A stretch of 64,000 nucleotides of DNA from the IMG/VR virus record IMGVR_UViG_3300021364_000012, positions 1 through 64,000 of that record; one strand, 5' to 3'. Within the stretch, counting starts at the first letter, position 1; the number at the start of each line of letters is the position of its first letter. Under the pieces are notes generated by a model that made no database searches, was not told the origin of the DNA, and saw only the letters and a program-made list of their open reading frames with translations. The DNA comes from a virus. Shown here one piece after another: positions 1 to 64,000 of this stretch. The position numbers were made by a program, and so were the translations under genes.

Positions 1-178
1 GCCTCAACTCCTGCCTCAGCTCCTGCTTCTGCACCTGCCTCTGCACCTGCCTCAGCACCTGCCTCTGCACCTGCCTCAGCACCTGCCTCAGCACCTGCCT
101 CAGCTCCTCCTTCTGCTCCCCCTTCTGAACCCCCTCCCATACCTGCTTCCATACCTGCTTCCGCTCCGGCTTCCGAAC
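1..178. repeat. Imperfect 12-bp coding tandem repeat (gcacctgcctca-like) encoding EAGA units
   Basis: Directly visible; in frame with the lipoprotein. Confidence 0.9.
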
Positions 179-254
179 CCCCAACTACAGGCTTGGGTTG
201 ATCTTCTCCGCAAGAAATAATGAAAAGCAGTGATACAAGTAAGAATAGTCTCAT
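1..254 (-). CDS. Lipoprotein with (EAGA)n low-complexity linker; 3' end runs off the window (not in the ORF track)
   Basis: Manual translation from ATG at 254: MRLFLLVSLLFIISCGEDQPKPVVGGSEAGAEAGMEAG...; hydrophobic signal ending in lipobox IISC; SD GAGGAG upstream. Confidence 0.75.
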   Translation of the reverse strand, partial: MRLFLLVSLLFIISCGEDQPKPVVGGSEAGAEAGMEAGMGGGSEGGAEGGAEAGAEAGAEAGAEAGAEAGAEAGAEAGAEAGVE

Positions 255-331
255 GGTAAGTCTCCTCTATTTAAATTTAATTTTAAGGCTAAAAAAGAAT
301 TCAACCTTAGCCCATATAAAAAAACAATAAC

Positions 332-913
332 TTACACTCTTCTAGTTTTTCTTTCTATCATTTTCGCTATGACAGGAATAGAACGCATCTGCCCTTTTTT
401 TATACCATTCTCGATAAAATTGTATTTGTTTATGGAAGGGTGTACCCAAGCGTTTTTGGTCTTTAAAGGCACATTCCTAAACACCATTTTCCCTGTTTTC
501 TTATCTTTGATGGGTATGGTTTGCCTTTTACCTCGACTATTTTTAAGTCCAGTCAACCACTGCATCTCTACCTCTCCACGCTCTTTGAGATACCGTCCCA
601 CCCATAGCCAATCTGAGTGGAGATATAGTCTTAAAACACCTTTAGAATCGTTTTTAATCTCATAGAAAAAAGAATCTTTAAACTGATTATTTCTAGGGAC
701 GCCCGACCCAAATTTTGCGACCTTATCTATTTCTTCTCTTATGCCCATGAGGATATAGTCACCTATAACCTTAAGCACATCCTCCGTAAAAACATTATTA
801 TTCGCAGTGGAAATAATTGAGTTGTTGCTATTTCTGAAAGAAGCTTTAGGTCTAATCTTTTTGATAAATACAAACTTACCATCCGTTCTTCTCTGACTAC
901 GACCTTGAGACAT
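332..913 (-). CDS. Putative neck/tail-completion protein (basic)
   Basis: 193 aa ORF at the end of the late operon downstream of head-completion-like genes; assignment by context only. Confidence 0.4.
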   Translation of the reverse strand: MSQGRSQRRTDGKFVFIKKIRPKASFRNSNNSIISTANNNVFTEDVLKVIGDYILMGIREEIDKVAKFGSGVPRNNQFKDSFFYEIKNDSKGVLRLYLHSDWLWVGRYLKERGEVEMQWLTGLKNSRGKRQTIPIKDKKTGKMVFRNVPLKTKNAWVHPSINKYNFIENGIKKGQMRSIPVIAKMIERKTRRV

Positions 914-924
914 GACTCAGCTCC

Positions 925-2286
925 TTATGAGTTGTGGTTCTCCCATGTTGCGGTTCTACCGCTAACTTCAAACTGATTGGGCTTGTCTGCTCGATCAGTT
1001 TCCATAGGGTACGCATTGTCTGAACTTAAAGAGTAAGGAGCATCAGACCTCGCATCATATGTCTCTCTGATATGCCAACGAGAGTATCGAGTCTGAGGCC
1101 AGCTTACGGGGACTCCAAAAATCGGAACTTTATAGCGTATGTCACCTTGGTCAAGGTAAGCAATATTAAACGCCTGATGTAATATATTTCCTCGGTTAGA
1201 AGAGTAAGTGATCGCACCGATTGAGAAGCGTTCGTTGTTCAGTTTAACAATAAAATCTTTCTGAGCAACAATAGGACTAGGACCTATCCACACACCGTAG
1301 TTGTGCTCTTTCCTACGCCCTCTTTCTTCTTGAGAAATACGCTTCTCACCTTCGTCTGGACCAACTATTATGTCATAAGGTCCGTCATAACCTCCCTTGA
1401 TGCCTGTCCCAAAACAGACCATACAAAGAGAGTCAGGTTGTTTGGCATATTCTAAAGTCTCTCTATTAAAGGAGACACACCCACAAGGCTCACCGTTTAG
1501 CCTCCTATTAAAAAGCTTAACTCGTTCTCCACCTTGCTCTAGTATCCAATTATTTCTTCGGATACCTTCTCTCCACATATAGTCTATACGCTCTATTTCT
1601 CTATCTGAGAAAGGAGGACAAAACTCTAATGGGGTTTCATATAAAGAACCTGTTAGTGGGTCTTCTGCAACGGTAGAAACACGATAATAATCTCTACGGT
1701 CTATGCCTGTATTTACTTTTCTATCAGAAAAGTAAGCCACATAAGAAATAAGCACCTCATCCCCTTCTCTAATTAGAGGAGGATAGGACTCAACCCTAAG
1801 ATTCTTAGGGTCTTCTGCGTGGTACTCTGCTAAAGAGACTTCTCCCGTCTGACCAAAAACGGACATTACAGGCACAACGATACCATTGACTGTAACTACA
1901 ACGTCTTTTGGAGAGGTCGAGGCTTCCCCCACAACAGAAACACTAGAAATAGAATACTTTGTCTTAAAACGATACGGTCTTTCTCCTTGGTTCCCAAAAG
2001 AAATCCAAGTGTCTACGACTTCATCATGTATCGTCTCAGTACACTCACCATCTCGATAGAAAGTCCCACCGACAGGACTCAGATTTACTCTCCGATATGG
2101 TCCAACATCAGAGGACTGTGAACGATATATATTCACGCCTCTAACGAGCCAACCCTCATTCTCATGTCGAGAAGAAGGGTTGTCCCAACGAAGGTCTATT
2201 AGACCTTTAATGAAGGGAGAAGTAGCACTAGCTGAAGTGGGCGGTAAAGGATATGGACTCCTTGAAGAATACCAACCTGCTGTCAT
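925..2286 (-). CDS. Putative head-completion/neck protein with N-terminal FN3/Ig-like domains
   Basis: FN3-like start (IDLRWDNP...GVNIYRS), Cys cluster (PCGC...CMVCFGTG..GGY), and a module shared with the sheath. Confidence 0.5.
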   Translation of the reverse strand: MTAGWYSSRSPYPLPPTSASATSPFIKGLIDLRWDNPSSRHENEGWLVRGVNIYRSQSSDVGPYRRVNLSPVGGTFYRDGECTETIHDEVVDTWISFGNQGERPYRFKTKYSISSVSVVGEASTSPKDVVVTVNGIVVPVMSVFGQTGEVSLAEYHAEDPKNLRVESYPPLIREGDEVLISYVAYFSDRKVNTGIDRRDYYRVSTVAEDPLTGSLYETPLEFCPPFSDREIERIDYMWREGIRRNNWILEQGGERVKLFNRRLNGEPCGCVSFNRETLEYAKQPDSLCMVCFGTGIKGGYDGPYDIIVGPDEGEKRISQEERGRRKEHNYGVWIGPSPIVAQKDFIVKLNNERFSIGAITYSSNRGNILHQAFNIAYLDQGDIRYKVPIFGVPVSWPQTRYSRWHIRETYDARSDAPYSLSSDNAYPMETDRADKPNQFEVSGRTATWENHNS

Positions 2287-2304
2287 ACTACCTCTCTTTC
2301 ATTC

Positions 2305-2628
2305 TTAGCCCTCTTCGCTAACTGCGTCCTCTGATGAATTCTCCTCTGAAGGAGCTTCCTCTGAAGTTTGCATGACGAAGATAGAGCCATCCTCACGGAT
2401 TTGCCAAGGAGTGTCACCTGAAACTCCAACTCGCTCTCTAGCAGAGTTAAGAAGAGCTTGAGCAGACTCCTCATTTGCGTTCAAATCTGCAACAAGTCGT
2501 GACTTACGAAGCTCAAGTGTTCCAAGTTGCTGAATCATCTGACTTGCAACATTACGGACACGGGTGAACTCTGCAAGCTCTTCCTCGTTAAGACTACCTA
2601 CTTGTACGGGCTGTGTGTTGACGCTCAT
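2305..2628 (-). CDS. Hypothetical coiled-coil protein with acidic tail
   Basis: 107 aa ORF with SD GGAGG, packed within the operon. Confidence 0.65.
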   Translation of the reverse strand: MSVNTQPVQVGSLNEEELAEFTRVRNVASQMIQQLGTLELRKSRLVADLNANEESAQALLNSARERVGVSGDTPWQIREDGSIFVMQTSEEAPSEENSSEDAVSEEG

Positions 2629-2926
2629 TTGTCATATCCTCCAAGAGAGATTCTATTTCTCTGCATTTTTCTAAGTTTTCTGTCGCTTTGACAACAAGAC
2701 CTTTAGTCCGAATAACACTCGGACTGTCAAGTTGTACCGAACGAGGAAGACTTTTAAACACTTTTAATTGAGTGTCAAGCTCTCTTTTTTCGTCTAAACC
2801 AACCTCAGCAGAATCCACAGTCTCTTGTACTTCAACTCTTAAGTTACTTTGTTCACCTTGAGAAGGTATGGCAGACAACGCCACCATAGAGAATAAAACT
2901 ATGAAAATATAAGAAAGAGTCTTCAT
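2594..2926 (-). CDS. Hypothetical exported or membrane-anchored protein
   Basis: N-terminal signal-like MKTLSYIFIVLFSMVALSA. Confidence 0.6.
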   Translation of the reverse strand: MKTLSYIFIVLFSMVALSAIPSQGEQSNLRVEVQETVDSAEVGLDEKRELDTQLKVFKSLPRSVQLDSPSVIRTKGLVVKATENLEKCREIESLLEDMTNERQHTARTSR

Positions 2927-2934
2927 GTCTCAGC

Positions 2935-3297
2935 TCACCTTCTATTTTGAAAAAAGTTTAAAAGTTGGTTGTAGATTTTGACAAGAGACTCTTGAGTGTC
3001 GGATAAGTCTTTCTCAATCTTCTCCTGCGATTTCTCAATGTACTTAAAGTCACTGATCTTACTCTTATTAGAATTTATAGAAGAACTATTTGATTCTACT
3101 GACTTCTTGATTTCAGCCAAGTCACCATTCAAATCAGAAATAGAGTCTTTGATTATCGCTATATCTACCGAAATAGTATAAGCCCAAATCAACACAGGCA
3201 ACATCATCGCTGAAAGAGCTTTAAAAAATAAATCTAAGAGCTTCCTTTGGACTCTCTCTTCTTGCTTCATTTCATCGTGGTTTGAATCTTCAGACAT
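2935..3297 (-). CDS. Single-TM coiled-coil protein (possible lysis accessory)
   Basis: TM segment ALSAMMLPVLIWAYTI followed by heptad repeats. Confidence 0.55.
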   Translation of the reverse strand: MSEDSNHDEMKQEERVQRKLLDLFFKALSAMMLPVLIWAYTISVDIAIIKDSISDLNGDLAEIKKSVESNSSSINSNKSKISDFKYIEKSQEKIEKDLSDTQESLVKIYNQLLNFFQNRR

Positions 3298-3306
3298 AAT
3301 ATGCTC

Positions 3307-4203
3307 CTACAAGAAATTACGAGGAGAAAGAACCCCCCTACCAACATGAGGTCCAAACGCACTTCTAATACCAATGCCATACTTAGGTTGACTTAAACCA
3401 CGCATAAACTTAGTAGTCCTCGCTTTTGCTTCTACGCTTTGGCTCCACATTTGTTCTGCACTAGATTTTAAACCTTCGTACTTGCTCGATCTGTCAATGT
3501 TCAGACTGATACCACCAATACTATAGTCGAACTCATCTACAATCCAATTCGCTTGTAGTGCCATAGCTGCAAACTGTATTGCACCCTGTAGGATTGGAGT
3601 CCTCCAAGCAGGTTTCCGATCTACAAGGTTTTGTATTGAGCTTAAGTTTTCAGTTTCAGGTGGTTGCATGTTCCACCAATCTAACGCTCTTTCAAGGTAC
3701 TCTAAGAATTCAGCGTCTTCCCAAACCTGACCAAAAACACGATTATAAGCTCCAATGTTAGCTTCATGTTCGGGTGGTCTAAAGTGATAGTACTTGTCAG
3801 GGTTTTGATCTCTCAGAAGAAGACGAAGTTTATCTACCATGTCTTTCTCTGCTCGATTTAAAGAAATACCAAAAGAAGCATTCTCTGGTATAATCTGAAA
3901 CTCTTGCACCACAGTTTGAACGGGACTGTTAACTAGCTCTTTCAAAGACCAACGAATTCTGTATGTACCGTAAGAAGCTGTGGGAGGAATTCTTACGGAA
4001 GCATAATACTCACCCACACTTGGGTTCTCAGGAACCCTAGCAGGGTCTCCTATCAGGACATCAGCTTCAGGAGGTCCGGGGTCTACGAAATAAAGAGCAT
4101 ACGTTATTTCAGACGCATTAGAAACATTCCCACTACTGTTAGTTAGAAATATATCTAAATCACCTCTCCCGAGAGTCTGACTTCGCTTAAATAATACTGC
4201 CAT
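3307..4203 (-). CDS. Putative head-tail adaptor/neck protein
   Basis: Ig-like N-domain, then 'LRLLLRD...FDYSIGGISLNIDRSSKY', resembling adaptor proteins; late operon context. Confidence 0.5.
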   Translation of the reverse strand: MAVLFKRSQTLGRGDLDIFLTNSSGNVSNASEITYALYFVDPGPPEADVLIGDPARVPENPSVGEYYASVRIPPTASYGTYRIRWSLKELVNSPVQTVVQEFQIIPENASFGISLNRAEKDMVDKLRLLLRDQNPDKYYHFRPPEHEANIGAYNRVFGQVWEDAEFLEYLERALDWWNMQPPETENLSSIQNLVDRKPAWRTPILQGAIQFAAMALQANWIVDEFDYSIGGISLNIDRSSKYEGLKSSAEQMWSQSVEAKARTTKFMRGLSQPKYGIGIRSAFGPHVGRGVLSPRNFL

Positions 4204-4212
4204 CTTGAACTC

Positions 4213-5163
4213 TCAGTAGATTACGTCTTTTATTTCAAAGCCACCCTCTTCATCGAAGAAAGAAAACTCTTTCACTTCAAAAGAACAAACGGGGCTTTCA
4301 ATGTCTGAATTAATGTCAACGCCTAAGAAGCTCGCTTCTTCTGGGATGATGTACAAGACCATCTTTTTATTTTTAAGGTCTAAAAGTATCTGTGAGCTAG
4401 TGTACATGTTGTCGGTCTTACGGACAACATTGAACGGACTATCTAAATCTACATATTTCTGCGAATACAAAGAGGGGGCTATTTCTTCTATTTTAAGATT
4501 GGGCAAAGTATCAAGCGTGATCTGCATCCTACGCTTACTACTCTCTGCATTCTCTCCCAAGGTATATCCAGCATCAGGATACTTCGACCCATGATTACTA
4601 CGAACTAAGATTTCATCTTGAGCTATTTCTTGAAAATAAGGTGCGTGTTTCGCAGTGTGCTCAAGAGAAAAAGCACGAAGCCCATCTGAAACAATAGTAT
4701 GTCCTCTAATACCACCTTCAAAAGACACTAGCTCTTCCATCGCTTCTTCAAGCGTCTTACATTCTAAGGCTCTCAGAATTCTTCTAGCGTCTTTAGAGCC
4801 TATTGCACCAAGAACTGCCCCTTCACCTTTTTTCTTACCTGCCTTCCCTTCTTTCTCATCCCAAAGAACCATCAAAGCGGAGTTAACAAGTCCAATACCA
4901 AACTCATTGACACCTTCAACCCAACCAGTGTTTTCGTCTTTCATATAGACAATCTCAACACCTCTTGAAATCGTATGGTAAATCTTAAGTTCAGGAGAGT
5001 AATTTCTATCTCTATTTTTAAAGAGCACTCTATGCCCTTCTGAATTGACGTGTGCTATCACGCAGGCTTTCTTTTGAATGCTGCGGTAAATGTGAGTCTC
5101 TGCCACTTTCAGTCTTGAAAGTTTCTTGCTCGCTATTTTTGTAATTTCACTAGAAATAGCCAT
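4213..5163 (-). CDS. Ntn-hydrolase (C45/acyltransferase-like) with a 33-aa basic propeptide
   Basis: C34-VIAH...LFKNRDR, EGVNEFG, RSNH and SSKRR motifs of Cys-nucleophile Ntn hydrolases. Confidence 0.7.
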   Translation of the reverse strand: MAISSEITKIASKKLSRLKVAETHIYRSIQKKACVIAHVNSEGHRVLFKNRDRNYSPELKIYHTISRGVEIVYMKDENTGWVEGVNEFGIGLVNSALMVLWDEKEGKAGKKKGEGAVLGAIGSKDARRILRALECKTLEEAMEELVSFEGGIRGHTIVSDGLRAFSLEHTAKHAPYFQEIAQDEILVRSNHGSKYPDAGYTLGENAESSKRRMQITLDTLPNLKIEEIAPSLYSQKYVDLDSPFNVVRKTDNMYTSSQILLDLKNKKMVLYIIPEEASFLGVDINSDIESPVCSFEVKEFSFFDEEGGFEIKDVIY

Positions 5164-5193
5164 CGAAGCCTCCTTAATCTAAATATGAGACAA

Positions 5194-5205
5194 ATATAAG
5201 AACTA
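5194..5205 (-). promoter_or_regulatory. Candidate late promoter TAGTTCTTATAT
   Basis: Variant of the recurrent motif, about 30 nt upstream of the Ntn-hydrolase ATG. Confidence 0.5.
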
Positions 5206-5991
5206 CCAATCCAACTTCAAAGAAACTATATTCGTCAGATCGTATTTCTCAACCCCTTTTGGAGGGCGAGAGTCATAATTAAACTTAAACGCATTGGTGA
5301 TATATGTGTTCTTGTGGAATCTATAGTTGAACCCAAGCTCTGAGAGTATTCTAAAGTCTCTAAAATCTGAAACCTTTGGCTGATAGTATGCAATGAAAGA
5401 ATACGAAGAGTGGTCTGCCACAATATTTCTAATAGAAGCATAGTTTGTTAGCCTAAAAACAAAGCCCTCACCTCTCTCAGAAATAAGGGACTCATATTCA
5501 ACCATACCCCCAACACCGAAAGCGAGTACGTCTGAAATCGGAATCTTAACTGTACTCTCATCTCTCTCTTCATACCTTAAACCAAAACCTAAGAGTTGGC
5601 GTAGTTTAAGATCGCTAAACCTATCACTCTGATATTGAGTGAACCCCTCTACACCCAAAAAAGATTCATACCTGTCTACAAGAACACCCAAGTCATCATA
5701 GAACATGTAAGTATTTCTAACATGTGCAAACTTAGCGTCTTTATAGTCTGAATCATTACTTTGACCGTAATCATAACCACCCATAATGAAAAAATGATTA
5801 GATTGTGTGTTGTGGTCTAGTCTCAAAGAAGAACTCAAATCAAAGACATTGTTGTTCCCTCTTTTAAACTGAGAGCCTAAAGAAAGAGTGGTCAAAAAAC
5901 CTTTCTTTGAAGCTCTCATACTCTCAATATTAACTTGAGAGTACGAGACAAAAGGAAGAAGCAATAAACTCAGAAAGATCAACCGCACCAT
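5203..5991 (-). CDS. Outer-membrane beta-barrel protein, DUF481/YdiY-like
   Basis: Signal peptide plus 'QVNIE', amphipathic beta strands, 'YYQP..SDF.D.R', 'YDSRPP.GV.KYD', C-terminal Trp. Confidence 0.75.
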   Translation of the reverse strand: MVRLIFLSLLLLPFVSYSQVNIESMRASKKGFLTTLSLGSQFKRGNNNVFDLSSSLRLDHNTQSNHFFIMGGYDYGQSNDSDYKDAKFAHVRNTYMFYDDLGVLVDRYESFLGVEGFTQYQSDRFSDLKLRQLLGFGLRYEERDESTVKIPISDVLAFGVGGMVEYESLISERGEGFVFRLTNYASIRNIVADHSSYSFIAYYQPKVSDFRDFRILSELGFNYRFHKNTYITNAFKFNYDSRPPKGVEKYDLTNIVSLKLDW

Positions 5992-6031
5992 AACGAACTC
6001 TTTTCTCTTATTTTTAAAAAGAGAAAAGAAT

Positions 6032-6043
6032 ATAAATAAACTA
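6032..6043 (-). promoter_or_regulatory. Candidate late promoter TAGTTTATTTAT
   Basis: Matches the recurrent motif; followed by a hairpin at 5999-6029. Confidence 0.55.
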
Positions 6044-6307
6044 TATTTCCTCAGATTTGGTCATGTAAGTAAGAGACTTCATAGACCTAATCTCATCCAC
6101 ATAGTTTAAGGCTAATACTCTAGCAGAACGATTGAAGTAACCTTTTTTAAGGTCAGAAATACTATCTGTCTTTCTGAAGACAAATATTACTTTACGACCT
6201 TCACGTTCAGTCCCAAGAAGTTCCACACCTGCAACTTTCAAGTAAGCCGCAAAGTAGAGGTCTGAAGTCTTGTATTTAAGTTCAACTTCTTGGACACCGT
6301 TCAACAT
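6041..6307 (-). CDS. DUF5659-like small phage protein
   Basis: 'YKTSDLYFAAYL...G...FVF' pattern. Confidence 0.6.
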   Translation of the reverse strand: MLNGVQEVELKYKTSDLYFAAYLKVAGVELLGTEREGRKVIFVFRKTDSISDLKKGYFNRSARVLALNYVDEIRSMKSLTYMTKSEEI

Positions 6308-6311
6308 AAGT

Positions 6312-6524
6312 CTATAGCTCTATAAAATCCTGAATTTTCTTCACCCCTTTGTCGTCAGAGGGGATGAGGATAAGCTTATTTTTCTTATCCCACTTTGCTA
6401 TCAAAGGCTTCTTACCCCAAGAAGCTCTTAACTCTGAACCAAGTGAAAAAATAACACGCCCTTCAAAATTCTTCTTCTCTAAGAACGCACTTACAGCTTT
6501 CTTATCTAGCAAAGTGATTTTCAC
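6312..6524 (-). CDS. Hypothetical basic protein
   Basis: 70 aa ORF, SD AAGGAG, packed within the operon. Confidence 0.5.
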   Translation of the reverse strand: MKITLLDKKAVSAFLEKKNFEGRVIFSLGSELRASWGKKPLIAKWDKKNKLILIPSDDKGVKKIQDFIEL

Positions 6525-6534
6525 CCACTACTCC

Positions 6535-7206
6535 TTAAAGTACACTGCCATCTGAACCATATACGACAACTAGAGGATCAAGAGCCTCATTTGTTCTTGG
6601 GTCAACTCTAGCACTCTTAGCTTTTGAAAGAAAGCCCTCAGCGAGAGAGATATGGAAGCTTGAATCTTCATCGTGGATGGGAGCATATACCGTCTCATCA
6701 AAGAGACTAGCTTGGTCAGCCACAGAAATATAGGCATCATCTACGTCCGTTCCTGCTGGCACTGTAAAGTGAGCACCACCAAGAATAGCTAAGATGTTAG
6801 CAGTGGTAGCGGTACTGCTACCTGCACCTAGCTCACCCTCAAGACCGGTATCATCGTTGAAGACACCACCGATAATACCACCTAAGTCTGAAAGGTCTGC
6901 ACCATCTCGCATTTCTGCGATTACTGCATTTGCAAAAGCGGTAGCTTGAGCCACTGTAGGGTTAATCCCTGCACCGTCCACATCAAGCGTCACTAAGAAA
7001 TAAGCAGAAAGACCGCTAACGTCTCTAGTAACAACTAGATTTGAAACAGAAGGTGTCTCATTCTCTACGACTCTAAGGTATCTAGGGCCTTGTGGAGCAG
7101 GGTCAATTACGGCACTCGCTTGAGACTTGTTAGGGAACAAGTCCGACACCATAAGTTGACCATTCTTGATAGATGCGTCTCTAATACAAATTACTGGATT
7201 TGCCAT
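6535..7206 (-). CDS. Putative virion structural protein, paralog 3 of a tandem triplet
   Basis: Shares V[ST]DLFPNK[ST]Q...Q[GS]P.Y and C-terminal PL..VY..DG.L with its neighbours. Confidence 0.65.
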   Translation of the reverse strand: MANPVICIRDASIKNGQLMVSDLFPNKSQASAVIDPAPQGPRYLRVVENETPSVSNLVVTRDVSGLSAYFLVTLDVDGAGINPTVAQATAFANAVIAEMRDGADLSDLGGIIGGVFNDDTGLEGELGAGSSTATTANILAILGGAHFTVPAGTDVDDAYISVADQASLFDETVYAPIHDEDSSFHISLAEGFLSKAKSARVDPRTNEALDPLVVVYGSDGSVL

Positions 7207-7218
7207 TGTTCTCTTCCT

Positions 7219-7932
7219 TTACTGAATGAGGGTTCCGTCATCGGCATAAACAACGACTAAAGGCTCAGGTTCACCTTTAGCGTTCTTACGAGTTTGAGCT
7301 TTTTTGATTTGACCACTCTTAGCAGAAAGAATGAACGTGTTGTCAAAGTTAGTATAGAGCTTACTTGCATCAGAGGGGTCTGAGAAGAAACCAGCTTGGA
7401 CGTTAGGTAGAAGACGATTGAAAGCTCCACCGTCTTCTACATCTTGACCCGCAGGGACTGAATATACTTTGTAGCCACTGACAATCTGAAGAATTTCAAG
7501 AACGGTTGCAGTGGTGTTCCCAAGTGCAATGCCTTGTGCAGGTGGGTTATTTGGAGCACCTGTGCGAGTGCTAATAATAACATTAATGTCATAAGAAGTA
7601 AGAGACAAGCCCTTCTGCATTCTTTCGACAATATCTGAAGCCATCTCATTCGCCATATTCGCAGTAATTGCAATACGACCACCATTTGAATCTTCTACCG
7701 TAGTTAAAAGATAAACAGCCAAACCACTAAAATCTGCCGTAGTAGCGAAATCTGCATTAAGCTCTACTTCTTCTGTCAGAGGAGTGACAGGAGCATGGAA
7801 ATACATAGGACCTTGGAAGTTCGGGGTTAAAACCGCACTATGTTGAGTCTTATTTGGGAACAGATCAGTAACCTGAAGAGCGACACGATCTTCGGTAGAG
7901 TTAAGAACTCTAGGTGTACATAAAAAAGGCAT
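7219..7932 (-). CDS. Putative virion structural protein, paralog 2 of a tandem triplet
   Basis: Same conserved N- and C-terminal motifs. Confidence 0.65.
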   Translation of the reverse strand: MPFLCTPRVLNSTEDRVALQVTDLFPNKTQHSAVLTPNFQGPMYFHAPVTPLTEEVELNADFATTADFSGLAVYLLTTVEDSNGGRIAITANMANEMASDIVERMQKGLSLTSYDINVIISTRTGAPNNPPAQGIALGNTTATVLEILQIVSGYKVYSVPAGQDVEDGGAFNRLLPNVQAGFFSDPSDASKLYTNFDNTFILSAKSGQIKKAQTRKNAKGEPEPLVVVYADDGTLIQ

Positions 7933-7950
7933 AGCATTAACTCCTATTTC

Positions 7951-8670
7951 TTAGTTTTGTAAAGAGCCATCTACTTCGTAGACAGAAAGAAGAGGTTGTG
8001 TGGAACGAACTCCAGCAAAGAGATCGCCCTCTTGACTATCTACAACTGTGGTCAACCCTTTAAGGACGCCATCTCTCAAAGAAATCTGCCAAGAGTCGTC
8101 ACCAGGAATAAGGTGTTTTTGATCGCCTTTGAATCCAAGACGATAATTTACGTCTGGAATAAAAACATTAGCTTCCTCAACCTTGGTGTTTGCAGAAACC
8201 TCGTAGGTTTCTCCCGAAAGGATTCTTAGGATGTCTTCCACTCTAGCGACAGAAAGACTCCCCCCTGCCCCATCATCAAGAACAGTACCTGCGTTATTTG
8301 TAGCGATAGCTAAAATAGCGTTGATTTCAGCCTCTCCAAGGTCTCCTGCACCATACACTTCGTCAAGAATTAGATTTGCCGCTGTCAGTGCTTCACTGCG
8401 TGAAAGTGAACCATTATCGCCGTGTTGAACATTCTTAATCAGAAAAGGCACAAGACCTTGTGCTCTAAATCTAATTACAGAAGTCCCTGCTACAGGAACG
8501 GAAAGCTCTACCTTTGCACCGATAAGAGGTGTTTTAATGTAGAGTGGACTCTGACCTTGTGGGTCAATAGTTGGGTTCGCTTGGCTTTTGTTTGGGAACA
8601 AGTCTGTTACCATCAAAGAGCCATTTTGAATTTCTTTTCTTCTTGCTACAAGATAAACTTGAGTAGGCAT
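7951..8670 (-). CDS. Putative virion structural protein, paralog 1 of a tandem triplet
   Basis: Same conserved N- and C-terminal motifs; SD AAGGAG. Confidence 0.65.
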   Translation of the reverse strand: MPTQVYLVARRKEIQNGSLMVTDLFPNKSQANPTIDPQGQSPLYIKTPLIGAKVELSVPVAGTSVIRFRAQGLVPFLIKNVQHGDNGSLSRSEALTAANLILDEVYGAGDLGEAEINAILAIATNNAGTVLDDGAGGSLSVARVEDILRILSGETYEVSANTKVEEANVFIPDVNYRLGFKGDQKHLIPGDDSWQISLRDGVLKGLTTVVDSQEGDLFAGVRSTQPLLSVYEVDGSLQN

Positions 8671-8733
8671 GAGCTGATCTCCTTCTTTCAGATTCAGAGG
8701 TGCAGATTATTTTTTCACAAAACAGAGCTGACC

Positions 8734-8745
8734 ATAAAAAAACTA
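8734..8745 (-). promoter_or_regulatory. Candidate late promoter TAGTTTTTTTAT
   Basis: Exact motif match upstream of the paralog triplet. Confidence 0.55.
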
Positions 8746-9474
8746 TCACCCTCTATTTACTAAGGAACATCGGAGTGTAAATAGCGGAGTGTTAGACTCC
8801 CCAGCAATGAAGAATTCAGGAACAGCTCCACTTGTAAGCGTGAAGTTCTCGCCAGGTCTTAAGATAGAGGGAGACATTCCAGGAGCACAAGAAAAGAAGA
8901 TGTTACCTCCATCTTGGGCAGAAGAAATATTCTGAATGTTGACGGTCTGACTAAAGAAAGGAAGATGTATGTTCATACTCCCTTCCCCCAAAACATCTGG
9001 AATAACCCCATCTGTGTCGAGGTTCGGAGCAGAGCCGATAGCTGTAAATACAGGTGCAGTCACACCAAAAAAATCATAAGGTGGCAAACAAACTATAGGA
9101 CCTAGAGGTGAGAACGTGCCGTCTCTGTACTTCCCTCTAATTCTGAGGTAACAAACATCGGTGTCAGGGGGGATGCGTGTTACATTAGGTTGAGGTGCAG
9201 TAGAGAAGTCATTCAGGTTAAATATAAAACGTGTTTGATCTTGCTGAGACTCATACGCACCTCTCCTCTTCGTCCTACGAATCGTTTCAGAATAGAAAGT
9301 AGAGTCGTATAGGACAGAAAACATAAAAGCAGGACTAGACTGAGCATCTGTCAAGTTAGATGCTGAATATACCTCAATCTCCACCATATCTCTCAAAGAA
9401 ACAGAGGAGATGTGCATGTCTATAAACTCTTTATTTCTGTAATTTAAACTTGGAATTAGCCGGCCTCTACTCAT
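8746..9474 (-). CDS. Hypothetical beta-rich (probably structural) protein
   Basis: 242 aa ORF; ATGA overlap with the upstream gene. Confidence 0.6.
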   Translation of the reverse strand: MSRGRLIPSLNYRNKEFIDMHISSVSLRDMVEIEVYSASNLTDAQSSPAFMFSVLYDSTFYSETIRRTKRRGAYESQQDQTRFIFNLNDFSTAPQPNVTRIPPDTDVCYLRIRGKYRDGTFSPLGPIVCLPPYDFFGVTAPVFTAIGSAPNLDTDGVIPDVLGEGSMNIHLPFFSQTVNIQNISSAQDGGNIFFSCAPGMSPSILRPGENFTLTSGAVPEFFIAGESNTPLFTLRCSLVNRG

Positions 9475-9863
9475 TTCTTACTCTCTTTCTCTTTCGCAAT
9501 AAGGGGTTCATAAGATTCAGTGCTCTTACCCTTAGACTTAGCCAATTTCTGAGCTTCCGCCCAAGAACCCACTCGCTCACCATCCACATTCGGAGCAAGA
9601 CTAACATTGGGAGCGTCTCTTTTCATTTCAGCAGTACGAGCGTCCAACTTCTTGTTTTTCTCTCTCATCTGATTTTTGATACGCATGTTTTTTCCCGTCC
9701 AACCATCTCCTTTGAGAATGAAGTTACTTGTAGGTTGGAAAATCTTAGTATTCAACGCACCGCACTCAGGGCAAGGTTGCTCTTTCTTATAATCTGCCAT
9801 TGGTACGTTATAGAGAACGTACTCATTAGAACAGCTCTTACATCGGTAAGTATAAGTAGGCAT
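9471..9863 (-). CDS. FmdB-family zinc-ribbon protein with C-terminal extension
   Basis: MPTYTYRCKSC...CPECG...FILKGDGW; start moved to ATG 9863 (SD AGGAG). Confidence 0.8.
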   Translation of the reverse strand: MPTYTYRCKSCSNEYVLYNVPMADYKKEQPCPECGALNTKIFQPTSNFILKGDGWTGKNMRIKNQMREKNKKLDARTAEMKRDAPNVSLAPNVDGERVGSWAEAQKLAKSKGKSTESYEPLIAKEKESKK

Positions 9864-9874
9864 AAAAAAAACTC

Positions 9875-10240
9875 CTAGAAATAATCTCTCATGACAGCAA
9901 CAAGGTGTTTGCACACCTTATTTATACCATCTGGATCTCTTTTTTTTGGATCAGAAGCAGACCCTCTAGGTTTCCCTAACAAATAACCATTTTTGTGTGC
10001 GTGATACTCAGGACCCGAATACTGAAAAAAGTTGCAAGTACAAGAAACAAAGTAGTCAGGGGCTTGAGTCGAGCCTTGCATCTTTACTGTGACTAGATGA
10101 TCACCAACGATGAACTCCAAGGGTCGTGCCATTAGTTTACGATTGAAATTCTTAATGACAGACAACTCTGTAGCTCGATCTAGTATTTTCTGATCAAGGC
10201 CGACGAGCATCTCTTTTTTTGTAGCAGACTGTTTGTTCAT
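9875..10240 (-). CDS. SWIM-type zinc finger protein
   Basis: SCTC..F...VCKHL motif. Confidence 0.7.
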   Translation of the reverse strand: MNKQSATKKEMLVGLDQKILDRATELSVIKNFNRKLMARPLEFIVGDHLVTVKMQGSTQAPDYFVSCTCNFFQYSGPEYHAHKNGYLLGKPRGSASDPKKRDPDGINKVCKHLVAVMRDYF

Positions 10241-10272
10241 GTTTCCAACTCCAATGTCAAAAACAAGAACAG

Positions 10273-10284
10273 ATAAAAAGACTA
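10273..10284 (-). promoter_or_regulatory. Candidate late promoter TAGTCTTTTTAT
   Basis: Exact motif match about 33 nt upstream of the SWIM gene. Confidence 0.55.
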
Positions 10285-10374
10285 TTACTTTATGTTTTTA
10301 TAAGAGCGGTACGCCTCCCTAAAAAATAAATAGTAAGTGAAACAAGTGCCTAGAACACAAAGACTAATCATCAT
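10285..10374 (-). CDS. Possible 29-aa membrane peptide (MMISLCVLGTCFTYYLFFREAYRSYKNIK)
   Basis: Manual translation; SD-like AGAGG upstream; fills the intergenic gap. Confidence 0.35.
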   Translation of the reverse strand: MMISLCVLGTCFTYYLFFREAYRSYKNIK

Positions 10375-10442
10375 AGTAGACCTCTCTTTAAGATGGTTTT
10401 TTTAAGAGGACTCGAAGTACTATAAATAAAAAACAAATTCAA

Positions 10443-10772
10443 CTAAGAAAGGTGTGAGATGACCCCTGCAATCGCACACAAAACCAACGCAATCACACCC
10501 TTTATATTAAAACCAAAGAAATAGCAGTTAAGAATTAAATCTATAGTGAGAGAACAAAGCCCCCAAATTACACCTGCTTTCCAAACATCCCCCAACTCAA
10601 TCAACTTCCACCAAGCGGTAAGCGTCATATAGTTTGTCAAAAGACTCGTATAAAGCCACCACTTAAAAGGTGTCCAATCCCAACCGTATATTTCTTTTGA
10701 GTTCCCTTTGAACCAAAAAATAATATTGGCAAGACCAAACATTAAAACAGGGAAGAAATACTGCTTGTTCAT
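10443..10772 (-). CDS. Small 4-TM membrane protein (DMT/SMR-like topology)
   Basis: Four hydrophobic segments in 109 aa. Confidence 0.55.
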   Translation of the reverse strand: MNKQYFFPVLMFGLANIIFWFKGNSKEIYGWDWTPFKWWLYTSLLTNYMTLTAWWKLIELGDVWKAGVIWGLCSLTIDLILNCYFFGFNIKGVIALVLCAIAGVISHLS

Positions 10773-10790
10773 AAGACACCACTAAAAAGG

Positions 10791-10970
10791 CTAATAGCCT
10801 CCAGTATTAAACCAACCTTTACCCTTAAGAATAAAAGTAGTCGCCTTTATTACTTTTTCGACCACGCTCTTACATTCAGGGCAATCTGGATTCGGATCAC
10901 TCATCTTTTGTGTCCTCTGAAATTCATGCTTACACTCTTCATTTTTACAACGATAATTATATAAAGGCAT
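10791..10970 (-). CDS. FmdB-family zinc-ribbon protein
   Basis: MPLYNYRC...C.HEF...QKMSD...CPEC...FILKGKGWF; start at ATG 10970. Confidence 0.85.
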   Translation of the reverse strand: MPLYNYRCKNEECKHEFQRTQKMSDPNPDCPECKSVVEKVIKATTFILKGKGWFNTGGY

Positions 10971-11212
10971 CAGCCCTCTCCTTTCTTTGTTCTCTGTTCT
11001 TTGCGTTCTTTTTCTTTTATTTGTCGGTCTAACATTGCCAACATTTCTAAACACAAAGTTAAGTTTTTCAATGTTTGACTTACAAGATTCTTAAAGTCCT
11101 TGGGTAAACCCTCTACGTTATTGCGACTTACAAAAGAATTTACAGATCGAATAGAGTCATATCCACTTGCTATACGGTGTTTTATCTTACTCACATCTCT
11201 TTTATTAGACAT
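10970..11212 (-). CDS. Hypothetical helical protein
   Basis: 80 aa ORF, SD GGAG, coupled to the FmdB gene. Confidence 0.55.
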   Translation of the reverse strand: MSNKRDVSKIKHRIASGYDSIRSVNSFVSRNNVEGLPKDFKNLVSQTLKNLTLCLEMLAMLDRQIKEKERKEQRTKKGEG

Positions 11213-11225
11213 AAGGCAGTCTCCT

Positions 11226-11495
11226 GTGAAGCAATCTTGGAAAAACGTAGCGGGCTTGTTAGTGTACCCACACTTTAAGAAAAAACAGAAAATAAGAACA
11301 CATAAAAAAGGAGATTACGAGGGCTGGATTCCAGATTTAGAAGACCCTGTGACTCTCCACTTCTTTTTAGGACTCTTAATAGAGCAAGGAACAGAAATAG
11401 TAAAAATAGAAGAAACCTACAAGCTAGATGGAGAAGAAATGACTAAAGAACAACTCAAAGAGTGGATTTTCAGTGCATTTCTTGAGGAAGAATAA
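11226..11495 (+). CDS. Hypothetical protein
   Basis: Fills the gap; 'WIPDLEDPVTL' motif; start uncertain (GTG 11226). Confidence 0.45.
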   Translation: MKQSWKNVAGLLVYPHFKKKQKIRTHKKGDYEGWIPDLEDPVTLHFFLGLLIEQGTEIVKIEETYKLDGEEMTKEQLKEWIFSAFLEEE

Positions 11496-12081
11496 ATGTG
11501 TCTTCCTTAGATCGACCATCATAGTAACCTAGCTTTGCCATCACCGAAAAAGAAAGAACGCCCCCATTCTCGTCTTCTCTGACAACATTGCCTTTTTCCA
11601 CACTCTTCTCAACAAACCCCTTAACATAAGAGGGAGAGACGCCCTCTTTGTTTAAAGCTATAGTGATGAAAGGGTGGGGGTAGGAAACAAGCTCTTTTAA
11701 AGAACTAGGTGGTTCTATCAACACAGCTACTGCTTTTTCGTTTGCAACAAGACCTGTGATCTTCAGACCTACTTCACTGCCAATCTTACCTACAAAAGAC
11801 TCAGGAATATCTGAAGCTCTCCCTTTCTCTCCAAACATCTGAATAGGCATATGATGTGAGACGATTGACCATCCTGCCCAATTGCTAGGGGTGGCATCTT
11901 GCTTCGACACCCAAGAAAGAAGCCTGTTCTTTTCAGACTCTGAGATGACGGCTTCAAGAAATAAAACAACCGTGTCTTCAGAGGCTTTCTTTAGGTAGCT
12001 TGCAATCTTCTGTCTCAACTCAGGACGCTCTTTTGCAATCCTAATCAATTTTTTTTCGGATTTGGTCAATCTCTCGTACAT
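11470..12081 (-). CDS. 2H-phosphoesterase-like fold with degenerate HxT motifs and an N-terminal LIRIA..RPELR leader
   Basis: 'HHMPI' and 'PHPFITIA' at the expected spacing with the intervening 'V.L.ITG...NEKAVAV'. Confidence 0.5.
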   Translation of the reverse strand: MYERLTKSEKKLIRIAKERPELRQKIASYLKKASEDTVVLFLEAVISESEKNRLLSWVSKQDATPSNWAGWSIVSHHMPIQMFGEKGRASDIPESFVGKIGSEVGLKITGLVANEKAVAVLIEPPSSLKELVSYPHPFITIALNKEGVSPSYVKGFVEKSVEKGNVVREDENGGVLSFSVMAKLGYYDGRSKEDTFILPQEMH

Positions 12082-12124
12082 GGTAGTATCTTCCCTTCTT
12101 AGAAAAAGCTAACAACCTTAATAA

Positions 12125-12136
12125 ATAAAAAAACTA
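12125..12136 (-). promoter_or_regulatory. Candidate late promoter TAGTTTTTTTAT
   Basis: Exact motif match about 44 nt upstream of the 2H-like gene. Confidence 0.55.
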
Positions 12137-12484
12137 ACAATCTTTATAGGGGTGCTCACTAAAAGGCACAAAAATAGAGCGATACGGGAGAGAACAAGGT
12201 TCAAACTCTCCAAACTTGACATATATGTCGCCTCTCTTCTCATAATAGTCTCCTAGTGGACTACGATACAGCTCATAGTCTAAAAGCAATTTTATATTTC
12301 TCACCATGCTTCTTGAGTACATATCTTCGAGCACTTTACCCATGTGCTTCTCAAAGTCCAAGATCGTTTTGAAGTGACCACAGACTTCGGAATACTCTGA
12401 GTCTACAAAGACGCTACCGTCCTTATAAATAGTGAATACATCTTTGGGATTGCGACACAAGTTGAAAGAAATAAGAATCTTCAT
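12134..12484 (-). CDS. Hypothetical protein
   Basis: 116 aa ORF, SD AGGAG. Confidence 0.6.
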   Translation of the reverse strand: MKILISFNLCRNPKDVFTIYKDGSVFVDSEYSEVCGHFKTILDFEKHMGKVLEDMYSRSMVRNIKLLLDYELYRSPLGDYYEKRGDIYVKFGEFEPCSLPYRSIFVPFSEHPYKDC

Positions 12485-12611
12485 AGCAAGCTCTCCTACC
12501 GAAGTGAAACTTCAAAGAAAATGCCCAACATAAAAGAAGAAATAACAATGTTTTTTATTTTTTTATCTAAAGTCCAAAAGTAGAGTAAAACAATACTAAA
12601 GGTGAAAGAAT

Positions 12612-13022
12612 ATGAGAGCATCAAGTAATAAAGTAGCTTCTAGTCAAGCGTCTTGGTCTATCCTAGCAGGTGGTGTTTCGGAGGCTAGAGTTGAAGCGTA
12701 CAAGCTAAGAGTTGCAATCAACCAAATGGAGAAAGCAATCAAGTCATCTCCAGAAATAAGAGATGAAGTCTATCGCTTATGTGGAGACAACTTCCTTTCC
12801 ATTCCTCAGATTTTATCTGAAATGGAGAGACAACTCGATAAGACCAACTACGCACTTATTACTATGGGAGAGGATTTCTACAGACAAAGACTCACCCACA
12901 CAGACAGAGAAACAGTAGACATAGCGTCTAAAGCGACTCCTCTACCAAATGTCCCTATCACGAAAGACTCTGAGATGAAAGAACTGCTCTCTCAAGTTAT
13001 CGAGAGAATGAAGAATAGTTAA
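12612..13022 (+). CDS. Hypothetical helical protein with N-terminal KVAS junction (possible head protein)
   Basis: 136 aa ORF, SD AAGG. Confidence 0.6.
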   Translation: MRASSNKVASSQASWSILAGGVSEARVEAYKLRVAINQMEKAIKSSPEIRDEVYRLCGDNFLSIPQILSEMERQLDKTNYALITMGEDFYRQRLTHTDRETVDIASKATPLPNVPITKDSEMKELLSQVIERMKNS

Positions 13023-13699
13023 CTAAACATTCTTTTCATCATACGGAACCCACCTTTAGATAAGACTTCATTCGGGTCTTTGCCTCTGTATTTCCAAATA
13101 ACAGAGCGTATCCCGTTCTCAGTAAACTTACGATGGAGCATCTGAGACTTATTTCTCCCTGTCTCATCATTATCGTAAGCAATATATATAGTAGAGCGTG
13201 GAGTATAAAATCTTAAAAGAGTGTCGAATGTGATCTGAGTCATACCTGCTCTCAGAGTACACATGACTGCATCTGATTGGGAAACAGCTTGTTCCACCGC
13301 AGTAAAGTCAAAAGAGCCTTCTACGAGCCAGACATCTCCAGTTCCTCGCCACAAGGTATCTATGACTTTCTTAGCTCCCAAGAAATAGGGGTTCCAAGAA
13401 GCCCTGTCTGTTTGATACTTAAGAACAAACTTAGACCCATCAGGAGAGATTTTACGAGCTTCAAAACCCAAGACACTCCCGTCGTAAGAACATATTGGGA
13501 TGATTAAAAAGCCTTTCAGTTTCTGCCCTCTGTCTCCAAAAGAAGAAGCAAAGCGAGCACAAGGGCAAACTACAGAAGGAGGCTCCCAAACAAAGAAATC
13601 AAGACTATTTAAGTCTGTAACCAATCTTCGTTTTAAGTAGTCCCTATAGTAAGAAGAGACTTCAGAAAAACCCAACCGAAGATAGTCTTTGATTTTCAT
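13019..13699 (-). CDS. Toprim-domain DNA primase-like protein lacking the Zn-binding domain
   Basis: LIIPI...V.GFEAR, WLVEGSFD, IAYDNDETG, GKDPNE (DnaG catalytic core motifs). Confidence 0.8.
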   Translation of the reverse strand: MKIKDYLRLGFSEVSSYYRDYLKRRLVTDLNSLDFFVWEPPSVVCPCARFASSFGDRGQKLKGFLIIPICSYDGSVLGFEARKISPDGSKFVLKYQTDRASWNPYFLGAKKVIDTLWRGTGDVWLVEGSFDFTAVEQAVSQSDAVMCTLRAGMTQITFDTLLRFYTPRSTIYIAYDNDETGRNKSQMLHRKFTENGIRSVIWKYRGKDPNEVLSKGGFRMMKRMFS

Positions 13700-14463
13700 A
13701 CTGCTGGTGCCCAAGGAGGAGCCTCCTCTTCTCCACTTCTAACTTTAGCTCCTTTGTTGTACCCTTCCATATATAACGCAGAGTCACTCTGAGCCTCTTT
13801 CTCTTTGATAGAGTCAACATAGCCCTGTATTTTCTCTAAAGGAACAGCAAGACTCGGAGCACCTGTTTTAATCATAGCCATAAATAACTCTCTTTCTTCA
13901 CAGAAGTTCTTAGCAATAGAATAATAAGTGACCCAATAATCCACTCTATGTTTATAGAAACTAGAGCATTTCCCATAAAACCCACTGTTATGGTGGCAGA
14001 TGTGTAAGTCTTTCTTGTCCATCATAGTCAGTAAACGATTAAGAGTGTCTATAGAGTAAGAGAGCTTTTCTAACTTACGGCACTCTTTTTGTATCTCAAG
14101 AGTGTTCTCACTCTCTTCCCACCCAACATAACCCCTCTTCCTGTGGAAGAGAGGATAGGAGTGTCGAGCGTGAATCTGAAAAGTACCACAAGCCTTTCCC
14201 TTGTCTCCACGGCTTATATTGAGTCTTAATCTTGACTCGACCCAAGAAAGAGCAAGAACCCTCACGTCCGTATCTGCTCCTTCCCAAATATAACGCACAA
14301 ACTTCTCAACGTCTTTCCTTTTTGTCGGACGATGCTTATGAAACTCCAAAACTCTAGTCTTCTTGTAGTCTTTGCCTTTCGTGATGTGGTACTTAGAAGA
14401 CTCATGTACTGCATCTACGAAACACTGAAAAAAAGAAGAAAAAACAACAAGTAAACTCAACAT
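13696..14463 (-). CDS. Lysozyme-like/lytic transglycosylase domain protein with N-terminal hydrophobic signal
   Basis: 'ALSWVESRL...GD.GKACG.FQIH...HNSG' SLT-like catalytic Glu motif. Confidence 0.6.
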   Translation of the reverse strand: MLSLLVVFSSFFQCFVDAVHESSKYHITKGKDYKKTRVLEFHKHRPTKRKDVEKFVRYIWEGADTDVRVLALSWVESRLRLNISRGDKGKACGTFQIHARHSYPLFHRKRGYVGWEESENTLEIQKECRKLEKLSYSIDTLNRLLTMMDKKDLHICHHNSGFYGKCSSFYKHRVDYWVTYYSIAKNFCEERELFMAMIKTGAPSLAVPLEKIQGYVDSIKEKEAQSDSALYMEGYNKGAKVRSGEEEAPPWAPAV

Positions 14464-14471
14464 AACAAAAC

Positions 14472-15485
14472 TCAAAGAAGCGGTAGTAAAGAAAGGTCTT
14501 CGGCTCTATACATAATCAACATATGTGTTAAAAGAAAAATCCTACCTTGCATCTTCGTGGCTAAAGGTATTTCTTTGCTGTCCCAAAGACTACGGGCTTT
14601 AATCTGCTCTAATTGATTTCGGACGTATAAAACGACATCCTTAACTGCTTCTGAGTCTGAATGTTCGTCCCCTAAAATATCTGCACAAAGGCGTTGGATA
14701 TTTTTAGCTTGGAAACACTTCTCCAAACCTCGACCAAGAAGAAGCATATTCTGAGGAGTGTTCGCATACGCACCGTCATCGTTTGTCTTTAGGTAAGATA
14801 TTTTCTCACAGTGATCGTGGAACAGAGAAACCAAAGAAGAGTTTAACACCACATTAACTCTCGAACCGTGAGCATCTACTAAGAAAGTGTCTGTCTCTGT
14901 CCCATCTAAAAAGTCATATGAGGAGAAATAATCAAGATCGACTTCATCTAAAGGCACACTCTTAGATATTTCTAGCATGTCCGAAAAAACACCCACATCC
15001 AAAGGTATCTTGTAACGTGTCAAACTATTTCTTGTGTAGCGTAGAGGGTCTTTTACTCGAACTGAGGGAAAAGAGTTTTCTGAGAAATACCTACAAAACC
15101 TTGTTCTCAGGGTTTTGTTGGGGACACAATCAAAGAACTGGCATACTTCAAGAGAGGAAAGTAAAAGCTCAGAGGAGCCTTCCCACTCTAAAAAAGCGTT
15201 GGCGAACTTAAGTATTGCGTCAGGTTCTTCTACAGGTTCACTTGTAGCCGCCCCCTCAAGCTCAACCTCTCCCTCACCTTCGTCAGTTTTTTCACTGACG
15301 CAAAGTTGTAAAACTATCTCTTTTAACTGATCTTTTGAGAAGCCATATTTCTCACCTAAAGAATACAATTCAAGAGTATGCTTGACTTTCTCCAAGCCAT
15401 GTATAGAAATGACGTTGTGGAACAATCCGATTCCACTTTTTTCCAACTCATTTAGTTGGATGATTATGTTTTTTGTTTCTCCCAA
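14472..15485 (-). CDS. Hypothetical protein
   Basis: Long ORF; probable TTG start at 15485 with SD AAGGAG. Confidence 0.6.
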   Translation of the reverse strand: MGETKNIIIQLNELEKSGIGLFHNVISIHGLEKVKHTLELYSLGEKYGFSKDQLKEIVLQLCVSEKTDEGEGEVELEGAATSEPVEEPDAILKFANAFLEWEGSSELLLSSLEVCQFFDCVPNKTLRTRFCRYFSENSFPSVRVKDPLRYTRNSLTRYKIPLDVGVFSDMLEISKSVPLDEVDLDYFSSYDFLDGTETDTFLVDAHGSRVNVVLNSSLVSLFHDHCEKISYLKTNDDGAYANTPQNMLLLGRGLEKCFQAKNIQRLCADILGDEHSDSEAVKDVVLYVRNQLEQIKARSLWDSKEIPLATKMQGRIFLLTHMLIMYRAEDLSLLPLL

Positions 15486-15537
15486 AGCAAAAACTCCTTT
15501 GTTTTTAGTATTTCTCTCCAAGAAAGGGGATACCACT

Positions 15538-16173
15538 GTGCCGAGAACCTTATATAATACAAAGATCAAATCTCAAAGAAAACCTTGGCAAAAAGGAGTA
15601 ATCCCTATTCAAAGCTTAAGTTTGAAGTATGGAAGAAATCAGAAGCAGAGAAAGTTGGGGATTGACTTAAATGAGAAATACGAAGAGGTCAAAAAGCTTT
15701 TCTACAAACATTGTGGGAAAATGTGTTTAGACGCAAAGTGCGACCCTCAAGACGTTCTTCAAGAAGTGTGCAAAGGTATTCTTATCCGAAACAAAGGAAC
15801 ATGCCCCTTCGATGAAAAGAAGTCTGCTTTCTCAACTTATGTCGTTATGGTGAGCAGATGTGTCACAACAAACTATATAAATAAAAGAAACAGACACTCG
15901 CAGAAAGAAACCACAGGAGTGGAAGACACAATCGAAAAAACAGATTACGCAATCGCACACAGTTGCACTGTAGAAGACTATGACACTATTTTAACAATCA
16001 AAGAAGTAAGAGACCACCTCGCAGGAAATATGAGGGACATTTTCGATGACTTATTACTAGGACACAACGTGTCACACATCTCTAAGAGTCGTGGGATAGA
16101 CAGTCGAAAAATTAAAAACTACATAGAAAAAATAAAGAAGGTCTTAATACCACTCGGAGTAGCACCATGCTGA
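15538..16173 (+). CDS. Sigma70-family (ECF-like) RNA polymerase sigma factor
   Basis: Region 2 'DPQDVLQEV...FDEKKSAFSTYV' and C-terminal HTH; probable GTG start at 15538. Confidence 0.7.
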   Translation: MPRTLYNTKIKSQRKPWQKGVIPIQSLSLKYGRNQKQRKLGIDLNEKYEEVKKLFYKHCGKMCLDAKCDPQDVLQEVCKGILIRNKGTCPFDEKKSAFSTYVVMVSRCVTTNYINKRNRHSQKETTGVEDTIEKTDYAIAHSCTVEDYDTILTIKEVRDHLAGNMRDIFDDLLLGHNVSHISKSRGIDSRKIKNYIEKIKKVLIPLGVAPC

Positions 16174-16769
16174 CTTTTATATATTCCACCGTCAACGCAG
16201 GCAAAACTGCTAATCTTCTCATGAGAGCATATTCTTGCTGTGAGAGAAATATCTCCCACTCAATATATGTTCCAGACGTAGCTTCAGCGAGAGACGGTAA
16301 AAATCAAATCGCATCAAGAATTGGATTCACTAAACAAGCCATCTCGGTGTCAGAAGAAGACAACCTCCTAGAAATAACCGTCAAGAAACTTATTAATGGT
16401 GGGAAAGACGATGTGATCTTTGTAGATGAAGCACAGTTCTTAACCAAAGAACAGGTTATTCAGCTATCAAACATAGTCTCAGAGCTAGAAATAAAAGTCT
16501 ATGCGTATGGTTTACGCACAGACTTTAGAGGCGAGCCTTTTGAAGGTTCAGTATATCTAATGTCTTGGGCAGACGAGATACAGGAAATATCCACATTCGG
16601 AAGTAATGGAAGCAAAGCCATCTTTAATCAGAAGATAGACAAAAACGGAAACGGAGTCTCTGAAGGAGACTCCGTTGACGCAGGGTTCCACTATATCCCT
16701 GTAACTCGATCTGAGTTCGTACTACTAAATCGAGCTACGGATGTTAAAGGTGAACTGGATATAGAGTAG
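16167..16769 (+). CDS. tdk: Thymidine kinase
   Basis: YSTVNAGKT, IASRIG, IFVDEAQFL, YGLRTDFRGEPFEGS. Confidence 0.95.
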   Translation: MLTFIYSTVNAGKTANLLMRAYSCCERNISHSIYVPDVASARDGKNQIASRIGFTKQAISVSEEDNLLEITVKKLINGGKDDVIFVDEAQFLTKEQVIQLSNIVSELEIKVYAYGLRTDFRGEPFEGSVYLMSWADEIQEISTFGSNGSKAIFNQKIDKNGNGVSEGDSVDAGFHYIPVTRSEFVLLNRATDVKGELDIE

Positions 16770-19700
16770 TGGGAACACAGGCTTGTAATAAACCTCTACA
16801 AGAAGACCTGTTGGGTCTTCGGGGTCTCTTACAACTGAAAGACCTGTGTAAGAATCAATGATCTGCTCTTTCACAAGGTCTTTAAAGAGCATATTGACTC
16901 TACCCTCAATCTGACCAATCACAGAAGATAGGTATTTCTGACCAATATAACCTTCAAGAAGGTTTCTTGCTCTGAGATGTACCTCATCTGCAATCTGCAC
17001 TACGGTAGGAACCTTGGTCAAGGTAGAGCTAACATCCGTAGTCAAACCATGTCTGATCTTCAGATTATTTCCTGCGGGGACAAGAACACTCACACCTGAG
17101 TTCGCCACTTGATTAGCATCTACAGCATCAAGAGTTCTCAAGAGAGAATCGAAGCCAACAACAAGACGGTTTGTCCAAGGAGTCGCCGCATCAATTGTCG
17201 AAGAAGTTGTCGCACAAGCCACTGCAACTGCGAGGTATCTTCCGTCTACAATCAAATTCTGAGAAACACCCTGTGTGTTGGTGAAAGTCAAGCTCAAGAT
17301 GTCAGGGTAAACAAGACGAACTCTTGAGTTATTTGTCACACTAGCAAGATGACTTGCTCTCTCAGGTAAAGTGCCTGCACTCATACCCAAAATAGCAGTA
17401 CGCTCTGATCTAAATCTGAGACTAGACTGAACATCGCAGTGCTTAGAAATCTCAGAAAGAATAACCTCGTCAGCAGGTACAAGCGGAACGATAATGTTCG
17501 GCTGAATCGCATTCTGAACAATATCACCTTCAACATCTGCAAGAGCGTTAGCTACTTGAAGTGAAGTTAGGCTTGTCGCACCCTCCTCAAGAGGAACCTG
17601 ATGCAAGGCAACAGCGTTAGCTCCATTTAAGAATGCAAGGTAAGCACCCAAAGAAAGAGGATTCTCTGCACCTACTTCACCGAACGCAGAAACAACATCT
17701 GAAAGACGAGTGAACACACTTGTACCAAACACAGATTTCTTACGAACAAGGTTCATATAATAAAGAGTGCCGATAGAAGGTTCACTACCACTCTTATTAA
17801 ACGTCTCAACAATCGCAGTGTCACCACTTGCAGTCCCTAGCGTATTGCTTACGAAAAGCTGAACACCTGGAACCACATTAACAGGGATGTTTGCGTTTGC
17901 AGTTAATGTCTTGGAGACCTTGAAAGTAAGAGTCGCATTAGCCCCTGTAGGATAAGGTTGCTCTCCGTCTCTAGGCAGAAGCGTGAAGGTGAAGCCTGTC
18001 ACACTGTCCACATAAGTTTGACCAATAACACCGTCTGCACCCACTCCTGCATTAAGAGTAGAAGTATTGGCAGAGCCTGTTCCGTTAGAAACAGAAGATA
18101 CTACAAAGAACCCTTGATAAGGAGCTTCACCTACAGCACCATCTGCGGTAGTGATCTTCAGTCCATTCCCAACGGTAGTGATCGCATTTCCACCTGTAAA
18201 GTTAATTACAGATTGAACTCCGCCTCTCAACTGCTCGAAAGAAACAAACTCTGAGCCTGCTTCATTTCTTGTAACGTAAGAAATACCATGTGCTCTGTAT
18301 TTATCCGCTTCCACACCGTCAAGCATAGCCCAAGCAAAATCAGTCGCAACACTATAGTTGTTGTTGAGAGCTGAAGAAACTGCACTTGCAGAAACAAGAC
18401 GAGGCGTGAAAATCTGACCCTCTGAAAGACCGAAGACAGAGTTCGCACTACCATCGAGAACTTCAATGAAAGAGTCTACAGTCTCAAGAGTATCTACAAT
18501 ACGAAGACGTACACCCTCTCTCTTCAGAGAAACATTAGCCAAGCCCCCTAGAGCGGTGTGGATGTCACCATTGATGCTTGTGACTTCCCCATTCGCAGAA
18601 CCTAAGAAAGTTATTTCTTGTGCTACACCTGAAATGTTTAATCTTAAAACATTGTTAGCTGGGAAATCTCCGCTACCGTCATAGAATTTAACCGCAGGGT
18701 CTGTGTCCACTTGAAGACCTTGCCAAGAAGAGCGAAGTACAAGAGATGCAGGCTCAACTACAGATTGTCTCGCTGACTTAGTGAACCCAAGCTGTAGTCC
18801 GAGCTTCGGAAGAATATCTCCACCAACAACCTCAATACCAAGATCAACAGGTGGGAAATAGTTGTCTCCAATAAGAGTTCTGCTTCTCAGTAAGATACGA
18901 GCCTTAGCAGTGTTAGTACCATCGCTATCAAGAGAAATAGTAATGTCTTCTGCAATAGGGAGAATACCCCACTTAGTCTGAGTCCCATTTGACGCCACAT
19001 CGGTGTCAATACCTGCAATAGAAGCAAAATCGGTTATGGCAACACCTTGTGCAACAAACTCAAGATACCCAAAAGTATCTGCATCAGCTACGGTATTCAT
19101 TCTGAATACAAGACGACCATCCTCTACTACGCAGTCTACGTCCAACCCTGCGGTAGCATTCGCATCAAGTTGATCGAGTTCTGTAGAAATAGCCGTTGCC
19201 AACTCATCTGGAGTATAATCATCAGCAGGTACGGTAATCGTAAATTCAGTCGCCGCTACAGTATCACCTACATAATTCAACTTAATCTTATCGTATGAAC
19301 CTGCAACAACAGTCAAGTTGCCGATTGGAGACATACAATGATACTTTGCACCTGTTAAACTCGAAGAAGCATTTAAAGCTGCTACGATGTGAGATGCTTT
19401 TGCATTTGCTTGCCCTAGAATAGACGAAGAAATAGCGACCCCATCTATTTCTAACTCAACAGCTCCAGTTAAAGTGCCAAGATGAGAATTATCTGAAGCG
19501 GCGGTGTAAGGGAGAGGCTCACTCACTAAGGTAGTAAAGAAACCCTTTTGAGCAAGACCTGTTGGGTTGCTCAAGTCTACAGTCTTTGACTTATCTGCAC
19601 TCGTACCAAGATCAACTCTAATTGTATCTGAGTGTGAGTCTACAATACGATAAGGAGCAGAACCATGAGAAGTGAATACCGCAGGGGTTGCTTCAAAGCT

Positions 19701-21488
19701 CTCAATCTGAACAGTCACAGTCTCTTCTACAGGAGAGCCACCTTCGACTCTTGCGTCAGAAATAGCCTCTGAGCCTGAAGGGAAAGAAAGGAACGTAGTC
19801 GTTAAATCTGAGCCTTTCCCTGTAAATCTAGGTGCAAAAAGACTCTTACCGCTATTAGAAATAGTGTAAGTGCCTTCTGTGCTACCACCAACAGAAACTA
19901 CAGAGAGAGTATAACCTTCACCCGCAAGAGAAATCTCATCTTGGATGTTGTTGTAGTAGAAAGTAGCAAAGACTTTCTGACCAACAGGTACAGGAGTCTC
20001 CAAAACAATAGTGGAGTCCGAAGGATTAACTCTTACTACTCTAACAGGCTCTTTGTCGAGAGCGTCTGAAAGACTCACACCGACTCTAGCAGTAATAAGG
20101 TTAGGGTTGGAAGTTGCAAGACCTCTACCCGAACCATCAGTAGCTTGATGTGGGAGCTTGAAAGAAATAGCAGAAGTAGAAGTATCTACTACAGAAGAAC
20201 ACTCCATTAAGAATGCTCTTTCGTCTCTCAATACAGGGTTAATCTGATTAGAGCCAAAAGAGACATCACCAATCTGACCTGCACCTGCTGATGCAAGTGC
20301 AGAAGTCCCCCAATAGATTTTATCATCTCTGAGAACCCAATCAACACCTTCTAAGAAGTTAGAAGAAGAGCCACCACCTCCTGGAACCAAGGAAACGAGA
20401 CCAAGAGAAACCACGTCTCTACTAGGAACGTAGTCAAAAGAATCTCTGAAAGTATTGTGGTGGTAGCTTATTTCTACGCTAGAACCTACAAGCGGTGCAG
20501 AAGGAAGAACTATAGCACCTGTTGCCCCATCGACAGATGAAGGCACAACTGCCACTCCGTCAACTAATACGGTAACGTCCGAAACGTCTGTGGTTACAAT
20601 ACCACCATTCGTACCATCAACAAGTGGTGTGTTGTGGGTATAGAAAGTACTATTTCTTGAAGAACCTGTCTGACCTTCAACCACGCCAAGAGACGAGTTT
20701 GCAGAGCCAGAACCGATCAAGATAGAACCTTTTGCAGAGAACTTAAGATTCTTAGAGCCTTCTTGGTCTGTATAAGAAGTAACTGTAAGAGAACCTAAGC
20801 TCTGTGCGTCAAATCGAGATACGATAACATCAACATGGTCATCTCTTGTAGTACCTTCACCCTTTAGAGGAAGAGTCACTACATAAGAAGCACCATCTAC
20901 AGACACCATGAAAGTACGGCTCTCAGGCCCAATCGCCATATCACCCTGCCCCCCAAACAAATCAGAGTTTGTTGGGGTTACTTGAGATGAAAGGTCTTCG
21001 AGACTTACAGAAGTATCTTCACGATTGAAGAAATAACTGATTCTAACATCGTCACCAAGGCTAGGAGCTTCAGAAAGAGTGACTACACCTAGCCCACCAT
21101 CTACAGAAAGAACTACAACAAGGTTTCCATTGATTGTAGCTGTAACCGAGCTAGGAGAAAGTGTAGTAGTCCCTGTGCCATCTCCCGTAACTAATGGGAA
21201 ATGACGTGCTCGTACTTGCTGAGAAGTCCCGTCAAAATCCCCTAAGATCAGGGAGCCGTCAGGGTTAGTGCCAAATACCGCACGACCTGTAGCATCCTCC
21301 TCTACCATAGTCTGATCTACAGTAGAAGAAGAGCCTCTAACCAAGCTGACTCCCTCAACAGAAAAAGTCTCTTTGCCTGATCCAATCAAAAGAGGGACTC
21401 GACCTACGACGCCTGCTGTGACGGTAGGACTCTCAAAAACAGATTCAGTGTAAACTCCGGGAGGAGCGTATCCACCTCTAATAGCCAT
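16725..21488 (-). CDS. Contractile tail sheath protein with large insertions
   Basis: N-terminal 'YAPPGVYTE'; C-terminal sheath domain 'IRHGLTTD...DPTGLLVEVYYKPVFPLLYI'. Confidence 0.92.
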   Translation of the reverse strand: MAIRGGYAPPGVYTESVFESPTVTAGVVGRVPLLIGSGKETFSVEGVSLVRGSSSTVDQTMVEEDATGRAVFGTNPDGSLILGDFDGTSQQVRARHFPLVTGDGTGTTTLSPSSVTATINGNLVVVLSVDGGLGVVTLSEAPSLGDDVRISYFFNREDTSVSLEDLSSQVTPTNSDLFGGQGDMAIGPESRTFMVSVDGASYVVTLPLKGEGTTRDDHVDVIVSRFDAQSLGSLTVTSYTDQEGSKNLKFSAKGSILIGSGSANSSLGVVEGQTGSSRNSTFYTHNTPLVDGTNGGIVTTDVSDVTVLVDGVAVVPSSVDGATGAIVLPSAPLVGSSVEISYHHNTFRDSFDYVPSRDVVSLGLVSLVPGGGGSSSNFLEGVDWVLRDDKIYWGTSALASAGAGQIGDVSFGSNQINPVLRDERAFLMECSSVVDTSTSAISFKLPHQATDGSGRGLATSNPNLITARVGVSLSDALDKEPVRVVRVNPSDSTIVLETPVPVGQKVFATFYYNNIQDEISLAGEGYTLSVVSVGGSTEGTYTISNSGKSLFAPRFTGKGSDLTTTFLSFPSGSEAISDARVEGGSPVEETVTVQIESFEATPAVFTSHGSAPYRIVDSHSDTIRVDLGTSADKSKTVDLSNPTGLAQKGFFTTLVSEPLPYTAASDNSHLGTLTGAVELEIDGVAISSSILGQANAKASHIVAALNASSSLTGAKYHCMSPIGNLTVVAGSYDKIKLNYVGDTVAATEFTITVPADDYTPDELATAISTELDQLDANATAGLDVDCVVEDGRLVFRMNTVADADTFGYLEFVAQGVAITDFASIAGIDTDVASNGTQTKWGILPIAEDITISLDSDGTNTAKARILLRSRTLIGDNYFPPVDLGIEVVGGDILPKLGLQLGFTKSARQSVVEPASLVLRSSWQGLQVDTDPAVKFYDGSGDFPANNVLRLNISGVAQEITFLGSANGEVTSINGDIHTALGGLANVSLKREGVRLRIVDTLETVDSFIEVLDGSANSVFGLSEGQIFTPRLVSASAVSSALNNNYSVATDFAWAMLDGVEADKYRAHGISYVTRNEAGSEFVSFEQLRGGVQSVINFTGGNAITTVGNGLKITTADGAVGEAPYQGFFVVSSVSNGTGSANTSTLNAGVGADGVIGQTYVDSVTGFTFTLLPRDGEQPYPTGANATLTFKVSKTLTANANIPVNVVPGVQLFVSNTLGTASGDTAIVETFNKSGSEPSIGTLYYMNLVRKKSVFGTSVFTRLSDVVSAFGEVGAENPLSLGAYLAFLNGANAVALHQVPLEEGATSLTSLQVANALADVEGDIVQNAIQPNIIVPLVPADEVILSEISKHCDVQSSLRFRSERTAILGMSAGTLPERASHLASVTNNSRVRLVYPDILSLTFTNTQGVSQNLIVDGRYLAVAVACATTSSTIDAATPWTNRLVVGFDSLLRTLDAVDANQVANSGVSVLVPAGNNLKIRHGLTTDVSSTLTKVPTVVQIADEVHLRARNLLEGYIGQKYLSSVIGQIEGRVNMLFKDLVKEQIIDSYTGLSVVRDPEDPTGLLVEVYYKPVFPLLYIQFTFNIRSSI

Positions 21489-21490
21489 AG

Positions 21491-21922
21491 TTATTTCTCC
21501 TTGGTTTCTATGTTATTCTGAGCCTTAATATTGTCCATAGCAGAAATCCTGCTAGTACGCATTTTAGAACTTACTTCAGGAATGGAGTCATACGAACCAT
21601 CTTCCATTCTTACGATCTCTTTACCTGTGACATTATTTCTATTGATAATGTCCCATTTATCTCTTCTTCTTTGATAGATCGTTTCCCATTTTTGACGTGC
21701 GTCTTCTCCGATAACTCGATCAAAATCTAAATCGAAGGACTCTATCCCTGTTTCTTGTGTCTTCATCGTTTTATTAACAGTAGATACGAAACCTACAGAC
21801 AACGAAGAACCTTCTGCCACAGCTTTTTCCCCACAGTCGCAAGTAACGCTGTGTGTTTCTTTTGAAGTTCGTCTTCTAAGACTTAAACCACAAACTTGGC
21901 ATTGGAATTTCTTCAAGGGCAT
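21491..21922 (-). CDS. FmdB-like zinc-ribbon protein immediately upstream of the sheath
   Basis: MPLKKFQCQVCG...CDCG; start at ATG 21922. Confidence 0.7.
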   Translation of the reverse strand: MPLKKFQCQVCGLSLRRRTSKETHSVTCDCGEKAVAEGSSLSVGFVSTVNKTMKTQETGIESFDLDFDRVIGEDARQKWETIYQRRRDKWDIINRNNVTGKEIVRMEDGSYDSIPEVSSKMRTSRISAMDNIKAQNNIETKEK

Positions 21923-21962
21923 AAAAGTATTCTTTCTCCACACGACCAATAAAACAAACTAC

Positions 21963-21974
21963 ATAGAAAAACTA
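21963..21974 (-). promoter_or_regulatory. Candidate late promoter TAGTTTTTCTAT (second copy at 21949-21961)
   Basis: Motif match upstream of the sheath operon. Confidence 0.5.
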
Positions 21975-23072
21975 TAAGAGACGCTGTATCAAACTTCTAT
22001 TTCCTAAGCCCACCACAGGCTTCTCTAACGTATCTAGCTGAATGCCTTGCCTAGAGATACTCTGAATCGGCGTCACTAAAGGATAATGAAGAAACCAATC
22101 TGTTTGTAACGTAAAAGAAATAGATGCGGTATAGAAATAATCGTCACCATTATCATCATACACCTCTTCGGCTTCGCCACCGAGAGACACGTCTGAAAGT
22201 TCGATCCCCATCGTAGCCAACCGAGGTCTAAGAGTAGACCAAATCCAAACAGCAGTATTATCCGCAATATCTGCTTGGCTGTGTACATCTCTAGCGATCA
22301 TATCCAAGTCTACGCTCACATCCCACCTCCCACCATATTCATGGGCTACCTCTTCCCTTTCCTCCGTCACTATAATCGCCATTTCATCTCCACCTCTAAG
22401 TCTACGACCAAAGACAATATTAACACCCTCAACGATTTCCCTATAAGCCATAGCAGGGCGTACCTTAAAAGGACCTGTCTGTTCTTTTTTTGAGGTGTAA
22501 AGAACCTTGTAGCTCAAAACTTTAGATGGCTCTTCGAGAAGAGTAACTTTATCCTCCTCAAGAATATACTCTGAAAGACCAAGCGATCTACCTGAAGGAT
22601 ACTCAACCACTCTCAAACTGTCTTCTATGGGAAGATCAGAAAGCATTATTTCTGTTTTAGAAATAAAAGTAGGAGAAGACTCTACATTCCTAACATATTT
22701 CTGAACATATACGTCATGTTCTCGGACACTAGGGTCTGTGTGATCGGGTTCATAAACAGAAATAATATAAACACCCGGCTCTCTAGGTTTGAATGTGTCC
22801 TCTCGCACCCACTCTATAGAGCCATATGTTTTGTCGGGAACTTTAGCTAAAGAAACAAAACCTTCCACTGTAGCAATAAAATTGTTTGGGCTGAGAACAA
22901 CATTGCTCGCTCCGCTAGTCTTTACAACCATCCCAAACTGAGGACGCTCTTCAAAAGAATATTTCCCCTGTATATTCTTAGCGAAATCCTCATATCTAGG
23001 ATGGTCTGACCAATACGCCCTAAGTTCTCTTATAATACGATCTCTTACTGCAAGTGAAAGGTGGTGGTACAT
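21972..23072 (-). CDS. Putative tail terminator/neck protein
   Basis: Upstream of the sheath; C-terminal alpha/beta domain 'VSVDLDMIARD...YTASISFTLQTDW'. Confidence 0.5.
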   Translation of the reverse strand: MYHHLSLAVRDRIIRELRAYWSDHPRYEDFAKNIQGKYSFEERPQFGMVVKTSGASNVVLSPNNFIATVEGFVSLAKVPDKTYGSIEWVREDTFKPREPGVYIISVYEPDHTDPSVREHDVYVQKYVRNVESSPTFISKTEIMLSDLPIEDSLRVVEYPSGRSLGLSEYILEEDKVTLLEEPSKVLSYKVLYTSKKEQTGPFKVRPAMAYREIVEGVNIVFGRRLRGGDEMAIIVTEEREEVAHEYGGRWDVSVDLDMIARDVHSQADIADNTAVWIWSTLRPRLATMGIELSDVSLGGEAEEVYDDNGDDYFYTASISFTLQTDWFLHYPLVTPIQSISRQGIQLDTLEKPVVGLGNRSLIQRLL

Positions 23073-23075
23073 ATC

Positions 23076-23285
23076 TTACTCCTCTCTTTTTATGTGCAAT
23101 TCTAAAGTATTATTCTTCATCTTTACATAGATAACACCTTTAAGGTGTTGCTCAGAATAAACTAAGCCCTTCGAGTCTTCGCACAATATCTTTACTGTAT
23201 CGAAGCCTTTTGCATGTTGGCTTTCAACTCCTATGTAAATTACAGGTTGCGTTTCTGTACAAGCTTCTTCGTATTTCTTGGGCAT
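23076..23285 (-). CDS. Hypothetical protein
   Basis: 69 aa ORF with SD AGGAG. Confidence 0.6.
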   Translation of the reverse strand: MPKKYEEACTETQPVIYIGVESQHAKGFDTVKILCEDSKGLVYSEQHLKGVIYVKMKNNTLELHIKREE

Positions 23286-23347
23286 AGCTATTTCTCCTGT
23301 CTCACACGGGAGAAATATATAAAGATTTTAAAAAGAAGCCCTCTATG

Positions 23348-23359
23348 TAGTTTTTTTAT
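23348..23359 (+). promoter_or_regulatory. Candidate late promoter TAGTTTTTTTAT (plus strand)
   Basis: The motif flips orientation together with the downstream plus-strand gene. Confidence 0.55.
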
Positions 23360-23395
23360 AGCTCATAATAGAGGGTAAGAAACACAAAAAAGAAA

Positions 23396-23740
23396 GTGAA
23401 AACCATGAAATCAGTAATTGAAGAACTAGAATCAAGAGTTGCACAGCTAGAAAAACAAGCAAAGGCTGAAAGTGCAGGAGACAAGATAATAAAAGAAACC
23501 AAAAAGGACCTTGAAGAGATGGAAATGTCTCTTAATATGTGGGGGAAAATTATAGAGGGACATTACACAAAAAACAAAGAGGCATATGGGAGTGAAGGTT
23601 CTTCTATGGAACTTTACATAAACACGCTGACAGGTAGAGGCAAAAGAGACATCCAAATGTCGATTATGAAGTTAATCACAGCCTTAACTGCGGTAAAAGA
23701 AGCCTATGACCGCATAGACACGGTTGAGAAAAACAAATAA
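23396..23740 (+). CDS. Hypothetical helical protein with a 'LESRVAQLEKQA' leader (possible head protein)
   Basis: ORF downstream of the motif. Confidence 0.6.
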   Translation: MKTMKSVIEELESRVAQLEKQAKAESAGDKIIKETKKDLEEMEMSLNMWGKIIEGHYTKNKEAYGSEGSSMELYINTLTGRGKRDIQMSIMKLITALTAVKEAYDRIDTVEKNK

Positions 23741-23764
23741 GAAGGACACTCTATTGGCTTCATT

Positions 23765-26674
23765 TTAGGGTGTCACGGCATCTACAAAGATACCTAAAGC
23801 CTTTGCCCAATTCTTACGCTTATATCTCTTGAGACTCACCCAAAAAGGACGATCTGAAACCCATTTGCGTATCTCGCTATTGAGCTTATCCGCACTAACC
23901 TTACGCCTCTTAAATTCTGTGACCTCATCGAGGAGGCGAGAGTAAAACTCAATGTCATCCAAAGCATGAATAGAAATCAGCTCGGAGTCCATACCCTCTC
24001 TCGCATACTGTACTCTTAACTCTTTCTGTTTCTGTTTCATATCCAAACGAAACTTTTTTCCTCTTGTTTGACCTGGTAACCCTGCTTCCTCTATGTTCGC
24101 TTTGTTAGCGTAATGCTGTTGCATGGCGTGGACTAGCTCATGTCCTGCTATCGTTTCCCGATCTTGTAGATACCTGAGAGGGAGTTCAGTCATATTCTTG
24201 AGAACATTAAAGATGATGTGGTGAATACCATCCCAATAATAGTTAGCTGCACCATGTGAGGACTCTTGAAGATGCACTGCGATTAAACCTAGTTCATCAT
24301 CTTCAATGTAGTATCTACCTCCGTCTTTAACCTTGTACTTTGACAGTCGCTCAACCGCTTCTAGGTAATCATCACGCATTATGGCGAGGATGTATTTCTT
24401 ATCCCCTGTTGTCCATTTTTTAAGCTCACGAATTATTTCGATTTGCATGTCTGAGATCGTCCCAATGAGAGCCTTATTCCCTCTTGGGTTATTAAAGATG
24501 CTCTGTGCATCAAGTTGATCTACTTTTGCCTTAAGCTTATAGAAATCAGGGTAGGTAAGATTTGCAGACTTTAACTGATCTGCTATTTCTGAAAACGCAC
24601 GTTGTGCGTTATTTACTTGGAAGATGACCTCTTCCTCATCATGCTCACCTCTTTTGACCCCAAGGGGTAGGTATCCAAGGTCTTCAAGTATCCATTCAAG
24701 ACCCTCAACGGACTCAGCGTTCAGCCCCCCTTTGGAGCTATCCTCTTTTTCCCTTCTAAGCCAGTATTGGGCGAGTAAGCCTTTACCTATTTCTGATACT
24801 TGGTCGATGAGATGTTGTGGGGGTCTGATTAATCCTGCTTTTCTTAAAGGAGAGCCGTTGTTCTCAAAACCACTGTCATAAGGTATGACTCTAGCAGAAC
24901 CGCTACCACTATCATGCACATAACCTAAATCTAAGTTATTAGCGGGCTTTCTGCCATTAGCCTCTGACTTGTCAAGATTACGATACTTCAAGTTCGGAGA
25001 GTCGGGGGAAGGTCTGCCAATATTTCTAGCAGTGTCTCCATTCGGTAAAGAGCTTCTGTTTTTACCTTTAGGATTCTCTGAATCTCCGACAGGAGTCCCT
25101 GTCGTAAAGCTAGAAAGAGAGTCGGGTGGCGAGACTTCCCTATAGAACTCAGCTCTCTTATTGATTTTACTATTTCTCTCATAGAGCCGTTTAGCTAGTA
25201 GAACACCTGCCTCATTATCTGAATAATAATGGACTCCACGATCTATCCGAGACTGTGCCACCATATTTGCCACCTCTAATAACTCTCGCCTTAAAGAGGG
25301 GTATTTCTCAGATAGCAAATAAGCAACATAATACGCCTGTGTCGTATGTCCACTAGGATATGAAGGAGTCTGTGCTGACTCTAAGTAGTCAAACTTAAAG
25401 TCAAAACCGTACATTTGTGCGAGCACGTTTGGTCGAACGACGTTGAAATAGTTTTTATGGGAATAAATAATATCTGATATTTCTTCCATAGTATTTCTAA
25501 TAGTAACAGCGTCCTCTGAAATACCATATTCACTTAAAAGAGAAGAAAAAAGATACTCTGATTTCTGATCTAAAAAGTAACGGAGACTCTCGGAGTTATA
25601 TTTATTCTCATATTGATGAGAGATTAAAGGCAACTCACTGAGTAAATACTCATAAGTAGGTGGGCTAGGGATCAAAATCTCAGTAAGATTCGCCTTCTTC
25701 TTCTTGATCTCTTTAGCCTCCTCACTAAAAGTCGGAGTGTTAACAGGCTTTTGCCCACGATGTTTAGCCTCTTCCCTCCTCTTATTCTTAGCAAGCTCTG
25801 CCCTTTCTTCTTTGGGCATCCCGTATGCTTTTTCTCTTGGCATACATTTGAGGGGTTTCTTTCCGTTGCTTGTAACAGTAGCCCATTCTTTCGTACTAGA
25901 CACGCCGCATGGGCCAACAATGTCACCTGGTTCATACTCTTTCTCGTCTCCGTCTTTTTTCTTAACAGTGTGTTTGATTGGAGTGATAGCGATCCAATCC
26001 CCCCAAGTAGCTCGCTCATCGGGTTTACCACCACCATGCCCCGAGAACCAAGTATCTAAGCCACCATGCCCCGTATTTTTCATTTTAGAGTCATCTCGCT
26101 TCGACACCTTCAAGTATCGAGAAACAATTTTAGTACCCATATCTTGACTCTTAGAGCCTGTTTTGCCCCCATAGCAGTCAACATATGGACGACAAGAAGC
26201 CTTCTCTGAGAACCCCATGTCCTCACAACTCTTAGACTCACAATGCTCTCTATCCCACTTACGAGGCATCTTGTACGAGGTGTCTTTCCCCGAAGAGTTC
26301 TTTCTCAGAGAAGGATTTCTGAGCATGGTATCTCTTGTCCTGAAATCCTTGTTCCTACCCTTGTTAGGCTTGAACCCAAATCTCCTATAAAATTTAGTCA
26401 AACGAGACACCGAACTAGCACCAAAGTCTGTGGAGGGAGAAAGAGATAACATAACCCCATTATCATCTGCCCAAGAGATAATCTGAGACATAACCTCTGA
26501 GCCTAAGCCTCGTTTTCGGTTTTCAGAGGGAATCTGAACTGTCATGATCCTGACGATAGGGGCGTGATATTCATCGCCACTCGATAGGAAAGAAGTCCAT
26601 AAGACAAGACCCTGATATTGGCTCTCTAAGTTACCTTCTAGTGTCTTTAGCGATTGCTCTAAAGTAGGCGACAT
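23765..26674 (-). CDS. Multidomain protein: GNAT-like + Cys peptide + DUF5872-like half + PAP2 phosphatase + HExxH metallopeptidase-like domain
   Basis: 'RKRGLGS...FYRRFGF' (GNAT); 'VRP...TPSYPSGH...SRI.RGVHY.SD' (PAP2); 'GHELVHAMQ'. Confidence 0.75.
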   Translation of the reverse strand: MSPTLEQSLKTLEGNLESQYQGLVLWTSFLSSGDEYHAPIVRIMTVQIPSENRKRGLGSEVMSQIISWADDNGVMLSLSPSTDFGASSVSRLTKFYRRFGFKPNKGRNKDFRTRDTMLRNPSLRKNSSGKDTSYKMPRKWDREHCESKSCEDMGFSEKASCRPYVDCYGGKTGSKSQDMGTKIVSRYLKVSKRDDSKMKNTGHGGLDTWFSGHGGGKPDERATWGDWIAITPIKHTVKKKDGDEKEYEPGDIVGPCGVSSTKEWATVTSNGKKPLKCMPREKAYGMPKEERAELAKNKRREEAKHRGQKPVNTPTFSEEAKEIKKKKANLTEILIPSPPTYEYLLSELPLISHQYENKYNSESLRYFLDQKSEYLFSSLLSEYGISEDAVTIRNTMEEISDIIYSHKNYFNVVRPNVLAQMYGFDFKFDYLESAQTPSYPSGHTTQAYYVAYLLSEKYPSLRRELLEVANMVAQSRIDRGVHYYSDNEAGVLLAKRLYERNSKINKRAEFYREVSPPDSLSSFTTGTPVGDSENPKGKNRSSLPNGDTARNIGRPSPDSPNLKYRNLDKSEANGRKPANNLDLGYVHDSGSGSARVIPYDSGFENNGSPLRKAGLIRPPQHLIDQVSEIGKGLLAQYWLRREKEDSSKGGLNAESVEGLEWILEDLGYLPLGVKRGEHDEEEVIFQVNNAQRAFSEIADQLKSANLTYPDFYKLKAKVDQLDAQSIFNNPRGNKALIGTISDMQIEIIRELKKWTTGDKKYILAIMRDDYLEAVERLSKYKVKDGGRYYIEDDELGLIAVHLQESSHGAANYYWDGIHHIIFNVLKNMTELPLRYLQDRETIAGHELVHAMQQHYANKANIEEAGLPGQTRGKKFRLDMKQKQKELRVQYAREGMDSELISIHALDDIEFYSRLLDEVTEFKRRKVSADKLNSEIRKWVSDRPFWVSLKRYKRKNWAKALGIFVDAVTP

Positions 26675-26676
26675 GA

Positions 26677-28638
26677 CTACCCTCTCAACCTTTGTCTGAG
26701 AAGATAAACATTCGTCTCATGAGCTGAAGCTAAAGACATGATGAAATCGTCCATCCCTAAAGAAAGAGTCTCTTGCTGTTGAAGGTAGTCGTAAACTCTC
26801 TTAAACACCTTCTGAAGTGCCTCTTCCACAAACAACGCTCTTAAAATAGGATGATCTTGAGATTGCATCTCTACAATAGGAAGTAAAGCATTTGCCATAA
26901 TCTGAGCTTGATCTACAGGAGCCACTGCTTCTGGACCATAAGAACCGACTATCTTTTCTGCAAGAGTGTCTATTTCTTCCACAAGTCCTGTGTAGAGTCT
27001 TTCCATAAGAAGGTGATCACCATAGTAAGGAGAGCCTTTAACTTGCCAATGTGATGTCCAATGTGCCCAATGAGCACCACGAAGACAAGCTAGAAATATC
27101 TGAAGGGCAGTTAGACTGTTCATTGGCATACTCGCTTTCTTTTTTCTCCACTTACCACCTAGTCGCTTATATTCTTTGGCGGCGTATCCATTCGCATAAG
27201 CACTAGGATAAGTCTCAAAACCTTCACCACCCTTTACAGGTTGAGAACACTCTCCATTCTTACATACCTCTTTAGAACGATCTCCTCGAACTAAGTCGAG
27301 AATGTCTTCCCAAAGGTCAGGGTCGATAGGCTCATTGTCTCCTGCGGTTCGCATAGAGAAATAATCTGAAAGACTCTCAACATATATTTCTTCGAGCATC
27401 TTCTCTTGGTTTGGTTCTTGCCAATCCACAAAAGCAAAGAAATGAGAAAGAGGCATCTCTAAGTAACCTACCTCAGAACCCATAGAAATAATATTTTGAA
27501 TTGGGTTTAAATGATACAAAACCACATCGCAACCTAAAACCTTACATGAGATGTTGAGCAACATCTGTAAATCTGAAGCTCTGCGAGTTCCTGGTCTTTT
27601 GTATCGCTTAAGTGTATTCTTGTGCTTTCTTCTCCAACTTTTAACTCTTCGCTTAATCTTAGATTTGTTTTTTCTATAGTAAGCTCTAGCTCTTCTTCTA
27701 GCCTGTTGAATAGAGCCACCTGTTTGTCTCTTTCTTTTTGCTCTCTGCCTCTGCTGTTTAGGTCTCGAACGACTACCCGGACCTTTCTTGTAAATAGCAC
27801 CTGCATCTATTTCTTCAGAGAATTTAACCTCTGAGGTTCCTTCTAAAGGAACCAAAACTTCTTTATACATCGCAGACATGACATCAAGAACAGCCTGTTT
27901 CTTCATTTCCTCAAACAACATATAACTAGCCTTTCTTTTATTTCTCATATCTTTATTCTTTTTAGCAGGCGAAGAATATCCACCACCTTCGTATCTCTTA
28001 TATCTTTCAGGAGATTGCCTTCTTCTTTTCTGATACATAAGAATACGTCTTTTATTTCTTCGGTAGTATCGTCTTCTTTGTTGTATTTGCTTACTACGAT
28101 TTGTACGCATAACTTTCTTGCGATAAAGATCGTAAATCCTTCTGACTCTGCCTTTTGTTTTGCGTTGTCTTCTTTTAGGAGGACGAATATTTATTTTTCC
28201 ACGACCTGTATAAGCACTTTCTATTTCTGAAGAAAGAACTCTTCTTTTCAGTCCTGTGGACTGAGATTGATCTATATGTGGGTTTCCGTATTCATCTCCA
28301 GGAACTCCCGAAGACCTTGGTCTTTTATGTAAGGGCTTTCCATCAGGATGGTCAGAAATAGCAAACTCACTCTTGGGCTTTTTATTCGTATTCCCTGCTG
28401 AGTCTGAAGGCACATTATGTATAGGAGGACCAGCTCTTTGCTCGTCTCTACCTTTCGGATGACCACTCGGTAAAGGTAAGACTCGATCTCTTTGAGGTTC
28501 ACCATCAGCGTAGTCTGGACGACTTGGGTCAGGACTAGAAGAGTCTTCTTGAAGACCGTCTTGACGGTTCTTCTCTACCCAAGTCTTCACCCCTGCTAAA
28601 TCTTGAAAGGGCTGACTATGTGAATAACTGCGATCCAT
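26677..28638 (-). CDS. Multidomain protein: Arg/Lys-rich segments + PSAY motif + C-terminal Dps/ferritin-like domain
   Basis: 'HWQVKG..YYGDH...ERLY...IDTLAEK' (Dps-like ferroxidase motif) at 26677-27129; two protamine-like tracts. Confidence 0.75.
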   Translation of the reverse strand: MDRSYSHSQPFQDLAGVKTWVEKNRQDGLQEDSSSPDPSRPDYADGEPQRDRVLPLPSGHPKGRDEQRAGPPIHNVPSDSAGNTNKKPKSEFAISDHPDGKPLHKRPRSSGVPGDEYGNPHIDQSQSTGLKRRVLSSEIESAYTGRGKINIRPPKRRQRKTKGRVRRIYDLYRKKVMRTNRSKQIQQRRRYYRRNKRRILMYQKRRRQSPERYKRYEGGGYSSPAKKNKDMRNKRKASYMLFEEMKKQAVLDVMSAMYKEVLVPLEGTSEVKFSEEIDAGAIYKKGPGSRSRPKQQRQRAKRKRQTGGSIQQARRRARAYYRKNKSKIKRRVKSWRRKHKNTLKRYKRPGTRRASDLQMLLNISCKVLGCDVVLYHLNPIQNIISMGSEVGYLEMPLSHFFAFVDWQEPNQEKMLEEIYVESLSDYFSMRTAGDNEPIDPDLWEDILDLVRGDRSKEVCKNGECSQPVKGGEGFETYPSAYANGYAAKEYKRLGGKWRKKKASMPMNSLTALQIFLACLRGAHWAHWTSHWQVKGSPYYGDHLLMERLYTGLVEEIDTLAEKIVGSYGPEAVAPVDQAQIMANALLPIVEMQSQDHPILRALFVEEALQKVFKRVYDYLQQQETLSLGMDDFIMSLASAHETNVYLLRQRLRG

Positions 28639-28677
28639 TTAGAACTCCTCACTCCAACACTTGAAGTAAAGAGTTTT

Positions 28678-28689
28678 ATCAATAAACTA
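28678..28689 (-). promoter_or_regulatory. Candidate late promoter TAGTTTATTGAT with an SD-sequestering hairpin (28643-28675)
   Basis: Motif variant about 40 nt upstream of the ATG; 15-bp stem. Confidence 0.55.
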
Positions 28690-28962
28690 CAACTCTAAAG
28701 TTTCAAACTCGGAGTTAGAAATATAAACGGGAGTGTGTTTCCCGACATATGACCCTAAAATATTAAAGTCAAAGTGCTCTACTGCCATAGTATAAGCATC
28801 TTCTTCAGAAATACCTTCCTCTCCTGAAAATATTTCTTTTTGTAGATGTTCTAAAATCTTATCTTTATCATAAGCTACAACATGTCCGTCTATAGAATAG
28901 CAGAGTCCTATAATCATAGAGTCAAAAACAGATCGTGGTTCTAAAAACATTAAATTTTCCAA
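28687..28962 (-). CDS. Conserved phage hypothetical protein
   Basis: 'FD..IIG...VAYD.DKIL...A.EHFDFNILGSYVG..TPV' pattern common in phages. Confidence 0.65.
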   Translation of the reverse strand: MENLMFLEPRSVFDSMIIGLCYSIDGHVVAYDKDKILEHLQKEIFSGEEGISEEDAYTMAVEHFDFNILGSYVGKHTPVYISNSEFETLEL

Positions 28963-28976
28963 GGGAAGTACTCGCT

Positions 28977-29255
28977 ATGAAAGATTATGTAAAAAAAAGA
29001 GCAGACAAAATATACAATGAAATATCTTCTGCAAAAAAACAATGGATTACCTTAATATACCCAAGCGAATCTTATAATAGCAAAAAAGGCTACGAGCTTT
29101 GGGTAGAAGACTATAAAGAAAACGTACTCATAATAAAATGCGACTTTGAAGAAACATACTTAATCCAATATGAGATGGTGGAAATAAGAATGTACTCTTT
29201 TGATACAGTCCTGAAGTTCCTAGACATCATTATACTCGAAGGGAAAATCATTTGA
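28977..29255 (+). CDS. Hypothetical protein
   Basis: ORF coupled to the next gene. Confidence 0.5.
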   Translation: MKDYVKKRADKIYNEISSAKKQWITLIYPSESYNSKKGYELWVEDYKENVLIIKCDFEETYLIQYEMVEIRMYSFDTVLKFLDIIILEGKII

Positions 29256-29473
29256 GTGATTACGAAAAAATAGACCATCCAGATCATTATCAAGGCGTAA
29301 ATATGGAAGCCATTGATGTGATAGAACAGTATAATCTTAACTTCTCATTAGGGTCGGCTCTTAAATATATTTTAAGAGCAGGAAAGAAACCTAATGAGAA
29401 AGCATCTGAAGACCTCAAGAAAGCAGTATGGTATCTCCAAAGGGAGATAAGCAGAAAAGGAGAAAGCAATTGA
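29252..29473 (+). CDS. DUF3310 (SaV-like) protein
   Basis: DHPDHY...EAIDVI...F.LG.ALKY..RAGKK...EDLKKA.WYL. Confidence 0.9.
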   Translation: MSDYEKIDHPDHYQGVNMEAIDVIEQYNLNFSLGSALKYILRAGKKPNEKASEDLKKAVWYLQREISRKGESN

Positions 29474-30489
29474 ACTACATTGCAGAATACTTATGGATTG
29501 ACGGGGGGAACCCAACATCAAGAATAAGGTCTAAGACCAAAGTTTTTGAGACAGACAAAGAATTAAGCTTAGAGGTTTTCCCTGAGTGGTCTTTTGATGG
29601 CTCTTCTACAGAACAAGCAGTAGGAAATAACTCAGACTGCGTTCTAAGACCTGTGTTCTTTTGTTTCGATCCTACAAGGAAGGGAGTCAACACTGTCATC
29701 GTCCTATGTGAAGTGTACGATGTAGATGGAAACCCACACCCTTCAAACCATCGAGCTAAGTTAAGAGAGACTCTTAACCAAAAGCCTAACCTCGACGCTT
29801 GGGTAGGTTTTGAACAAGAATACACTCTATTTCTTGGATCAAGACCTTTAGGATTTCCTTCAGAAAGAAGATTCCCTCCCGCACAAGGTCCTTATTATTG
29901 TGGCGTTGGTGCAGATGAAGTATCTGGAAGAGAACTTGTAGAAGAGCACCTCAACGCATGTATTTCTGCTGAAATACCAATCACAGGGATCAATGCTGAA
30001 GTGATGCCGGGTCAGTGGGAGTTTCAAATCGGAGGACCTGGAGTAGACCCACTTACAGGTTCAGATTGTCTATGGGTGGCTCGTTGGTTGCTCTATAGAC
30101 TTGGAGAGAAATACAATATTTCTGCGACTCTCGAACCTAAGCCCGTGACTGGAGATTGGAACGGTGCAGGTATGCACACAAATTTCTCAACAGAGTCTAC
30201 AAGAGCAGAAGGAGGTCTTTCAGTGATAGAGCAAATCATGCACACCATGAAAGAAAGAATCTCTGAACACCTTGCAGAATACGGAGAAGGTTACGAAATA
30301 CGTCTCACCGGCAAGCATGAGACTTGTCGATATGACGAGTTTAAATGGGGAGTGTCAGACAGAACTGCGTCTGTAAGAATCCCCGTGACCACATCCAAAG
30401 AAGGAAAAGGCTACTTTGAAGATAGAAGACCCAACGCCAACGCAGACCCATACAGAGTCGCTAGAGTTATCGTTGAGTCCTCTAAATAA
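29470..30489 (+). CDS. glnII: Glutamine synthetase, type II
   Basis: AEYLWIDG, RSKTK, WSFDGSST.QA, GFEQEY, QGPYYCGVG, NAEVMPGQWEFQIG, DWNGAGMHTNFST, EDRRP; TTG start. Confidence 0.92.
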   Translation: MNYIAEYLWIDGGNPTSRIRSKTKVFETDKELSLEVFPEWSFDGSSTEQAVGNNSDCVLRPVFFCFDPTRKGVNTVIVLCEVYDVDGNPHPSNHRAKLRETLNQKPNLDAWVGFEQEYTLFLGSRPLGFPSERRFPPAQGPYYCGVGADEVSGRELVEEHLNACISAEIPITGINAEVMPGQWEFQIGGPGVDPLTGSDCLWVARWLLYRLGEKYNISATLEPKPVTGDWNGAGMHTNFSTESTRAEGGLSVIEQIMHTMKERISEHLAEYGEGYEIRLTGKHETCRYDEFKWGVSDRTASVRIPVTTSKEGKGYFEDRRPNANADPYRVARVIVESSK

Positions 30490-30492
30490 GAA

Positions 30493-31458
30493 TCAAAGTT
30501 CAGCAAGAGCCTTGTCAATCGCTTTAACGACACCCTGAGACTCTACTTCTTTAATAGCATCTAAAATCTCAGAGTGGCTTGCATATCTCTCCACTGCGAT
30601 CTTTGCTCTCTTAGACCAATGTGGAGACATATCCCAATCTACACCTACAGGTAAAGAGACTACCTTAGACTCGTCTGCCCCAATCGTCACAGCACCTTGA
30701 GTCGGGCTAACGTCCCCATCAATTGCTTGTAACAACTGAGCGTCCTCTACTTGTTGTGCGTCAGGAGTAGACATACTCTCTAAGAGTCCGTCAATAGCCT
30801 CGTCTGATACCTCAACGCTATCCGAAACTTCTGCTTCTTCTGCCGAAGCAGTCTTAACGACAGGAGAAACCTCTACAGCATCTTCAACTTGTTGTACTAC
30901 AGGGAACTCTTCTCGGGCAGTCACATTGGCAGAAATACTATCGAGCTTGTTGATCTCAGAACTCGCTTGGTTCCCATCTGAGATTACAGTCTTAACCTTA
31001 GATGAAGTCTTTAGAGAAATAGCAATCTCTTCACCCTCAGAAGCAGAAGGAGCATCACTCGCAATGGTAGCTCCACTCTTATTCTCAATCTTTGCAACAG
31101 GGATAATATCATCCTCTTGTTGCTCAACCACAACCTGAAACTTCTTCTTCTCAGGGGTAGCCTCTTTCTTAATCTCAGAGACGGCTCTCTCTTCGTCATA
31201 GACTTTCTGAACCGCCATCTTCGGCTTTTCTTCCACAGGTTGCTCTTGTGGAAGAGCAGAAGAACCGTCAAAAATCTTCAACCAACCACGCTTCACACCT
31301 GCCTTCAGCTCTGGCATCTGAACAGTCTGACCAAACACCTTAACCTCAAAACCATCGAACTCCACAACATCATCTTTTGAGAGATTCTTTTCGATTTTCC
31401 CAAGATGAATAGTCGTAGTTGCGACTAATTTTACAAAGTTACCTTTTTGAAACGACAT
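30493..31458 (-). CDS. Hypothetical acidic protein (probably virion-associated)
   Basis: 321 aa; folded ends with a low-complexity middle; motif variant TGGTTCTTTTAT at 31508-31519. Confidence 0.6.
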   Translation of the reverse strand: MSFQKGNFVKLVATTTIHLGKIEKNLSKDDVVEFDGFEVKVFGQTVQMPELKAGVKRGWLKIFDGSSALPQEQPVEEKPKMAVQKVYDEERAVSEIKKEATPEKKKFQVVVEQQEDDIIPVAKIENKSGATIASDAPSASEGEEIAISLKTSSKVKTVISDGNQASSEINKLDSISANVTAREEFPVVQQVEDAVEVSPVVKTASAEEAEVSDSVEVSDEAIDGLLESMSTPDAQQVEDAQLLQAIDGDVSPTQGAVTIGADESKVVSLPVGVDWDMSPHWSKRAKIAVERYASHSEILDAIKEVESQGVVKAIDKALAEL

Positions 31459-31547
31459 ATTTCTTTACTCCTATGGAACGTGTACTAGACCATACCGATT
31501 AAAAGATATAAAAGAACCATAAATGTAATTCAAACAGGAAAGAAACT

Positions 31548-32129
31548 ATGGATTTGTCATACCAAGAAACCAAGTACCAACAATATGCAGAAAAAATAAT
31601 AAGGGAGTCCACAAAAATAAAAATACCCCCCGATAAAGATTTAGAAATAAAAGCAAGAGTAAGGGAAATAGTCAAAGAGAAAAAGAAAGAAATAGGATAT
31701 GTCCGAGACCCAAAGTCCATGATAAAAAGATGGTACACAGGGTGGGGTGGGGAATGTGCCTTAGAAATATTCTTAAACGAGAAGTTCGTGGATTTCACGA
31801 TTGGAGAATCTCTTAAGTACAACGTATGTGACTTATCTAAACTTGGACTTGAAGTAGGTGTGAAGTCGGTAGAAATAGGACACTTCCCCCTCTTAAAAAA
31901 ACCAAGCCCCTCTTCTCCCACACACAGCCCACAAATCATCTTAGTAAAAGAAGACTCAAGCACCTTCTACCTATGTGGGCTTGCCACAACCCAAACCGTA
32001 AACGACCCTAAAAACTTCAACGACAACTTGGTTAAGAGTAAAGACGTAAGAAATAAGTCAGCGTTTTTCAGGTTCGATCTTTTAACAAGGTTTAAAAACC
32101 TTGAGGAGTTGAGAAATCTACTCACATGA
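31548..32129 (+). CDS. PD-(D/E)XK nuclease-like protein
   Basis: 'G..GE.A...D...VGVKS' pattern. Confidence 0.45.
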   Translation: MDLSYQETKYQQYAEKIIRESTKIKIPPDKDLEIKARVREIVKEKKKEIGYVRDPKSMIKRWYTGWGGECALEIFLNEKFVDFTIGESLKYNVCDLSKLGLEVGVKSVEIGHFPLLKKPSPSSPTHSPQIILVKEDSSTFYLCGLATTQTVNDPKNFNDNLVKSKDVRNKSAFFRFDLLTRFKNLEELRNLLT

Positions 32130-32339
32130 GCAAATTACTTTCCCACCTTCAATTCTAACTATGAAGTTACCAGGAAATACAAACTTCTTATTGTTCTTGT
32201 CTGAAATGTGTATCTCAGAAGCCCTTATCTCCTTGGGTGCAGGCTCACGCACTTCAGAGATTTCTTCCCATTCGTTCCTTGGGTTTAAAATACTGCGTAC
32301 TATTTCATCGACATCGAACCCATCTTTACTCATATGCAC
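32118..32339 (-). CDS. Hypothetical protein
   Basis: 73 aa ORF, SD GAGG. Confidence 0.5.
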   Translation of the reverse strand: MHMSKDGFDVDEIVRSILNPRNEWEEISEVREPAPKEIRASEIHISDKNNKKFVFPGNFIVRIEGGKVICSCE

Positions 32340-32430
32340 CTCTCAAAAGTATAATTATTATTTCAAGTTAAGTGTCTGCATTTAGAGTTGTCAATCTTTT
32401 TTATAAAACCCTAGAAGCATTGTATATAAA

Positions 32431-32988
32431 CTAAAATCTCGTACCTACCCCATAGACAAATCCCACAACTAAATCTCCATCTGCATTATATGGAGAAGTA
32501 GTCGCACCCGCATATATTGAGGTGTCTTCATTAATGAAGATTTTAATACGAAAAGCACCCACAGGAAATAACTGACCTACTTTAGCCAAAGACCTACCTA
32601 TAGAGACACCTGTATCTATTCCTAAACTCTTTTTATCATCAATCTTAAGTTTAGCAATCTCATAGCTGACACCTAACATCAACGAGGGTGGGGTTTGAGT
32701 GTCTTCAAGCACCCCTTCTTCTGTTATTCTCTTGTTTGGTACGAGTGGTAAATTAACTACGCCCCACAGAGCGAAATGACTAAACACAGTACGAGAAAGA
32801 ATAAGAGTAGTTGAAGCAGTAGGAACAGGAAAAGCACCCTCTCTGTTCCAACCAAGAAACATCTGAGTTGTACCAAAGCTCACTTCCCATTTGTTTTCCT
32901 CAACTGTTTCCTCAGCTAGAGTAGTTGTGGGAAATAGAAGAATTAAGCTCAGAATCATTAGTGGCATGTATTTCATCTTTATCTCCAT
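32431..32988 (-). CDS. Putative small outer-membrane beta-barrel protein
   Basis: Signal peptide, amphipathic strands, C-terminal 'VYGVGTRF' BAM-type signal; real start may be ATG 32976. Confidence 0.6.
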   Translation of the reverse strand: MEIKMKYMPLMILSLILLFPTTTLAEETVEENKWEVSFGTTQMFLGWNREGAFPVPTASTTLILSRTVFSHFALWGVVNLPLVPNKRITEEGVLEDTQTPPSLMLGVSYEIAKLKIDDKKSLGIDTGVSIGRSLAKVGQLFPVGAFRIKIFINEDTSIYAGATTSPYNADGDLVVGFVYGVGTRF

Positions 32989-33050
32989 ATCTTATTTATC
33001 TTCGTATGCTCTAAAAAGAGAAGATAAAAGAAATACAACCCCTAGAAACG

Positions 33051-33081
33051 AAAAAACCCCGTTTCCGAAGAAACAGGGTTT
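33051..33081 (-). terminator. Rho-independent terminator after the major capsid gene
   Basis: AAACCCTGTTTC-TTCG-GAAACGGGGTTT followed by a T run; cUUCGg tetraloop; second UUCG hairpin at 33098-33115. Confidence 0.85.
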
Positions 33082-33139
33082 AATCTGAGATCAACTCAGC
33101 CCACCGAAGTAGGCTTCGTCATTCGCTATTTCTTAAAGA

Positions 33140-34015
33140 TTAGCGAGTAACGGTGAGTCGTGCAAGACCCTTCGGGTTATAGGCCCCAATACCCAAGTTC
33201 TCAAATACGCTGAAGCCAATGGTACGAGCCTTTGGATCGTCAGCAGAGAGAACGGTAAGCTCAGTACGAACAGGAATACGACCGAACATCTCAGGCTCAC
33301 AGCAGACGTAAACAGTTCCAACAGGAACAAGACGGCTAGTGATAATCTGAGCACCCCAAAGGGTAGCCTGAAGACCTGTCTTGAGAAGTGCCGCTTGGCT
33401 CTCAATGTCGAGAATGTCACGACCGAACTTACGGATGTCAGCGTAGTCACGAGCATTCATGAATACACGGGCAACACGAAGATCGTGACGCTCGATGAGG
33501 CTGTATGCGTCAGCAAGAACAGCACCATTAAGTGGAGCAATAACAGGGATGTCAGCGTTAGTCTGACCAGGAACGCTGTCAAAGCCAGAAGTCGCAACAG
33601 CATCAAGAATAGCGAATACACGCTCGTCCTCTGCCGCCTGAATCTGTGCTCTAGCGAGGTCCTGTGCTCTCTCGATGAGATCGAAGCGTCTTTCCTTAAT
33701 CTGAGTCAATGGAATCTCAGGGTTAGAAGCAATCTCAAAGAGAGGGAAGATCACACGACGTGGCTTGGTGATAGCGAGGATGTTCTCACCCTCTTCACCA
33801 ACTACAAAAGCAGTCACGTCTGGATCTTTGTCATAAATCGGCAAAGCACCATCAGGAAGTTGCTCTACGAGGAAGGTCTTACGACCAACGCTCGTATAGT
33901 CTCTTCTTAGTCTGAGAGGCTGAGTCATGCTCGCCGCTAACTTACTACGACCCTGTGGAGTCTTGATGTAGTCAGAAATAATCTTCTGCTTTACTGCGTT
34001 ATCTACTGTACTCAT
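33140..34015 (-). CDS. Major capsid protein (HK97-like fold)
   Basis: Position after protease, scaffold and decoration genes; strong terminator; 'LAASMTQPLR.RRDY..VGRK..LVE.LP.GALPIYD'. Confidence 0.85.
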   Translation of the reverse strand: MSTVDNAVKQKIISDYIKTPQGRSKLAASMTQPLRLRRDYTSVGRKTFLVEQLPDGALPIYDKDPDVTAFVVGEEGENILAITKPRRVIFPLFEIASNPEIPLTQIKERRFDLIERAQDLARAQIQAAEDERVFAILDAVATSGFDSVPGQTNADIPVIAPLNGAVLADAYSLIERHDLRVARVFMNARDYADIRKFGRDILDIESQAALLKTGLQATLWGAQIITSRLVPVGTVYVCCEPEMFGRIPVRTELTVLSADDPKARTIGFSVFENLGIGAYNPKGLARLTVTR

Positions 34016-34033
34016 ATCTCTAACTCCTTTCTA

Positions 34034-34663
34034 TCAGATGCGTTGATCGTAAACCAACTCGTCAGAGTCAGAATCGGGTACAATTTTAAGAATAGCAATC
34101 TCAGTAGTAGTTGCGATACCATGTTCAGCATCGTGACGGTCTTCTGCCACAATGCTGTTAGTGAGATAGCCGTTCACAGAAGCAACGAGTGAGTCACCGA
34201 CACGATAGTCGAGATCGTTCCCTGCTCCAGCTCCGGTGAGAACCTGAGTCTCATAGAGCTTGTTGCCGTAAGAACCCTGTGCAGAAACATAAGGTCCTCT
34301 GTTGCTTGCAACGCCAGGCTGATTCTCAAAAGCATTTCCACTAGCATTGTTAATGAAAATGCCAAGTACACGCTCACGCTCGTCTGCTTGTACACCTGAG
34401 TCAGTTGGGCCACCATGCGTATTGCCGTCTGCTGAAGAACGTGCAAATGCAACAGAACCACTTAGTACACCAAGTACGCCTGAAACGAGTGAAAGACCGC
34501 TAGACTGAGATACAGTCGATGTGGTTGTAATAATTGGGGGGTTAGTCTGAGTGAAGCTGTCAGACGTAAGTTGACCAAGGGTGTTACGAACACCGATGTG
34601 CAAAATACGAAGAGCAGAGCTACTCTCAGTAAACCCACCACTAGCTTGTCCAAGTAGAGCCAT
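34034..34663 (-). CDS. Head decoration/cement protein
   Basis: Between scaffold and capsid; Gly-rich beta pattern 'LGIFIND/N...Y.VGD.L.AS.NGYLT'. Confidence 0.6.
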   Translation of the reverse strand: MALLGQASGGFTESSSALRILHIGVRNTLGQLTSDSFTQTNPPIITTTSTVSQSSGLSLVSGVLGVLSGSVAFARSSADGNTHGGPTDSGVQADERERVLGIFINNASGNAFENQPGVASNRGPYVSAQGSYGNKLYETQVLTGAGAGNDLDYRVGDSLVASVNGYLTNSIVAEDRHDAEHGIATTTEIAILKIVPDSDSDELVYDQRI

Positions 34664-34778
34664 AGTATTTCTCCTAGAAGCTCATACTCTCTGTTTCCAA
34701 GAGAGTAGTGTGTTGGTTAAAAAGGGATGGGCTAAACCAACCCCCAAAAAAAAGAATTCAACAATATAGCAAAGAAAT

Positions 34779-34790
34779 ATAAAGGAACTA
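34779..34790 (-). promoter_or_regulatory. Candidate late promoter TAGTTCCTTTAT for the decoration-capsid operon
   Basis: Exact motif match in the longest intergenic gap of the head cluster. Confidence 0.6.
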
Positions 34791-34821
34791 TTAAGCCTCA
34801 CTTTATATTTCTCAACATTTC

Positions 34822-37104
34822 TCAGAAGAACTTGCTTACGTCAGGAGCTGACTCCCAAAGCTTGCTGAGTTCATCTGAAGCAGAGCTTGCTTCACGAGAA
34901 ATATTTCCTAAAGTCTTAACAGAAGACTTACGAGCTGTGGTCTGAGGGCGGAAAGAAGCAGACTTCGCAGATGGAGACTCGCCACCATTCTCTGAAGCGT
35001 TGCCTGGACCAACATCCTCACCCTCATGTCCTGTGGCTTCCTGCATCTCATCACCTGCCATAAAGATACGAGCCAACTTAGGATCAAGACCTGCTTCTTC
35101 GTCAGAAAGACCCATCATGTCCTCTGCAAAATGATCTGGATCATTCTGATCTGCAACAGGCTCTTCACCTGCCATGAGGTCAGTCATGGAAATCTCTTCC
35201 TCAGCCATAGGCTCCTCTGAAGCTACAGGCTCTTCTTCTGAGAACATCATAGCCATCTCTTCCTCAGCCATAGGCTCCTCTGAAGCAACGGCTTCTTCCT
35301 CAGCCATAGGCTCCTCTGAAGCCATAGGCTCCTCTGAAGCTACAGCTTCTTCCTCAGCCATAGTCTCAGCTTGCTCGATCTCTGCAAGCATCTCCGCTAG
35401 GATTTCTTCGTCTGAAGACTCCATATCTTCTGCTTGTCTCTTATCACGCCACATAGACTGATATGCCGCATGGTAGTCTTTATCTGAGTGATCGCCCTCG
35501 CCCCAAGTATCACCAGAAATAGTTGAAGCAGTCTCTTTCGTAGCGTGATCCTTGTGCTTAGTACCAGCCTCAAGCTCTGCAAGCATCTCTGCAAGCATTT
35601 CACGCTCTTCAGCATTAAGATTCATAGCTTGCTTCTTCCAACGATCCTTGTTCTGTGCGTAATACTCCGCATTATACTGCTCTTTCACAGAAACAGGCCA
35701 ACCGCTCTTACCTTTAGTAGACTGATTGTCAGCTCTTTCTTCAGGAGTCATATATCCGAAAGCCTTACCTAGAGCTTCAGCATATCCTTTGCTTTTGTTC
35801 CAATCCGCTCTTGTACCCTTGTTATTGCCTCTAGCAACCATCTCAAGAGTAGCCATAAGAGTTGCGAACTGCTCCTCAGAAAGGATGTTCTCTGCTTCTC
35901 TAGTGCGAGTCTTAACAACTCTCTTAGTCTCGTTTTGTGCAGTAGAAACAGACTTAGCACCACCCTCACCGATAGTACGGTTTACGTTTTTCTTGGTGTA
36001 ATTAGGCTTCTCACCTGGTGCACGACTCTTAACACCCCAAATTTGAGGGTTATCTCGGTAATAAAGGTCATTGTGGTTCTGCTTTACTTGCTTATCCCAC
36101 ATACCTCCACCTTTTTGTGAGCGGCGAGCACCTCTCTCAGCAGGCTTCTGATAGAAACTATCGTCATCAATAGCTTCACCATACGCATTGTGCTTCTTGT
36201 AAGACTTAGCAAGAAGCTCCAAATCTGCAAGAAGGTCTGCCATAAGCTCATGTGACTCAGAGTCATGCTCTTCAGCCATCATCTCGTCAAGGACTGAAGC
36301 TAAACGTGCAAGACCTGCGAGCTTCTTAGTAGGAACACCGTCCTCCTCAGACTCGTCAAGAACATCTACGCTCTCGTCGTCCCCTTCGTATCCAGTCTCA
36401 TCTTGAACTTCGTCGTCTGCTTTTTTTTTTAACTCTGAACGAAGGTGAAGATTTGCTTGGCGAAGCATAGCGATTTCCTCTGCAAGAACTTCAGCAGGAC
36501 TCATAGCCATATCTTCATCTGCCATGATGTCTTCATCTGCCATAAGGTCTTCATCTGCCATGATGTCTTCATCTGCCATAAGGTCTTCTGCCATGACATT
36601 ACCTGGACCGACATCATCTCCCTCGTAGCCTGTCTCTTCCTGCATCTCGTCGCCTGCTAAGAAATCAGAAGCAATTCTCTGAAGTCTAGCGTTGATAGCA
36701 CGATTAGGAAGGTCCATGAAACGAAGTGCGAGGTCTTCTACTTCATCCTGAGAAGCATATTTCCCAAGACGATGCTCTGCAATCTCAATGCACTTAGCAG
36801 CCTTACGCTCCATAGCGAGCTTAAGGTTCTGCTCCTTGAGAGAACGAGTCTCCTCATAGTCAGAAATAGTCTGCTCTTGGGTTGCGGGGTGATCAGGCAT
36901 CCAACCATAAGAAGCTGGAGCAGGACCTGAGCTGTAAGGGCCATCAGTGACACCCTCTCCAAACTCTGAATCAATACCGTAGGCATCTACAGAGGGTTGA
37001 CCTTGAGAAGCAGGGTGTCCGAAATCCTCATAGCCAAGATTATCATAGCCGGGGATTGCAGAGTTAGCCCTGCGATTAAAAGCTGGATATCTACGTTTTG
37101 ACAT
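34822..37104 (-). CDS. Capsid scaffold/prohead core protein
   Basis: Highly acidic helical protein between protease and capsid genes; C-terminal 'LSKLWESAPDVSKFF'. Confidence 0.65.
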   Translation of the reverse strand: MSKRRYPAFNRRANSAIPGYDNLGYEDFGHPASQGQPSVDAYGIDSEFGEGVTDGPYSSGPAPASYGWMPDHPATQEQTISDYEETRSLKEQNLKLAMERKAAKCIEIAEHRLGKYASQDEVEDLALRFMDLPNRAINARLQRIASDFLAGDEMQEETGYEGDDVGPGNVMAEDLMADEDIMADEDLMADEDIMADEDMAMSPAEVLAEEIAMLRQANLHLRSELKKKADDEVQDETGYEGDDESVDVLDESEEDGVPTKKLAGLARLASVLDEMMAEEHDSESHELMADLLADLELLAKSYKKHNAYGEAIDDDSFYQKPAERGARRSQKGGGMWDKQVKQNHNDLYYRDNPQIWGVKSRAPGEKPNYTKKNVNRTIGEGGAKSVSTAQNETKRVVKTRTREAENILSEEQFATLMATLEMVARGNNKGTRADWNKSKGYAEALGKAFGYMTPEERADNQSTKGKSGWPVSVKEQYNAEYYAQNKDRWKKQAMNLNAEEREMLAEMLAELEAGTKHKDHATKETASTISGDTWGEGDHSDKDYHAAYQSMWRDKRQAEDMESSDEEILAEMLAEIEQAETMAEEEAVASEEPMASEEPMAEEEAVASEEPMAEEEMAMMFSEEEPVASEEPMAEEEISMTDLMAGEEPVADQNDPDHFAEDMMGLSDEEAGLDPKLARIFMAGDEMQEATGHEGEDVGPGNASENGGESPSAKSASFRPQTTARKSSVKTLGNISREASSASDELSKLWESAPDVSKFF
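35195..35362. repeat. Coding repeats encoding MAEEE / ASEEP units
   Basis: Directly visible (tcctcagccataggctcctctgaagc units). Confidence 0.85.
36499..36595. repeat. 18-bp coding tandem repeat encoding MADED[IL]
   Basis: Directly visible (tcttcatctgccat units). Confidence 0.85.
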
Positions 37105-37135
37105 AACGTGTTTCCTTTCCTATTAAAGAGCAGGA

Positions 37136-38485
37136 CTACTGCTCAGAGTTTAGTGAGATCAGTTTTGCTAATCTAACAAGACGAATTGAATCTTTACGAT
37201 TAAGCTTAAAGCCTAGAATGCTCTCTGCTTCCTTAATCAAAGAACCTACACTACTATATTTCTTTGTAAAGGACATTTGTTTAGCCACTTTATAAATATA
37301 GTTTGGTAGATATACATCAAAGTGATCATTAACTATCTGTATATTACGAATAGCATGATCTTTAGTCGAAGCTTTCTTAATTGCAAAGCTAAGATTTCTC
37401 AGATATTTCTGAGAGGCTTCTTTGATAACTGTGTCATCCGTAGTCGTAGCAGAAGCTGTTGGAGGGTTCTGTTGACCACCACCCATGCTTTCGCTTATTT
37501 CTTTCTCAAGCTTTTTCTTTAGCTTGTCAAGAACAGCATCTTTAATGACATCTTCTATCTGATTTAAGAATGACTCAGGAGTCTCATTCTTTGAGCCTTC
37601 CTCTTCATCATCCTCATCATCGCCCATACCAAAGGCACTCTTTTCAATCCACTTAGATGGAACAGAATTCAAAGAAGCTCTATTTGTAGGTATCTCCAAA
37701 GTATTTCTTGCGACCGCACCTCTAAATGCAGGAACAGAAACCCAAGACGCTTCAATAAAAGTGACGCCACCTGTGTCACCTTCCGTCTCATGACCACAAA
37801 GCTCTGCAACTCTGTGCTTGTTCCCACTCTCATCGTAGAAAGTGTTACCCTTTTCATACTTAACGTGCGTACACATTTGTGCTTCATCTGAAGCGACATG
37901 ACCACACTTAGTGCAGATTGTAAAATCCACACTACAGCCCATTGACATCCCGTTCATTTCACCAGAAATAATCTGACTTACGAGGTCTTCGTGCTTTTTA
38001 TCTGTGGCAACAAGTATGTCTACATAGATAGACTCTCCAATGTCTCGGAGAACTGCGTCAATAATACGACCTTTAGAGAGTTCTTCAATCTGAACATGCT
38101 CTACAAAGTTATGAGCACCTACAAAAGTCTTGTAAGATTTCTTAATAACACCCCTAGACCAACAATCTAGGTTGTTATTGATATACTTGTCTGTTTCAGA
38201 AGTAACTCTATAATCTGAGTACTTCCTGTTTATTTCTGTGTTCCCTTCTGTGACGGAACCTGTCTTAGTTCCGGGAACTTGAACTGCATCTACAGAGCAA
38301 ACAATAGTTGCATGTGAAAGAAGAAATCTTTCTGGAGTAAAAGGCTCTCCAAGAATATCCTCAGCTTTTTTTCGCAGAGAATCATTCAGCTTAGAAGAAC
38401 CTGAAGCAACTCTTACTTTGTCCCACTCCCTAGTACGAAGTTGAGGGTGGACAATATTTGCTCTTGCATATCTAAGAAAAGCCAT
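37136..38485 (-). CDS. Prohead maturation protease with inserted Zn finger
   Basis: NNNLD, FVEH (His), KGRIIDA, GMSMGC (Ser), CTKC...CTH, FIEASWV..PAF..A. Confidence 0.8.
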   Translation of the reverse strand: MAFLRYARANIVHPQLRTREWDKVRVASGSSKLNDSLRKKAEDILGEPFTPERFLLSHATIVCSVDAVQVPGTKTGSVTEGNTEINRKYSDYRVTSETDKYINNNLDCWSRGVIKKSYKTFVGAHNFVEHVQIEELSKGRIIDAVLRDIGESIYVDILVATDKKHEDLVSQIISGEMNGMSMGCSVDFTICTKCGHVASDEAQMCTHVKYEKGNTFYDESGNKHRVAELCGHETEGDTGGVTFIEASWVSVPAFRGAVARNTLEIPTNRASLNSVPSKWIEKSAFGMGDDEDDEEEGSKNETPESFLNQIEDVIKDAVLDKLKKKLEKEISESMGGGQQNPPTASATTTDDTVIKEASQKYLRNLSFAIKKASTKDHAIRNIQIVNDHFDVYLPNYIYKVAKQMSFTKKYSSVGSLIKEAESILGFKLNRKDSIRLVRLAKLISLNSEQ

Positions 38486-38489
38486 CTTC

Positions 38490-41405
38490 TTATCTCCTTC
38501 TCTTTAGGGATAAGTACAGAGATGCGACTTTTTCTTTAGAAGGTCTTTTACCTGCCGAGACAGGATAACTTCTACTTTGGGATTTCTCATCTATCATAGA
38601 GTTATAGTCGCCGGATGTATCTAAGACCAAATCTTCAGCGGGGTATCGAGAAACGCCATGTGGGAACTGTAAATCTACCATCCCAATCGCAGGAAATACC
38701 GCCACGATCACACCACCAGTCTTAGGGTCTCCCTTGAAAAATGGATATGCTCGCATACCAACTTCAAAACGAGAAGCCCTTTCTTGGTAGTCCGTATCGT
38801 AAACCGTGGCTTTTTTCTGCATGTATTTTATTTCTCCCTCACTATCTAAATAGCACCCTCGAATAAACAAACTATTAAAAATATCTGAACCTCTCTTCGT
38901 TTTTCCTAATTTAAGAAAAGTATCGTCTGTAGAGAGGTCTGCTTTCATAGCCTCGTCTAAGTTTGAAAGCATTTCTCGGATGTCTTCTTCCTTGTTTTTC
39001 TTAATCATTTCGAGAATAGCGTCTCTTTTCGCTTTTTCTCTTGAATCTTGGTCTTTCCCTTTATTCTTCTTTGACGAATAAGAACCAAAATCCATGTCTT
39101 TTATCCGCTCTATCCTCATCTGATATATAAGATAAGCAAGAGACTCCTCTTTCTCTTTCTCAGTGCCTTGTGTAAGAATCTTTTGAAACTTCTCAGGAGA
39201 CACCTCAAAAATCTGCTTCATCTTTTTATGTTTCTTAGCCTCCTCCTTCTCTCCCTTAGATTCTTGTTTACGAGAGGAGGATGAGAAGGAAGAACTCCCC
39301 AAAGGTGCAGTAGGTGTAAGAACGTGATGGTCAACCATCATTTGAATGACATGCTTCTTTAAAGTTGCCTTGACTTCAGCCCCGACAGGATAAGGACAAA
39401 CATCTCCCGGACCTATAGGCTCTCCTGCCATGTCGCCGTTAATTGGGATATTGGGACACACCTCGCCTTGAATTATTTCTAAAGCGTCTGCAAAAGGACC
39501 CGAGTCTCCTCCAAGGGCTTGTGAAAGTTGATCGTCACTTAGACTACTTAAGACTTGGGTCTGCACGTCGCTTTTTTTCTGATCAGAAGCTCCACCTTTA
39601 AGACTTTTGATTGCATCGTATGCCGCATCTAAGTCTGTTTGCTTCGCTAATTCCACAAGATATTTCATGGCTGGTGATAAGTTATTTGGAAGAGGCTTCA
39701 CTTCTTGAACTAAAAGAGAAACCTCAATGCCGTCTTTCACAGACTGCAAAGAAAGATATTCCGCAGAGCCTTCATCTCCTTTTTTCTCAAGAGACCTCAT
39801 TTTGCTCTCAACATCATCAAGAGCACCTCTTGTTTCAGACTCTCCCATCCTGTTGTATCTCCTAGCAGAGAAACGGCTCGTTTCGTCTAGTAACAACTCG
39901 TTTATTTCTTCGATCTCCCTACCCATTGAGTCTCTAGTAGTCTTAAACACAGAGCTAGGTTCTGTGTTTACTCCAAATAGAGGATTTCTTGTGTAAGCCA
40001 TCTCCATCGCACCAGCGGCGATGGAAGCCCCTAACTCAGCCCCCTCTTTATTATTGATGGCGTCATCGAAAATATCATTTATTTCTTCTTGGAGTTCTGA
40101 AAGCTTTTCGAGCAGACCTTTATCTTCGTCGTCATTGTTCTCCAAGATAGCCTGTAACTTCGTGGACGCTGCTTTGAAGCCTTCAGCAACTTGATCCATA
40201 TCTTCTTGCGACAGCTTATCTATATCTATTTTAGAAATCATTTTGGAGATCATAGCTTTTGAGTCTACATCAGAGCCTGTCATAGACTGACCAGAACCAA
40301 AAGCACCTAAGCCTGCAACAGAACCCACAAGACTCTCTAAGAAATTAGTCCTCAGTTGTTTTTGTTGCCGTTCATTTAGATTTGTCTTCTCGTCTTCAGC
40401 CTCTTGTCTTGAAACCGTTTGTCTGAAAGAAGACATCAACCTCAGAACAGGATTGTTTTTTAGTATTTCTTGGTCTTGCTCTGTCTCACCTTTTAATACT
40501 CGCTCTATGTTTTCAGTAACATCACCTTGAGTAAGTTCAGGATAACGCTCTCCTGCGATCTCTTTCTTTTTTCTAGCGATTTGAGCTTTAGCTTTATTTC
40601 TTTCTTTCGCAGACATAAGATTGAGCTTCTTTTTTGAAAGACCAAGCTCACCCATCGCTTCTTCATCTGAAATATTTGGAAAACTCATCCCCTTCAGACC
40701 ATCCAAAGCTCGGATTATTTCTTTCTTTCGCTCTTTCTTTCGCAGCTGTTGCTTGGCTTTGCGTCTCTGCTCAAGACGAGTAAAATCAAGCTTAGTTATT
40801 TCACCGTCTTTTAATTTTCTCTTATTTTCTTTGGCTTGCTCTTCATTTTCTTTTTTCTCTCGATCTGTAGCGGTAAATTTAGAAGAGTCTAAGCCTAAAA
40901 TCTCTTCGAGAGAAGGCATGTCAGGATTGCGTTTAGCCACGGCATCGTAACTGTCTGCTAGGTCTTTTGCGACTTCATGGGCATACTGCACATGAATGGC
41001 TTTTTCTCTTGATCCTCCAAGTAAATTCTGAATGAACCTTTGAGGGTCGTCATACATGTCAAGTCGGAACTGATCCTTCGTCGCCTTTATCTCGTCCAAC
41101 TCCTTCTGCCGGTCTACCCTTTTATCTTCCCTAGCTTCCGCTTCAGATTGCAACTGTTCTGTAGACTTCCTACGTCGATTTTCAGACTTCTCTTTTCCTT
41201 TATTAAAACTTTCAACTTCTTTGTTGTAGTCTTCCACTGCTTTATCGTGTTGACGACTGTACGCAGTAGTGAAAAGAATATCATTCCCCGAATCCTTATC
41301 TCTGTAAGTGTTCGGGGCAAGCTTCTTCATTATTTTCTTGTGAAGTTTCGGAGATACTTTGTCTGAAGCATACCGATATATTATTTCTCTAAATAAGTTA
41401 TACAT
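38490..41405 (-). CDS. Large charged helical protein (probable internal head protein) with a likely separately translated C-terminal 110-aa module
   Basis: 971 aa ORF between portal and protease; internal promoter motif, SD and ATG at 38822. Confidence 0.6.
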   Translation of the reverse strand: MYNLFREIIYRYASDKVSPKLHKKIMKKLAPNTYRDKDSGNDILFTTAYSRQHDKAVEDYNKEVESFNKGKEKSENRRRKSTEQLQSEAEAREDKRVDRQKELDEIKATKDQFRLDMYDDPQRFIQNLLGGSREKAIHVQYAHEVAKDLADSYDAVAKRNPDMPSLEEILGLDSSKFTATDREKKENEEQAKENKRKLKDGEITKLDFTRLEQRRKAKQQLRKKERKKEIIRALDGLKGMSFPNISDEEAMGELGLSKKKLNLMSAKERNKAKAQIARKKKEIAGERYPELTQGDVTENIERVLKGETEQDQEILKNNPVLRLMSSFRQTVSRQEAEDEKTNLNERQQKQLRTNFLESLVGSVAGLGAFGSGQSMTGSDVDSKAMISKMISKIDIDKLSQEDMDQVAEGFKAASTKLQAILENNDDEDKGLLEKLSELQEEINDIFDDAINNKEGAELGASIAAGAMEMAYTRNPLFGVNTEPSSVFKTTRDSMGREIEEINELLLDETSRFSARRYNRMGESETRGALDDVESKMRSLEKKGDEGSAEYLSLQSVKDGIEVSLLVQEVKPLPNNLSPAMKYLVELAKQTDLDAAYDAIKSLKGGASDQKKSDVQTQVLSSLSDDQLSQALGGDSGPFADALEIIQGEVCPNIPINGDMAGEPIGPGDVCPYPVGAEVKATLKKHVIQMMVDHHVLTPTAPLGSSSFSSSSRKQESKGEKEEAKKHKKMKQIFEVSPEKFQKILTQGTEKEKEESLAYLIYQMRIERIKDMDFGSYSSKKNKGKDQDSREKAKRDAILEMIKKNKEEDIREMLSNLDEAMKADLSTDDTFLKLGKTKRGSDIFNSLFIRGCYLDSEGEIKYMQKKATVYDTDYQERASRFEVGMRAYPFFKGDPKTGGVIVAVFPAIGMVDLQFPHGVSRYPAEDLVLDTSGDYNSMIDEKSQSRSYPVSAGKRPSKEKVASLYLSLKRRR
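38863..38874 (-). promoter_or_regulatory. Intragenic candidate late promoter TAGTTTGTTTAT
   Basis: Identical to the copy at 52735; about 41 nt upstream of an in-frame ATG with SD GAGGGAG. Confidence 0.55.
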
Positions 41406-41416
41406 ACAGAGACACC

Positions 41417-42313
41417 TTAGATTTCAGCTAACTTCAAAACACGCTCACTCACGAAAAAATAAGGGAGCGACTTTAACCCTATTTCTTTGGCTTTTTGTAA
41501 ACGATGTAGCCCATCAACAACGGTTGGAAGTCCTGATTTGCTAGGTGCAATAAGAATAGGTGCGGAAACGTCAGCCCTTCTGACTCTAATAGGGTCTGCA
41601 TCAGCGAAATCTAAAACCCAAATAAGGCGACCTATTTCCATTCTTTGAATTGGATCGTCTTCCACAAGAGAAAGAACAGCATTTAAACTATATTTACGAC
41701 CTTCATGTGTGAAAGTAGAACTCTCTTCTTCTCTGTAAGACGCCACCCTCTTGTGGTTTAAAGAAAGGTCTCTATCCCCACCAGCTCCTCCACCCATATA
41801 CTGAATGTCAGGGTCTTCAACCTTCATTCTTTTTCGCATCAAATCTTTGCGTGGAGGCTTCTTTTTTGGTTTCTGCTTTACTAGACGCTCTGTCTCTCTT
41901 GTTTCTTTCTCTTCTGTAGAGAGTGTTGCGTATTTCTTGTGTGTGCAAAGGTCTACACTAGCCATCTTACGAACATCAAAACAAAGAGGAGCAAACTCTT
42001 TTCTGAGCTTCCTCAAAATCTGAGCGATTACTAAATAAGCAAGGTGCGACCTATCTGTGTCTTTTAGATCAATCCAACACCCTTGGAGGAGACGTATCTT
42101 CTCTGCCTTGCCATCTAGTAATTCTACGAACTCAAATCTCTTATCTAAAGAAATAGCTTCTTCAAACAAAGCCTCTATCGTTAAGAAATGCTTTCGGATA
42201 CAGTCTGGACATCTTTTTCTAGGATTGTTTAAGTGATCTTCTAAAAGAGACATCTGTTTTACGGACTCTCTCAAATTAAAGAGAGGACTCATTATCGGTA
42301 ATAAGTTTCCCAT
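41417..42313 (-). CDS. Modular protein: Cys/His helical domain + basic linker + ParB/Srx-like domain
   Basis: 'LLEDHL...RCPDCIRKHFL'; C-terminal 'APILI...VVDGLHRL.KA...G'. Confidence 0.7.
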   Translation of the reverse strand: MGNLLPIMSPLFNLRESVKQMSLLEDHLNNPRKRCPDCIRKHFLTIEALFEEAISLDKRFEFVELLDGKAEKIRLLQGCWIDLKDTDRSHLAYLVIAQILRKLRKEFAPLCFDVRKMASVDLCTHKKYATLSTEEKETRETERLVKQKPKKKPPRKDLMRKRMKVEDPDIQYMGGGAGGDRDLSLNHKRVASYREEESSTFTHEGRKYSLNAVLSLVEDDPIQRMEIGRLIWVLDFADADPIRVRRADVSAPILIAPSKSGLPTVVDGLHRLQKAKEIGLKSLPYFFVSERVLKLAEI

Positions 42314-42370
42314 TTTCTATACGCTCCTATTTTTTGTCACCACAGGAAATAAGAGCGTATAGAAAATATA

Positions 42371-44047
42371 TTAGAATCTTCCGTCATCACCCTCATCCGG
42401 AGGAGTATATTTCAAACCAATATTCTGAGCAATCTTCTCTATTACTTCAGTGTTCTCAGCGAGCATACGTCCTGCTTCTCCATAAATACCACGGAGAACT
42501 TCATTGAACTGAGAGTCGTTGAGAGTCCACATATCTCTCTCTAGCTTTCTCTTAGTTGACTCAGGGTCAACATTCAAAAGCTCAAGGATAATGTCAATAT
42601 CCAAAGAACCCTTCTGATAAAGATTAAAGAGAGCATCGAAGGTGTCTTGGTTATCTCTCAAACCAAGACGAGTAAAGCTAAGACTTGGATGAACGACTAT
42701 TTCCTCCCCATCGTCATCTTCTTCTATGAAGCCCATGCGTCTGCACATCGGCTTCAAGATGTTCTCCTCTACCATCTCTTGAAGAACTTCACGCATCAGC
42801 ATGTAGCGTGTATTGATCACTTCAAGATTGATACGATCTCCACTATAGCTCGACTCCCCTGAAAGTAGAGACTCAGTTACGCCAAGACCTGCATACATCT
42901 GTCTGTCGGTCATGTCATACTCTGAGCCAAGGTCAAGAAGACGTTGGTCTGACCCCATCTCTTCCCAAGAAATTTGAAAGTTAGCTATGATAGAGTAATC
43001 GGGGTCTTGAAGAGCTAAATCCACTTGCTCTCTCAAGGCTTCGACATCTGCCATGTCCATATCTTCTGCATAAACCAACCGAATAGGCGTCATATGTCGA
43101 GAAGCAATAGAGGTGTTAGCTTGCCTCAACTTATCTCTGTACACCAATATTCTGAGACAACGCTCCAACATAGAGTGTCCTCTCGGCTCGTATTGGGATT
43201 TCTTACGAGCCATATAATAAACAAAAGAACCCTTCTCGGCATCACTATTTAAAGGGATATTTCTCCCTTCCCGAATAGCATCCACCACATCTTCAGGCAT
43301 CGACTCCACAATTCTCATTGCTTCAGGGTCTTGGACAGAAGCTCTCTCCACGACATTCTTAGTCTTAGAATCAGGAATAAGCTCTATGATTTTTTGATCT
43401 GTAAAAGGAAAAGACTCCATATGTACTTGCTCTGGAGGAAGCACACGAATACCTGTCCAACCCTTGTAGTTTTTCTTCATCCAAACATAAGCACGATCAT
43501 CAGCGTCTTCATATCTCTCCCAAAGAACTTCAATCTCTCCATCGGGAGTAAGCTGATTCTTTTTTTTATGTGTAACTTCTTTAGGCATGTCTGGATTATT
43601 GTCTTCACAAAAAACAAAAACCTCACCTAGAAGATTATACTCATGCAATATTTCTATGAGACGGTGGAGCAACCCCACTCTTCTTGCCCATTTCTCACAA
43701 AAACGAAGAGAAGCCCAAGCCATCTCTCTATTCTTAGACTTAGGCATACCAAGTCTAATCTTGGAAAGCGGTAGCTCCGTGTGAAGGTCTACAGCTTGAC
43801 CCACGAAAGGGTCTGTCCGATAGAAGAAACGGAAATAATTACGTTGTTCGTCTTGGCTCTGCGGAAGCTCTAAAAAATCCGTAGATAGCTCTGGAGAATA
43901 AAAGTTACCTCCGGAACCCATCTGTGTTCCACTCGTTGTCATCGCCACTTTAACACGGGACTTCATCTGAGAAGGCTTAAGAGGTCGAGTAGTTACGTCT
44001 CCTTTAGTCTTAACTTCTCCTACTTTTAAAGGCTCATCACTAGACAT
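42371..44047 (-). CDS. Portal protein
   Basis: 558 aa just downstream of terL; 'RFFY.TDPFV..AVDLHTELPLSK', 'GEVFVF', 'GLGVTESLLSGE'. Confidence 0.85.
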   Translation of the reverse strand: MSSDEPLKVGEVKTKGDVTTRPLKPSQMKSRVKVAMTTSGTQMGSGGNFYSPELSTDFLELPQSQDEQRNYFRFFYRTDPFVGQAVDLHTELPLSKIRLGMPKSKNREMAWASLRFCEKWARRVGLLHRLIEILHEYNLLGEVFVFCEDNNPDMPKEVTHKKKNQLTPDGEIEVLWERYEDADDRAYVWMKKNYKGWTGIRVLPPEQVHMESFPFTDQKIIELIPDSKTKNVVERASVQDPEAMRIVESMPEDVVDAIREGRNIPLNSDAEKGSFVYYMARKKSQYEPRGHSMLERCLRILVYRDKLRQANTSIASRHMTPIRLVYAEDMDMADVEALREQVDLALQDPDYSIIANFQISWEEMGSDQRLLDLGSEYDMTDRQMYAGLGVTESLLSGESSYSGDRINLEVINTRYMLMREVLQEMVEENILKPMCRRMGFIEEDDDGEEIVVHPSLSFTRLGLRDNQDTFDALFNLYQKGSLDIDIILELLNVDPESTKRKLERDMWTLNDSQFNEVLRGIYGEAGRMLAENTEVIEKIAQNIGLKYTPPDEGDDGRF

Positions 44048-44051
44048 TCAG

Positions 44052-44303
44052 TCACCTCTTATTTTTCTTGTCTATTTTTTCTTTCATTTTCACAGCCAAT
44101 ATAGCTCTCTTTAAAAGCTTTATTGTTTGTGGGTCTCCCTCAAAGAAAGAATACCAACTCCCCCCTGCGTTAATGAACACTTTTGAACATAAGTCCAATT
44201 TTTCTTCTGAAGGACTCTTATCCCCATGAGAAAGTTCTAGTATCCTAGCAATGACACGATGGTCTGCAAAGTCTCTGCTCTTAGGTCTTATTTCTTTACT
44301 CAT
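44052..44303 (-). CDS. Hypothetical protein between terL and portal
   Basis: 83 aa ORF, tightly packed. Confidence 0.6.
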   Translation of the reverse strand: MSKEIRPKSRDFADHRVIARILELSHGDKSPSEEKLDLCSKVFINAGGSWYSFFEGDPQTIKLLKRAILAVKMKEKIDKKNKR

Positions 44304-44305
44304 AG

Positions 44306-47300
44306 TTACTTCCTTTTTCCTAATATCCTATTTCTTAAAGAATACTTATTTTCTCTAGGAGCTGTCCTTTGAGAGGACACACCTCGACCACGCATTCTAG
44401 GATAAGAAGACGCAAAACCTTTTCCGCTAATAGAAGTATTATTAGGAGTTCCACTCGCAAAATATTTCTGTTTCCCAAAGTTCCTTGAAGCTACCCACAC
44501 CATTCTTATTAGTGCATCGGACATATCGTCATGCTTACCCTGCACTTGAGGAGCTTCGACTGTAATCACATGCTTACTGTGTACATGTGCTTGTAGCTCA
44601 AAAAGCTCAGAGATATAGGGTGCGTGTCCTTCAACTTCAGGGTTAGGGTTGTCGTATAACGCTAATTTCTCATCCCACATCAAAGACTTGAAGTTCTGAT
44701 ACATATCCGAAGTCTTATTCTTAGTCATGTGTTCCGACTTCATCTGACCCAAGCCTCTTTTTGAGAGAGCTTGTTCCAAAGGAATACCAGCCCATTGGTC
44801 AAATATACCCTCAGAAACATAAAACTTCTTAGTCAGTTGCAAAATCCAATCAGCAACATCGTCAAAATCGAGCCTGTCCTTATCAGCGTAATCACCTTCC
44901 CCTGCTTTAATCTGATCTACAAGATCAACCACCACCTTGTTTTCTTCTAAATGACCAATCGCTATAGCGGTTCCGTCGCCTACGAGACCTAAGTCGATAC
45001 CCATAAAATGTGGCTTTCTTGCAGGTGCTCTATTTCTTTGTCTGAGACTAGGGTCTACACACGCTAGGAGGTCTTCTTCTTTCTCTATCCAACCCCTCGT
45101 TCTATCCGTAAACTCTCCACCATACTCCGTAAAGAAAACAGCGGCGTTCTTTAAATAATGCTTCTCAAACTCTTCCGCAGGGACGGTGGGGTTCACCTCC
45201 CAAGTAGGGGCTTGAACACAAAGCATATTTGAAGAAGCCCCTCCACCTTGCATACCTATATTAAATAGCTTGTAGAAGAGTCCCTGTTTGCCCAATGGAG
45301 AAGAAATAAGAATAACCCGACCTTCCACGTCTCCAATGGGCTTTGTTGGGTTTGTAGGGTCTTTCGGAGAATATGCCGAAGTTGAAGGCACTACCGCATT
45401 ATAGACTTCTTCAGCTCCCGACTGTCCACTCTCAGTAAAGTGAGCTACCTCGTCAAGTATCACGCAAATATTACCTGCACCACGAAGACCTTTAGCGACA
45501 CAAGATCGGAAGGTTACTTTAAGAGTGGCTTTTGCATCTGCGTTCTCAATATACCTCCCGTATTTCTCCACATCGTTTGGTGTTTGAAAACGTGCATAAG
45601 ACAGTGTGTTATTTGCTGTGTAAGGACCAAAAAAAGCACAGTTCCGATAGTGACCTGAAACTTCTTGATAAAGAAGACCCGCTTGGTCTTTGTCTGTAGC
45701 GACAGAAATAATCTGAATATTATTGCTCGCAGGAAGACCATAGTATTTCTGAGGGTCGCCTTTTTTGATCAGCTTGTAAGTCTCATAAGCGGCGATGCAA
45801 GCAGAAATAGTAGTGTTATGGTTTGTAAAGCAATTCCCCACAAACATAGAGCCTTCAGGCACGTTCAAGTCATAAACATGACACTCTGAATCTTCGACAC
45901 TTTTAATAGTGTCGAAGAAATAGTGGGTATCTAAAATATGCTCAAGCTTATCTTTTATTGAGTTAGACAAACGCTCGGAGTCAAGCACCTTCTTTATACG
46001 AGGGAAAGAAAGAGAATCTGAGTTATTTAAAAGTCGAGTCGGTACACCTCTTTCTTTTAAGTACCCACCTAAACCACGAACATAGAAATCATGAGAGCTT
46101 CTCAAAGTGGACTCAAGTTCTTTGAGTACCTTTTTCTTTCTATCTGAAATAAATCCGATCTCCCTACAGAACACACGATAGGACTCTAAACCTTTTACCC
46201 GAACACGACCTCTAACCTGACCTTCCTCATTTTTTGAATGGGAAAATGAAGAAACGACACCTAAGTTCATAAGAATTATGTGGACTTGTCGTAAAAGCTC
46301 CAAAGAGGCAGAACACAAAGAAATCTCTTTTGATTGCTTTTCAGAGCAAACGTAGCCGTCCGTCTCAAAGAGTCCCCTTAAAAAAGCACAGATAACAGGT
46401 TTGGGGCTTCTAAGAATTACTTCTGGAACACACTTCTGTTGTAGCGGTGTTTTAATTCCCCAACCAATCTGATGTAAGAAATCCCTGTGCTTCTTACTGT
46501 GACACACGACACGATACGCATTTGCTTCCAATACAGGATAACAAGAAACCTTGCCAAAGAGGTGTACCATCTTAAGCACTAATATATCTTTAAAGTCTTT
46601 CTCCCCAACAGTAACCACAACATCTTTTTCTGAAGCCCATGTCCCATCTCCCACTAGGACACCAAGCATCTCCCCCCAATCTTCATTCAAATATTCTGGA
46701 AGGTTCTTCACACCTTCAACGATATGCTCTGAGAAAGAAACATAATCTTCTGCAAATATGCCCCTCTTGTAATTAAGACAAGCAACATCCCCCTCAACCA
46801 CATCCTCTAAATACTTCCAAGAAATATTAAAGTCAGAGTCTAGCACCTTTATACGATGATTTGGAGTTCCTTCTATTTCAAAACCCGAACGTGTTGTTAT
46901 TCTTTTAGTTTCCTTGATGCCTCCATTATAGAAAAAGGCCGCCCTAGACTTTCTCCCACCCTCTTGTAAGACTTCCGTAGAAATAGGTTGATACTCAGGA
47001 GCACCCAAAGACGCATCACCTAGTGTGTCTATTCTTACTAGACCCCTACTCGTAGGTATAAGAGTGTCTCCCCGAACACACTTTCCCGAGCGTCTCCCTA
47101 TTGAGAGAATCATCTCTCTTCTTTGCTGTCCCGGAATCACTTCTCCGATGTTACAGCGTCCTTCATCAAACAGTTTCTTCAAATAAGTCTTTTCAGTGTG
47201 TTCTTCCCAATCTTCCCTCCTCCAATCACTTATTTTGAAGGTGTAAGTGTCGTCTAGCTCTAAGCCGTAGTGAGCTTTAAGAATGATTTTCTGTATTGGA

Positions 47301-47419
47301 AATAAAGTCATCTTCAAGCCCCAAGGGGCTTCTACAAACTCTATAATGTCTGCATCTCTCTCAGACTGCTTGCCCATTCGAGCCGAAGCACCAATGGCTA
47401 AAGAAGAAAGACTCATCAC
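44306..47419 (-). CDS. terL: Terminase large subunit, intein-containing
   Basis: Walker A GRRSGK|T split by the intein, Walker B VILDEVAH, ISSP, nuclease GIDLG...HDDMSDA. Confidence 0.93.
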   Translation of the reverse strand: MMSLSSLAIGASARMGKQSERDADIIEFVEAPWGLKMTLFPIQKIILKAHYGLELDDTYTFKISDWRREDWEEHTEKTYLKKLFDEGRCNIGEVIPGQQRREMILSIGRRSGKCVRGDTLIPTSRGLVRIDTLGDASLGAPEYQPISTEVLQEGGRKSRAAFFYNGGIKETKRITTRSGFEIEGTPNHRIKVLDSDFNISWKYLEDVVEGDVACLNYKRGIFAEDYVSFSEHIVEGVKNLPEYLNEDWGEMLGVLVGDGTWASEKDVVVTVGEKDFKDILVLKMVHLFGKVSCYPVLEANAYRVVCHSKKHRDFLHQIGWGIKTPLQQKCVPEVILRSPKPVICAFLRGLFETDGYVCSEKQSKEISLCSASLELLRQVHIILMNLGVVSSFSHSKNEEGQVRGRVRVKGLESYRVFCREIGFISDRKKKVLKELESTLRSSHDFYVRGLGGYLKERGVPTRLLNNSDSLSFPRIKKVLDSERLSNSIKDKLEHILDTHYFFDTIKSVEDSECHVYDLNVPEGSMFVGNCFTNHNTTISACIAAYETYKLIKKGDPQKYYGLPASNNIQIISVATDKDQAGLLYQEVSGHYRNCAFFGPYTANNTLSYARFQTPNDVEKYGRYIENADAKATLKVTFRSCVAKGLRGAGNICVILDEVAHFTESGQSGAEEVYNAVVPSTSAYSPKDPTNPTKPIGDVEGRVILISSPLGKQGLFYKLFNIGMQGGGASSNMLCVQAPTWEVNPTVPAEEFEKHYLKNAAVFFTEYGGEFTDRTRGWIEKEEDLLACVDPSLRQRNRAPARKPHFMGIDLGLVGDGTAIAIGHLEENKVVVDLVDQIKAGEGDYADKDRLDFDDVADWILQLTKKFYVSEGIFDQWAGIPLEQALSKRGLGQMKSEHMTKNKTSDMYQNFKSLMWDEKLALYDNPNPEVEGHAPYISELFELQAHVHSKHVITVEAPQVQGKHDDMSDALIRMVWVASRNFGKQKYFASGTPNNTSISGKGFASSYPRMRGRGVSSQRTAPRENKYSLRNRILGKRK
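45815..47080 (-). mobile_element. Intein (422 aa) with LAGLIDADG homing endonuclease
   Basis: Starts CVRGDT, ends VYDLNV...NHN followed by Thr; 'LGVLVGDG' and 'FLRGLFETDG' motifs. Confidence 0.93.
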
Positions 47420-48093
47420 TCACCCTTCTCTAACTTGGCTTTCGCTTCTTTCATCCAATCAATGTCATCTACAAGCTTGCCAAATACTGCAAAGACACTC
47501 TCACTCATTTCGGGTCGAATACCTGCTTCATCGCAGGCTTTCCTAAATGTCTCGGCTATAAAGATAAAGATAATCTTAAAGGCAGGAGACTCTAAGTCTA
47601 TAGAGGAGTTTGAAATAAGCTCTTTCTTCTTTAGCCAAGTGTCGCCAACAGCTTTCAAAGCATTCACACGTCTCAAAGAAATCTGAGACGTGGACTCTCC
47701 TCTTCTCTCTGCCTCTGCTCTTTCAAAAGCTAGAGACGCAGACTCCTCTGCCAAACCGACCAAAACAGAAGTAAGAACCTCTGAGGAGTCGGGGTTTAAG
47801 CTAGTCGTACTTAAAACAGGGTCTCTGCTTAGTGCGTCTTGTTTCTTGCTTTGTATTTTCTGAATTGTAGCTTGAGGCGAGCCTGCTACAGGGAGATTAT
47901 TCGGATTAGTAACGCTTGGCTTCCCTGGAGAACCAAACATAACGAACAACTCCCCTGTAGAAGGGTTAAACTGTAGTGTGTCTGAAGGCTTCAAATCCGT
48001 GGGTTTTCTCCAAACCGTCTTACCGATTTCATCTCGAACTTGGACTCTTGTGACACCTTCTGGTATTAAAGCTAAATCTTCAGACTTGATCAT
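47416..48093 (-). CDS. Putative terminase small subunit
   Basis: Helical 225 aa ORF overlapping the terL start (GTGA/ATGA coupling). Confidence 0.5.
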   Translation of the reverse strand: MIKSEDLALIPEGVTRVQVRDEIGKTVWRKPTDLKPSDTLQFNPSTGELFVMFGSPGKPSVTNPNNLPVAGSPQATIQKIQSKKQDALSRDPVLSTTSLNPDSSEVLTSVLVGLAEESASLAFERAEAERRGESTSQISLRRVNALKAVGDTWLKKKELISNSSIDLESPAFKIIFIFIAETFRKACDEAGIRPEMSESVFAVFGKLVDDIDWMKEAKAKLEKGE

Positions 48094-48107
48094 GTGTGTG
48101 ACTCCAT

Positions 48108-48764
48108 TTAAAATTCTTTAATCGGGTCAACGTCCTCATTTCTTTTTACAACTACACCTACCCCACGATCATCCTCGTCAGGGTCGTAAACTACGTTGCC
48201 GTCTGAATCTTTGACTACAAAAGGAGGAACCCCGTTTAAAAGTTTATAAGAATAACTTACTATAGTTAATACCAAGTCGTCGTCTATAGATTCCGTTTTT
48301 ATATTAACTAAAGTGTTATCTACATCATCTACGCTTGCAGAAACGCCAATTCGCTTCTCGTTCAGTGCTCTTGCAAGCTCAGAAGCAACGTCGGCAACCA
48401 CACCCACACCACCACCTGCTAATTGACCAAAGTTATCCCCTGCCTTTAATGAAGGCAACTGATCGAGAGTTGGAATTCGAGAAGCATACGCCTGTATTTC
48501 ATCCTTATCATAGAAAGGCGGAGCACCCCCGAGTCTATCATTAAAGAAATCAACAGAATTGACTTGGATAGCTAACTTTACTTTCTTTTCAGAAAATAAA
48601 CCGATCTGAGAAAAGCCTGTAGTGTTTGAGATATTCTGACACTCGAAGCCTCTCCTTATTGGAGAAGGATTACCAGAGACGCCTTTACTTGGGTCGGAAG
48701 CTCTCCTGTGGTGTGCTACAAGGAGTTGGTATTTCTGAGAAGTATTAACTTTATTATACTGCAT
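48108..48764 (-). CDS. Hypothetical (probably structural) protein
   Basis: 218 aa ORF, SD AGGAG. Confidence 0.6.
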   Translation of the reverse strand: MQYNKVNTSQKYQLLVAHHRRASDPSKGVSGNPSPIRRGFECQNISNTTGFSQIGLFSEKKVKLAIQVNSVDFFNDRLGGAPPFYDKDEIQAYASRIPTLDQLPSLKAGDNFGQLAGGGVGVVADVASELARALNEKRIGVSASVDDVDNTLVNIKTESIDDDLVLTIVSYSYKLLNGVPPFVVKDSDGNVVYDPDEDDRGVGVVVKRNEDVDPIKEF

Positions 48765-48775
48765 AAGTATTTCTC

Positions 48776-51127
48776 CTATAGCTCAATACCGCCAAACAAC
48801 ACCTCGCCTATTTTTTCAGGACTCGGAGACTCCTCAGAAATAGTGAAGTTGTCATTGGCAGTTAGATTGAATTCCGACTGATCGTAATCATTCACAAAAA
48901 GAGAAGCTGTCCTCTCAGCGTCAGAAGAGTTAGCTAACCTAATCATCTCTTTCTGATAGCTGTCTTTATCTTCTACGATTTCCTGTGATTGATCCACTGC
49001 GTATTTATTATATTTCTGACACTTACCGCCAACATTAAACACACAGCCTCCGCACTTAGCGTTCTTAAGAATTGCAGGAATCTGATTAGCTCGATGAATT
49101 AAAGCCCCCTTGTCACAACCCTCAGTGCCTGTCGTCATGTAGGCTTGAGAGTCTACATAAGCGTGTCCAGAAATACCTTCATGCTCTAACCTCAAAGATG
49201 CAACTCTCTCCTTGTGAAGGTCTAGGATATTCTGAGAGAACCTTGAAGCTAAGAGCACATCAAGCTCTTGACCTGCACTACCTTCTGACATCTTCTGTCT
49301 AAGCCAAGTAGCTACTTTATCCGACTGTACCTCATGTGCAGTCTTCATAGGAGCTGAAGCACTCTTAGAAATATGTGCCTCATATTTATGCCCACTAAAC
49401 TCGACTTTTTTTGCAGAAACACCTTCTTTAGCAAGCCTAGAGAGCGAAACATATTTATCATCACCCTCAAGAGACATCGCACGATTAGCGTCTGACTCTG
49501 AGATAAATCCATTAGAAACAAAGTGATCTATTCGGCTCGCAATCTTCTTCCCCTCTACCACATCTAAAGAAGACACTTCCCCGACAACCTTATTTCTTAC
49601 ATCTGTGAGGACGTGTGCTTTTACAGAGCCTTCATAACTCTGAGTCTCTTTAGGTCGTGCTAAATACTCAAAGACCGATGCCACTTTTTCTTCTGGCGTG
49701 TTCTTGCCTGAAGTAACCTTCTCTACTTCATCATAAGAAATAAGCCCACTAGAAATAAGTTTAGCCACTTTAGCCATTGCCATCTTATTTCTTTTACCCA
49801 ACTCCACCTTTTCAGAAGGCGTGAGAGATGCAGATACGCTACTTCTCTTTGGAACTAAGTAATGAGCTTCTTTGCCCTGACCTTCATATACTGAAGACTT
49901 GTTTGGAGTAGACGCTAGATCATAGAGACGGTCTATCTTCTGCTGTGCAGTCTTGTCCGAAGAAATAACAGCACCAACTTGCTCCGAGTCTAAAAAACCT
50001 TCCGAAACAAGTTGTGAAGCAATCCTATCTAAACGAACCTGTTTAGGGTCTGTTTTTTCCTCAATAAAGAAATCACTATACTCAGAAGCTTGAAGCTCTC
50101 TCTGTGCTTCTTCTGAAGAAATAGACTCAAAATCAAAAGATTGTGTAGGAAACCATGTGTTAGCAACATGAGTATTACCCTCTAAAGACTTAGAGTCTAA
50201 AAACGCTTGTTGAAGCATAGACTTATAACTAGAGCCTGAAACTTTAGTGACTCCAAGAGATTGAAGTCTAGGCATCAAAGTAGAGTAAGCCTTCTTCCAA
50301 GGAATTACATCTACAACCTCTTTCCCTAAGAATCTATCAAACGCACACCCCTGTTTTGAAGGGACAATGTAGAGAGAAGAAGCACATCTTTTATTTATAA
50401 CTTCATCCCATTTGCCGTTAAACAGACCTGGGAAGTACGCTTCTTTTAAGTACACCGTACCATGAAGACCATACTCGGAAGCCAACAACTCTGAAGCACT
50501 CTTTCTTTGTTGCTCAGAAGGAATTATTTCTTCTAAGTCTTTCAAGAGGTCTTCTAGGCTTTCACCGTAAGCCATCTTACGCATCGACTGCTCCACTTTT
50601 TCTCGATAGTCATCGGCAGGAAGCTCAGATACTTCTTCATATGTATTAGTGTATTTCTCGTGGACTCTGTTTTTATTGGGAACCCTCTTCAAGCCGTCTG
50701 TAGACTCTCCTAAGCCCCAAGATTCTTCAAGAGCTTTCATCTGATTAACTTGAGGGTGCTCAAACCTACCTTCAGCAAACTGCTCAAGAACTTCTTCATG
50801 CGTTCTTGAGCCTCCTTCATCTTCTTTAGGCAGAGTCGCCAGCCAAGTGTGATCTACAAGAGGAACAAGCTGACCTGCATCTTTTGTAAAATCCGAAAGG
50901 TCTAAATCTATTTCTCTCTCGACACCTGTAGGTAAATCTGAGTTTAGTTCACCTTCAGGTGGAACCATCCCAAAAGGAAGAGAAGAAATACCCTTAGCTT
51001 CAGGAAGACGTGCCTTATCTTCGACACCATTCCCATACTCAGTGTCGAAATGAAACCCGTCTAGCATATAGTTAGAGCCGTTCGTGAGTGAAAACCCACC
51101 ATTTGGAAGTTTGCTGTTCTTACTCAT
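48776..51127 (-). CDS. Large protein with three internal helical repeats and a C-terminal Cys cluster (probable head protein)
   Basis: Repeats 'LVSEGFL', 'LISSGLI', 'FVSNGFI' each followed by Y/F.G..AH; 'CGGCVFN..GKC'. Confidence 0.6.
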   Translation of the reverse strand: MSKNSKLPNGGFSLTNGSNYMLDGFHFDTEYGNGVEDKARLPEAKGISSLPFGMVPPEGELNSDLPTGVEREIDLDLSDFTKDAGQLVPLVDHTWLATLPKEDEGGSRTHEEVLEQFAEGRFEHPQVNQMKALEESWGLGESTDGLKRVPNKNRVHEKYTNTYEEVSELPADDYREKVEQSMRKMAYGESLEDLLKDLEEIIPSEQQRKSASELLASEYGLHGTVYLKEAYFPGLFNGKWDEVINKRCASSLYIVPSKQGCAFDRFLGKEVVDVIPWKKAYSTLMPRLQSLGVTKVSGSSYKSMLQQAFLDSKSLEGNTHVANTWFPTQSFDFESISSEEAQRELQASEYSDFFIEEKTDPKQVRLDRIASQLVSEGFLDSEQVGAVISSDKTAQQKIDRLYDLASTPNKSSVYEGQGKEAHYLVPKRSSVSASLTPSEKVELGKRNKMAMAKVAKLISSGLISYDEVEKVTSGKNTPEEKVASVFEYLARPKETQSYEGSVKAHVLTDVRNKVVGEVSSLDVVEGKKIASRIDHFVSNGFISESDANRAMSLEGDDKYVSLSRLAKEGVSAKKVEFSGHKYEAHISKSASAPMKTAHEVQSDKVATWLRQKMSEGSAGQELDVLLASRFSQNILDLHKERVASLRLEHEGISGHAYVDSQAYMTTGTEGCDKGALIHRANQIPAILKNAKCGGCVFNVGGKCQKYNKYAVDQSQEIVEDKDSYQKEMIRLANSSDAERTASLFVNDYDQSEFNLTANDNFTISEESPSPEKIGEVLFGGIEL

Positions 51128-51723
51128 CTTTTGCTCCTCATATATCTATCTGCTAAGATTGTACATCTAGCTTTCTTACGGACACTTGCAGTTCTGACGT
51201 TAGAAGCTTCGTTCACTTTTTTAGCTTCTTCTTCCATCTGCTTCTGTGCGTGTTTTTCAGGGTCATCTTTCAACTCGTTAATGGACTCCACCTCTTCGGG
51301 ACTTCTAGTAGCCAAAGCCCAATGAGGTGCTTGTACTTCATCATTAAGAGTATCAGAAATAGCAGAGAGAGCCTCAACACAGTTCATAAACTGTTTACGG
51401 ATATGTTTGACTTCTTGAATGTAGCCCTTCCCCCCTAAGCTACCATCGGGAGAAATATCTCTACTCTTAAGTTTTGCAAAAATATCATACGCATGGAGCG
51501 TATGACCTAAAGCAAAAAGAGTACTCTTCAAAACAGTAACAAGCTTCTCGTTACAATCTGGATTGAACTTGAAGTTAGGGTTTATTTCTCTTGAGCTAGG
51601 TGGAAAACCACCCCACGCCCAATTCCCTGCGTTCATTGGAGAGTTAGAGTCATCCTTGATGAAGCGAACTTCACCCGCTGTTTTTATGTATTTCTTATTT
51701 ATTTTGCTATCGAAGTCCGACAT
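51124..51723 (-). CDS. Hypothetical protein with KTA|G and RTA|S junctions
   Basis: 199 aa ORF, coupled to neighbours. Confidence 0.6.
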   Translation of the reverse strand: MSDFDSKINKKYIKTAGEVRFIKDDSNSPMNAGNWAWGGFPPSSREINPNFKFNPDCNEKLVTVLKSTLFALGHTLHAYDIFAKLKSRDISPDGSLGGKGYIQEVKHIRKQFMNCVEALSAISDTLNDEVQAPHWALATRSPEEVESINELKDDPEKHAQKQMEEEAKKVNEASNVRTASVRKKARCTILADRYMRSKR

Positions 51724-51724
51724 C

Positions 51725-52693
51725 TTAACCTCTTCTTCTCTTCTTCAGCTTAGGGTTCTTCTTTGGTGTCGGAGAAGGAGTTTGAGTAGGTGCTTTCTTG
51801 GCATCCTCTCTCTTAAGCTCATTCTTCTGTGTGTCTCTTTCTTTCTGAACATTGAGCTTAGAAGGATTATTCTCCCCCTTAACCTTACCAGCCCAATCAG
51901 GGACATCACTACGACTATCAGAGCCTTTATCTGAAGAAACTTCTTTCTTCTCATCCTTGTCATAAACAAGAAAACCCTTAGCTCTATAGTCCCTCATATA
52001 CTGAGCCATATTTTTAGAAGCTCCAGAGCCGTAGTCGTTGATCTTACGGTTACAAGAGCCGGTTGGAGAAGGCTCGCCCTTCTTCCTAGCCCTCTCCATC
52101 TCTATTTTTTCTTCTTTTGTCAGCTCAGAGCGGTCTTTAAATACTTCACTACACCCTCTTTGCTGTGCTTTAGAAGAAGGTGACTTAAATCCACTATCTA
52201 ATGCTGTTTTGAAAAAAAAAAGTTTTAAGATCGGCTCTCTTAACTCAGGTAGCTCATGTGCAAGTCTCACTAAATCTGAGCTTGCGTTCCTAGTGGCACT
52301 TTGACCCCAAGGTTTTGGTACAGTAGACCGATCCTTGCCATTAGCAGGACCCTTCTCTGCATCGTAGTTACCTTTATTCTTTTGCTTGTCTCGATATTCT
52401 TTCATGTAATCGGCTCTTTCAGTAGAACCATTTTCTCCACTATTTGCCGAACCATACTCGTTGTGTGTCTGATAACAAGTACCGTAACCGGGACGTGGTT
52501 TACCTCTTACATGTGGGTTACTACAATCCCCTCTAGGATTCTTAAGGGGTCTTGAGCCTGAAAGTCTCTCAAAAGATTCCAATTCTTCTGCTTCCTCTCC
52601 TAGCATTGGAGGGAGGATTTCAGCCAGTATCTCTTCTCTTAGCTCTGGACTATTATATGCAAGCCTAATCAAATCTGAAAGCCGTGATGACAT
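51725..52693 (-). CDS. Basic protein made of two repeat units, each headed by L[IV]RLA-x3-PELR
   Basis: Internal duplication (C...YGS...YM.[ED]YR.K...RS.VP). Confidence 0.65.
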   Translation of the reverse strand: MSSRLSDLIRLAYNSPELREEILAEILPPMLGEEAEELESFERLSGSRPLKNPRGDCSNPHVRGKPRPGYGTCYQTHNEYGSANSGENGSTERADYMKEYRDKQKNKGNYDAEKGPANGKDRSTVPKPWGQSATRNASSDLVRLAHELPELREPILKLFFFKTALDSGFKSPSSKAQQRGCSEVFKDRSELTKEEKIEMERARKKGEPSPTGSCNRKINDYGSGASKNMAQYMRDYRAKGFLVYDKDEKKEVSSDKGSDSRSDVPDWAGKVKGENNPSKLNVQKERDTQKNELKREDAKKAPTQTPSPTPKKNPKLKKRRRG

Positions 52694-52734
52694 CTCAAAC
52701 TCCTTATTTTTTCCGATTCTTCAATAAAGAGAAC

Positions 52735-52746
52735 ATAAACAAACTA
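52735..52746 (-). promoter_or_regulatory. Candidate late promoter TAGTTTGTTTAT heading the packaging/head operon
   Basis: Exact motif match about 42 nt upstream of the ATG; hairpin at 52700-52731 covers the SD. Confidence 0.6.
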
Positions 52747-52758
52747 AAAATGAGCACA

Positions 52759-53214
52759 CTATAAAAGCATTATCGAAACCAAAACCCCATTTGACTCCAA
52801 GTAAGAAATACCATCCGTGTGGCTGTTAGGCACACTAGAAATAATAACTCTTGTAATACCAGCATGGTGGATTGCCTTCGCACACATCAAACAAGGACTA
52901 CAAGAAACAATCATCCACTTACCTAAAGTAGCTTGCCCTCTCCTTGAGCTGTTAAGAATTGCGTTCATTTCTGCATGGTGGCAACCCACATCATTCTGAG
53001 TGCCACTCACTACCGAAATGCTATTTCTAAGACACACTTCTCCCCCACAAAGAGAGTCTTTAGAACCTCTAGGTGTCCCATTATATCCATCACTTAAAAC
53101 CACACCATCCCGTGGGTCGATGATGATTGCACCTACAGACCTCCGAGGACAAGGTGAGGCTTCTGAAAGCAAAGCACACTGCTTTATTCTTATTTTTAGT
53201 AGTTTGTCTTTCAC
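52759..53214 (-). CDS. dCMP deaminase (ComEB-like)
   Basis: S.C.RR.VGA, GYNGTP, HAEMNAI, SPCLMCAK; probable GTG start at 53214. Confidence 0.9.
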   Translation of the reverse strand: MKDKLLKIRIKQCALLSEASPCPRRSVGAIIIDPRDGVVLSDGYNGTPRGSKDSLCGGEVCLRNSISVVSGTQNDVGCHHAEMNAILNSSRRGQATLGKWMIVSCSPCLMCAKAIHHAGITRVIISSVPNSHTDGISYLESNGVLVSIMLL

Positions 53215-53299
53215 GTCTCCCCAAACTTTCTGGTCAATTAAAGACCGAAAAAGTATATAATACAGACAAGCAACCGACAAAAATATAAAGGAGACTAAA

Positions 53300-54007
53300 A
53301 TGGAAGATATTCGGTTTAGTTTTTTTCACTTTACAAAAAAACCGTTAAGCCACGACTCTCAAAGTGAGACGTTTCTGAACTGCTCCAAAATTCAAAGAGA
53401 AGTCTCAAACAAAATGATGATGGGTTTTGACGAAAACTTCAAAGACAGAAACATCGGAGTTTCTGTACTCAAAGAGTCCAATTTGCGATCACTCTTTAAC
53501 CTCAGATTTTTCTCAAGATCGGAAGAGATACCTCACGTCAAATATGAGGGTTGCCACTTAAGTCTTTCAAAAAAAGACGATGGCTTTTTTGAGGTCTATT
53601 TCTGCCCTACAGAAACAGGATACGTCTCATTGACCCACAACAACAAAAAAGCGAAAGTAACTTGGGAGAAGATACAAAAAACAGAAGCACCTGTTTTTTC
53701 TCTCAGAGAGACAGAAAGTTGCTTCAAGGTTACAGATTTTTCAGGAAGAAGCATTTTGCTTTGGGTCTATGAAGATATGGCAGTAGTTGAAGAAATCTTA
53801 AAGAGAGATGAGAAAGACACACATCTAATCAAGAAGCAAGCAATCTCAGAGATCATGGATTTCAACGAGGGTGGTGGGGGAGACTACGAAAGATACAAAG
53901 AGAACATAAAGACGCTCTCTAACATCAAGAATATTTCTGAAGAGGAAGTCGAAAGGCTAATTTGGGGCTTCACCTCCTCTTTCACAAAAGGCGTCGTATA
54001 CCACTAG
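53300..54007 (+). CDS. Hypothetical protein
   Basis: 235 aa ORF, SD AAGGAG. Confidence 0.6.
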   Translation: MEDIRFSFFHFTKKPLSHDSQSETFLNCSKIQREVSNKMMMGFDENFKDRNIGVSVLKESNLRSLFNLRFFSRSEEIPHVKYEGCHLSLSKKDDGFFEVYFCPTETGYVSLTHNNKKAKVTWEKIQKTEAPVFSLRETESCFKVTDFSGRSILLWVYEDMAVVEEILKRDEKDTHLIKKQAISEIMDFNEGGGGDYERYKENIKTLSNIKNISEEEVERLIWGFTSSFTKGVVYH

Positions 54008-54070
54008 ACAGTTGAGATTAGTTTCTTAATAGGAGAATCCTTTCTTGTAAACAAAAGAAAGGATTCTCCT

Positions 54071-55360
54071 ATGAAAGCAGTCTTACTAGACACTTCTATT
54101 CTTATCCATGACCCTGAAAGTGTGAACGCATATGAGGATAAAAAAGTCCTCATACCTATCTTTGTCGTCATGGAACTCGACCTGCTTAAAGATGCCCCCA
54201 AAAGAGAAAAGGGACATGTGTCCCATCTCGCAAGAAAAGCATCTTCTATAATACTGTCGAAACTTGAAGAAGAAGATGAGAGTCTTGAGATCGTGTCTCT
54301 TGGAGACGAAATAAATCTGAAAGACCTAGACCAAGCAAGCAAAATCAGATATGTGGACTTGCTTATCTTACGCACAGCAATGGAGCAAAACGAGAAATAC
54401 GAAGACTTCACCGTTGTAAGTAAGGACGTAAACTTAAGGATCATAAGCGAGAGTGTTGGACTAAAGTCAGAAGACTACAATATTGATAGACCCGATAATC
54501 TGAATGTTGGGATGATTGAGGTAGTCCCTGACGATAGATTAGAGAAGATGATCCCCTCTTCTTATTGGCAAGGTGCGATAAGATACGATGACTCTATGGC
54601 TTACATAGGAGAACTGTACGAAAACAGATATGTCCACTTCGTCAGCCATACGACTGAAAAGACACACCTCTTTATCTACAAAGACGGCTCATTCAGTAAC
54701 GTCAACAAAAAACTCAAAGTCGAAAGAGCAAAGCCAAGAAATATCGAACAAGTAGCAAGTCTCGACCTTTTATTGGATCCAGAAATACAGCTAATAGCCC
54801 TTCTTGGTAAAGCAGGAACAGGTAAGACATTCTTAGCTCTAGCAGCTGCTCTTGAGCAACAAGCAAACTACAGTAAAATCTTACTGAGCAAGCCTGTTGT
54901 AGATGTAGGTAGAGGCATCGGCTTCCTTCCCGGAAGCCTAGACGAGAAACTAGAGCCTTGGATGCAGTCTTTCTTTGACAACCTCGATCAAATCAACCCT
55001 TATTGGGACGTGAGAAAATCTGAGGATGATCGTGGGGCGTTGATGGATAAGTGTAATATAGAGATACAACCCATCCACTCTATCCGAGGAAGATCACTTA
55101 AGAATGCGTTTATGATCATAGATGAAGCACAAAACCTCACTAAGCATGAAATAAAAAGCATCATCACAAGAGCGGCTGAAGGAACCAAAGTTGTTCTTCT
55201 AGGAGACCCGTACCAAATCGACCACCCCTACTTAGACTCGAAGTCAAATGGTCTTGTCCATGTCATAGAGAGAATGAAAGACCAACCTATTTTCGGTTGT
55301 ATGGAGCTACATAAGTCTGAAAGATCAACACTATCAGACATTACGGCAGACCTACTTTAA
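54071..55360 (+). CDS. phoH: PIN-PhoH protein (PhoH2/YlaK type)
   Basis: PIN 'LLDTSILIHDP...ELD...VSKDVNLR'; GKAGTGKT, RGRSL, IDEAQN, GDPYQID. Confidence 0.92.
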   Translation: MKAVLLDTSILIHDPESVNAYEDKKVLIPIFVVMELDLLKDAPKREKGHVSHLARKASSIILSKLEEEDESLEIVSLGDEINLKDLDQASKIRYVDLLILRTAMEQNEKYEDFTVVSKDVNLRIISESVGLKSEDYNIDRPDNLNVGMIEVVPDDRLEKMIPSSYWQGAIRYDDSMAYIGELYENRYVHFVSHTTEKTHLFIYKDGSFSNVNKKLKVERAKPRNIEQVASLDLLLDPEIQLIALLGKAGTGKTFLALAAALEQQANYSKILLSKPVVDVGRGIGFLPGSLDEKLEPWMQSFFDNLDQINPYWDVRKSEDDRGALMDKCNIEIQPIHSIRGRSLKNAFMIIDEAQNLTKHEIKSIITRAAEGTKVVLLGDPYQIDHPYLDSKSNGLVHVIERMKDQPIFGCMELHKSERSTLSDITADLL

Positions 55361-55999
55361 ACCGTAAAACCCTTCTTTTTTAAGGAACCTAGCGTAGTCT
55401 TCCTTTAACCAAGGGTGCTTAGAAACGTCATAGTTCAAGTCTAACTCTACGGTAAAATGGAAAGTATCGTAAAAGCCGTTAACTAACTTATCTTCCACAA
55501 TGTAACTGTATGAGGAGGAGCTAGAGACTCTTAAACTTTCCTCATACATATTCTGTACTTTGATTTGCCAGTTTTTAATAGTGGGCTTTAGTTGAAAGCT
55601 CCCCTCCACCAACGAGGTTCCTTTTAAGAAAACTTTTCCACCCACCTGTTCATACTTATAGTCTCCGAATGGTTTACAACCCTCAATTTGTAAGTCCTTA
55701 GACCCAAAAAGACCACAGAGCCACTTGTCTTTTAAGTGCTTTGGAATGTCGAACGTGTTTAAGAAACTCTTGTACTCAAAGAACAAATCATCGACTCCGT
55801 TGTGGAAGCAATGCGTATATTTAAAGATTGTTTCAATTCGAGGTTTAAAAATAGCATATAAATTTTTAATAACAAAGGAGCCGTGTATTACAGTAGGGTC
55901 TACACTGCCATCAGAGCGTATATTACGATAGTTTGCATTCTTCAAAGAAGCCCTACGGACGGCTTCAAAAAGTATGCGATTGTTCTCTGTGTTTCCCAT
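55352..55999 (-). CDS. Hypothetical protein
   Basis: ORF; probable start ATG 55999 with SD GAGG. Confidence 0.55.
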   Translation of the reverse strand: MGNTENNRILFEAVRRASLKNANYRNIRSDGSVDPTVIHGSFVIKNLYAIFKPRIETIFKYTHCFHNGVDDLFFEYKSFLNTFDIPKHLKDKWLCGLFGSKDLQIEGCKPFGDYKYEQVGGKVFLKGTSLVEGSFQLKPTIKNWQIKVQNMYEESLRVSSSSSYSYIVEDKLVNGFYDTFHFTVELDLNYDVSKHPWLKEDYARFLKKEGFYGLK

Positions 56000-56110
56000 A
56001 ACATACCCCTCAAACAAAAGTGAATATCTCGGTATAACATACACACATCAAAAGATACTCAGAATAGTAGCAAGACATAAGAAGCACCCTCCAACATAGA
56101 AATAAATGTA

Positions 56111-57394
56111 ATGTTACAAAGATACCAAGATCAAAGAATTAGTAAAATATTCAGCCAGAGAAAAAGAGTAGCAATCTTCACTCAAATAGAAGAAATAGTC
56201 TGCCTCTTTTATAGTACTAAAGAAGAAATGCCCGAGGAGGTCTATCTTTCACTGAGAAATATAGACCACGAACTCATCACAGAGAGAATGCCTGAACTAG
56301 AGCGACAAACAAAGCACGAAACAGTTGCCTATCTAAGAGCAATCTCTGAACAGATTGGAGAAGAAAACTCAAAGTACTTACACAAAGGACTAACTAGCTC
56401 TGATATTTTAGACACATGTCTCGCTCTCCAAATGAAAGAGAGCTTAGAACACTTGTTAGATTTAGTACAATCGTTCTTAGACACACTGAGGCACAAAGCT
56501 TGTGTCCACAAGCACACCAAAATGATAGGAAGATCACACGGAAGAGCTGGAGAAATAACTACCTTCGGACTCGTACTACTTTCTTTCTATACTGAATGGG
56601 CTAGAAACAAAGAACGAATTGAAATGGCATTGTCTGAAATAAGCTTCGGGTGTATTTCTGGACCTATGGGGAACTTCAGCTTAACTTCCCCAAAGCTCGA
56701 AGAAGAAATATGTAAGCATCTAGGACTCAAACATGAACCTGTTTCTAGTCAAGTAATCCCAAGAGACAGACACGCATTTTTGTCCTGTGTCCTTTCTTTA
56801 GTTGGTGCTTCCCTAGAAAGAATTTCTACCGAAATTAGAAATCTCAGCCAATCTGGAATAGATGAAATATCAGAGAAATTCTCAGACAAGCAAGCAGGAA
56901 GCTCTGCGATGCCTCACAAAGTGAATCCTATATTGTCTGAAAATGTAACAGGATTGGGCAGATTACTAAAAGGATATGTCTCTCCAAGTTTAGATAACGT
57001 ATCTCTTTGGTATCAAAGAGACATGAGCCACTCTTCGGTAGAAAGAGTAACCATAGAAGACTCTCTCCATCTAGCGTGTTTTGGGATAAAAAGAATGGAG
57101 AAAGTCATTAAAAACATGACGGTTTATTCTGAGAACATGCGAAGAAATATAAACCGAGAGAAAGGTTCATTTCTTTCCCACAGCATACTCTATTATCTAA
57201 TGGATCGTGGGTATGGTAGGAAAGAAGCCTATGAGATCACTCAAGAGCTTACGAAAGAAGAAAACAACTTGATTGAGACTCTGAACAAGCTAAAAGACAC
57301 ATACTTCACTAGCGAAGAAATTGAGAACATAGTCAGCGAAGAAAAGTACATCTCTAATGTAGACTACATCTTCAAAAGAACACTAGGAGGCTGA
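56111..57394 (+). CDS. purB: Adenylosuccinate lyase
   Basis: H.GLTSSD, GRSHG, GSSAMPHKVNP..SE, RDMSHSSVER. Confidence 0.95.
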   Translation: MLQRYQDQRISKIFSQRKRVAIFTQIEEIVCLFYSTKEEMPEEVYLSLRNIDHELITERMPELERQTKHETVAYLRAISEQIGEENSKYLHKGLTSSDILDTCLALQMKESLEHLLDLVQSFLDTLRHKACVHKHTKMIGRSHGRAGEITTFGLVLLSFYTEWARNKERIEMALSEISFGCISGPMGNFSLTSPKLEEEICKHLGLKHEPVSSQVIPRDRHAFLSCVLSLVGASLERISTEIRNLSQSGIDEISEKFSDKQAGSSAMPHKVNPILSENVTGLGRLLKGYVSPSLDNVSLWYQRDMSHSSVERVTIEDSLHLACFGIKRMEKVIKNMTVYSENMRRNINREKGSFLSHSILYYLMDRGYGRKEAYEITQELTKEENNLIETLNKLKDTYFTSEEIENIVSEEKYISNVDYIFKRTLGG

Positions 57395-57396
57395 AA

Positions 57397-58452
57397 ATGC
57401 GTATGGAAAACGAGTTGAAGCTAGACTTCAAAGATGTCCTTTTCAAACCTAAGAGGTCTACTCTTACTTCAAGAAGAGAAGTCAATCTCGATAGGTCATT
57501 TAAGTTGAAATGGTCTAATAGGACTTGGAAAGGGATACCCATAGTAGCTTCAAACATGGATACAGTAGCCACTTTTGAAGCTGGGAAAGTTCTCACTAAT
57601 CTTAATATGATGATCTGCTTGCACAAGCACTACACCGAAGCAGAGTATGTTAAGATATATGAATGGGTCTGCGAAAGAGGAGGAGATTTCTCGCAACATT
57701 GGGCTTATTCTATGGGAATATCAGACGCAGAGTTTGATCGCCTAAGAAGCATCCAATCTCTAACAGAAAACGCAATCTCCACCATCTGCATTGATGTGGC
57801 GAACGGATACACTGAGAGATTTATCAATTTTGTCTCTAAAGTGAGAAGAGAGTACCCTGACAATATAATTATCGCAGGAAATGTCGTAACCGCTGAAATA
57901 ACAGAACAGTTAATCTTAGCAGGTGCAGACATTGTTAAGGTTGGAATCGGGTCAGGCTCCGCCTGTACCACTAGAATACAAGCAGGTGTGGGATTTCCCC
58001 AACTTTCAGCCGTCATAGAGTGTGCAGATGCCGCACATGGTCTTGGAGGACGTATCATGTCCGATGGGGGGTGTACTTGTGCAGGAGATGTGTCTAAAGC
58101 CTTTGGAGGTGGAGCAGATTTCGTAATGCTTGGAGGTATGCTCGCAGGGCATACAGAGAACCTCAGATTAAACGAAGAGGGCAAAGCAGTCTTCTATGGT
58201 ATGTCGTCTAGTACAGCTATGGAGAAATATCACGGAGGCGTGAGCAGTTACAGGTCTTCTGAAGGACGCACAGTGACACTCAACCCAAGAGGACCTTTAA
58301 AAGACACAATGCTAGAAATACTCGGCGGTGTTCGATCTACATGTACCTATATTGGAGCAAAAGAACTTAGAGAGCTGAGTAAATGCACAACATTCATTCG
58401 AGTACTTCAGCAATACAACCCCGTATATGAAGCACAGACAAAGGAGAAATAA
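57397..58452 (+). CDS. guaC: GMP reductase (type 1)
   Basis: KLDFKDVL..PKRSTL.SR, IDVANGY, KVGIGSGSACTTR, FYGMSS, YRSSEG. Confidence 0.95.
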   Translation: MRMENELKLDFKDVLFKPKRSTLTSRREVNLDRSFKLKWSNRTWKGIPIVASNMDTVATFEAGKVLTNLNMMICLHKHYTEAEYVKIYEWVCERGGDFSQHWAYSMGISDAEFDRLRSIQSLTENAISTICIDVANGYTERFINFVSKVRREYPDNIIIAGNVVTAEITEQLILAGADIVKVGIGSGSACTTRIQAGVGFPQLSAVIECADAAHGLGGRIMSDGGCTCAGDVSKAFGGGADFVMLGGMLAGHTENLRLNEEGKAVFYGMSSSTAMEKYHGGVSSYRSSEGRTVTLNPRGPLKDTMLEILGGVRSTCTYIGAKELRELSKCTTFIRVLQQYNPVYEAQTKEK

Positions 58453-58453
58453 G

Positions 58454-59629
58454 ATGAGCACCGTTGCAGTTATCGGAACACAGTGGGGTGACGAAGGTAA
58501 AGGTAAGATCGTAGACACTATTTCTGAAAGCTCGAACTACTGTGTAAGATTCCAAGGCGGTTCAAACGCAGGACACACAATCATAGCCAACAATAAAACA
58601 TTCAAATTAAGATTGACCCCAAGCGGAGTGATACAAGGAGCAATCGGAATCGTAGGGTCAGGTTGTGTTGTAAACTTAGATGTCCTTGAACAAGAAATAA
58701 CGAGCCTTGAACTCCCAAAAGAAAAGCTTTTGTTAGACAACAAGAGCACTTTAATCCTCCCCCTCTATTTAAGAATAGACTCGGAGAGAGAAGAGAAGAG
58801 AAATAAACCTATCGGCACAACAAAGAACGGTATTGGAGTTGCCTACGAACAAAAAGCATCTCGAAGTGCTTTTAGAGCAGAAGACCTAAAAAACCCTAGT
58901 GTTTGGGTAGACAAAGCAAGAGGTGTCGTAACTAGATATTTCTCAGACAAAGAAACAATAAACAGAGAGGTTGACGAAATCATAACACACCTCTCACACC
59001 ACGCATCTTTCTTCAAAGAGAGAATTAAAGACACAGGGGAAATCCTCCACCAAGCATTTCTTAGGGAGGAAAGAGTAGTCATAGAAGGTGCTCAAGGCAC
59101 TCTCTTAGACATAACTCACGGCACATATCCTTTCGTCACAAGCTCCACAACTATTTCTGGAGGAATAAGTGCTGGAATAGGATGTGCCCTACCAAGAAAC
59201 TCTGAAATTATCGGAGTAACAAAAGCCTATTGTACTAGAGTTGGTGCAGGTGAGTTCCCTTCTGAAGAAGAGGGAGAGATTGAAAAACTGCTACAAACAA
59301 AAGGTAAAGAAATAGGTGTGGTGACAGGAAGAAGAAGAAGATGTGGCTGGCTTAATCTTGACGAGCTAAAGTACGCCCACAGGCTTAATGGGTTCACACA
59401 AATCGCTATTACAAAAGTAGATGTATTAGACGACTTCGAGCAAGTCAAAGTCTTAGTAAATGGCGAATTAGTTGCTTTTGAGGGTTGGGAAAACAGCTCA
59501 AACGCTACAAGCTATAGCGACTTACACCCCAACTTGAAGAAATACCTCTCATATATCGAAGGTCAAGTGGGAGTGAAAATAGGAATAGTCTCAACAGGAC
59601 CAAGAAGAGAAGACACTATTTTCGTCTAA
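58454..59629 (+). CDS. purA: Adenylosuccinate synthetase
   Basis: QWGDEGKGK, NAGHT, IGTT..GIG, EGAQG, GTYPFVTSS, TRVG.G, TGRRRRCGW. Confidence 0.95.
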   Translation: MSTVAVIGTQWGDEGKGKIVDTISESSNYCVRFQGGSNAGHTIIANNKTFKLRLTPSGVIQGAIGIVGSGCVVNLDVLEQEITSLELPKEKLLLDNKSTLILPLYLRIDSEREEKRNKPIGTTKNGIGVAYEQKASRSAFRAEDLKNPSVWVDKARGVVTRYFSDKETINREVDEIITHLSHHASFFKERIKDTGEILHQAFLREERVVIEGAQGTLLDITHGTYPFVTSSTTISGGISAGIGCALPRNSEIIGVTKAYCTRVGAGEFPSEEEGEIEKLLQTKGKEIGVVTGRRRRCGWLNLDELKYAHRLNGFTQIAITKVDVLDDFEQVKVLVNGELVAFEGWENSSNATSYSDLHPNLKKYLSYIEGQVGVKIGIVSTGPRREDTIFV

Positions 59630-59913
59630 GAATAGAACAGAGTCTTCAAAAGAAAAAATGGGATTTGACTTTCATTGAAAGAGGAGCCATCGACGCTCAA
59701 CTCGATTTCGTAAAGGTCTTCGCCCTCAAGAGGAGAAGAGAAAAACACACTCTTGTATTTCTCGGTACGGTACTCGCCTCTCACCCAAATATGATCCGCT
59801 TTAAGAACCCATACTTCATTGATGAGATCATAGAAATCTTTAAAGACCCTAGTTGATATAATATATCTGCCTTTTTGTGTGACAGATATAAAGGTGCAAG
59901 TATATTCAGACAT
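59626..59913 (-). CDS. Hypothetical protein
   Basis: Start at ATG 59913 with SD AGGAGG. Confidence 0.5.
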   Translation of the reverse strand: MSEYTCTFISVTQKGRYIISTRVFKDFYDLINEVWVLKADHIWVRGEYRTEKYKSVFFSSPLEGEDLYEIELSVDGSSFNESQIPFFLLKTLFYS

Positions 59914-60165
59914 CTCAAACCTCCTAAAAAAGAGATAGGAATAGTGCGAAATATCCAAACAAAGTAAAAAACAACATCTCAGGCAAATGCTCTTTAAACT
60001 GTATCTCTGTCTTCCCTGCACAGTTCTTATGAAAAACACTTCGAGCACGAAGGAAACATGCAACAGAGACTAGAGCACAGTAAACCTTTAACATTTGAAA
60101 CCCCAATCATTTCCTATATTTCACTTCAAGCTATCTCTAAGAAATAGCTACAGATAAACGAAATA

Positions 60166-60909
60166 TTAATCTAAGGGTGGAATCTTCCCATGCTTCACAA
60201 GATTCGCATGAGCAAGAGGCCACACTTTTTCAATCTGCCTAGAAATCTCCCGAGCTAAAATCTTAATCTCCCATTGTGCGTCCTCATGGTCACGCTTGGC
60301 GATGAAGCTGTTAGCCCAATTATGGAGCGAACCCGTACACCAATAGGTGGCATAAAGGTTCTGAGGTAAAATCATCCTAGCTTGCTCTCTCGCAACACCT
60401 AGCTCCACCATTTGATCAAAAAGACGTACAGAATCTTTAACATGATTCTTAACCGCAGAAACAGCATCTAGTCTTAGGAACTTCGGATATTCATATGGGT
60501 CGTACTCAATCGTAGGATTGAAAGTCTCGTCAAGGCTCGCTTGACGATTCTTAACGTCTTGCTTTCTCATCTCAGAAGGAAGATAAAACTCCAACTTCTC
60601 AGAAGTATATCTACGAGAAATCTCGTTAAAAGAAAAAGTGCGATGTCTCATGTGTTGTCGAGCAACAAACATCGGAACCTTTATCCAAAAAGTAATAACA
60701 TTATGCTCGGTAGTTGAAGTATGACCGCTTCGGATAAGGAAGTTTGAAAGTCGCTCTTCACGCTCACCCATCTCAGTGCTGACTTGATCGAGACTAGCCC
60801 GAGCCGCATTGACGATGGTTAGGTCATCGCCCATATGCTGAATGAGGGCAACCCCTCCAATCCCATCACCATAAATGGGAACCATATTTTCTCTGAAATC
60901 TTTTGCCAT
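60166..60909 (-). CDS. thyX: Flavin-dependent thymidylate synthase
   Basis: RQHMRHR.FSFNEISRRY motif; REQAR.ILP; AQWEI. Confidence 0.95.
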   Translation of the reverse strand: MAKDFRENMVPIYGDGIGGVALIQHMGDDLTIVNAARASLDQVSTEMGEREERLSNFLIRSGHTSTTEHNVITFWIKVPMFVARQHMRHRTFSFNEISRRYTSEKLEFYLPSEMRKQDVKNRQASLDETFNPTIEYDPYEYPKFLRLDAVSAVKNHVKDSVRLFDQMVELGVAREQARMILPQNLYATYWCTGSLHNWANSFIAKRDHEDAQWEIKILAREISRQIEKVWPLAHANLVKHGKIPPLD

Positions 60910-61002
60910 GTAGATTGCCTTTCAAAAACTTGAGCACAAGAAGATATACCGAAAAAGCTATATTGTTTTTTGCTCAATTTGACTAGCACTCTACACAAAA
61001 AA

Positions 61003-61524
61003 TTAAACTTCAGAGTCTCCTTCTTTTTCTTCTCCGTCCCACTCTATTTCCACCTTCTCTTCTTTATCTTTATTATCTTTTGGGTTGATCCATTGACTGA
61101 CCACACCTTTAAGCTGAACTTGATCTTCTGTCCTAGTCTTAATGACAGTCTCCCCCTTAAACACGGAGAGCTTGTCTATCACAGCAGACTGAAGCTCAAA
61201 GATTTGCTCTCTAAGCAGTTGCATTTGTATCTGTGCATCCCTCAAACGGGCTATTAGAGCTTCACGATCTCCATTGGCGTTAGCCAACTTGTCTTTAAGC
61301 TCTTCTACTTCTGAAGGGTCTCTACCCGAAGCTATCGCAAGCATCGAAGAAATACTACCCGTAAGCATACCTATTATTCCAATAAGAATGTCTCGGTTCT
61401 CCTCCACAATCTTTGTGGTAGATAAAAAATAAATCAACTCACAGATAGCCAACATAAAGACGACACTAGCCCACCACCCTCTCTTGGCTTTTTCTGACTG
61501 TGTGAACTGTTTGTTTGTGCTCAT
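61003..61524 (-). CDS. 2-TM membrane protein with C-terminal coiled coil
   Basis: Two TM segments, then heptads; ATGA overlap with the cyclase stop codon. Confidence 0.7.
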   Translation of the reverse strand: MSTNKQFTQSEKAKRGWWASVVFMLAICELIYFLSTTKIVEENRDILIGIIGMLTGSISSMLAIASGRDPSEVEELKDKLANANGDREALIARLRDAQIQMQLLREQIFELQSAVIDKLSVFKGETVIKTRTEDQVQLKGVVSQWINPKDNKDKEEKVEIEWDGEEKEGDSEV

Positions 61525-62381
61525 TTCCTACCTCTCTTCTTAGGTTTCTTTTCCTCTTTTTGATTAAAAATATATTCTATGAAAGCGTCATACTCAGGCA
61601 TGTAATAAGGAAGACCAATCCAAGTCCTCACCATTGGTCTCAAAGACATTTGAAATAAAAAATAGAGAATAAAAACAAGCTCAACTATGGCAAGTCTCCA
61701 AATAAACCACCAAAACCAATCCAACAACTTACGATCTCTAGCTCTTTTCTTTATATACTTCGGACCTCCAAGTCTTTTGACTTTCTCTGAACCTGGAGGA
61801 GGCTGTAGCGATTCGATGGTTTGCCCTACCGCATATATTTCTTGAGGTGAAGAAACGCCCTTAAATTTATACATGCCTACACAGACATATCTTGTGTTTT
61901 TTGGTGTGAACTGATTTGTTCTATTTCTTATAACTTGAAAAGCCTCTTTAGTCAGAAGAACCTGACCTGCTTGACATAAAGACATAGTTCGAGCGGCGAT
62001 ATTCTTAGAAAGACCCTCCAACTCAACTCTCTTAGCTCCCACACCAACATAAAGATCATCTTGCTGTACTTCTATGACTTTCCCCCAATGAACTCCAATC
62101 CTTGTGTTCAGCTTAACTTTTTTAGGGATTGTTTCTTGGTACGCCAAAGCGAAATTTACTGCGTCTATTACTCTTTCAAAAGAAAGAAGAAAACCGTCAG
62201 ACCTGTCTATTTCTCTACCATCATACTTATATACAAGAGAGCGAGCGAGTCGATCATGGACTTGAAACCACTGTGCGGCAACCTTTGCACCTGCTCTTTG
62301 AACAAATGCGGTAGAGCCAATTATGTCTAAAAGAACAATCGCTAAGTATCGCTCTTTCATTACTATTCCATGATGTGACAT
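61521..62381 (-). CDS. Class III nucleotidyl (adenylate/guanylate-like) cyclase with C-terminal TM
   Basis: LLDIIGST, SDGF, RIGVHWG, NIAAR, GQVLL, FKG motifs. Confidence 0.85.
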   Translation of the reverse strand: MSHHGIVMKERYLAIVLLDIIGSTAFVQRAGAKVAAQWFQVHDRLARSLVYKYDGREIDRSDGFLLSFERVIDAVNFALAYQETIPKKVKLNTRIGVHWGKVIEVQQDDLYVGVGAKRVELEGLSKNIAARTMSLCQAGQVLLTKEAFQVIRNRTNQFTPKNTRYVCVGMYKFKGVSSPQEIYAVGQTIESLQPPPGSEKVKRLGGPKYIKKRARDRKLLDWFWWFIWRLAIVELVFILYFLFQMSLRPMVRTWIGLPYYMPEYDAFIEYIFNQKEEKKPKKRGRK

Positions 62382-62437
62382 TTCTCATCTCAACTTAATA
62401 CAAGAGCAATCTCCCCTTCAGACATGAAAGAAATAGC

Positions 62438-62977
62438 TTAAACTTTAAGAGGATTCCCATCGTCGTCAAAAAGACGCTCAATGTCGTATGTGCCGTCTTC
62501 CGCCAACTTAACCGTCCAAAGGTCTTTCGTTGACTTGTGTACAAGATCACCCGACTGTGCTCCTGTCAGCATTGTATTAGACAAGAGGGAAGGACCTGAG
62601 AGAACGATGAAATCTTCAAGACCTGCTACTTTTTTAGAAGCAATTCTTAAGAAATCAGGAGATACGCAATGCACCTTATCTCCCTTACCATCCCACTGAA
62701 TGAAGATACCCTTCTCAAAATGAGTAACCTCTCCACTTGCAGTCCTCACTTTGACTACAGTCCCTTTAGTACCAGAAATAGGAAGATCGTTCGGGATCAG
62801 TAGACCATTGTTCGTGTTAGCTACAACACGAACACCCTCTACAAAATCTTTTACTTTTTCTGAACTCAACTTCTCTCTTGTTCGGTCTACTAAAGCACTA
62901 ACACTTGGCGTATTAAGACACTCATCCAAGCTAGATGTTTTAGAACTTGAAAAAGAAAAATCATCTATAAAGCTCAT
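62438..62977 (-). CDS. Hypothetical protein with SH3/KOW-like core and RTAS/RIAS junctions (possible head protein)
   Basis: 'GTKGTVVKV...IQWDG'; motif variant TTGTTTTTTTAT at 63023-63034. Confidence 0.55.
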   Translation of the reverse strand: MSFIDDFSFSSSKTSSLDECLNTPSVSALVDRTREKLSSEKVKDFVEGVRVVANTNNGLLIPNDLPISGTKGTVVKVRTASGEVTHFEKGIFIQWDGKGDKVHCVSPDFLRIASKKVAGLEDFIVLSGPSLLSNTMLTGAQSGDLVHKSTKDLWTVKLAEDGTYDIERLFDDDGNPLKV

Positions 62978-63052
62978 AGTGGTTACTCCTTGTACTTCTT
63001 ATATGTATAAGAAAAGTGAAATATAAAAAAACAAAAGAAAAGGAAGTGGACA

Positions 63053-63997
63053 ATGTTGTCGTGGGACACAAAAGAGATATTTCTAAATAAGGTCAAATCA
63101 AAAGGCGGTTTTGCTTGTCACCACGCACATTTCGACAAGGCATATCTCATCAATGAAGAAGCTCTGGAAATATCCCAAAGCTCCTTACAAGAAAAATGGA
63201 AACTCTATCGGAAGTATAAGTCTGAGTACACAGAAGAAGACTTAGAAAGAAGAATGACCCTGTGCATAGAGAATATGATCTCTCAAGGTGCTAAATACTG
63301 TAAGACTTTTGTGGATGCAGATTCTATTGTGGGACTATTACCCGTAAAAGTAATGTCTTCTTTGAAAGAGAAATACAAAGAACAGATAAAGCTAGAAATC
63401 GCAATACAGCCCTTAGAGGGAGTCCTTAACCCTAAGACTCAAAAAACATTTATTGATGCGTGTGAGATTGCAGATGTTATTGGCGGTCTCCCCGACAGAG
63501 ACGAAAACCCAAGACAACACGTCGATTTCTTAATGGGACTTTCTAAAGAAATGAACAAGCCCATTGACATCCATGTAGGTCAAAACAACATCCCTTCAGA
63601 ACAAGAAACAGAGATGGTAGTGGATCGGATAACCTACCACCGATTAGAAGGAAGAGTTAATTTAGTACATGCGATTTCTCTTTCCTGTCAGCCTAAAAGA
63701 GACAGAGAAAGAATCATTTCTAAATTAAGAGACACAAATACAAGCGTTATTGTCTGTCCCTCAGCGGCTCTTAGTATGAAACAACAATCTGAGAAATATG
63801 CTCCAATACACAACTCAATAGCTCCTGTAATGGAGCTATTGGAGCAGGATGTGAATGTACTACTCGGAGTAGATAACATCCACGATCTCTTCATGCCTCT
63901 AGTAGATGGAGACCTCTACTTCGAGAGTCGCCTACTCATGGAAGCAATAAGATACTATGACTTAGATAAAATAGCAGAAATAGTATCTAAGTCTTAA
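63053..63997 (+). CDS. Amidohydrolase-superfamily deaminase, cytosine deaminase (CodA)-like
   Basis: H.HFDKA, D.HV, VHAISL, GVDN..D.F.P motifs; lacks the N-terminal beta domain. Confidence 0.8.
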   Translation: MLSWDTKEIFLNKVKSKGGFACHHAHFDKAYLINEEALEISQSSLQEKWKLYRKYKSEYTEEDLERRMTLCIENMISQGAKYCKTFVDADSIVGLLPVKVMSSLKEKYKEQIKLEIAIQPLEGVLNPKTQKTFIDACEIADVIGGLPDRDENPRQHVDFLMGLSKEMNKPIDIHVGQNNIPSEQETEMVVDRITYHRLEGRVNLVHAISLSCQPKRDRERIISKLRDTNTSVIVCPSAALSMKQQSEKYAPIHNSIAPVMELLEQDVNVLLGVDNIHDLFMPLVDGDLYFESRLLMEAIRYYDLDKIAEIVSKS

Positions 63998-64000
63998 GCC

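Follow-up and report, generated by a model that had tools for sequence, protein, structure and literature searches.

A [Lys/Arg]-x-Ala|Ser motif as a candidate prohead-protease cleavage code in the head module of an uncultured giant phage related to phage G

The window analysed here (64,000 nucleotides of IMG/VR virus record IMGVR_UViG_3300021364_000012) is the head and tail module of an uncultured myophage of the ~290-kb class, a giant phage belonging to a clade around Bacillus phage G. We propose, with a probability of roughly two in three and on the basis of sequence comparison, that the motif [KR]-x-A|S is the cleavage code of the prohead protease of this phage, with a herpesvirus-like Ala|Ser specificity and a layout resembling the herpesvirus R-site and M-site. 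Cleavage at the motif, its reading by the protease encoded at 37136-38485, and the packaging or injection of the products are inferred, the last by analogy. The core of the proposal, a code with Ala at P1, is supported by the enrichment of the motif, its restriction to one class of proteins, its conservation and turnover in about 40 relatives, and the positions of putative autoprocessing and scaffold-release sites, an arrangement usual for prohead proteases. The initial annotation had already suggested an Ala-P1 code read by the prohead protease, unlike the known Glu-P1 codes, and this part finds indirect support, although the code has to be narrowed to [KR]-x-A|S.

Results and Discussion

Enrichment of the strict motif

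The initial annotation described basic-x-Ala joints at module boundaries as probable cut sites, and all 20 peptides that it quoted were found in the named ORFs (20/20). Extended to all Lys-x-Ala joints of the large multienzyme proteins, the idea was not borne out. Loose [KR]-x-A sites show only a mild excess in the window (191 versus 154.5 expected from composition-matched shuffles), and sites with a residue other than Ser at P1' are not significantly enriched in the putative head-internal set (68 versus 58.4+-6.6, a count reached by 42 of 500 shuffles). The strict form, [KR]xAS, is strongly nonrandom in the window proteome (41 versus 13.8 expected), and R.AS (24 versus 6.0, p 2.3e-8) ranked first among all gapped tri-residue motifs of the window in an unbiased scan. 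In the window and in two whole genomes, the residues found above expectation are confined to Ser at P1', Ala at P1, and Lys/Arg at P3. Enrichment at P1' is seen in none of them for N, E, D, M, or T, and neither statistics nor comparison with relatives supports a cut at the cited junctions with these residues. Hydrophobic residues are enriched at P3' and P4', and in relatives the Ser of individual conserved sites swaps with Gly, Phe, or Ala. The codons used at [KR]xAS in the window are diverse, indicating that the signal acts at the protein level.

The motif is also restricted by protein class. A set of 12 proteins, made up of scaffold, protease, and putative head-internal proteins, has 29 strict sites versus 5.6+-2.4 expected (reached by 0 of 500 shuffles), whereas the shell, portal, terminase, and tail proteins of the window have none (2.4 expected) and its enzymes have 4 versus 1.9, which is not significant. 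The N-terminal 40 residues of the window proteins are rich in strict sites (9 versus 1.9 expected). The shell and portal genes are as follows:

33140..34015, minus strand: major capsid protein (MCP), 291 aa, 89% identical to LR745208.1 and 39% to phage G gp27
42371..44047, minus strand: portal protein, 558 aa, phrog_16240 (E 3.6e-35)

The MCP has neither a delta domain nor a strict site and is therefore not predicted to be cut; its family, used as a negative control, averages 0.2 sites versus 0.2 expected. The portal has no strict site either (family, 0 versus 0.2 expected), and the cited leader site VKVA|M, found in 10 of 18 sequences and only in close relatives, is unsupported. MCP, decoration, portal, and TerL proteins of the relatives all have strict sites at or below expectation.

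The same pattern recurs in 41 related contigs and two near-complete relatives (G001 and G004), although counts over these relatives are not phylogenetically independent. R.AS ranks second in G001 (71 versus 23.9, p 5e-15), and strict sites within the N-terminal 40 residues number 39 versus 7.4 in G001 and 33 versus 6.6 in G004. Among cultured relatives, in sets of proteins chosen post hoc, gp328, the protease, and gp332 of Tunturi_5 have 10 sites versus 1.6 (2 versus 6.2 in the remaining locus), and gp4, gp7, the portal, and gp19 of phage G have 11 versus 1.6. The motif is not enriched in Myrna and E3, two actinophages whose proteases are homologous to this one; hence, cleavage specificity cannot be read simply from the protease family.

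The protease

37136..38485, minus strand: prohead (head maturation) protease, 449 aa, phrog_18299 'head maturation protease' (E 6.6e-15)
37631..37642, minus strand: KSA|F in the protease linker (Ala284), candidate autoprocessing site
38402..38413, minus strand: RVA|S, protease residues 25-28, candidate N-terminal processing site
37367..37423, minus strand: strict sites KEA|S (357) and KKA|S (372) at the start of the C-terminal helical domain

The protease opens with an N-terminal extension, followed by a catalytic domain (residues ~53-264) into which a Cys/His cluster is inserted. Behind this domain lie a disordered linker (265-323) and, at the C-terminus, a helical domain (349-447). Homologs annotated as proteases are found in Tunturi_5, phage G (gp19), and Rhodococcus phage E3. 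The top fold matches of residues 53-264 were the proteases of varicella-zoster virus (VZV; Z 7.3) and human cytomegalovirus (HCMV; Z 5.6) in an AF2 model with a pLDDT of 57, and refolding the domain alone gave a worse result than the full model, so the assignment of an assemblin fold is a weak one and counts against the cleavage-code reading.

Strict sites average 3.1 per protease in the relatives versus 0.4 expected. In the linker, which varies in length, A284 is invariant in 16 protease sequences; P3 is Lys or Arg in nearly all of them, P1' is Ser, Gly, or Phe, and the next residues form an acidic stretch. Right behind the catalytic domain, KVA|S or KIA|S is also present in phage G gp19 and Tunturi_5 gp331. 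KSA|F at Ala284 is thus a candidate autoprocessing site, which would be analogous to the herpesvirus R-site. At RVA|S, R25 and A27 are invariant and S28 is replaced by Ala or Gly in three relatives, but the whole N-terminus is conserved, which makes this weaker evidence. At the start of the helical domain, site 372 is kept in 16 of 28 relatives, and the column K355-x-[A/G] is conserved.

The scaffold and the 783-aa protein

34822..37104, minus strand: putative scaffold protein, 760 aa, between the protease and the decoration/MCP genes
34885..34896, minus strand: REA|S, 21 residues before the scaffold C-terminus
48776..51127, minus strand: head-module protein of unknown fold, 783 aa, with 8 strict and 23 loose sites

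The putative scaffold has five strict sites (117, 145, 269, 716, and 739) and no internal repeats that we could find. Its 30 orthologs average 7.3 strict sites per protein versus 0.8 expected, while the scrambled controls [KR]xSA, [DE]xAS, and SAx[KR] are at expectation in the same proteins. REA|S directly precedes the conserved tail ELSKLWESAPDVSKFF, and a strict site lies 21-27 residues before the C-terminus in 28 of the 30 distinct orthologs listed; one exception, the scaffold of contig L035, has KSA|A at this position. P2 varies there among E, T, Q, and V. By its position, REA|S is a candidate analogue of the herpesvirus M-site.

The 783-aa protein, which the initial annotation did not list among its examples, has 23 loose sites versus 6.3+-2.4 and 9 [KR]xA[SG] sites versus 1.2 expected, and neither internal repeats nor Pfam or PHROG matches were found in it. 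Orthologs are present in five related genomes, with 9-10 sites in each of the two that were counted. Some sites are conserved within the family and others are shifted inside the same region, the number of sites being kept.

Basophilic kinases classically recognize Arg or Lys at -3 from Ser. On these grounds, the motif would also fit the target of another modifying enzyme, such as a Ser kinase (R-x-x-S) phosphorylating head-internal proteins. We consider this very improbable: Ala is strictly required at -1, conserved sites can have Gly, Phe, or Ala in place of Ser, and the motif is located in the protease linker and ahead of the scaffold tail, all of which fits proteolysis; in addition, no kinase was noticed in the annotation of the window.

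Under the cleavage-code reading, the protease would most likely cut after Ala in [Lys/Arg]-x-Ala|Ser, with Gly, Phe, and Ala tolerated at some P1' positions. Scaffold, protease, 783-aa protein, and head-internal proteins would first assemble together within the procapsid, and a cut at the linker site would then free the protease from its own C-terminal docking domain, as at the R-site. The scaffold would next be clipped ~21 residues from its C-terminus and so released from the shell, as at the M-site, while scaffold and 783-aa protein would be cut up at 5-10 further sites. Finally, packaged proteins would lose short N-terminal leaders, and the multidomain proteins encoded between portal and protease would be split into modules.

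Leaders and a possible docking function

An amphipathic helix starts at many strict sites (RTA-SEVLRSLE, KVA-SLYL), and some of the signal might therefore reflect docking instead of cleavage. The motif would in that case be an addressing signal capping short helices, which would attach to the scaffold, the shell interior, or the protease, comparable to encapsulin cargo-loading peptides or the T4 capsid-targeting sequence, with cleavage elsewhere or absent. Small proteins that open with a shared helix (MRTA-SEVLRSLEARIARLE or MISQKLA-SLEARIAKLE; 15 in G001 and 13 in G004) are in line with this, as are the motif at the helix start in 11 proteins of each of these two sets, sites merely 4-7 residues from the N-terminus, which are odd positions for a cut, KVA-SLYL-type tags recurring close to protein ends, and the hydrophobic enrichment at P3' and P4'. 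Docking would leave unexplained, however, the invariant Ala in a disordered, acid-flanked protease linker of variable length, the 5-10 sites dispersed over the scaffolds, the site directly ahead of the conserved scaffold tail, and the interchange of Ser, Gly, Phe, and Ala at P1'. In addition, about half of the leaders have a second site 15-35 residues downstream, as expected for leader removal. We therefore regard docking in place of cleavage as unlikely, although the two functions are not mutually exclusive.

Comparison with known maturation systems

Herpesvirus proteases have an established Ala|Ser specificity, and their cleavage sites have a hydrophobic residue at P3, whereas the phage motif has Lys or Arg there. 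The herpesvirus assemblin (pUL26/pUL26.5, MEROPS S21) thus resembles the phage protease in the predicted Ala|Ser cut, and its VZV and HCMV members are the top fold matches of the phage catalytic domain; this likeness is one of predicted fold, and homology at the sequence level was not seen. In the R-site and M-site layout of herpesviruses (PMC4498786), one site lies between the protease domain and the C-terminal scaffold-binding part and another ~21-25 residues from the scaffold C-terminus, before the shell-binding tail, as the candidate sites do in our phage. In contrast, protease and scaffold are separate genes here, the phage protease has the Cys/His insertion, the scaffold has many more sites, and the motif is also found on the leaders of other proteins.

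There is also a likeness to the prohead proteases T4 gp21, phiKZ gp175, and SPN3US gp245, whose systems include capsid-targeting leaders and ejection proteins. There, too, a single short motif recurs in scaffold or core proteins, in the N-terminal propeptides of internal proteins, and in the C-terminus of the protease itself, with multiple sites per propeptide. The packaged proteins are believed to enter the host by ejection (PMC5694885, PMC10052503). Those proteases, however, cut after Glu, at (L/I)-x-E, (S/A/G)-x-E, or A-x-E, as opposed to Ala at P1 and a basic P3 here, and they differ from our phage in that its MCP is not predicted to be cut.

Module boundaries and multidomain proteins

41417..42313, minus strand: 298-aa protein just downstream of the portal, with an N-module, a mobile module, and a ParB/Srx-like C-terminal domain
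38490..41405, minus strand: 971-aa ORF, probably a fusion or a nested pair
38520-38531, minus strand: KVA|S, strict site 10 aa before the C-terminus of the 971-aa ORF
23765..26674, minus strand: 969-aa protein of the 'polyvalent' type, with GNAT (48-103), PAP2 (406-494), and HExxH
26677..28638, minus strand: 653-aa protein with very basic tracts and a C-terminal Dps/ferritin-like domain (DUF5856 and Dps matches at 528-591)
27130-27141, minus strand: KKA|S (502), which with RKA|S (237) and RRA|S (354) makes up the strict sites of the 653-aa protein
4213..5163, minus strand: Ntn-hydrolase-like protein, AAT family (PF03417, E 2.6e-4, a weak match)

The claim that the sites sit at module boundaries is weak overall, as a [KR]xA site is no more than 6 aa away from only 9 of the 25 homology breakpoints (null 5.6, p 0.08), but it holds clearly at the protease linker, the scaffold C-terminal tail, and the 298-aa protein (128 and 191). 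This last protein has a conserved N-module (1-118), KMA|S, a small mobile module (129-191), RVA|S, and the ParB/Srx-like domain (phrog_17560 match at 191-277). Its strict sites are at 118 and 191, and 16 HSPs end at residue 128 and 24 at residue 191. The counterpart of this protein stops 17-20 aa past the first strict site in two contigs (L002, L038), near the second in five (L021, L044, L033, L037, L028), and is joined to the next gene in three (L024, L011, L013). Genes of the portal-to-protease block thus fuse and split at or near strict sites among relatives, carrying ParB-like or, in the relatives, Topo IB, nucleotidyltransferase, or HAD domains. Chains of unrelated enzymes cut apart, as had been envisaged, would fit this block and plausibly the Dps fusion, but find no support in the 969-aa protein, which has no strict site.

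For the joints of the 969-aa and 971-aa proteins we find it rather probable that basic-x-Ala is a leftover of gene fusion, with processing either absent or due to the proteins' own HExxH peptidase domain. The final ~110 aa of the 971-aa ORF (from Met862) are a stand-alone small gene in many relatives, and in at least 8 of them the start Met and basic N-terminus of this gene (MRKQSS, MKKRST, MKTSSV) line up with the QKKA|T joint, which is 5 aa from a breakpoint at residue 861; the motif is not conserved, and QKKA|T finds no support as a cut site. Likewise, NKRA|E of the 969-aa protein corresponds to MRHKRFA|D at the N-terminus of the G001 172626 product. The 969-aa protein has loose sites below expectation (5 versus 8.3), its modules are rearranged compared with G001 172626-174179 (block ends at 328 and 508), and P1' at these ends is N/V and E/D, while N, E, D, M, and T are enriched nowhere and the breakpoints taken together show no significant association with [KR]xA. 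Polyvalent proteins have been predicted to cleave themselves by means of their own metallopeptidase domains (Iyer et al. 2017, PMC5512222). Against such leftovers, module 132-328 ends with a conserved KKKA in the window as well as in G001, where the sequence behind it differs, and the HExxH region has no peptidase family match in Pfam or NCBIfam. This explanation covers only a subset of the cited sites and leaves the strict-motif signal unexplained. The KVA|S near the end of the 971-aa ORF is conserved at each position (K/R, A, and S, 9 of 10 each).

The polyvalent proteins known from phages and conjugative elements (Iyer, Burroughs, Anand, de Souza, and Aravind 2017, PMC5512222), which include P1 DdrB and MuF/gp7-type head proteins fused to effector domains, are likewise large mosaics of unrelated enzymatic domains among virion genes, here with GNAT, PAP2, HExxH, ParB-like, and Dps domains, and the extensive domain shuffling between relatives of our phage is a further likeness. 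They differ in that autoproteolysis by an internal metallopeptidase is predicted for them (PMC5512222), whereas here a subset of joints has a head-protease-type motif, and a domain search detected no MuF domain in 41417-42313.

In the 653-aa protein, homology blocks 435-506 and 498-652 join at KKKA|S. Its G001 homologs have no strict site there, with KKEG|S in one and none before the Dps domain in the other. The Ntn-like protein has KIA|S at residue 11 and KKA|C ahead of Cys34, and its G001 homolog has KKTA|C before the same Cys, behind a pro-region of 163 aa.

Head gene cluster and its relatives

The head and tail genes of the window, which comes from a 75.9-kb viral contig, are arranged in the following order.

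Head and tail genes of the window (coordinates, strand, product)
16725-21488, minus, tail sheath
23765-26674, minus, 969-aa protein with GNAT, PAP2 and HExxH domains
26677-28638, minus, 653-aa protein with basic tracts and a Dps domain
33140-34015, minus, MCP, together with a putative decoration protein
34822-37104, minus, putative scaffold of 760 aa, next to the protease
37136-38485, minus, head-maturation protease (phrog_18299)
38490-41405, minus, 971-aa ORF, between protease and portal
41417-42313, minus, 298-aa ORF, between protease and portal
42371-44047, minus, portal
44306-47419, minus, large terminase with a LAGLIDADG intein
48776-51127, minus, 783-aa protein of a family without known match

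The MCP shares 89% identity with its homolog in LR745208.1, a 485-kb uncultured phage, 48% with that of Tunturiibacter phage Tunturi_5 (309 kb), and 39% with gp27 of Bacillus phage G; Tunturi_5 and phage G are the two cultured relatives. The intein of the large terminase comprises an Intein_splicing match (residues 163 to 535) and a LAGLIDADG homing endonuclease (PF14528, residues 343 to 422), and all matches to terminase families lie past residue 480. Three tandem paralogous genes at 6535-8670 (minus) code for proteins of 223 to 239 aa with a common N-terminal pattern, ...VTDLFPNK(S/T)Q, and have one homolog in LR745208.1. A tRNA search of the window found none.

A serine-restricted motif in putative head-internal proteins

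The initial annotation had proposed that late polyproteins are cut by the prohead protease at basic-x-Ala sites and packed as cargo, and all 20 peptides that it quoted are found in window ORFs. The loose motif ([KR]-x-A with any P1' residue) is nevertheless near chance, with 191 sites in the window against 154.5 expected (5 against 8.3 in the 969-aa "polyprotein" and 4 against 3.1 in the portal), and its significance is lost once the sites with Ser at P1' are dropped. When all three-residue gapped motifs were scanned without bias, R.AS came out on top (24 versus 6.0 expected; p = 2.3e-8). Varying one position at a time in the window, we found Ser over-represented at P1' (41 versus 13.8) and G, E, N, D, C, M, F, and T each at expectation, with enrichment limited to Ala at P1 and to Arg or Lys at P3. 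The same position-specific pattern is found in two near-complete related genomes that were fetched whole, where the strict motif [KR]xAS occurs 123 times versus 53.5 expected (G001, 290 kb) and 114 times versus 46.6 (G004, 316 kb). A DNA-level word (e.g., GCTAGC) was ruled out as the cause, since the codons used at the motif are diverse and mirror background usage, as befits a protein-level signal.

Motif counts in sets of window proteins (observed versus expected)
12 scaffold, protease and putative head-internal proteins, [KR]xAS: 29 versus 5.6±2.4; reached by 0/500 shuffles
The same 12 proteins, [KR]xA[not S]: 68 versus 58.4±6.6; reached by 42/500 shuffles; not significant
8 shell, portal, terminase, sheath and tail proteins, [KR]xAS: 0 versus 2.4
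12 enzymes, [KR]xAS: 4 versus 1.9; not significant

The enrichment of late over metabolic genes for which the initial annotation proposed a test holds for the strict motif in the scaffold, protease, and putative head-internal proteins; the shell, portal, and tail set lacks it, and for the loose motif it is not significant. The best reading of [KR]-x-A|S, to which we give about two chances in three, is that it is the cleavage code of the prohead protease, with the cut falling between Ala and Ser.

Conservation of the motif among relatives

A scan with the protease as query retrieved 41 related viral contigs at 43 to 98% identity.

Mean strict sites per protein in families of the relatives, observed versus expected (these counts are not phylogenetically independent)
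Scaffold (30 distinct sequences): 7.3 versus 0.8
Protease: 3.1 versus 0.4
41417 family: 2.1 versus 0.6
30493 family: 1.7 versus 0.3
38490 family: 1.4 versus 0.6
MCP: 0.2 versus 0.2
Terminase: 0.2 versus 0.5
Decoration: 0 versus 0.1
Portal: 0 versus 0.2

The control motifs [KR]xSA, [DE]xAS, SAx[KR], and [KR]xAT were flat in the scaffold and protease families. In Tunturi_5, gp328, the protease, and gp332 hold 10 strict sites versus 1.6 expected and the remaining locus 2 versus 6.2, while in phage G there are 11 versus 1.6 in gp4, gp7, the portal, and gp19 and 7 versus 5.4 in the remainder, the proteins having been chosen post hoc in both cases. Two actinophages with a distantly homologous protease and MCP, Myrna and E3, were examined for the motif and showed no enrichment, so an extension of the code to them was rejected; it therefore appears to be confined to the giant-phage clade. 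In these two actinophages (Rhodococcus phage E3 gp77 and Mycobacterium phage Myrna gp97), the homologous protease lies inside a protein of 895 or 1211 aa that is encoded immediately upstream of the MCP region and resembles the protease-scaffold fusion of herpesviruses. The annotation of Myrna gp97 as "tape measure" looks like an error.

The protease and its linker site

The product of 37136-38485 matches the head-maturation family phrog_18299 (E = 6.6e-15), its homologs carry annotations as head or capsid maturation proteases, and it is placed in the gene order portal ... protease, scaffold, decoration, MCP. VIA-align comparison of residues 53 to 264 of the AF2 model (pLDDT 57) gave as top match the VZV protease (Z 7.3, rmsd 3.0, 111 aligned residues), with the HCMV protease at Z 5.6. 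Because these scores are modest and the model is mediocre, we consider a herpesvirus-protease-like fold of the catalytic domain probable, and no more. Foldseek also listed T4 gp21 and the HCMV protease, but only at E>0.1, and a domain-only AF2 refold was set aside because its pLDDT of 43 was below that of the full-length model. Single-sequence and profile searches of the protease against PDB returned nothing relevant, and the protease, the scaffold, and the 783-aa protein had no match in NCBIfam or Pfam. The Ser and His residues that are invariant in the protease alignment (H58, S117, H130, S137, S181, and H207) are only catalytic candidates, given the poor model. Residues 184 to 207 also contain an invariant Cys/His cluster (C184, C191, C194, C205, and H207) that has the look of an inserted zinc ribbon, unusual within the catalytic domain of a prohead protease.

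Residues 265 to 323 are a disordered stretch in the AF2 model. The linker is variable in length and sequence except for Ala284, which is invariant, with K or R at P3, S, G, or F at P1', and an acidic run after the site. Directly behind the catalytic domain, phage G gp19 and Tunturi_5 gp331 have KVA|S or KIA|S.

Sites in the scaffold and the 783-aa protein

In 28 of the 30 scaffold orthologs, a strict site with variable P2 lies 21 to 27 residues from the C terminus, directly before a conserved tail, ELSKLWESAPDVSKFF; one of the two exceptions (L035) has KSA|A at that place. The richest protein of the window is the 783-aa protein, with 8 strict sites and 23 loose ones; it was absent from the list of the initial annotation. 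A related-locus search with this protein as query found no match, and its orthologs came from searching the related contigs. This family keeps the number of sites at 8 to 10; some are conserved, and others have shifted a few residues without leaving their region. Tandem internal repeats were ruled out as a source of the enrichment, since self-comparison of the scaffold and the 783-aa protein gave no matches. Together, the invariance of Ala284, the C-terminal scaffold site, and the turnover of sites in the 783-aa protein suggest that the motif itself is under selection. Other peptides cited earlier fared worse: for the protease peptide RKKA|E, the scaffold peptides KKKA|D, KKQA|M, and KRQA|E, and the portal peptide VKVA|M, enrichment gives no support, and their conservation is low or tracks that of their flanks.

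N-terminal leaders

Strict sites are also abundant near the N termini of proteins (within the first 40 residues, 9 versus 1.9 expected in the window, 39 versus 7.4 in G001, and 33 versus 6.6 in G004). Scattered along these two genomes are small proteins that share an N-terminal amphipathic leader, 15 in G001 (L053-L067) and 13 in G004 (L068-L083), with the sequence MRTA-SEVLRSLEARIARLE or MISQKLA-SLEARIAKLE (forms also given as MRTASEVLRSLEARIARLE or MISQKLASLEARIAKLE). The motif stands at the start of the helix in 11 leader proteins of each genome, and about half of the leader proteins have a second site 15 to 35 residues downstream. The arrangement resembles a T4-style capsid-targeting leader flanked by cut sites. 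The main rival explanation is that the tetrapeptide could be part of a docking helix, serving as a helix cap for binding; the opening of all these proteins with one amphipathic helix and the position of the motif at its start favor docking, but the second, downstream site does not. The docking and cleavage readings are compatible.

A single leader-like N terminus, MKTMKSVIEELESRVAQLEKQ, is present in the window, without the strict motif, in 23396-23740 (plus), a plus-strand gene amid minus-strand late genes. A second motif, L-I-R-[LI]-A-x3-P-E-L-R, was found at the N terminus of a 203-aa protein (11470-12081, minus), twice in a 322-aa protein (51725-52693, minus; residues 9 and 142, the latter directly behind RNA|S), and in the G001 proteins 198183-199253 and 283647-283958, and may be another addressing tag.

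Comparison with known maturation proteases

To our knowledge, the specificity of the prohead protease is experimentally known for only a few phages. For large phages, the rule known so far is a cut after Glu. The motifs of T4, phiKZ, and SPN3US are numerous in the core or scaffold and also form N-terminal propeptide sites of internal proteins and C-terminal autocleavage sites of the protease (PMC5694885). The distribution of sites is the same here, but P1 is Ala instead of Glu. Herpesvirus assemblin, which cleaves Ala|Ser, offers a second comparison. It releases itself at the R-site, behind the protease domain, and the scaffold is clipped near its C terminus at the M-site (PMC4498786). The predicted sites mirror this layout here, with the linker site resembling the R-site and the C-terminal scaffold site the M-site.

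We tentatively suggest, at slightly less than even odds, that phage-G-like giants keep, or converged on, the herpesvirus rule (Ala|Ser, one site behind the protease for release, and another before the shell-binding tail of the scaffold for maturation), extended by portable N-terminal leader helices. The prohead protease, scaffold degradation, leaders, and packaged proteins are already known; what computation adds is the predicted specificity and a layout of sites like that of herpesviruses. A literature search found no paper that describes head proteases of phages cutting by a basic-x-Ala|Ser rule, the mass-spectrometry study of the phage G virion being outside its reach. If true, such a rule, with sites placed like the R-site and the M-site, would tie capsid maturation in tailed phages to that of herpesviruses by a concrete functional link that goes beyond shared folds, and would allow the scaffold or core, trimmed, and probably packaged proteins of uncultured giant phages to be predicted from sequence. 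Should the herpesvirus rule itself apply, the tetrapeptide and the leader would make the whole packaged ("injected") proteome readable, including zymogens activated by head maturation, such as the Ntn hydrolase.

Mosaic proteins and candidate cargo

The proposal that sites fall at module boundaries has no significant support overall, with 9 of 25 homology breakpoints near loose sites versus 5.6 by chance (p = 0.08). Sequence comparisons support the associated claim of chained cargo in the portal-to-protease block; the claim is plausible for the 653-aa/Dps protein and is not supported for the 969-aa protein, QKKA|T, and VKVA|M. Strict sites lie at residues 118 and 191 of the 298-aa protein, whose similarity to relatives is interrupted at 128 and 191 (16 and 24 HSP ends). 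In some relatives, its gene stops 17 to 20 residues past the first site or near the second, and in others it is joined to the next gene, giving proteins of 1146 to 1341 aa; the longer relatives carry a Topo IB, nucleotidyltransferase head, or HAD domain. Its C terminus is ParB/Srx-like, as backed by phrog_17560, and has a DGLHR motif, which we take to be ParB/Srx-like as well.

Three further sites are plausible candidates for processing. The KKKA|S site at 502 of the 653-aa protein lies where two homology blocks join, ahead of the Dps domain, and the G001 homologs have no strict site there. G001 also keeps the KTA|G of 51124-51723. In the Ntn-like hydrolase, KKA|C precedes Cys34 and is kept in G001 as KKTA|C behind a 163-aa pro-region; it may be a head-protease site, and Ntn autoprocessing would explain it equally well.

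The 969-aa protein, presented earlier as a cut chain, has no strict sites, and P1' at the cited joints is not the favored residue. Two of its blocks do stop at cited joints, 132-328 at KKKA|N and 508-632 at NKRA|E, but the second joint is the counterpart of an N-terminal MRHKRFA|D in a G001 protein. QKKA|T in the 971-aa ORF lines up with the beginning of genes that stand alone in at least 8 relatives, which indicates a gene fusion or nested start at that point. Lys-x-Ala at domain joints is not always a processing site, some cases being gene-fusion scars. The last ~110 codons of this ORF, from Met862 (38490-38825 within 38490-41405, minus), are a separate gene in many relatives, so the window version would be a read-through fusion or carry a nested start.

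Processing by an internal metallopeptidase has been proposed for polyvalent proteins (Iyer et al. 2017; PMC5512222). The large mosaic proteins fit this class, with at least two unrelated effector-type domains per polypeptide in a virion-gene context (GNAT and PAP2, plus HExxH, in the 969-aa protein; basic tracts and Dps in the 653-aa protein; a ParB-like C terminus in 41417-42313; Topo IB with NTase or HAD in relatives). Their genes lie next to head and tail genes, and by analogy we infer that the proteins would be packed in the virus particle and injected into the host. The 969-aa and 653-aa proteins (23765-28638, minus) are made of the same 4 to 5 blocks as their two G001 counterparts (172626-175296) in another order and partnership, which points to recent domain shuffling between adjacent genes.

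What the first reader, a model, noticed from the sequence alone, without database searches (positions are those of the whole stretch)
4213..5163. Ntn-hydrolase zymogen whose nucleophile Cys34 lies exactly after a KKA junction
Seen: a 33-aa basic leader containing KIA|S, KVA|E and KKA|C, followed by the C-x...NRD / G.NE.G / NH / S..R Ntn core; the gene has its own promoter motif. Established: Ntn hydrolases need a free N-terminal Cys, Ser or Thr. Inference: head maturation cleavage would switch the enzyme on only inside the virion. This would be a capsid-activated amidase/peptidase and is the best single support for the Ala-P1 cleavage position.
Basis: partly seen in the sequence, partly recalled or inferred. 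Interest (0 to 1): 0.8.

Follow-up and report, generated by a model that had tools for sequence, protein, structure and literature searches.

The report
Phage Ntn-hydrolase zymogen gated by capsid protease
A phage gene encodes an amide-cleaving enzyme that works only once its leader peptide is cut off, and comparison with 150 relatives suggests the phage's own capsid-maturation protease makes that cut, which would be a new way of switching on this enzyme class.

Summary
Window 4213-5163 (minus strand) encodes a 316-aa protein with a 33-aa basic leader (KIA|S, KVA|E, KKA|C). After it comes a Cys-Ntn hydrolase core. In the AlphaFold model Cys34 superposes on the nucleophiles of IAT (Cys103), acid ceramidase (Cys143), BSH and PVA (Z 16-20).

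The family is almost phage-only: at least 530 IMG/VR loci against 1 of 185,579 species genomes.

Among 152 distinct homologues the junction before the Cys falls into three classes:
- **Class A, the query's clade (n=98):** P3 is always K/R and P1 always A/S/G.
- **Class B (n=44):** P3 is always L/I/V and P1 always E, which is the published T4 gp21 site L/I-x-E.
- **Class C (n=10):** Met-Cys, with no leader.

The class tracks the resident prohead protease. T4-type S77 was found in 12 class-B and 3 class-C records and in no class-A record. The query-type protease (related to phage G gp19) was found only in class A.

[KR]-x-A-S is 2.5-3.1-fold over-represented (z 8-12) in two proteomes of the query lineage, but not in two T4-like proteomes. 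It is concentrated in N-termini, the scaffold-like protein and the protease.

My best reading is that the prohead protease unmasks Cys34 (about 0.55). Canonical autoprocessing is the main rival (about 0.33). Packaging into the capsid and the substrate are both unproven. I found no paper on this.

The parts
4213..5163 (-). Whole ORF, 316 aa: proenzyme of a phage-specific Cys-Ntn hydrolase (stop codon 4213-4215).
   Evidence: It has 93 homologues and at least 530 IMG/VR loci.
5169..5174 (-). Shine-Dalgarno AGGAGG, 5 nt before the ATG at 5161-5163. It fixes Met1 as the start, so the 33-aa leader is real.
   Evidence: Sequence read.
5065..5163 (-). Leader or propeptide, residues 1-33. It is basic. 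The model predicts a helix at residues 3-22 with low confidence, then a disordered stretch up to Cys34.
   Evidence: The leader is conserved in the 75-98% identical homologues P0002-P0005.
5128..5139 (-). K9-I-A|S12, an instance of the lineage-enriched [KR]-x-A-S tetrapeptide and a candidate secondary cleavage site.
5089..5109 (-). K19-V-A-E-T-H-I, a copy of the short terminal motif [KR][VILM]A[SAE]x[HYF][MILV].
   Evidence: 3 found against 0.18 expected in G000 and 7 against 0.92 in G006. The motif is present in 18 of 51 class-A leaders of 12 aa or more, always 8-12 residues before the Cys.
5062..5073 (-). Junction K31-K32-A33|C34. The Cys34 codon is 5062-5064 (gca on the plus strand). This is the scissile bond that must be cut to free the alpha-amino group of Cys34.
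   Evidence: P3 is K/R and P1 is A/S/G in 98 of 98 class-A sequences; residue 34 aligns with known Ntn nucleophiles.
4216..5064 (-). Mature Ntn-hydrolase domain, residues 34-316, an alpha-beta-beta-alpha sandwich.
5008..5016 (-). N50-R51-D52 of the invariant KNRDR motif, 16-18 residues after the nucleophile.
4591..4596 (-). The invariant N190-H191 pair.
37136..38485 (-). Prohead (head-maturation) protease of this phage, the proposed activating enzyme. It carries [KR]-x-A-S itself at residues 27, 357 and 372.
   Evidence: phrog_18299, E 6.6e-15. Distantly related to phage G gp19 and Rhodococcus phage E3 gp77. Orthologues occur only in class-A contigs. Sites.
34822..37104 (-). A 760-aa acidic, scaffold-like protein encoded next to the protease, with five [KR]-x-A-S sites. 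It is a likely bulk substrate of the protease.

Best explanation
The gene encodes the inactive precursor of a phage-specific cysteine Ntn amidohydrolase, a distant relative of isopenicillin-N acyltransferase (C45) and of the bile-salt/penicillin-V acylases. Shown: the fold, and the position and invariance of Cys34. Established for the superfamily: such an enzyme cannot act until the peptide bond before the nucleophile is cut. Inferred: the cut at K-K-A|C34 is made by the phage's own prohead protease (window 37136-38485), whose preferred site I read as [KR]-x-A followed by Ser or the isosteric Cys. The leader also carries a short motif found at the termini of other proteins of this phage lineage. 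It may bring the proenzyme into the prohead, where the protease removes it and frees Cys34. On this reading the enzyme becomes active only in maturing capsids and probably leaves with the DNA. T4-like phages appear to use the same logic with a different code: a T4-CTS-like leader ending in [LIV]-x-E|C, which is the gp21 site. The substrate is unknown. Relatives are fused to gamma-glutamyl cyclotransferases (ChaC/GGACT) and to unrelated enzymes, which points to a small amide or peptide substrate and to a cargo or effector role.
For: 1. Zymogen status. The model has pLDDT 87. Foldseek's top hits are IAT precursor and mature forms (E 1e-9), then CV2077, BSH, NAAA and PVA. Residue 34 aligns with their nucleophiles at Z 16-20. 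Cys34 is invariant.
2. Junction code. In 152 distinct homologues, class A (n=98) has P3 K77/R21 and P1 A73/S21/G4. Class B (n=44) has P3 L23/I17/V4 and P1 E44. The rest of the leader varies from 4 to more than 200 aa. The class-B code equals the experimentally known gp21 motif L/I-x-E, and T4 removes N-terminal propeptides of 7-65 aa and uses 10-19-aa capsid-targeting sequences (PMC9026906).
3. Protease cross-tabulation. PF03420 (T4 gp21, S77) is above its cut-off in 11 class-B contigs, in cultured phage MA9V-2 (class B..INE|C) and in 3 class-C contigs. It is absent from all class-A records, including genomes estimated 100% and 95% complete. The query-type protease occurs in 10 class-A records and in none of the class-B or class-C records.
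4. Leader resemblance in a T4-like genome. In G002 (98% complete) the Ntn leader MKKDILINE|C resembles the N-termini of head-module proteins encoded next to gp21: MKINNILNE|S, MKKLKDLLKE|S, MNLKKLITE|S and MKSDLLKE|A.
5. Proteome signal in the query lineage. [KR].AS occurs 49 times against 15.8 expected (z 8.1) in the window's genome, and 152 against 60.2 (z 12.2) in G006. The excess needs basic P3, Ala P1 and Ser P1'. It is absent in T4-like G002 and G003 (1.07-1.08x). Sites are enriched in the first 50 aa (66 against 37 expected) and in the scaffold-like protein (5), the protease (3) and ORF 48776-51127 (8).
6. Second boundary. In fused class-A homologues the same motif (RVA|S, KIA|S, KMA|S) recurs 288-295 residues after the Cys, at the end of the Ntn domain.
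7. Gene position. In L083 and L020 the Ntn gene lies in the head module near the portal or protease genes.
Against: Every characterised relative that carries a propeptide (IAT, NAAA, acid ceramidase, PVA, cephalosporin acylase) processes itself, and a small P1 residue such as Ala fits that chemistry. From memory, B. subtilis PurF self-processes at ..E|C, so Glu at P1 is not unique to gp21 sites. On the Ntn tree class A is one clade, so the junction-protease correlation rests on roughly one independent switch. Sixty-five of 98 class-A homologues have only a 5-aa leader (M-x-K-x-A/S), too short to target anything. Class-C enzymes in T4-like phages start Met-Cys, so the enzyme can be made active in the cytoplasm. 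The 33-aa leader as a whole shows no significant similarity to other N-termini of its own phage (top score 32 against a shuffle median of 30). No cleavage specificity has been measured for any protease of this lineage. Reading [KR]-x-A|S as a cleavage site rather than a binding motif is an inference. Cultured relative Tunturi_5 shows only weak enrichment (1.34x, z 2.8). No virion proteome contains a family member.
Confidence: 0.55

Rival explanations
1. Canonical autoproteolysis. The precursor folds, Cys34 attacks the A33-C34 bond (N-to-S acyl shift), and the enzyme activates itself in the cytoplasm without any phage protease. The conserved P3 and P1 residues are clade-specific requirements of self-cleavage. 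The leader is a folding aid, a transient inhibitor, or a targeting peptide that the enzyme sheds by itself.
For: All the best structural relatives self-activate: IAT precursor and mature forms, 'self-activated' acid ceramidase, NAAA and PVA precursor mutants. One mechanism would cover every architecture seen: 5-aa leaders, 20-33-aa leaders, and N-terminal domains of 150-240 aa before the Cys. A small P1 residue (A/S/G) is typical of self-processing Ntn enzymes. Class-C forms show that no capsid step is needed for function. There was only about one A/B switch on the tree.
Against: This view does not explain why P3 is invariably basic in class A while codon 2 of the 5-aa leaders varies freely. 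It does not explain why class B keeps exactly [LIV]-x-E, the gp21 site, across at least three deep clades. It does not explain why [KR]-x-A-S is 2.5-3x over-represented only in proteomes of the class-A lineage, nor why the same motif marks the C-terminal end of the Ntn domain in fused forms.
Confidence: 0.33
2. The Ntn domain is mainly a self-releasing processing module of polyvalent cargo proteins, not an enzyme with an external substrate. It detaches itself and whatever is fused to it from a targeting peptide.
For: The fusion partners are promiscuous: ChaC/GGACT, a cytidylyltransferase-like domain, topoisomerase IB, inorganic pyrophosphatase, the PolyA_pol head domain, Zeta-toxin/AAA_33 and DUF3140. 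Polyvalent phage proteins are thought to carry autoprocessing peptidase domains (PMC5512222).
Against: Stand-alone Met-Cys forms of 263 aa have nothing to release. Seventeen residues are invariant beyond the nucleophile, as expected of a true hydrolase active site. An Ntn cut frees only what lies N-terminal of the domain.
Confidence: 0.07
3. The leader is never removed. The protein is a non-catalytic structural or binding protein, or it uses Cys34 as an internal thiol.
For: There is no direct evidence of processing for any member of the family.
Against: The full Ntn catalytic constellation is conserved in more than 150 sequences, and some members begin Met-Cys. In every solved relative the free alpha-amine of the nucleophile is needed.
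Confidence: 0.03

Closest known systems
Isopenicillin-N N-acyltransferase (IAT; MEROPS C45, Pfam AAT PF03417; PDB 2X1C/2X1D/2X1E)
   Same: It shares the alpha-beta-beta-alpha Ntn fold and is the best Foldseek hit (E 9e-10). Model residue 34 aligns with IAT Cys103 (Z 18.4-18.7). Both are made as a precursor that must be cut before the Cys, with a small residue at P1.
   Different: Identity is only 16-18%. The query scores 21.2 bits against the PF03417 gathering score of 23.2. IAT cuts itself at Gly102|Cys103 and keeps the N-terminal piece as a subunit. Here the leader is short, variable and lineage-coded, and the family is phage-only.
Choloylglycine hydrolase family: bile salt hydrolase and penicillin V acylase (Pfam CBAH)
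   Same: These are Cys-Ntn amidases whose Cys follows Met or a very short propeptide. The model aligns from residue 34 to Cys1/Cys2 at Z 15-17.
   Different: There is no sequence-level match. The propeptides here reach 33 to more than 200 aa.
CV2077 of Chromobacterium violaceum (PDB 3GVZ; function not given in the entry title)
   Same: It is the best VIA-align match: Z 20.4, rmsd 2.9 over 219 residues.
   Different: Identity is 16%, it is cellular, and its function is unknown, so it says nothing about the substrate.
T4 capsid-targeting sequences and gp21 processing of internal proteins (IPI-III, Alt)
   Same: Class-B relatives carry 4-25-aa N-terminal leaders ending in [LIV]-x-E in phages with a gp21-type protease. 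T4 removes 7-65-aa N-terminal propeptides at L/I-x-E (PMC9026906). This is what the system most plausibly works like.
   Different: In T4 the cut only releases the cargo. Here it would also create the catalytic N-terminus. The query phage has a different protease and a different code ([KR]-x-A). No member has been shown to be packaged.
Herpesvirus assemblin, which cleaves at (V/L/I)-x-A|S (from my own knowledge, not tested here)
   Same: Prohead proteases are homologous to the herpesvirus protease (stated in PMC9026906). The inferred site of the query lineage also has Ala at P1 and Ser at P1'.
   Different: The P3 preference here is basic rather than aliphatic. The specificity is inferred from proteome statistics only.

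Membership tests
Ntn-hydrolase superfamily (Cys class) | Four-layer alpha-beta-beta-alpha fold with the nucleophile as the first residue of a central beta-strand. | tested here: met
   The model has pLDDT 87.4 and a strand starting at residue 35. Z is 16-20 to IAT, NAAA, acid ceramidase, BSH, PVA and C69 dipeptidase, with the alignment starting at residue 34.
Ntn-hydrolase superfamily (Cys class) | Invariant nucleophile residue. | tested here: met
   C34 is invariant in 50 aligned homologues and present in all 152 distinct domains.
Ntn-hydrolase superfamily (Cys class) | Free alpha-amino group on the nucleophile, meaning the precursor is processed. | not testable with these tools
   This needs N-terminal sequencing or intact-mass measurement. 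Met-Cys homologues show that the family uses an N-terminal Cys.
Peptidase C45 / Pfam AAT (PF03417) | Score at or above the Pfam gathering threshold. | tested here: not met
   The query scores 21.2 bits against a 23.2 cut-off. Homologues P0006, P0008, P0028 and P0049 pass with 28-34 bits. The family is therefore a divergent neighbour of AAT, and I do not file the query itself as a member on sequence grounds.
Peptidase C45 / Pfam AAT (PF03417) | Autocatalytic cleavage at Gly|Cys. | not testable with these tools
   P1 is Ala here and Gly in only 4 of 98 class-A sequences. The cleavage mechanism was not tested.
Choloylglycine hydrolase (CBAH) | Cys/Arg/Asp/Asn/Arg catalytic set (my recollection of PVA/BSH numbering). 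| tested here: inconclusive
   Invariant R51-D52 lie 17-18 residues after the Cys, and N190 and R212 are invariant. I made no residue-by-residue superposition and there is no Pfam CBAH hit.
Prohead-protease substrates with N-terminal propeptides (T4 CTS-type cargo) | Cleavage motif of the resident protease lies at the leader/mature-protein boundary. | tested here: met
   Class B has [LIV]-x-E in 44 of 44 sequences and occurs in gp21-type phages. For class A the motif [KR]-x-[ASG] is invariant and matches a lineage-enriched tetrapeptide, but that protease's specificity is itself only inferred.
Prohead-protease substrates with N-terminal propeptides (T4 CTS-type cargo) | Protein is present in proheads or virions and is cut by the protease. 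| not testable with these tools
   There is no virion proteome for any phage that carries the gene. The MA9V-2 paper reports none.

The most novel reading that the evidence does not exclude
A large phage-only family of Ntn hydrolases has handed its obligatory self-activation step to the virus's capsid-maturation protease. The bond before the catalytic Cys is written in the cleavage code of whichever prohead protease the phage carries: L/I-x-E in T4-like phages and [KR]-x-A in a phage-G-related jumbo lineage. The enzyme would then be licensed only inside maturing capsids and delivered as active cargo. As a by-product, the junction together with the proteome-wide [KR]-x-A-S excess would reveal the previously unknown specificity, and the set of packaged substrates, of an uncultured jumbo-phage lineage.
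Probability: 0.45. Interest if true: 0.85.

Novelty: new variant of a known kind. Interest (0 to 1): 0.72.

Why it matters
Ntn hydrolases are the textbook case of enzymes that switch themselves on. A family whose activating cut is made by another protease, and timed by capsid maturation, would be a new regulatory mode for the superfamily. It would also be the first case I know of in which a prohead protease creates a catalytic residue rather than merely trimming a protein. It would define a widespread class of phage cargo (at least 530 viral loci) and give a sequence rule for predicting packaged proteins in jumbo phages that have no cultured representative. It would also suggest a natural design for enzymes that are inert until encapsidated. 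The idea is cheaply testable in one cultured system, Chryseobacterium phage MA9V-2.

Tried and rejected
- PHROGs found no family for the ORF or its neighbours.
- A profile search of PDB sequences gave only chance kinase hits.
- I tested whether the whole 33-aa leader is a shared capsid-targeting sequence in its own phage. It is not significant (best local score 32, shuffle median 30, 95th percentile 36).
- I tested whether the LIR[IL]A..PELR leader is a general targeting signal. It is present on two proteins of the window's genome and on one protein of L022, but not in the complete genome G006, so I dropped it for this finding.
- KVA|E as a cleavage site: [KR][ILVM]AE is not enriched (ratio 1.4-1.6, z 1.0-1.5).
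- The 'own promoter' is not above chance.
- The phage G multi-omics preprint gives no cleavage-site data.
- Tunturi_5, a cultured phage whose protease is 43% identical, has no Ntn homologue and only weak [KR].AS enrichment.
- Only MA9V-1 and MA9V-2 among 50,697 phage records carry the gene.
- I considered an endolysin role because an Rz-like spanin lies two genes away. I rejected it for lack of any support.
- I considered that the Ntn enzyme itself is the [KR]-x-A|S protease. I rejected this because class B carries the site of gp21, a different and characterised protease.
- I did not run complex prediction, because protease-substrate pairs are a poor use of that tool.

Full report
**Observation**

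The finding's coordinates are exact. Window 4213-5163 on the minus strand is an ORF of 316 aa. Its ATG (5161-5163) lies 5 nt after an AGGAGG Shine-Dalgarno sequence, so the 33-residue leader is genuinely translated. The leader is basic and contains KIA|S (residues 9-12), KVA|E (19-22) and KKA|C (31-34). Pfam gives only a sub-threshold AAT hit: PF03417, 21.2 bits against a 23.2 cut-off. PHROGs gives nothing.

An AlphaFold model built on 50 homologues is confident (pLDDT 87.4, pTM 0.82) except for the leader and one loop. Foldseek puts isopenicillin-N acyltransferase, in both precursor and mature forms, on top (E about 1e-9). CV2077, bile-salt hydrolases, NAAA and penicillin V acylases follow. 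In the VIA-align second look, model residue 34 is the first aligned residue against the mature chains of IAT (103), NAAA (126/128), acid ceramidase (143), BSH (2) and PVA (1), at Z 16-20.

Cys34 and 16 other residues are invariant in 50 homologues. They include the KNRDR stretch, N86, N190-H191, S208 and R212. The protein is therefore a Cys-Ntn hydrolase made with a propeptide. The 'own promoter' is not supported, because sigma-70-like sites near the gene are no more frequent than in shuffled sequence.

**Context**

The window is part of a 75.9-kb IMG/VR virus record that CheckV estimates to be about 24% complete, so it is a fragment of a jumbo phage. It carries the terminase, portal, head-maturation protease (37136-38485) and tail sheath genes on the same strand as the Ntn gene. 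The protease is distantly related to Bacillus phage G gp19, to proteins of many Mycobacterium phages and to Rhodococcus phage E3 gp77. It is 43% identical to the protease of Tunturiibacter phage Tunturi_5.

The Ntn family is essentially phage-only. I found 93 protein clusters and at least 530 IMG/VR loci. Only one of 185,579 species genomes has it, on a 22-kb MAG contig that carries a portal-like gene beside it. ESM Atlas clusters are 95-100% viral. Among 50,697 deposited phage genomes only Chryseobacterium phages MA9V-1 and MA9V-2 have it.

**The junction before the Cys**

I extracted the residues before the nucleophile from 152 distinct homologues, checking upstream stops and start codons in the loci. 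Three classes appear.

| Class | n | P3 | P1 | Leader |
|---|---|---|---|---|
| A (includes the query) | 98 | K 77, R 21 | A 73, S 21, G 4 | 5 aa (M-x-K-x-A/S, 65 cases), about 20-33 aa, or N-terminal domains of 150-240 aa |
| B | 44 | L 23, I 17, V 4 | E 44 | 4 to more than 200 aa, otherwise unconserved |
| C | 10 | - | - | none; the protein starts Met-Cys |

In the query's clade a basic-x-small tripeptide always precedes the Cys. Other residues, and Met-Cys starts, do occur elsewhere in the family.

**The junction class tracks the prohead protease**

The class-B tripeptide is exactly the experimentally established site of T4 gp21, L/I-x-E. T4 also removes N-terminal propeptides of 7-65 aa and uses 10-19-aa capsid-targeting sequences (PMC9026906).

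I searched the whole contigs behind the loci for each protease type:

| Protease searched | Class A records | Class B records | Class C records |
|---|---|---|---|
| T4 gp21-type, Pfam PF03420 (S77), above cut-off | 0, including genomes rated 100% and 95% complete | 11 contigs plus MA9V-2 (junction ..INE\|C) | 3 |
| The window's own protease | 10 (43-65% identity) | 0 | 0 |

In G002, a 98%-complete T4-like genome, the Ntn leader MKKDILINE|C looks like the N-termini of proteins encoded beside gp21: MKINNILNE|S, MKKLKDLLKE|S, MNLKKLITE|S and MKSDLLKE|A. N-termini of the form M-x(2-10)-[LIV]-x-E-[SAC] occur in about 4% of ORFs in the two T4-like genomes, in 0 of 82 ORFs in the window's genome and in 2 of 443 in G006.

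**A matching signal in the query lineage**

No cleavage specificity is published for this protease type, so I looked for a proteome signature.

- [KR]-x-A-S occurs 49 times in the window's genome against 15.8 expected from per-protein shuffles (z 8.1).
- It occurs 152 times against 60.2 expected (z 12.2) in G006, a complete 376-kb relative.
- The excess disappears if P3 is not basic, if P1 is Gly, if P1' is anything but Ser, or if A and S are swapped.
- It is absent from the two T4-like genomes (1.07-1.08x).
- Sites are over-represented in the first 50 residues (66 against 37 expected). They cluster in the scaffold-like protein next to the protease (5 sites), in the protease itself (3 sites) and in ORF 48776-51127 (8 sites).

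The Ntn junction K-K-A|C has the same form, with the isosteric Cys at P1'. In class-A homologues that carry C-terminal extensions, RVA|S, KIA|S or KMA|S recurs 288-295 residues after the Cys, at the end of the Ntn domain.

The leader also contains a second element, [KR][VILM]A[SAE]x[HYF][MILV], which is KVAETHI in the query. This motif occurs 3 times against 0.18 expected in the window's genome and 7 times against 0.92 in G006, often within about 20 residues of a protein terminus. It is present in 18 of 51 class-A leaders of 12 aa or more, always 8-12 residues before the Cys. Earlier unchecked notes of this scan on the same genome describe the same K-x-A junctions and terminal motifs. I ran my first motif counts before reading those notes, and the full control set afterwards.

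**Interpretation**

The bond that must be broken to create the catalytic N-terminus is written in the cleavage code of the resident head-maturation protease. The enzyme would then be switched on during capsid maturation.

- **Shown:** the fold, the nucleophile, the junction codes, the protease co-occurrence and the motif statistics.
- **Inferred:** that [KR]-x-A|S is a cleavage site, that the prohead protease cuts the Ntn precursor, and that the protein is packaged.

**Caveats**

These keep my confidence near 0.55.

- All characterised relatives self-process, and a small P1 residue suits that chemistry.
- On a maximum-likelihood tree of the Ntn domain, class A is a single clade (SH-aLRT 95). 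Class B is a paraphyletic grade of at least three deep clades, and class C is nested in or beside it at least twice. The junction-protease correlation therefore rests on about one switch and is not statistically independent evidence. What carries weight is the exact match of class B to a known protease motif, and the independent proteome signal for class A.
- Most class-A relatives have only a 5-aa leader, including those in G006 and G007, which carry the same protease as the window (64-65% identical).
- Class-C enzymes need no protease at all, so an always-active enzyme is tolerated.
- The whole query leader is not significantly similar to other N-termini in its own phage.
- Tunturi_5 shows only weak motif enrichment.

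**Function**

The substrate is unknown. Relatives are fused to ChaC/GGACT gamma-glutamyl cyclotransferases, a cytidylyltransferase-like domain, topoisomerase IB with a pyrophosphatase, a PolyA-polymerase head domain, a Zeta-toxin/AAA_33 kinase and DUF3140. This resembles the 'polyvalent' packaged effectors described by Iyer et al. (PMC5512222). That paper does not mention Ntn domains: the terms 'Ntn' and 'N-terminal nucleophile' each have 0 occurrences in it.

In the T4-like genomes G002 and G003, large cytidylyltransferase-like proteins (GRFQPFH[NK]GH motif, NMNAT-like) also begin with [LIV]-x-E leaders. I therefore favour a role as capsid-delivered cargo acting on a small amide or peptide, but this is weakly supported.

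**Novelty**

Full-text searches found no paper combining Ntn hydrolases with prohead proteases. The one hit for N-terminal nucleophile, bacteriophage, capsid and propeptide together is an unrelated paper on asparagine peptide lyases. I class the finding as a new variant of a known kind: a known enzyme class and a known propeptide principle, with a probably new trans-activation mode and a new phage-specific family.

The decisive experiment is simple. It asks whether the precursor processes itself when expressed alone, or only when the cognate prohead protease is present. MA9V-2 offers a cultured system for it.

Noticed in passing
whole window's genome (G000) and G006; e.g. window 34822-37104, 37136-38485, 48776-51127: The tetrapeptide [KR]-x-A-S is 2.5-3.1-fold over-represented (z 8-12) in two proteomes of this phage lineage but not in two T4-like genomes. 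It is concentrated in N-termini, the scaffold-like protein and the protease. It is a candidate cleavage code for the phage-G-gp19-like prohead protease.
   Followed up: partly
window 38490-41405 (C-terminus, residue 959); G000 69113-70297 (outside the window; a looser variant, RVASLYR); G006 ORFs at 53586, 91902, 257901, 261617, 271122: A short motif of the form RVAS[RKAL][YH][ML] recurs, often within about 20 residues of the N- or C-terminus of unrelated proteins (G000 3 against 0.18 expected, G006 7 against 0.92 expected). It may be a portable capsid-targeting or protease-docking peptide.
   Followed up: partly
L009, L049, L059, L042/L044, L032/L043, L040: The Ntn domain is the N-terminal or an internal module of proteins of about 680-2,100 aa. 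They also hold topoisomerase IB, inorganic pyrophosphatase, the PolyA_pol head domain, a cytidylyltransferase-like domain or a Zeta-toxin/AAA_33 domain, giving polyvalent-effector-like architectures.
   Followed up: partly
G002 plus-strand 27911-30910 (999 aa); G003 116020-119634 (1204 aa): Very large cytidylyltransferase-like proteins (GRFQPFH[NK]GH motif, NMNAT-like) in T4-like marine or freshwater phages start with gp21-site leaders (MGNLIKE|W.., MSELSNFLVE|S..). This suggests packaged nucleotide-metabolism enzymes.
   Followed up: no
window 5203-5991 (-): A phage-encoded DUF481 protein (PF04338, E 9e-15) with an apparent signal peptide lies directly upstream of the Ntn gene. This is unusual cargo for a phage.
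   Followed up: no
window 2594-3297 (-): There is an Rz-like spanin candidate (phrog_739, E 5e-6) at 2935-3297, and a small protein with a hydrophobic N-terminus at 2594-2926. This may be a lysis module two genes from the Ntn gene.
   Followed up: no
window 6535-8670 (-): Three tandem paralogues of 223-239 aa share the motif DLFPNK[ST]Q. They have no family hit.
   Followed up: no
window 11470-12081 and 51725-52693; L022 5569-5946: An N-terminal motif L-I-R-[IL]-A-x3-PELR is shared by otherwise unrelated proteins. It is not found in the complete relative G006.
   Followed up: partly
L134 (MA9V-2, record 167084-167422): In Chryseobacterium phage MA9V-2 the gp21-type protease domain (30.2 bits, just above the cut-off) lies inside an open frame of 1,213 aa, far longer than T4 gp21.
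   Followed up: no
window 1-254 (-): An ORF at the window edge has a lipoprotein-like N-terminus followed by a long (A/G)-E-(A/G)-G repeat.
   Followed up: no

Follow-up and report, generated by a model that had tools for sequence, protein, structure and literature searches.

A six-module protein of an uncultured huge phage, probably built as a protease-processed capsid-cargo polyprotein

Sequence comparisons suggest that the 969-residue protein P0001, encoded by an uncultured huge myophage, is probably a polyvalent protein in the form of a capsid-cargo polyprotein that a protease processes. It contains GNAT-like, PAP2 and HExxH domains together with three further conserved modules. The modules are bounded by a basic-x-Ala signal and are shuffled independently among relatives, so the protein is probably packed in the phage head, cut and delivered. 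We infer from these data that the protein is packaged, cleaved and injected, and likewise which protease cuts it and what its enzymes act on; an anti-defence role for any module would be pure conjecture. The gene lies in a window of 64,000 nucleotides, positions 1 to 64,000 of the IMG/VR virus record IMGVR_UViG_3300021364_000012. An earlier note on this DNA had described five modules without a signal peptide; its reading of them as a cassette of injected host-takeover or anti-defence enzymes freed by proteolysis is supported in part. The stringing together of unrelated domains is real, but the conserved modules number six (Table 1); the protein indeed has no signal peptide, and it has no transmembrane segment (maximum KD19 0.75).

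Table 1. Modules, junctions and neighbouring genes, with positions in the window; a slash within a motif marks the junction.
Feature	Residues	Nucleotides	Strand	Characteristic residues and remarks
P0001, whole gene	969 aa	23765..26674	(-)	six-module polyvalent/polyprotein gene
Module A, GNAT-like acetyltransferase	1-128	26291..26674	(-)	R53-x-x-G56-x-G58; degenerate end LRKN126/SS
Module B, small Cys module	129-180	26135..26290	(-)	YKMPRKW...C145-x4-C150-x10-C161-x5-C167 (CX4CX10CX5C)
Module C, GHGG/GPCG module	181-328	25691..26134	(-)	GHGGLDxWF...GDIVGPCG...KCMPR...TPTF; linker KIVSRYLKVS first, KKKKA328 last
Junction C/D	K326-K-A328 / N329	25691..25699	(-)	KKKKA/N
Module D, soluble PAP2 / class A acid-phosphatase-like	329-508	25151..25690	(-)	KX6RP, PSGH, SRX5HX3D; ends NKRA508
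Junction D/E	K506-R-A508 / E509	25151..25159	(-)	NKRA/E
Module E, low-complexity conserved peptide	509-613	24836..25150	(-)	EFYREVSPPDSL...ARNIGRPSPDSPNLKYRNLDKSEANGR...GYVHDSGSGSARVIPYDSGF...LRKA613
Junction E/F	R611-K-A613 / G614	24836..24844	(-)	LRKA/G
Module F, four-helix bundle and HExxH zincin-like domain	614-969	23768..24835	(-)	H845 E846 H849 (HELVH 845-849)
P0286, upstream neighbour, second polyvalent protein	653 aa	26677..28638	(-)	Arg/Lys-rich tracts, PSAYAN (DUF5872-N) module, Dps/DUF5856 domain
Acidic ORF after the protease, putative scaffold	760 aa	34822..37104	(-)	12 [KR]-x-A sites; conserved at aa 13, 117, 229
Prohead (head maturation) protease	449 aa	37136..38485	(-)	phrog_18299, phrog_2774; candidate processing enzyme

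In the window sequence, the reading frame opens with ATG and contains no internal stop. A full-length self-match of 100% shows the gene to be present in a single copy in the 75.9-kb IMG/VR fragment, which comes from an uncultured giant phage of roughly 300 kb. An assembly chimera or a mis-called fusion was rejected in view of the continuous frame and of orthologous multi-module genes on many independent contigs. No match to the region was obtained by megablast against phages. In tblastn against 50,697 deposited phage records, modules C and F searched alone gave no matches and module D alone only weak generic PAP2 matches; modules B and E, covered there within the whole-protein search only, were not found. 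Pfam, NCBIfam and PHROGs returned nothing for modules B, C, E and F, and Pfam no LPD or ART match for P0001 itself.

The gene is flanked by a tail-sheath gene on one side and by protease, portal and terminase head genes on the other, all on the same strand, a virion and packaging neighbourhood of the kind associated with polyvalent proteins. In two related loci (L003 and L008), the polyprotein genes adjoin the portal gene. This setting bears on the possibility that the product is no virion cargo at all, but a cytoplasmic multi-enzyme or polyprotein that reprograms the host or protects phage DNA and is never injected. PAP2, SOD and Dps-type activities could indeed work in the infected cell. This explanation appears very improbable in the light of the position within the structural block, the adjoining portal gene in relatives, the modules held in common with virion-associated polyvalent proteins (DarB-like, PLxRFG), and a junction motif common to head-assembly proteins.

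Among at least 240 metagenomic relatives (120 + 120), all module orders occur, as do solo modules and fusions to other domains, including SOD, Dps, topoisomerase IB, CCA-adding enzyme, 2H esterase, ART-PolyVal and LPD domains. Comparison with these relatives reveals sharp homology breakpoints between the modules. The check proposed earlier, for shuffled or free-standing modules in relatives, gave a positive answer, as orders vary and solo forms of D, C and F exist. P0001 has at least two unrelated, mostly enzymatic domains, and these recur elsewhere on their own or in varied combinations and orders, which is characteristic of polyvalent proteins. The comparisons indicate that the six modules evolve independently, far beyond chance. 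The clearest case is the locus L002, where the DNA is 96-99% identical and only B-C-D-E are carried; module A is replaced by 9 nt and module F by 20 nt, exactly at the junctions, and the protein ends 5 residues past the Ala of the E/F junction. In other phages, the same locus encodes proteins of 877 or 794 aa with different module orders, and modules cross into the adjacent gene. In L004 and L008, modules of the P0286 type form fusions with F-like or B-C modules.

P0001 has only three [KR][KR]A motifs, and all of them fall on breakpoints, C/D, D/E and E/F (P about 2e-4, 20,000 shuffles). The A/B and B/C borders have no canonical site, with N or V at P1 (weaker LRKN/S and KIV/S). In the whole record, [KR][KR]A[SGDN] occurs 16 times, against an expectation of 5.9 +/- 2.4. 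On the upstream side of module E, K or R occupies P3 in 43 of 50 distinct contexts and A or S occupies P1 in all 50, while the downstream side reads LR[KN]A/[GS]. Proteins that begin with module E keep a short leader in front of it, of which there are 10 different versions, e.g., MRRKHA/DFYR. In a free AAT/Ntn hydrolase gene the motif stands directly before the nucleophile Cys (QKKA/C34), and it does so again where this module is part of a 1879-aa relative (VKTA/C). In some relatives, Ala is replaced by T, S or G, or the strict motif is lacking. The junction motifs travel with the modules, and for this reason their conservation is partly inheritance.

The same junctions might be understood as flexible linkers or recombination joints of a polyvalent protein that is packaged and reaches the host uncut. 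N4 vRNAP and TraC1/Sog are transferred at full length (PMC5512222), the junctions are rich in Lys codons (AAA/AAG), and the indels relative to L002 are replacements at those joints; such A-rich codons could be recombination hot spots instead of cleavage signals. Delivery of the intact protein is nevertheless unlikely. The short basic-x-Ala leaders kept before an N-terminal E argue against a mere linker, which would need no leader; K-x-A is placed exactly before an Ntn nucleophile that needs to become N-terminal to work; and the motif is conserved in scaffold and protease.

Those two head genes strengthen the case for processing. The acidic 760-aa ORF, probably the scaffold, carries R-R-A13 in 21 of 21 sequences; it had also been considered as the major capsid protein, which was rejected on its acidic, scaffold-like character and the absence of an MCP-like match. 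In the prohead protease, V-K-x-A/S at aa 369-373 is conserved over 25 homologues. The protease has no Pfam or PDB match, and no MEROPS family was found for it. P0286 has three [KR][KR]A/S sites. Putative scaffold and protease share the motif with P0001, where it is placed at module borders, as expected of prohead-protease substrates at the level of sequence.

The six modules (GNAT, Cys mini-domain, C, soluble PAP2, disordered peptide, zincin) are joined head to tail and, in the proposed mechanism, would fold independently. The precursor, expressed late, would enter the prohead alongside the Dps/protamine-like polyprotein P0286. There the prohead protease would cut after Ala, as it may also do in the scaffold and in itself. 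The three strong sites predict the products 1-328 (possibly cut further), 329-508 (PAP2), 509-613 and 614-969. The freed modules would remain beside the DNA inside the capsid and pass into the host when the DNA is injected, so that the enzymes could act there ahead of any phage gene expression.

Module F brings in another candidate protease, as the zincin could itself process the polyprotein, in cis or in trans, without the prohead protease. The HELVH motif reported earlier is intact, and the H, E and H of HExxH are invariant in an alignment of 29 relatives (H233, E234 and H237 in module numbering), as are Q, G-P and L-D-E-F. Candidates for the third ligand in the same 29 sequences are H903, which is nearly invariant, and the invariant D907 and E909 (H291, D295 and E297 in module numbering). 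The alignment thus presents a conserved HExxH followed downstream by conserved candidates for a third ligand, as expected of zincins, and the AF2 model, with a pLDDT of 92.3, predicts a confidently folded domain. In addition, autoproteolytic release by MPTase domains of polyvalent proteins has been predicted by Iyer et al. (PMC5512222). Even so, processing by module F seems improbable. Many relatives, including L002, which lacks F, keep the junction motifs; F is rare, with only 50 clusters among 1.84e9 representatives; and the motif also occurs in scaffold, protease and Ntn leader, which fits a general head protease.

The Atlas model of module F reached TM scores of 0.22-0.40 to the BSP, M48, M78, SprT/WLM and M56 zincin clusters, and the module fits none of the named MPTase families. 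Foldseek returned no structure from PDB or BFVD at E<=1e-3, a PDB profile search yielded helical-bundle noise only, and the matches of a VIA-wide structure search were filled by the N-terminal four-helix bundle.

Polyvalent proteins are regarded as the weapons that a phage deploys first, and to our knowledge the release of their domains has been guesswork so far. Those of phages and conjugative elements, e.g., P1 DarB/DdrB and the PLxRFG giants, were treated by Iyer, Burroughs, Anand, de Souza and Aravind in 2017, with LPD1, LPD22 and ART-PolyVal as signature domains and a predicted action in the first minutes of infection (PMC5512222). The terms 'PAP2' and 'superoxide dismutase' have zero occurrences in that text (PMC5512222). 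P0001 resembles these proteins in its several unrelated effector domains, variable architectures, head and portal neighbours and metallopeptidase domain, and has its GNAT family in common with the ART-PolyVal/LPD22 giants. It differs in its small modules marked by conserved [KR]-x-A junctions, in having no LPD, MuF, helicase or methylase backbone, and in a processing that appears to rest on the general head protease, not on a built-in peptidase.

Virion cargo is also processed in other phages. Head proteins of phiKZ and SPN3US are processed by the prohead proteases gp175/gp245, and internal or ejection cargo is placed in the prohead, trimmed at a short motif and later expelled together with the DNA; such proteins number in the tens in huge phages (PMC10052503, PMC5694885). 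Trimming by a maturation protease at a short motif is, by analogy, the idea that T4, phiKZ and SPN3US cargo has in common with the model for P0001. In T4, IPI-III and Alt are cut by gp21 at L/I-x-E, and the motif of the phiKZ/SPN3US type is S/A/G-x-E. Each cargo of these phages has its own gene and an N-terminal propeptide, whereas several cargos would arise here from one precursor, and the cut follows x-x-Glu there but would follow basic-x-Ala here. Functional analogues exist in MARTX toxins, whose effectors are released by a cysteine protease domain, and in the polyproteins of picornaviruses. In these too, a single product yields several activities once it has been cut at specific sites, and strains exchange cassettes. 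There is no homology with P0001, whose carrier would be the capsid of a dsDNA phage and whose protease is probably the enzyme of capsid maturation.

Module E was hidden in the basic linkers that the earlier note had placed between the domains. Basic junctions do exist, but the supposed linker at 509-613, although disordered in appearance, is the best conserved module of all, and the alignments indicate that the linkers are more than basic spacers. Its identity is 59-88% across eight related phages, with 42 invariant columns, and reaches 75-83% in relatives whose other modules show 30-65%. In IMG/VR it was found at 31 loci, one per contig, and it has no Pfam or PDB match.

A bolder proposal can be put forward only tentatively. 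The uncultured huge-phage clade may possess a programmable cargo system, in which arbitrary enzyme cassettes (phosphatase, acetyltransferase, SOD, Dps, topoisomerase IB, RNA-repair enzymes, Ntn hydrolase) are placed in polyproteins and resolved by the capsid-maturation protease at [KR]-x-A/. In such a system, module E might be the shared element that loads the polyprotein into the prohead or escorts cargo and DNA out, with C as a putative new fold and F as a putative new zincin family. If true, dsDNA phages would here show their first polyprotein strategy based on a defined junction code. The basic-x-Ala code is readable and common to scaffold, protease and zymogen, and near-identical phages provide natural cassette-swap experiments, which together make the processing hypothesis directly testable. 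If the code holds, the virion cargo of uncultured huge phages could be predicted from sequence alone. A soluble acid phosphatase joins the cargo repertoire, as do antioxidant and RNA-repair enzymes in relatives, and three uncharacterised modules are exposed, namely a fold without solved relative, a rare zincin and a conserved disordered peptide.

The N-terminal third of P0001 consists of modules A, B and C. Module A contains the acetyl-CoA motif A (Q/R-x-x-G-x-G/A) as R53-K-R-G56-L-G58. It remains below the Pfam gathering cut-offs for GNAT domains (20-23 bits against 27 and 14-18 against 20.7 for PF13508/PF00583; E 1e-4 for Acetyltransf_7), while matching phrog_10691 at E 1.8e-20, and its relatives carry PF13508/PF00583. 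The PDB gave no match by sequence. In tblastn, module A matched DarB-like and PLxRFG virion giants, and the family also occurs in LPD22 and ART-PolyVal giants, e.g., P0291. Module B is probably Zn-binding and forms a separate homology unit that in relatives is located before C, before D or last. For module C, no solved fold was detected, and Foldseek and VIA searches gave no convincing match. The description of this part as a DUF5872-like half holds only transitively. For PF19197 the complete protein gave no match at E<=1, nor did modules B and C at E<=5; in relatives, the profile spans a separate 'PSAYAN' module and the first residues of a C-type module.

Module D scores 46.6 bits for the PAP2 superfamily (PF01569), above the gathering score of 27.2 (E 2e-13), and the triad motifs claimed earlier can all be read intact, as K407-x6-R414-P415, P440-S-G-H443 and S475-R-x5-H482-x3-D486. 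A membrane PAP2 was rejected because there is no hydrophobic segment. The best PDB relatives are the acid phosphatases 7F18, 1D2T and 1IW8 and PhoN 2A96 (E 1e-6), but the match to class A acid phosphatases extends over no more than about 100 residues, and the NCBIfam scores fall far short of the equivalog cut-offs. The module is like these non-specific phosphatases (PhoC/PhoN) in its soluble PAP2 signature and three motifs, and differs in having no signal peptide, a length of about 180 aa and a place within a phage polyprotein. Relatives commonly encode the module as a free-standing protein of about 185 aa, and in P0084 it occurs together with LPD1.

The 969-aa protein P0001 is encoded on the minus strand of the window at positions 23765-26674. 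The open reading frame reported in the earlier note was confirmed, as it begins with ATG and runs with zero internal stops. Almost all genes of the window lie on this strand. The 64 kb come from the start of a 75.9-kb IMG/VR virus record, with a CheckV completeness of ~24%, pointing to a complete genome of about 300 kb. The portal shares 71% identity with that of LR745208.1, a 485-kb uncultured phage, and is distantly related to those of Tunturiibacter phage Tunturi_5 and Bacillus phage G. Together with the sheath, protease and terminase neighbours, this kinship places P0001 among the structural genes of a huge myophage. In the 1587-aa protein, tail sheath family matches are restricted to the last ~300 residues, and the protein is kept in relatives with 50-97% identity. 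The terminase intein bears a LAGLIDADG homing endonuclease.

Features of the window and modules of P0001
Feature	Window positions	Residues of P0001	Remarks
AAT/Ntn-hydrolase-like ORF	4213-5163		QKKA directly before Cys34
1587-aa protein	16725-21488		tail-sheath C-terminus
Module A		1-128	GNAT-like
Module B		129-180	CX4CX10CX5C mini-module
Module C		181-328	
Module D		329-508	PAP2
Module E	24836-25150	509-613	
Module F		614-969	four-helix bundle and beta/alpha domain with HExxH
Second polyprotein, 653 aa	26677-28638		upstream of P0001
760-aa ORF	34822-37104		acidic, repeat-rich, after protease
Head-maturation protease	37136-38485		
Portal	42371-44047		
Large terminase, 1037 aa	44306-47419		split by LAGLIDADG intein (Pfam Intein_splicing and LAGLIDADG_3)

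Modules were delimited by BLASTP of P0001 against 240 homologues from a collection of 5.8 billion proteins. The breakpoints are sharp and recurring and define six units, not the five previously counted. Module A scores under the Pfam cut-off; it contains the acetyl-CoA motif R53-x-x-G56-x-G58 and is matched by phrog_10691 (E 1.8e-20). It recurs in 'DarB-like antirestriction' and 'PLxRFG' giants from cultured phages, and in metagenomic giants that also carry LPD22 and ART-PolyVal. Module D exceeds the Pfam threshold for PAP2. No hydrophobic segment was found in this module, which among solved structures comes closest to the soluble class A acid phosphatases 7F18, 1D2T, 1IW8 and 2A96. The fold of module F is predicted with a pLDDT of 92, and its beta/alpha domain contains a conserved HALDDxEF segment. 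The family is rare (50 clusters in 1.84 billion representatives) and is weakly tied, via an Atlas model only, to BSP, M48, M78 and SprT-type zincins. The PAP2 and HExxH motifs are intact, as had been noted, with all three PAP2 catalytic motifs present and HExxH invariant among relatives. The proposed DUF5872-like half was not recovered: the Pfam DUF5872 profile has no match in P0001, and in relatives it spans a separate 'PSAYAN' module and merely the beginning of module C. With the whole protein as query, no relatives of modules B-F turned up among 50,697 deposited phage genomes; separate queries with C, D and F gave none either, apart from weak generic PAP2 matches for D.

Module E had been read as a basic linker. 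Despite its low-complexity look, it is the best conserved part of P0001, with 42 invariant columns across eight phages. It comprises 75% disorder-promoting residues and appears intrinsically disordered. In 31 IMG/VR loci (L053-L083), one module E is present per contig, always within a polyprotein of varying composition. The single copy and a conservation above that of any enzyme module suggest an essential structural or targeting role; one possibility is a capsid-targeting or ejection peptide.

In relatives, the units are found in every order, e.g., E-A-B-C, F-C-E-A, B-D-C and C-F-F, and stand-alone forms exist of D (~185 aa), C (156 aa) and F (389-400 aa). The modules are independent, and the architecture is not the fixed one that would have counted against the reading of the earlier note. 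Fusion partners in relatives include Fe/Mn SOD, Dps/DUF5856, topoisomerase IB, a PolyA_pol/CCA enzyme, 2H phosphoesterases, RNA ligase, LPD1 and ART-PolyVal. The clearest case is the related locus L002, whose DNA is 96-99% identical to the window over the flanks and modules B-E. Its ortholog has only 489 aa (B-C-D-E) and ends five residues past LRKA; 9 nt stand in place of module A (window 26276-26668) and 20 nt in place of module F (window 23744-24836). Other relatives carry at this position 877-aa or 794-aa proteins with different module orders, joining P0001 modules to those of the upstream 653-aa gene. The 653-aa protein contains a SQPFQDLAGVKTW module, two protamine-like Arg/Lys tracts, a PSAYAN (DUF5872 N-half) module and a Dps/DUF5856 domain. 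In loci L004 and L008, modules of this gene occur joined with F-like or B-C modules. The metagenomic polyproteins P0063, P0070, P0287 and P0288, which reach up to 4243 aa, unite on a single chain eukaryotic-type topoisomerase IB, Fe/Mn SOD, PolyA_pol/CCA enzyme, PAP2, 2H ligase and DUF5661, a cargo set unusual for phages.

The module borders carry a motif, [KR]-x-A, with a proposed cut (slash) after the P1 residue. [KR][KR]A occurs just three times in P0001, ending at 328, 508 and 613, precisely the C/D, D/E and E/F homology breakpoints. In 20,000 shuffles, all three sites fell no more than 5 residues from a breakpoint at a frequency of 2e-4. The A/B and B/C borders show degenerate versions only (LRKN/SS, KIV/SRYL). 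Module ends in relatives consist of two basic residues and Ala, Ser or Gly, and the residue after them is S, G, D or N irrespective of the next module; a recurrent linker, S..RVAxRYL, includes R-V-A. Before module E, P3 (two residues before P1) is K/R in 43 of 50 distinct contexts, and P1 is Ala in 37 and Ser in 13. Proteins starting with E still place ten different short leaders (MRRKHA, MKKIVA, MTTKRA and others) ahead of DFYR, which is difficult to account for if the leader stays in place. Conservation of the junction motifs is partly due to inheritance with the modules, and Lys-codon-rich joints may favour recombination.

[KR][KR]A[SGDN] is also enriched in the 75.9-kb record, with 16 occurrences versus 5.9 +/- 2.4 in shuffles and 6-10 for permuted-order control motifs. 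The 653-aa protein bears RKA/S, RRA/S and KKKA/S sites, and V-K-x-A-S is conserved near the C-terminal region of the protease homologues (n=25). The 760-aa ORF (169 D/E versus 80 K/R) has 12 [KR]-x-A sites and DLMADE-type repeats whose length varies among relatives. The motif is conserved at several positions, including R-R-A13 and the K/R at P3 of site 229, each in 21/21 sequences. This ORF is probably the scaffold rather than the capsid protein; no major capsid protein was recognised for this phage. The AAT match of the hydrolase-like ORF is weak (21.2 bits versus a 23.2 cut-off). The same AAT/Ntn-type module is also internal to the 1879-aa metagenomic polyprotein P0289, where VKTA/C again sits right at the putative nucleophile Cys. 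The content of this polyprotein is 2H esterase, PSAYAN, SOD, DUF5661 and AAT.

Polyvalent proteins are an already known category (Iyer et al. 2017, PMC5512222), and the best-supported reading of P0001 is a member with a polyprotein layout. P0001 would be expressed late, its precursor would be incorporated into the prohead, and the prohead protease would cut after the junction Ala. The cleaved pieces would stay with the DNA and be delivered at injection. Packaging, cleavage, protease identity, injection and every substrate are what we infer here. The built-in zincin of module F might instead process the chain; this is unlikely, as the junctions persist in relatives that lack the zincin, L002 among them. 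An effector role is more likely for this domain. Possible targets for inactivation by a soluble broad-range phosphatase, a RimI-like acetyltransferase or a peptidase are host factors. In relatives, the antioxidant and RNA-repair partners hint that the genome is shielded on entry and that cleaved tRNAs are repaired. Of the cassette of injected host-takeover or anti-defence enzymes released by proteolysis, proposed in the earlier note, the shuffled units support the modularity and the motif on breakpoints supports a processing signal; injection and an anti-defence role are presumed.

The new variants meriting experimental follow-up are a junction code common to scaffold, protease and zymogen, the polyprotein release mode, cassette swaps among near-identical huge phages, the PAP2 cargo, the SOD and Dps cargo in relatives, and three uncharacterised modules. 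A glutamine synthetase gene (Gln-synt_N and Gln-synt_C; window 29428-30489) lies on the opposite strand within the structural block and is also conserved in the related loci L002, L004 and L010.
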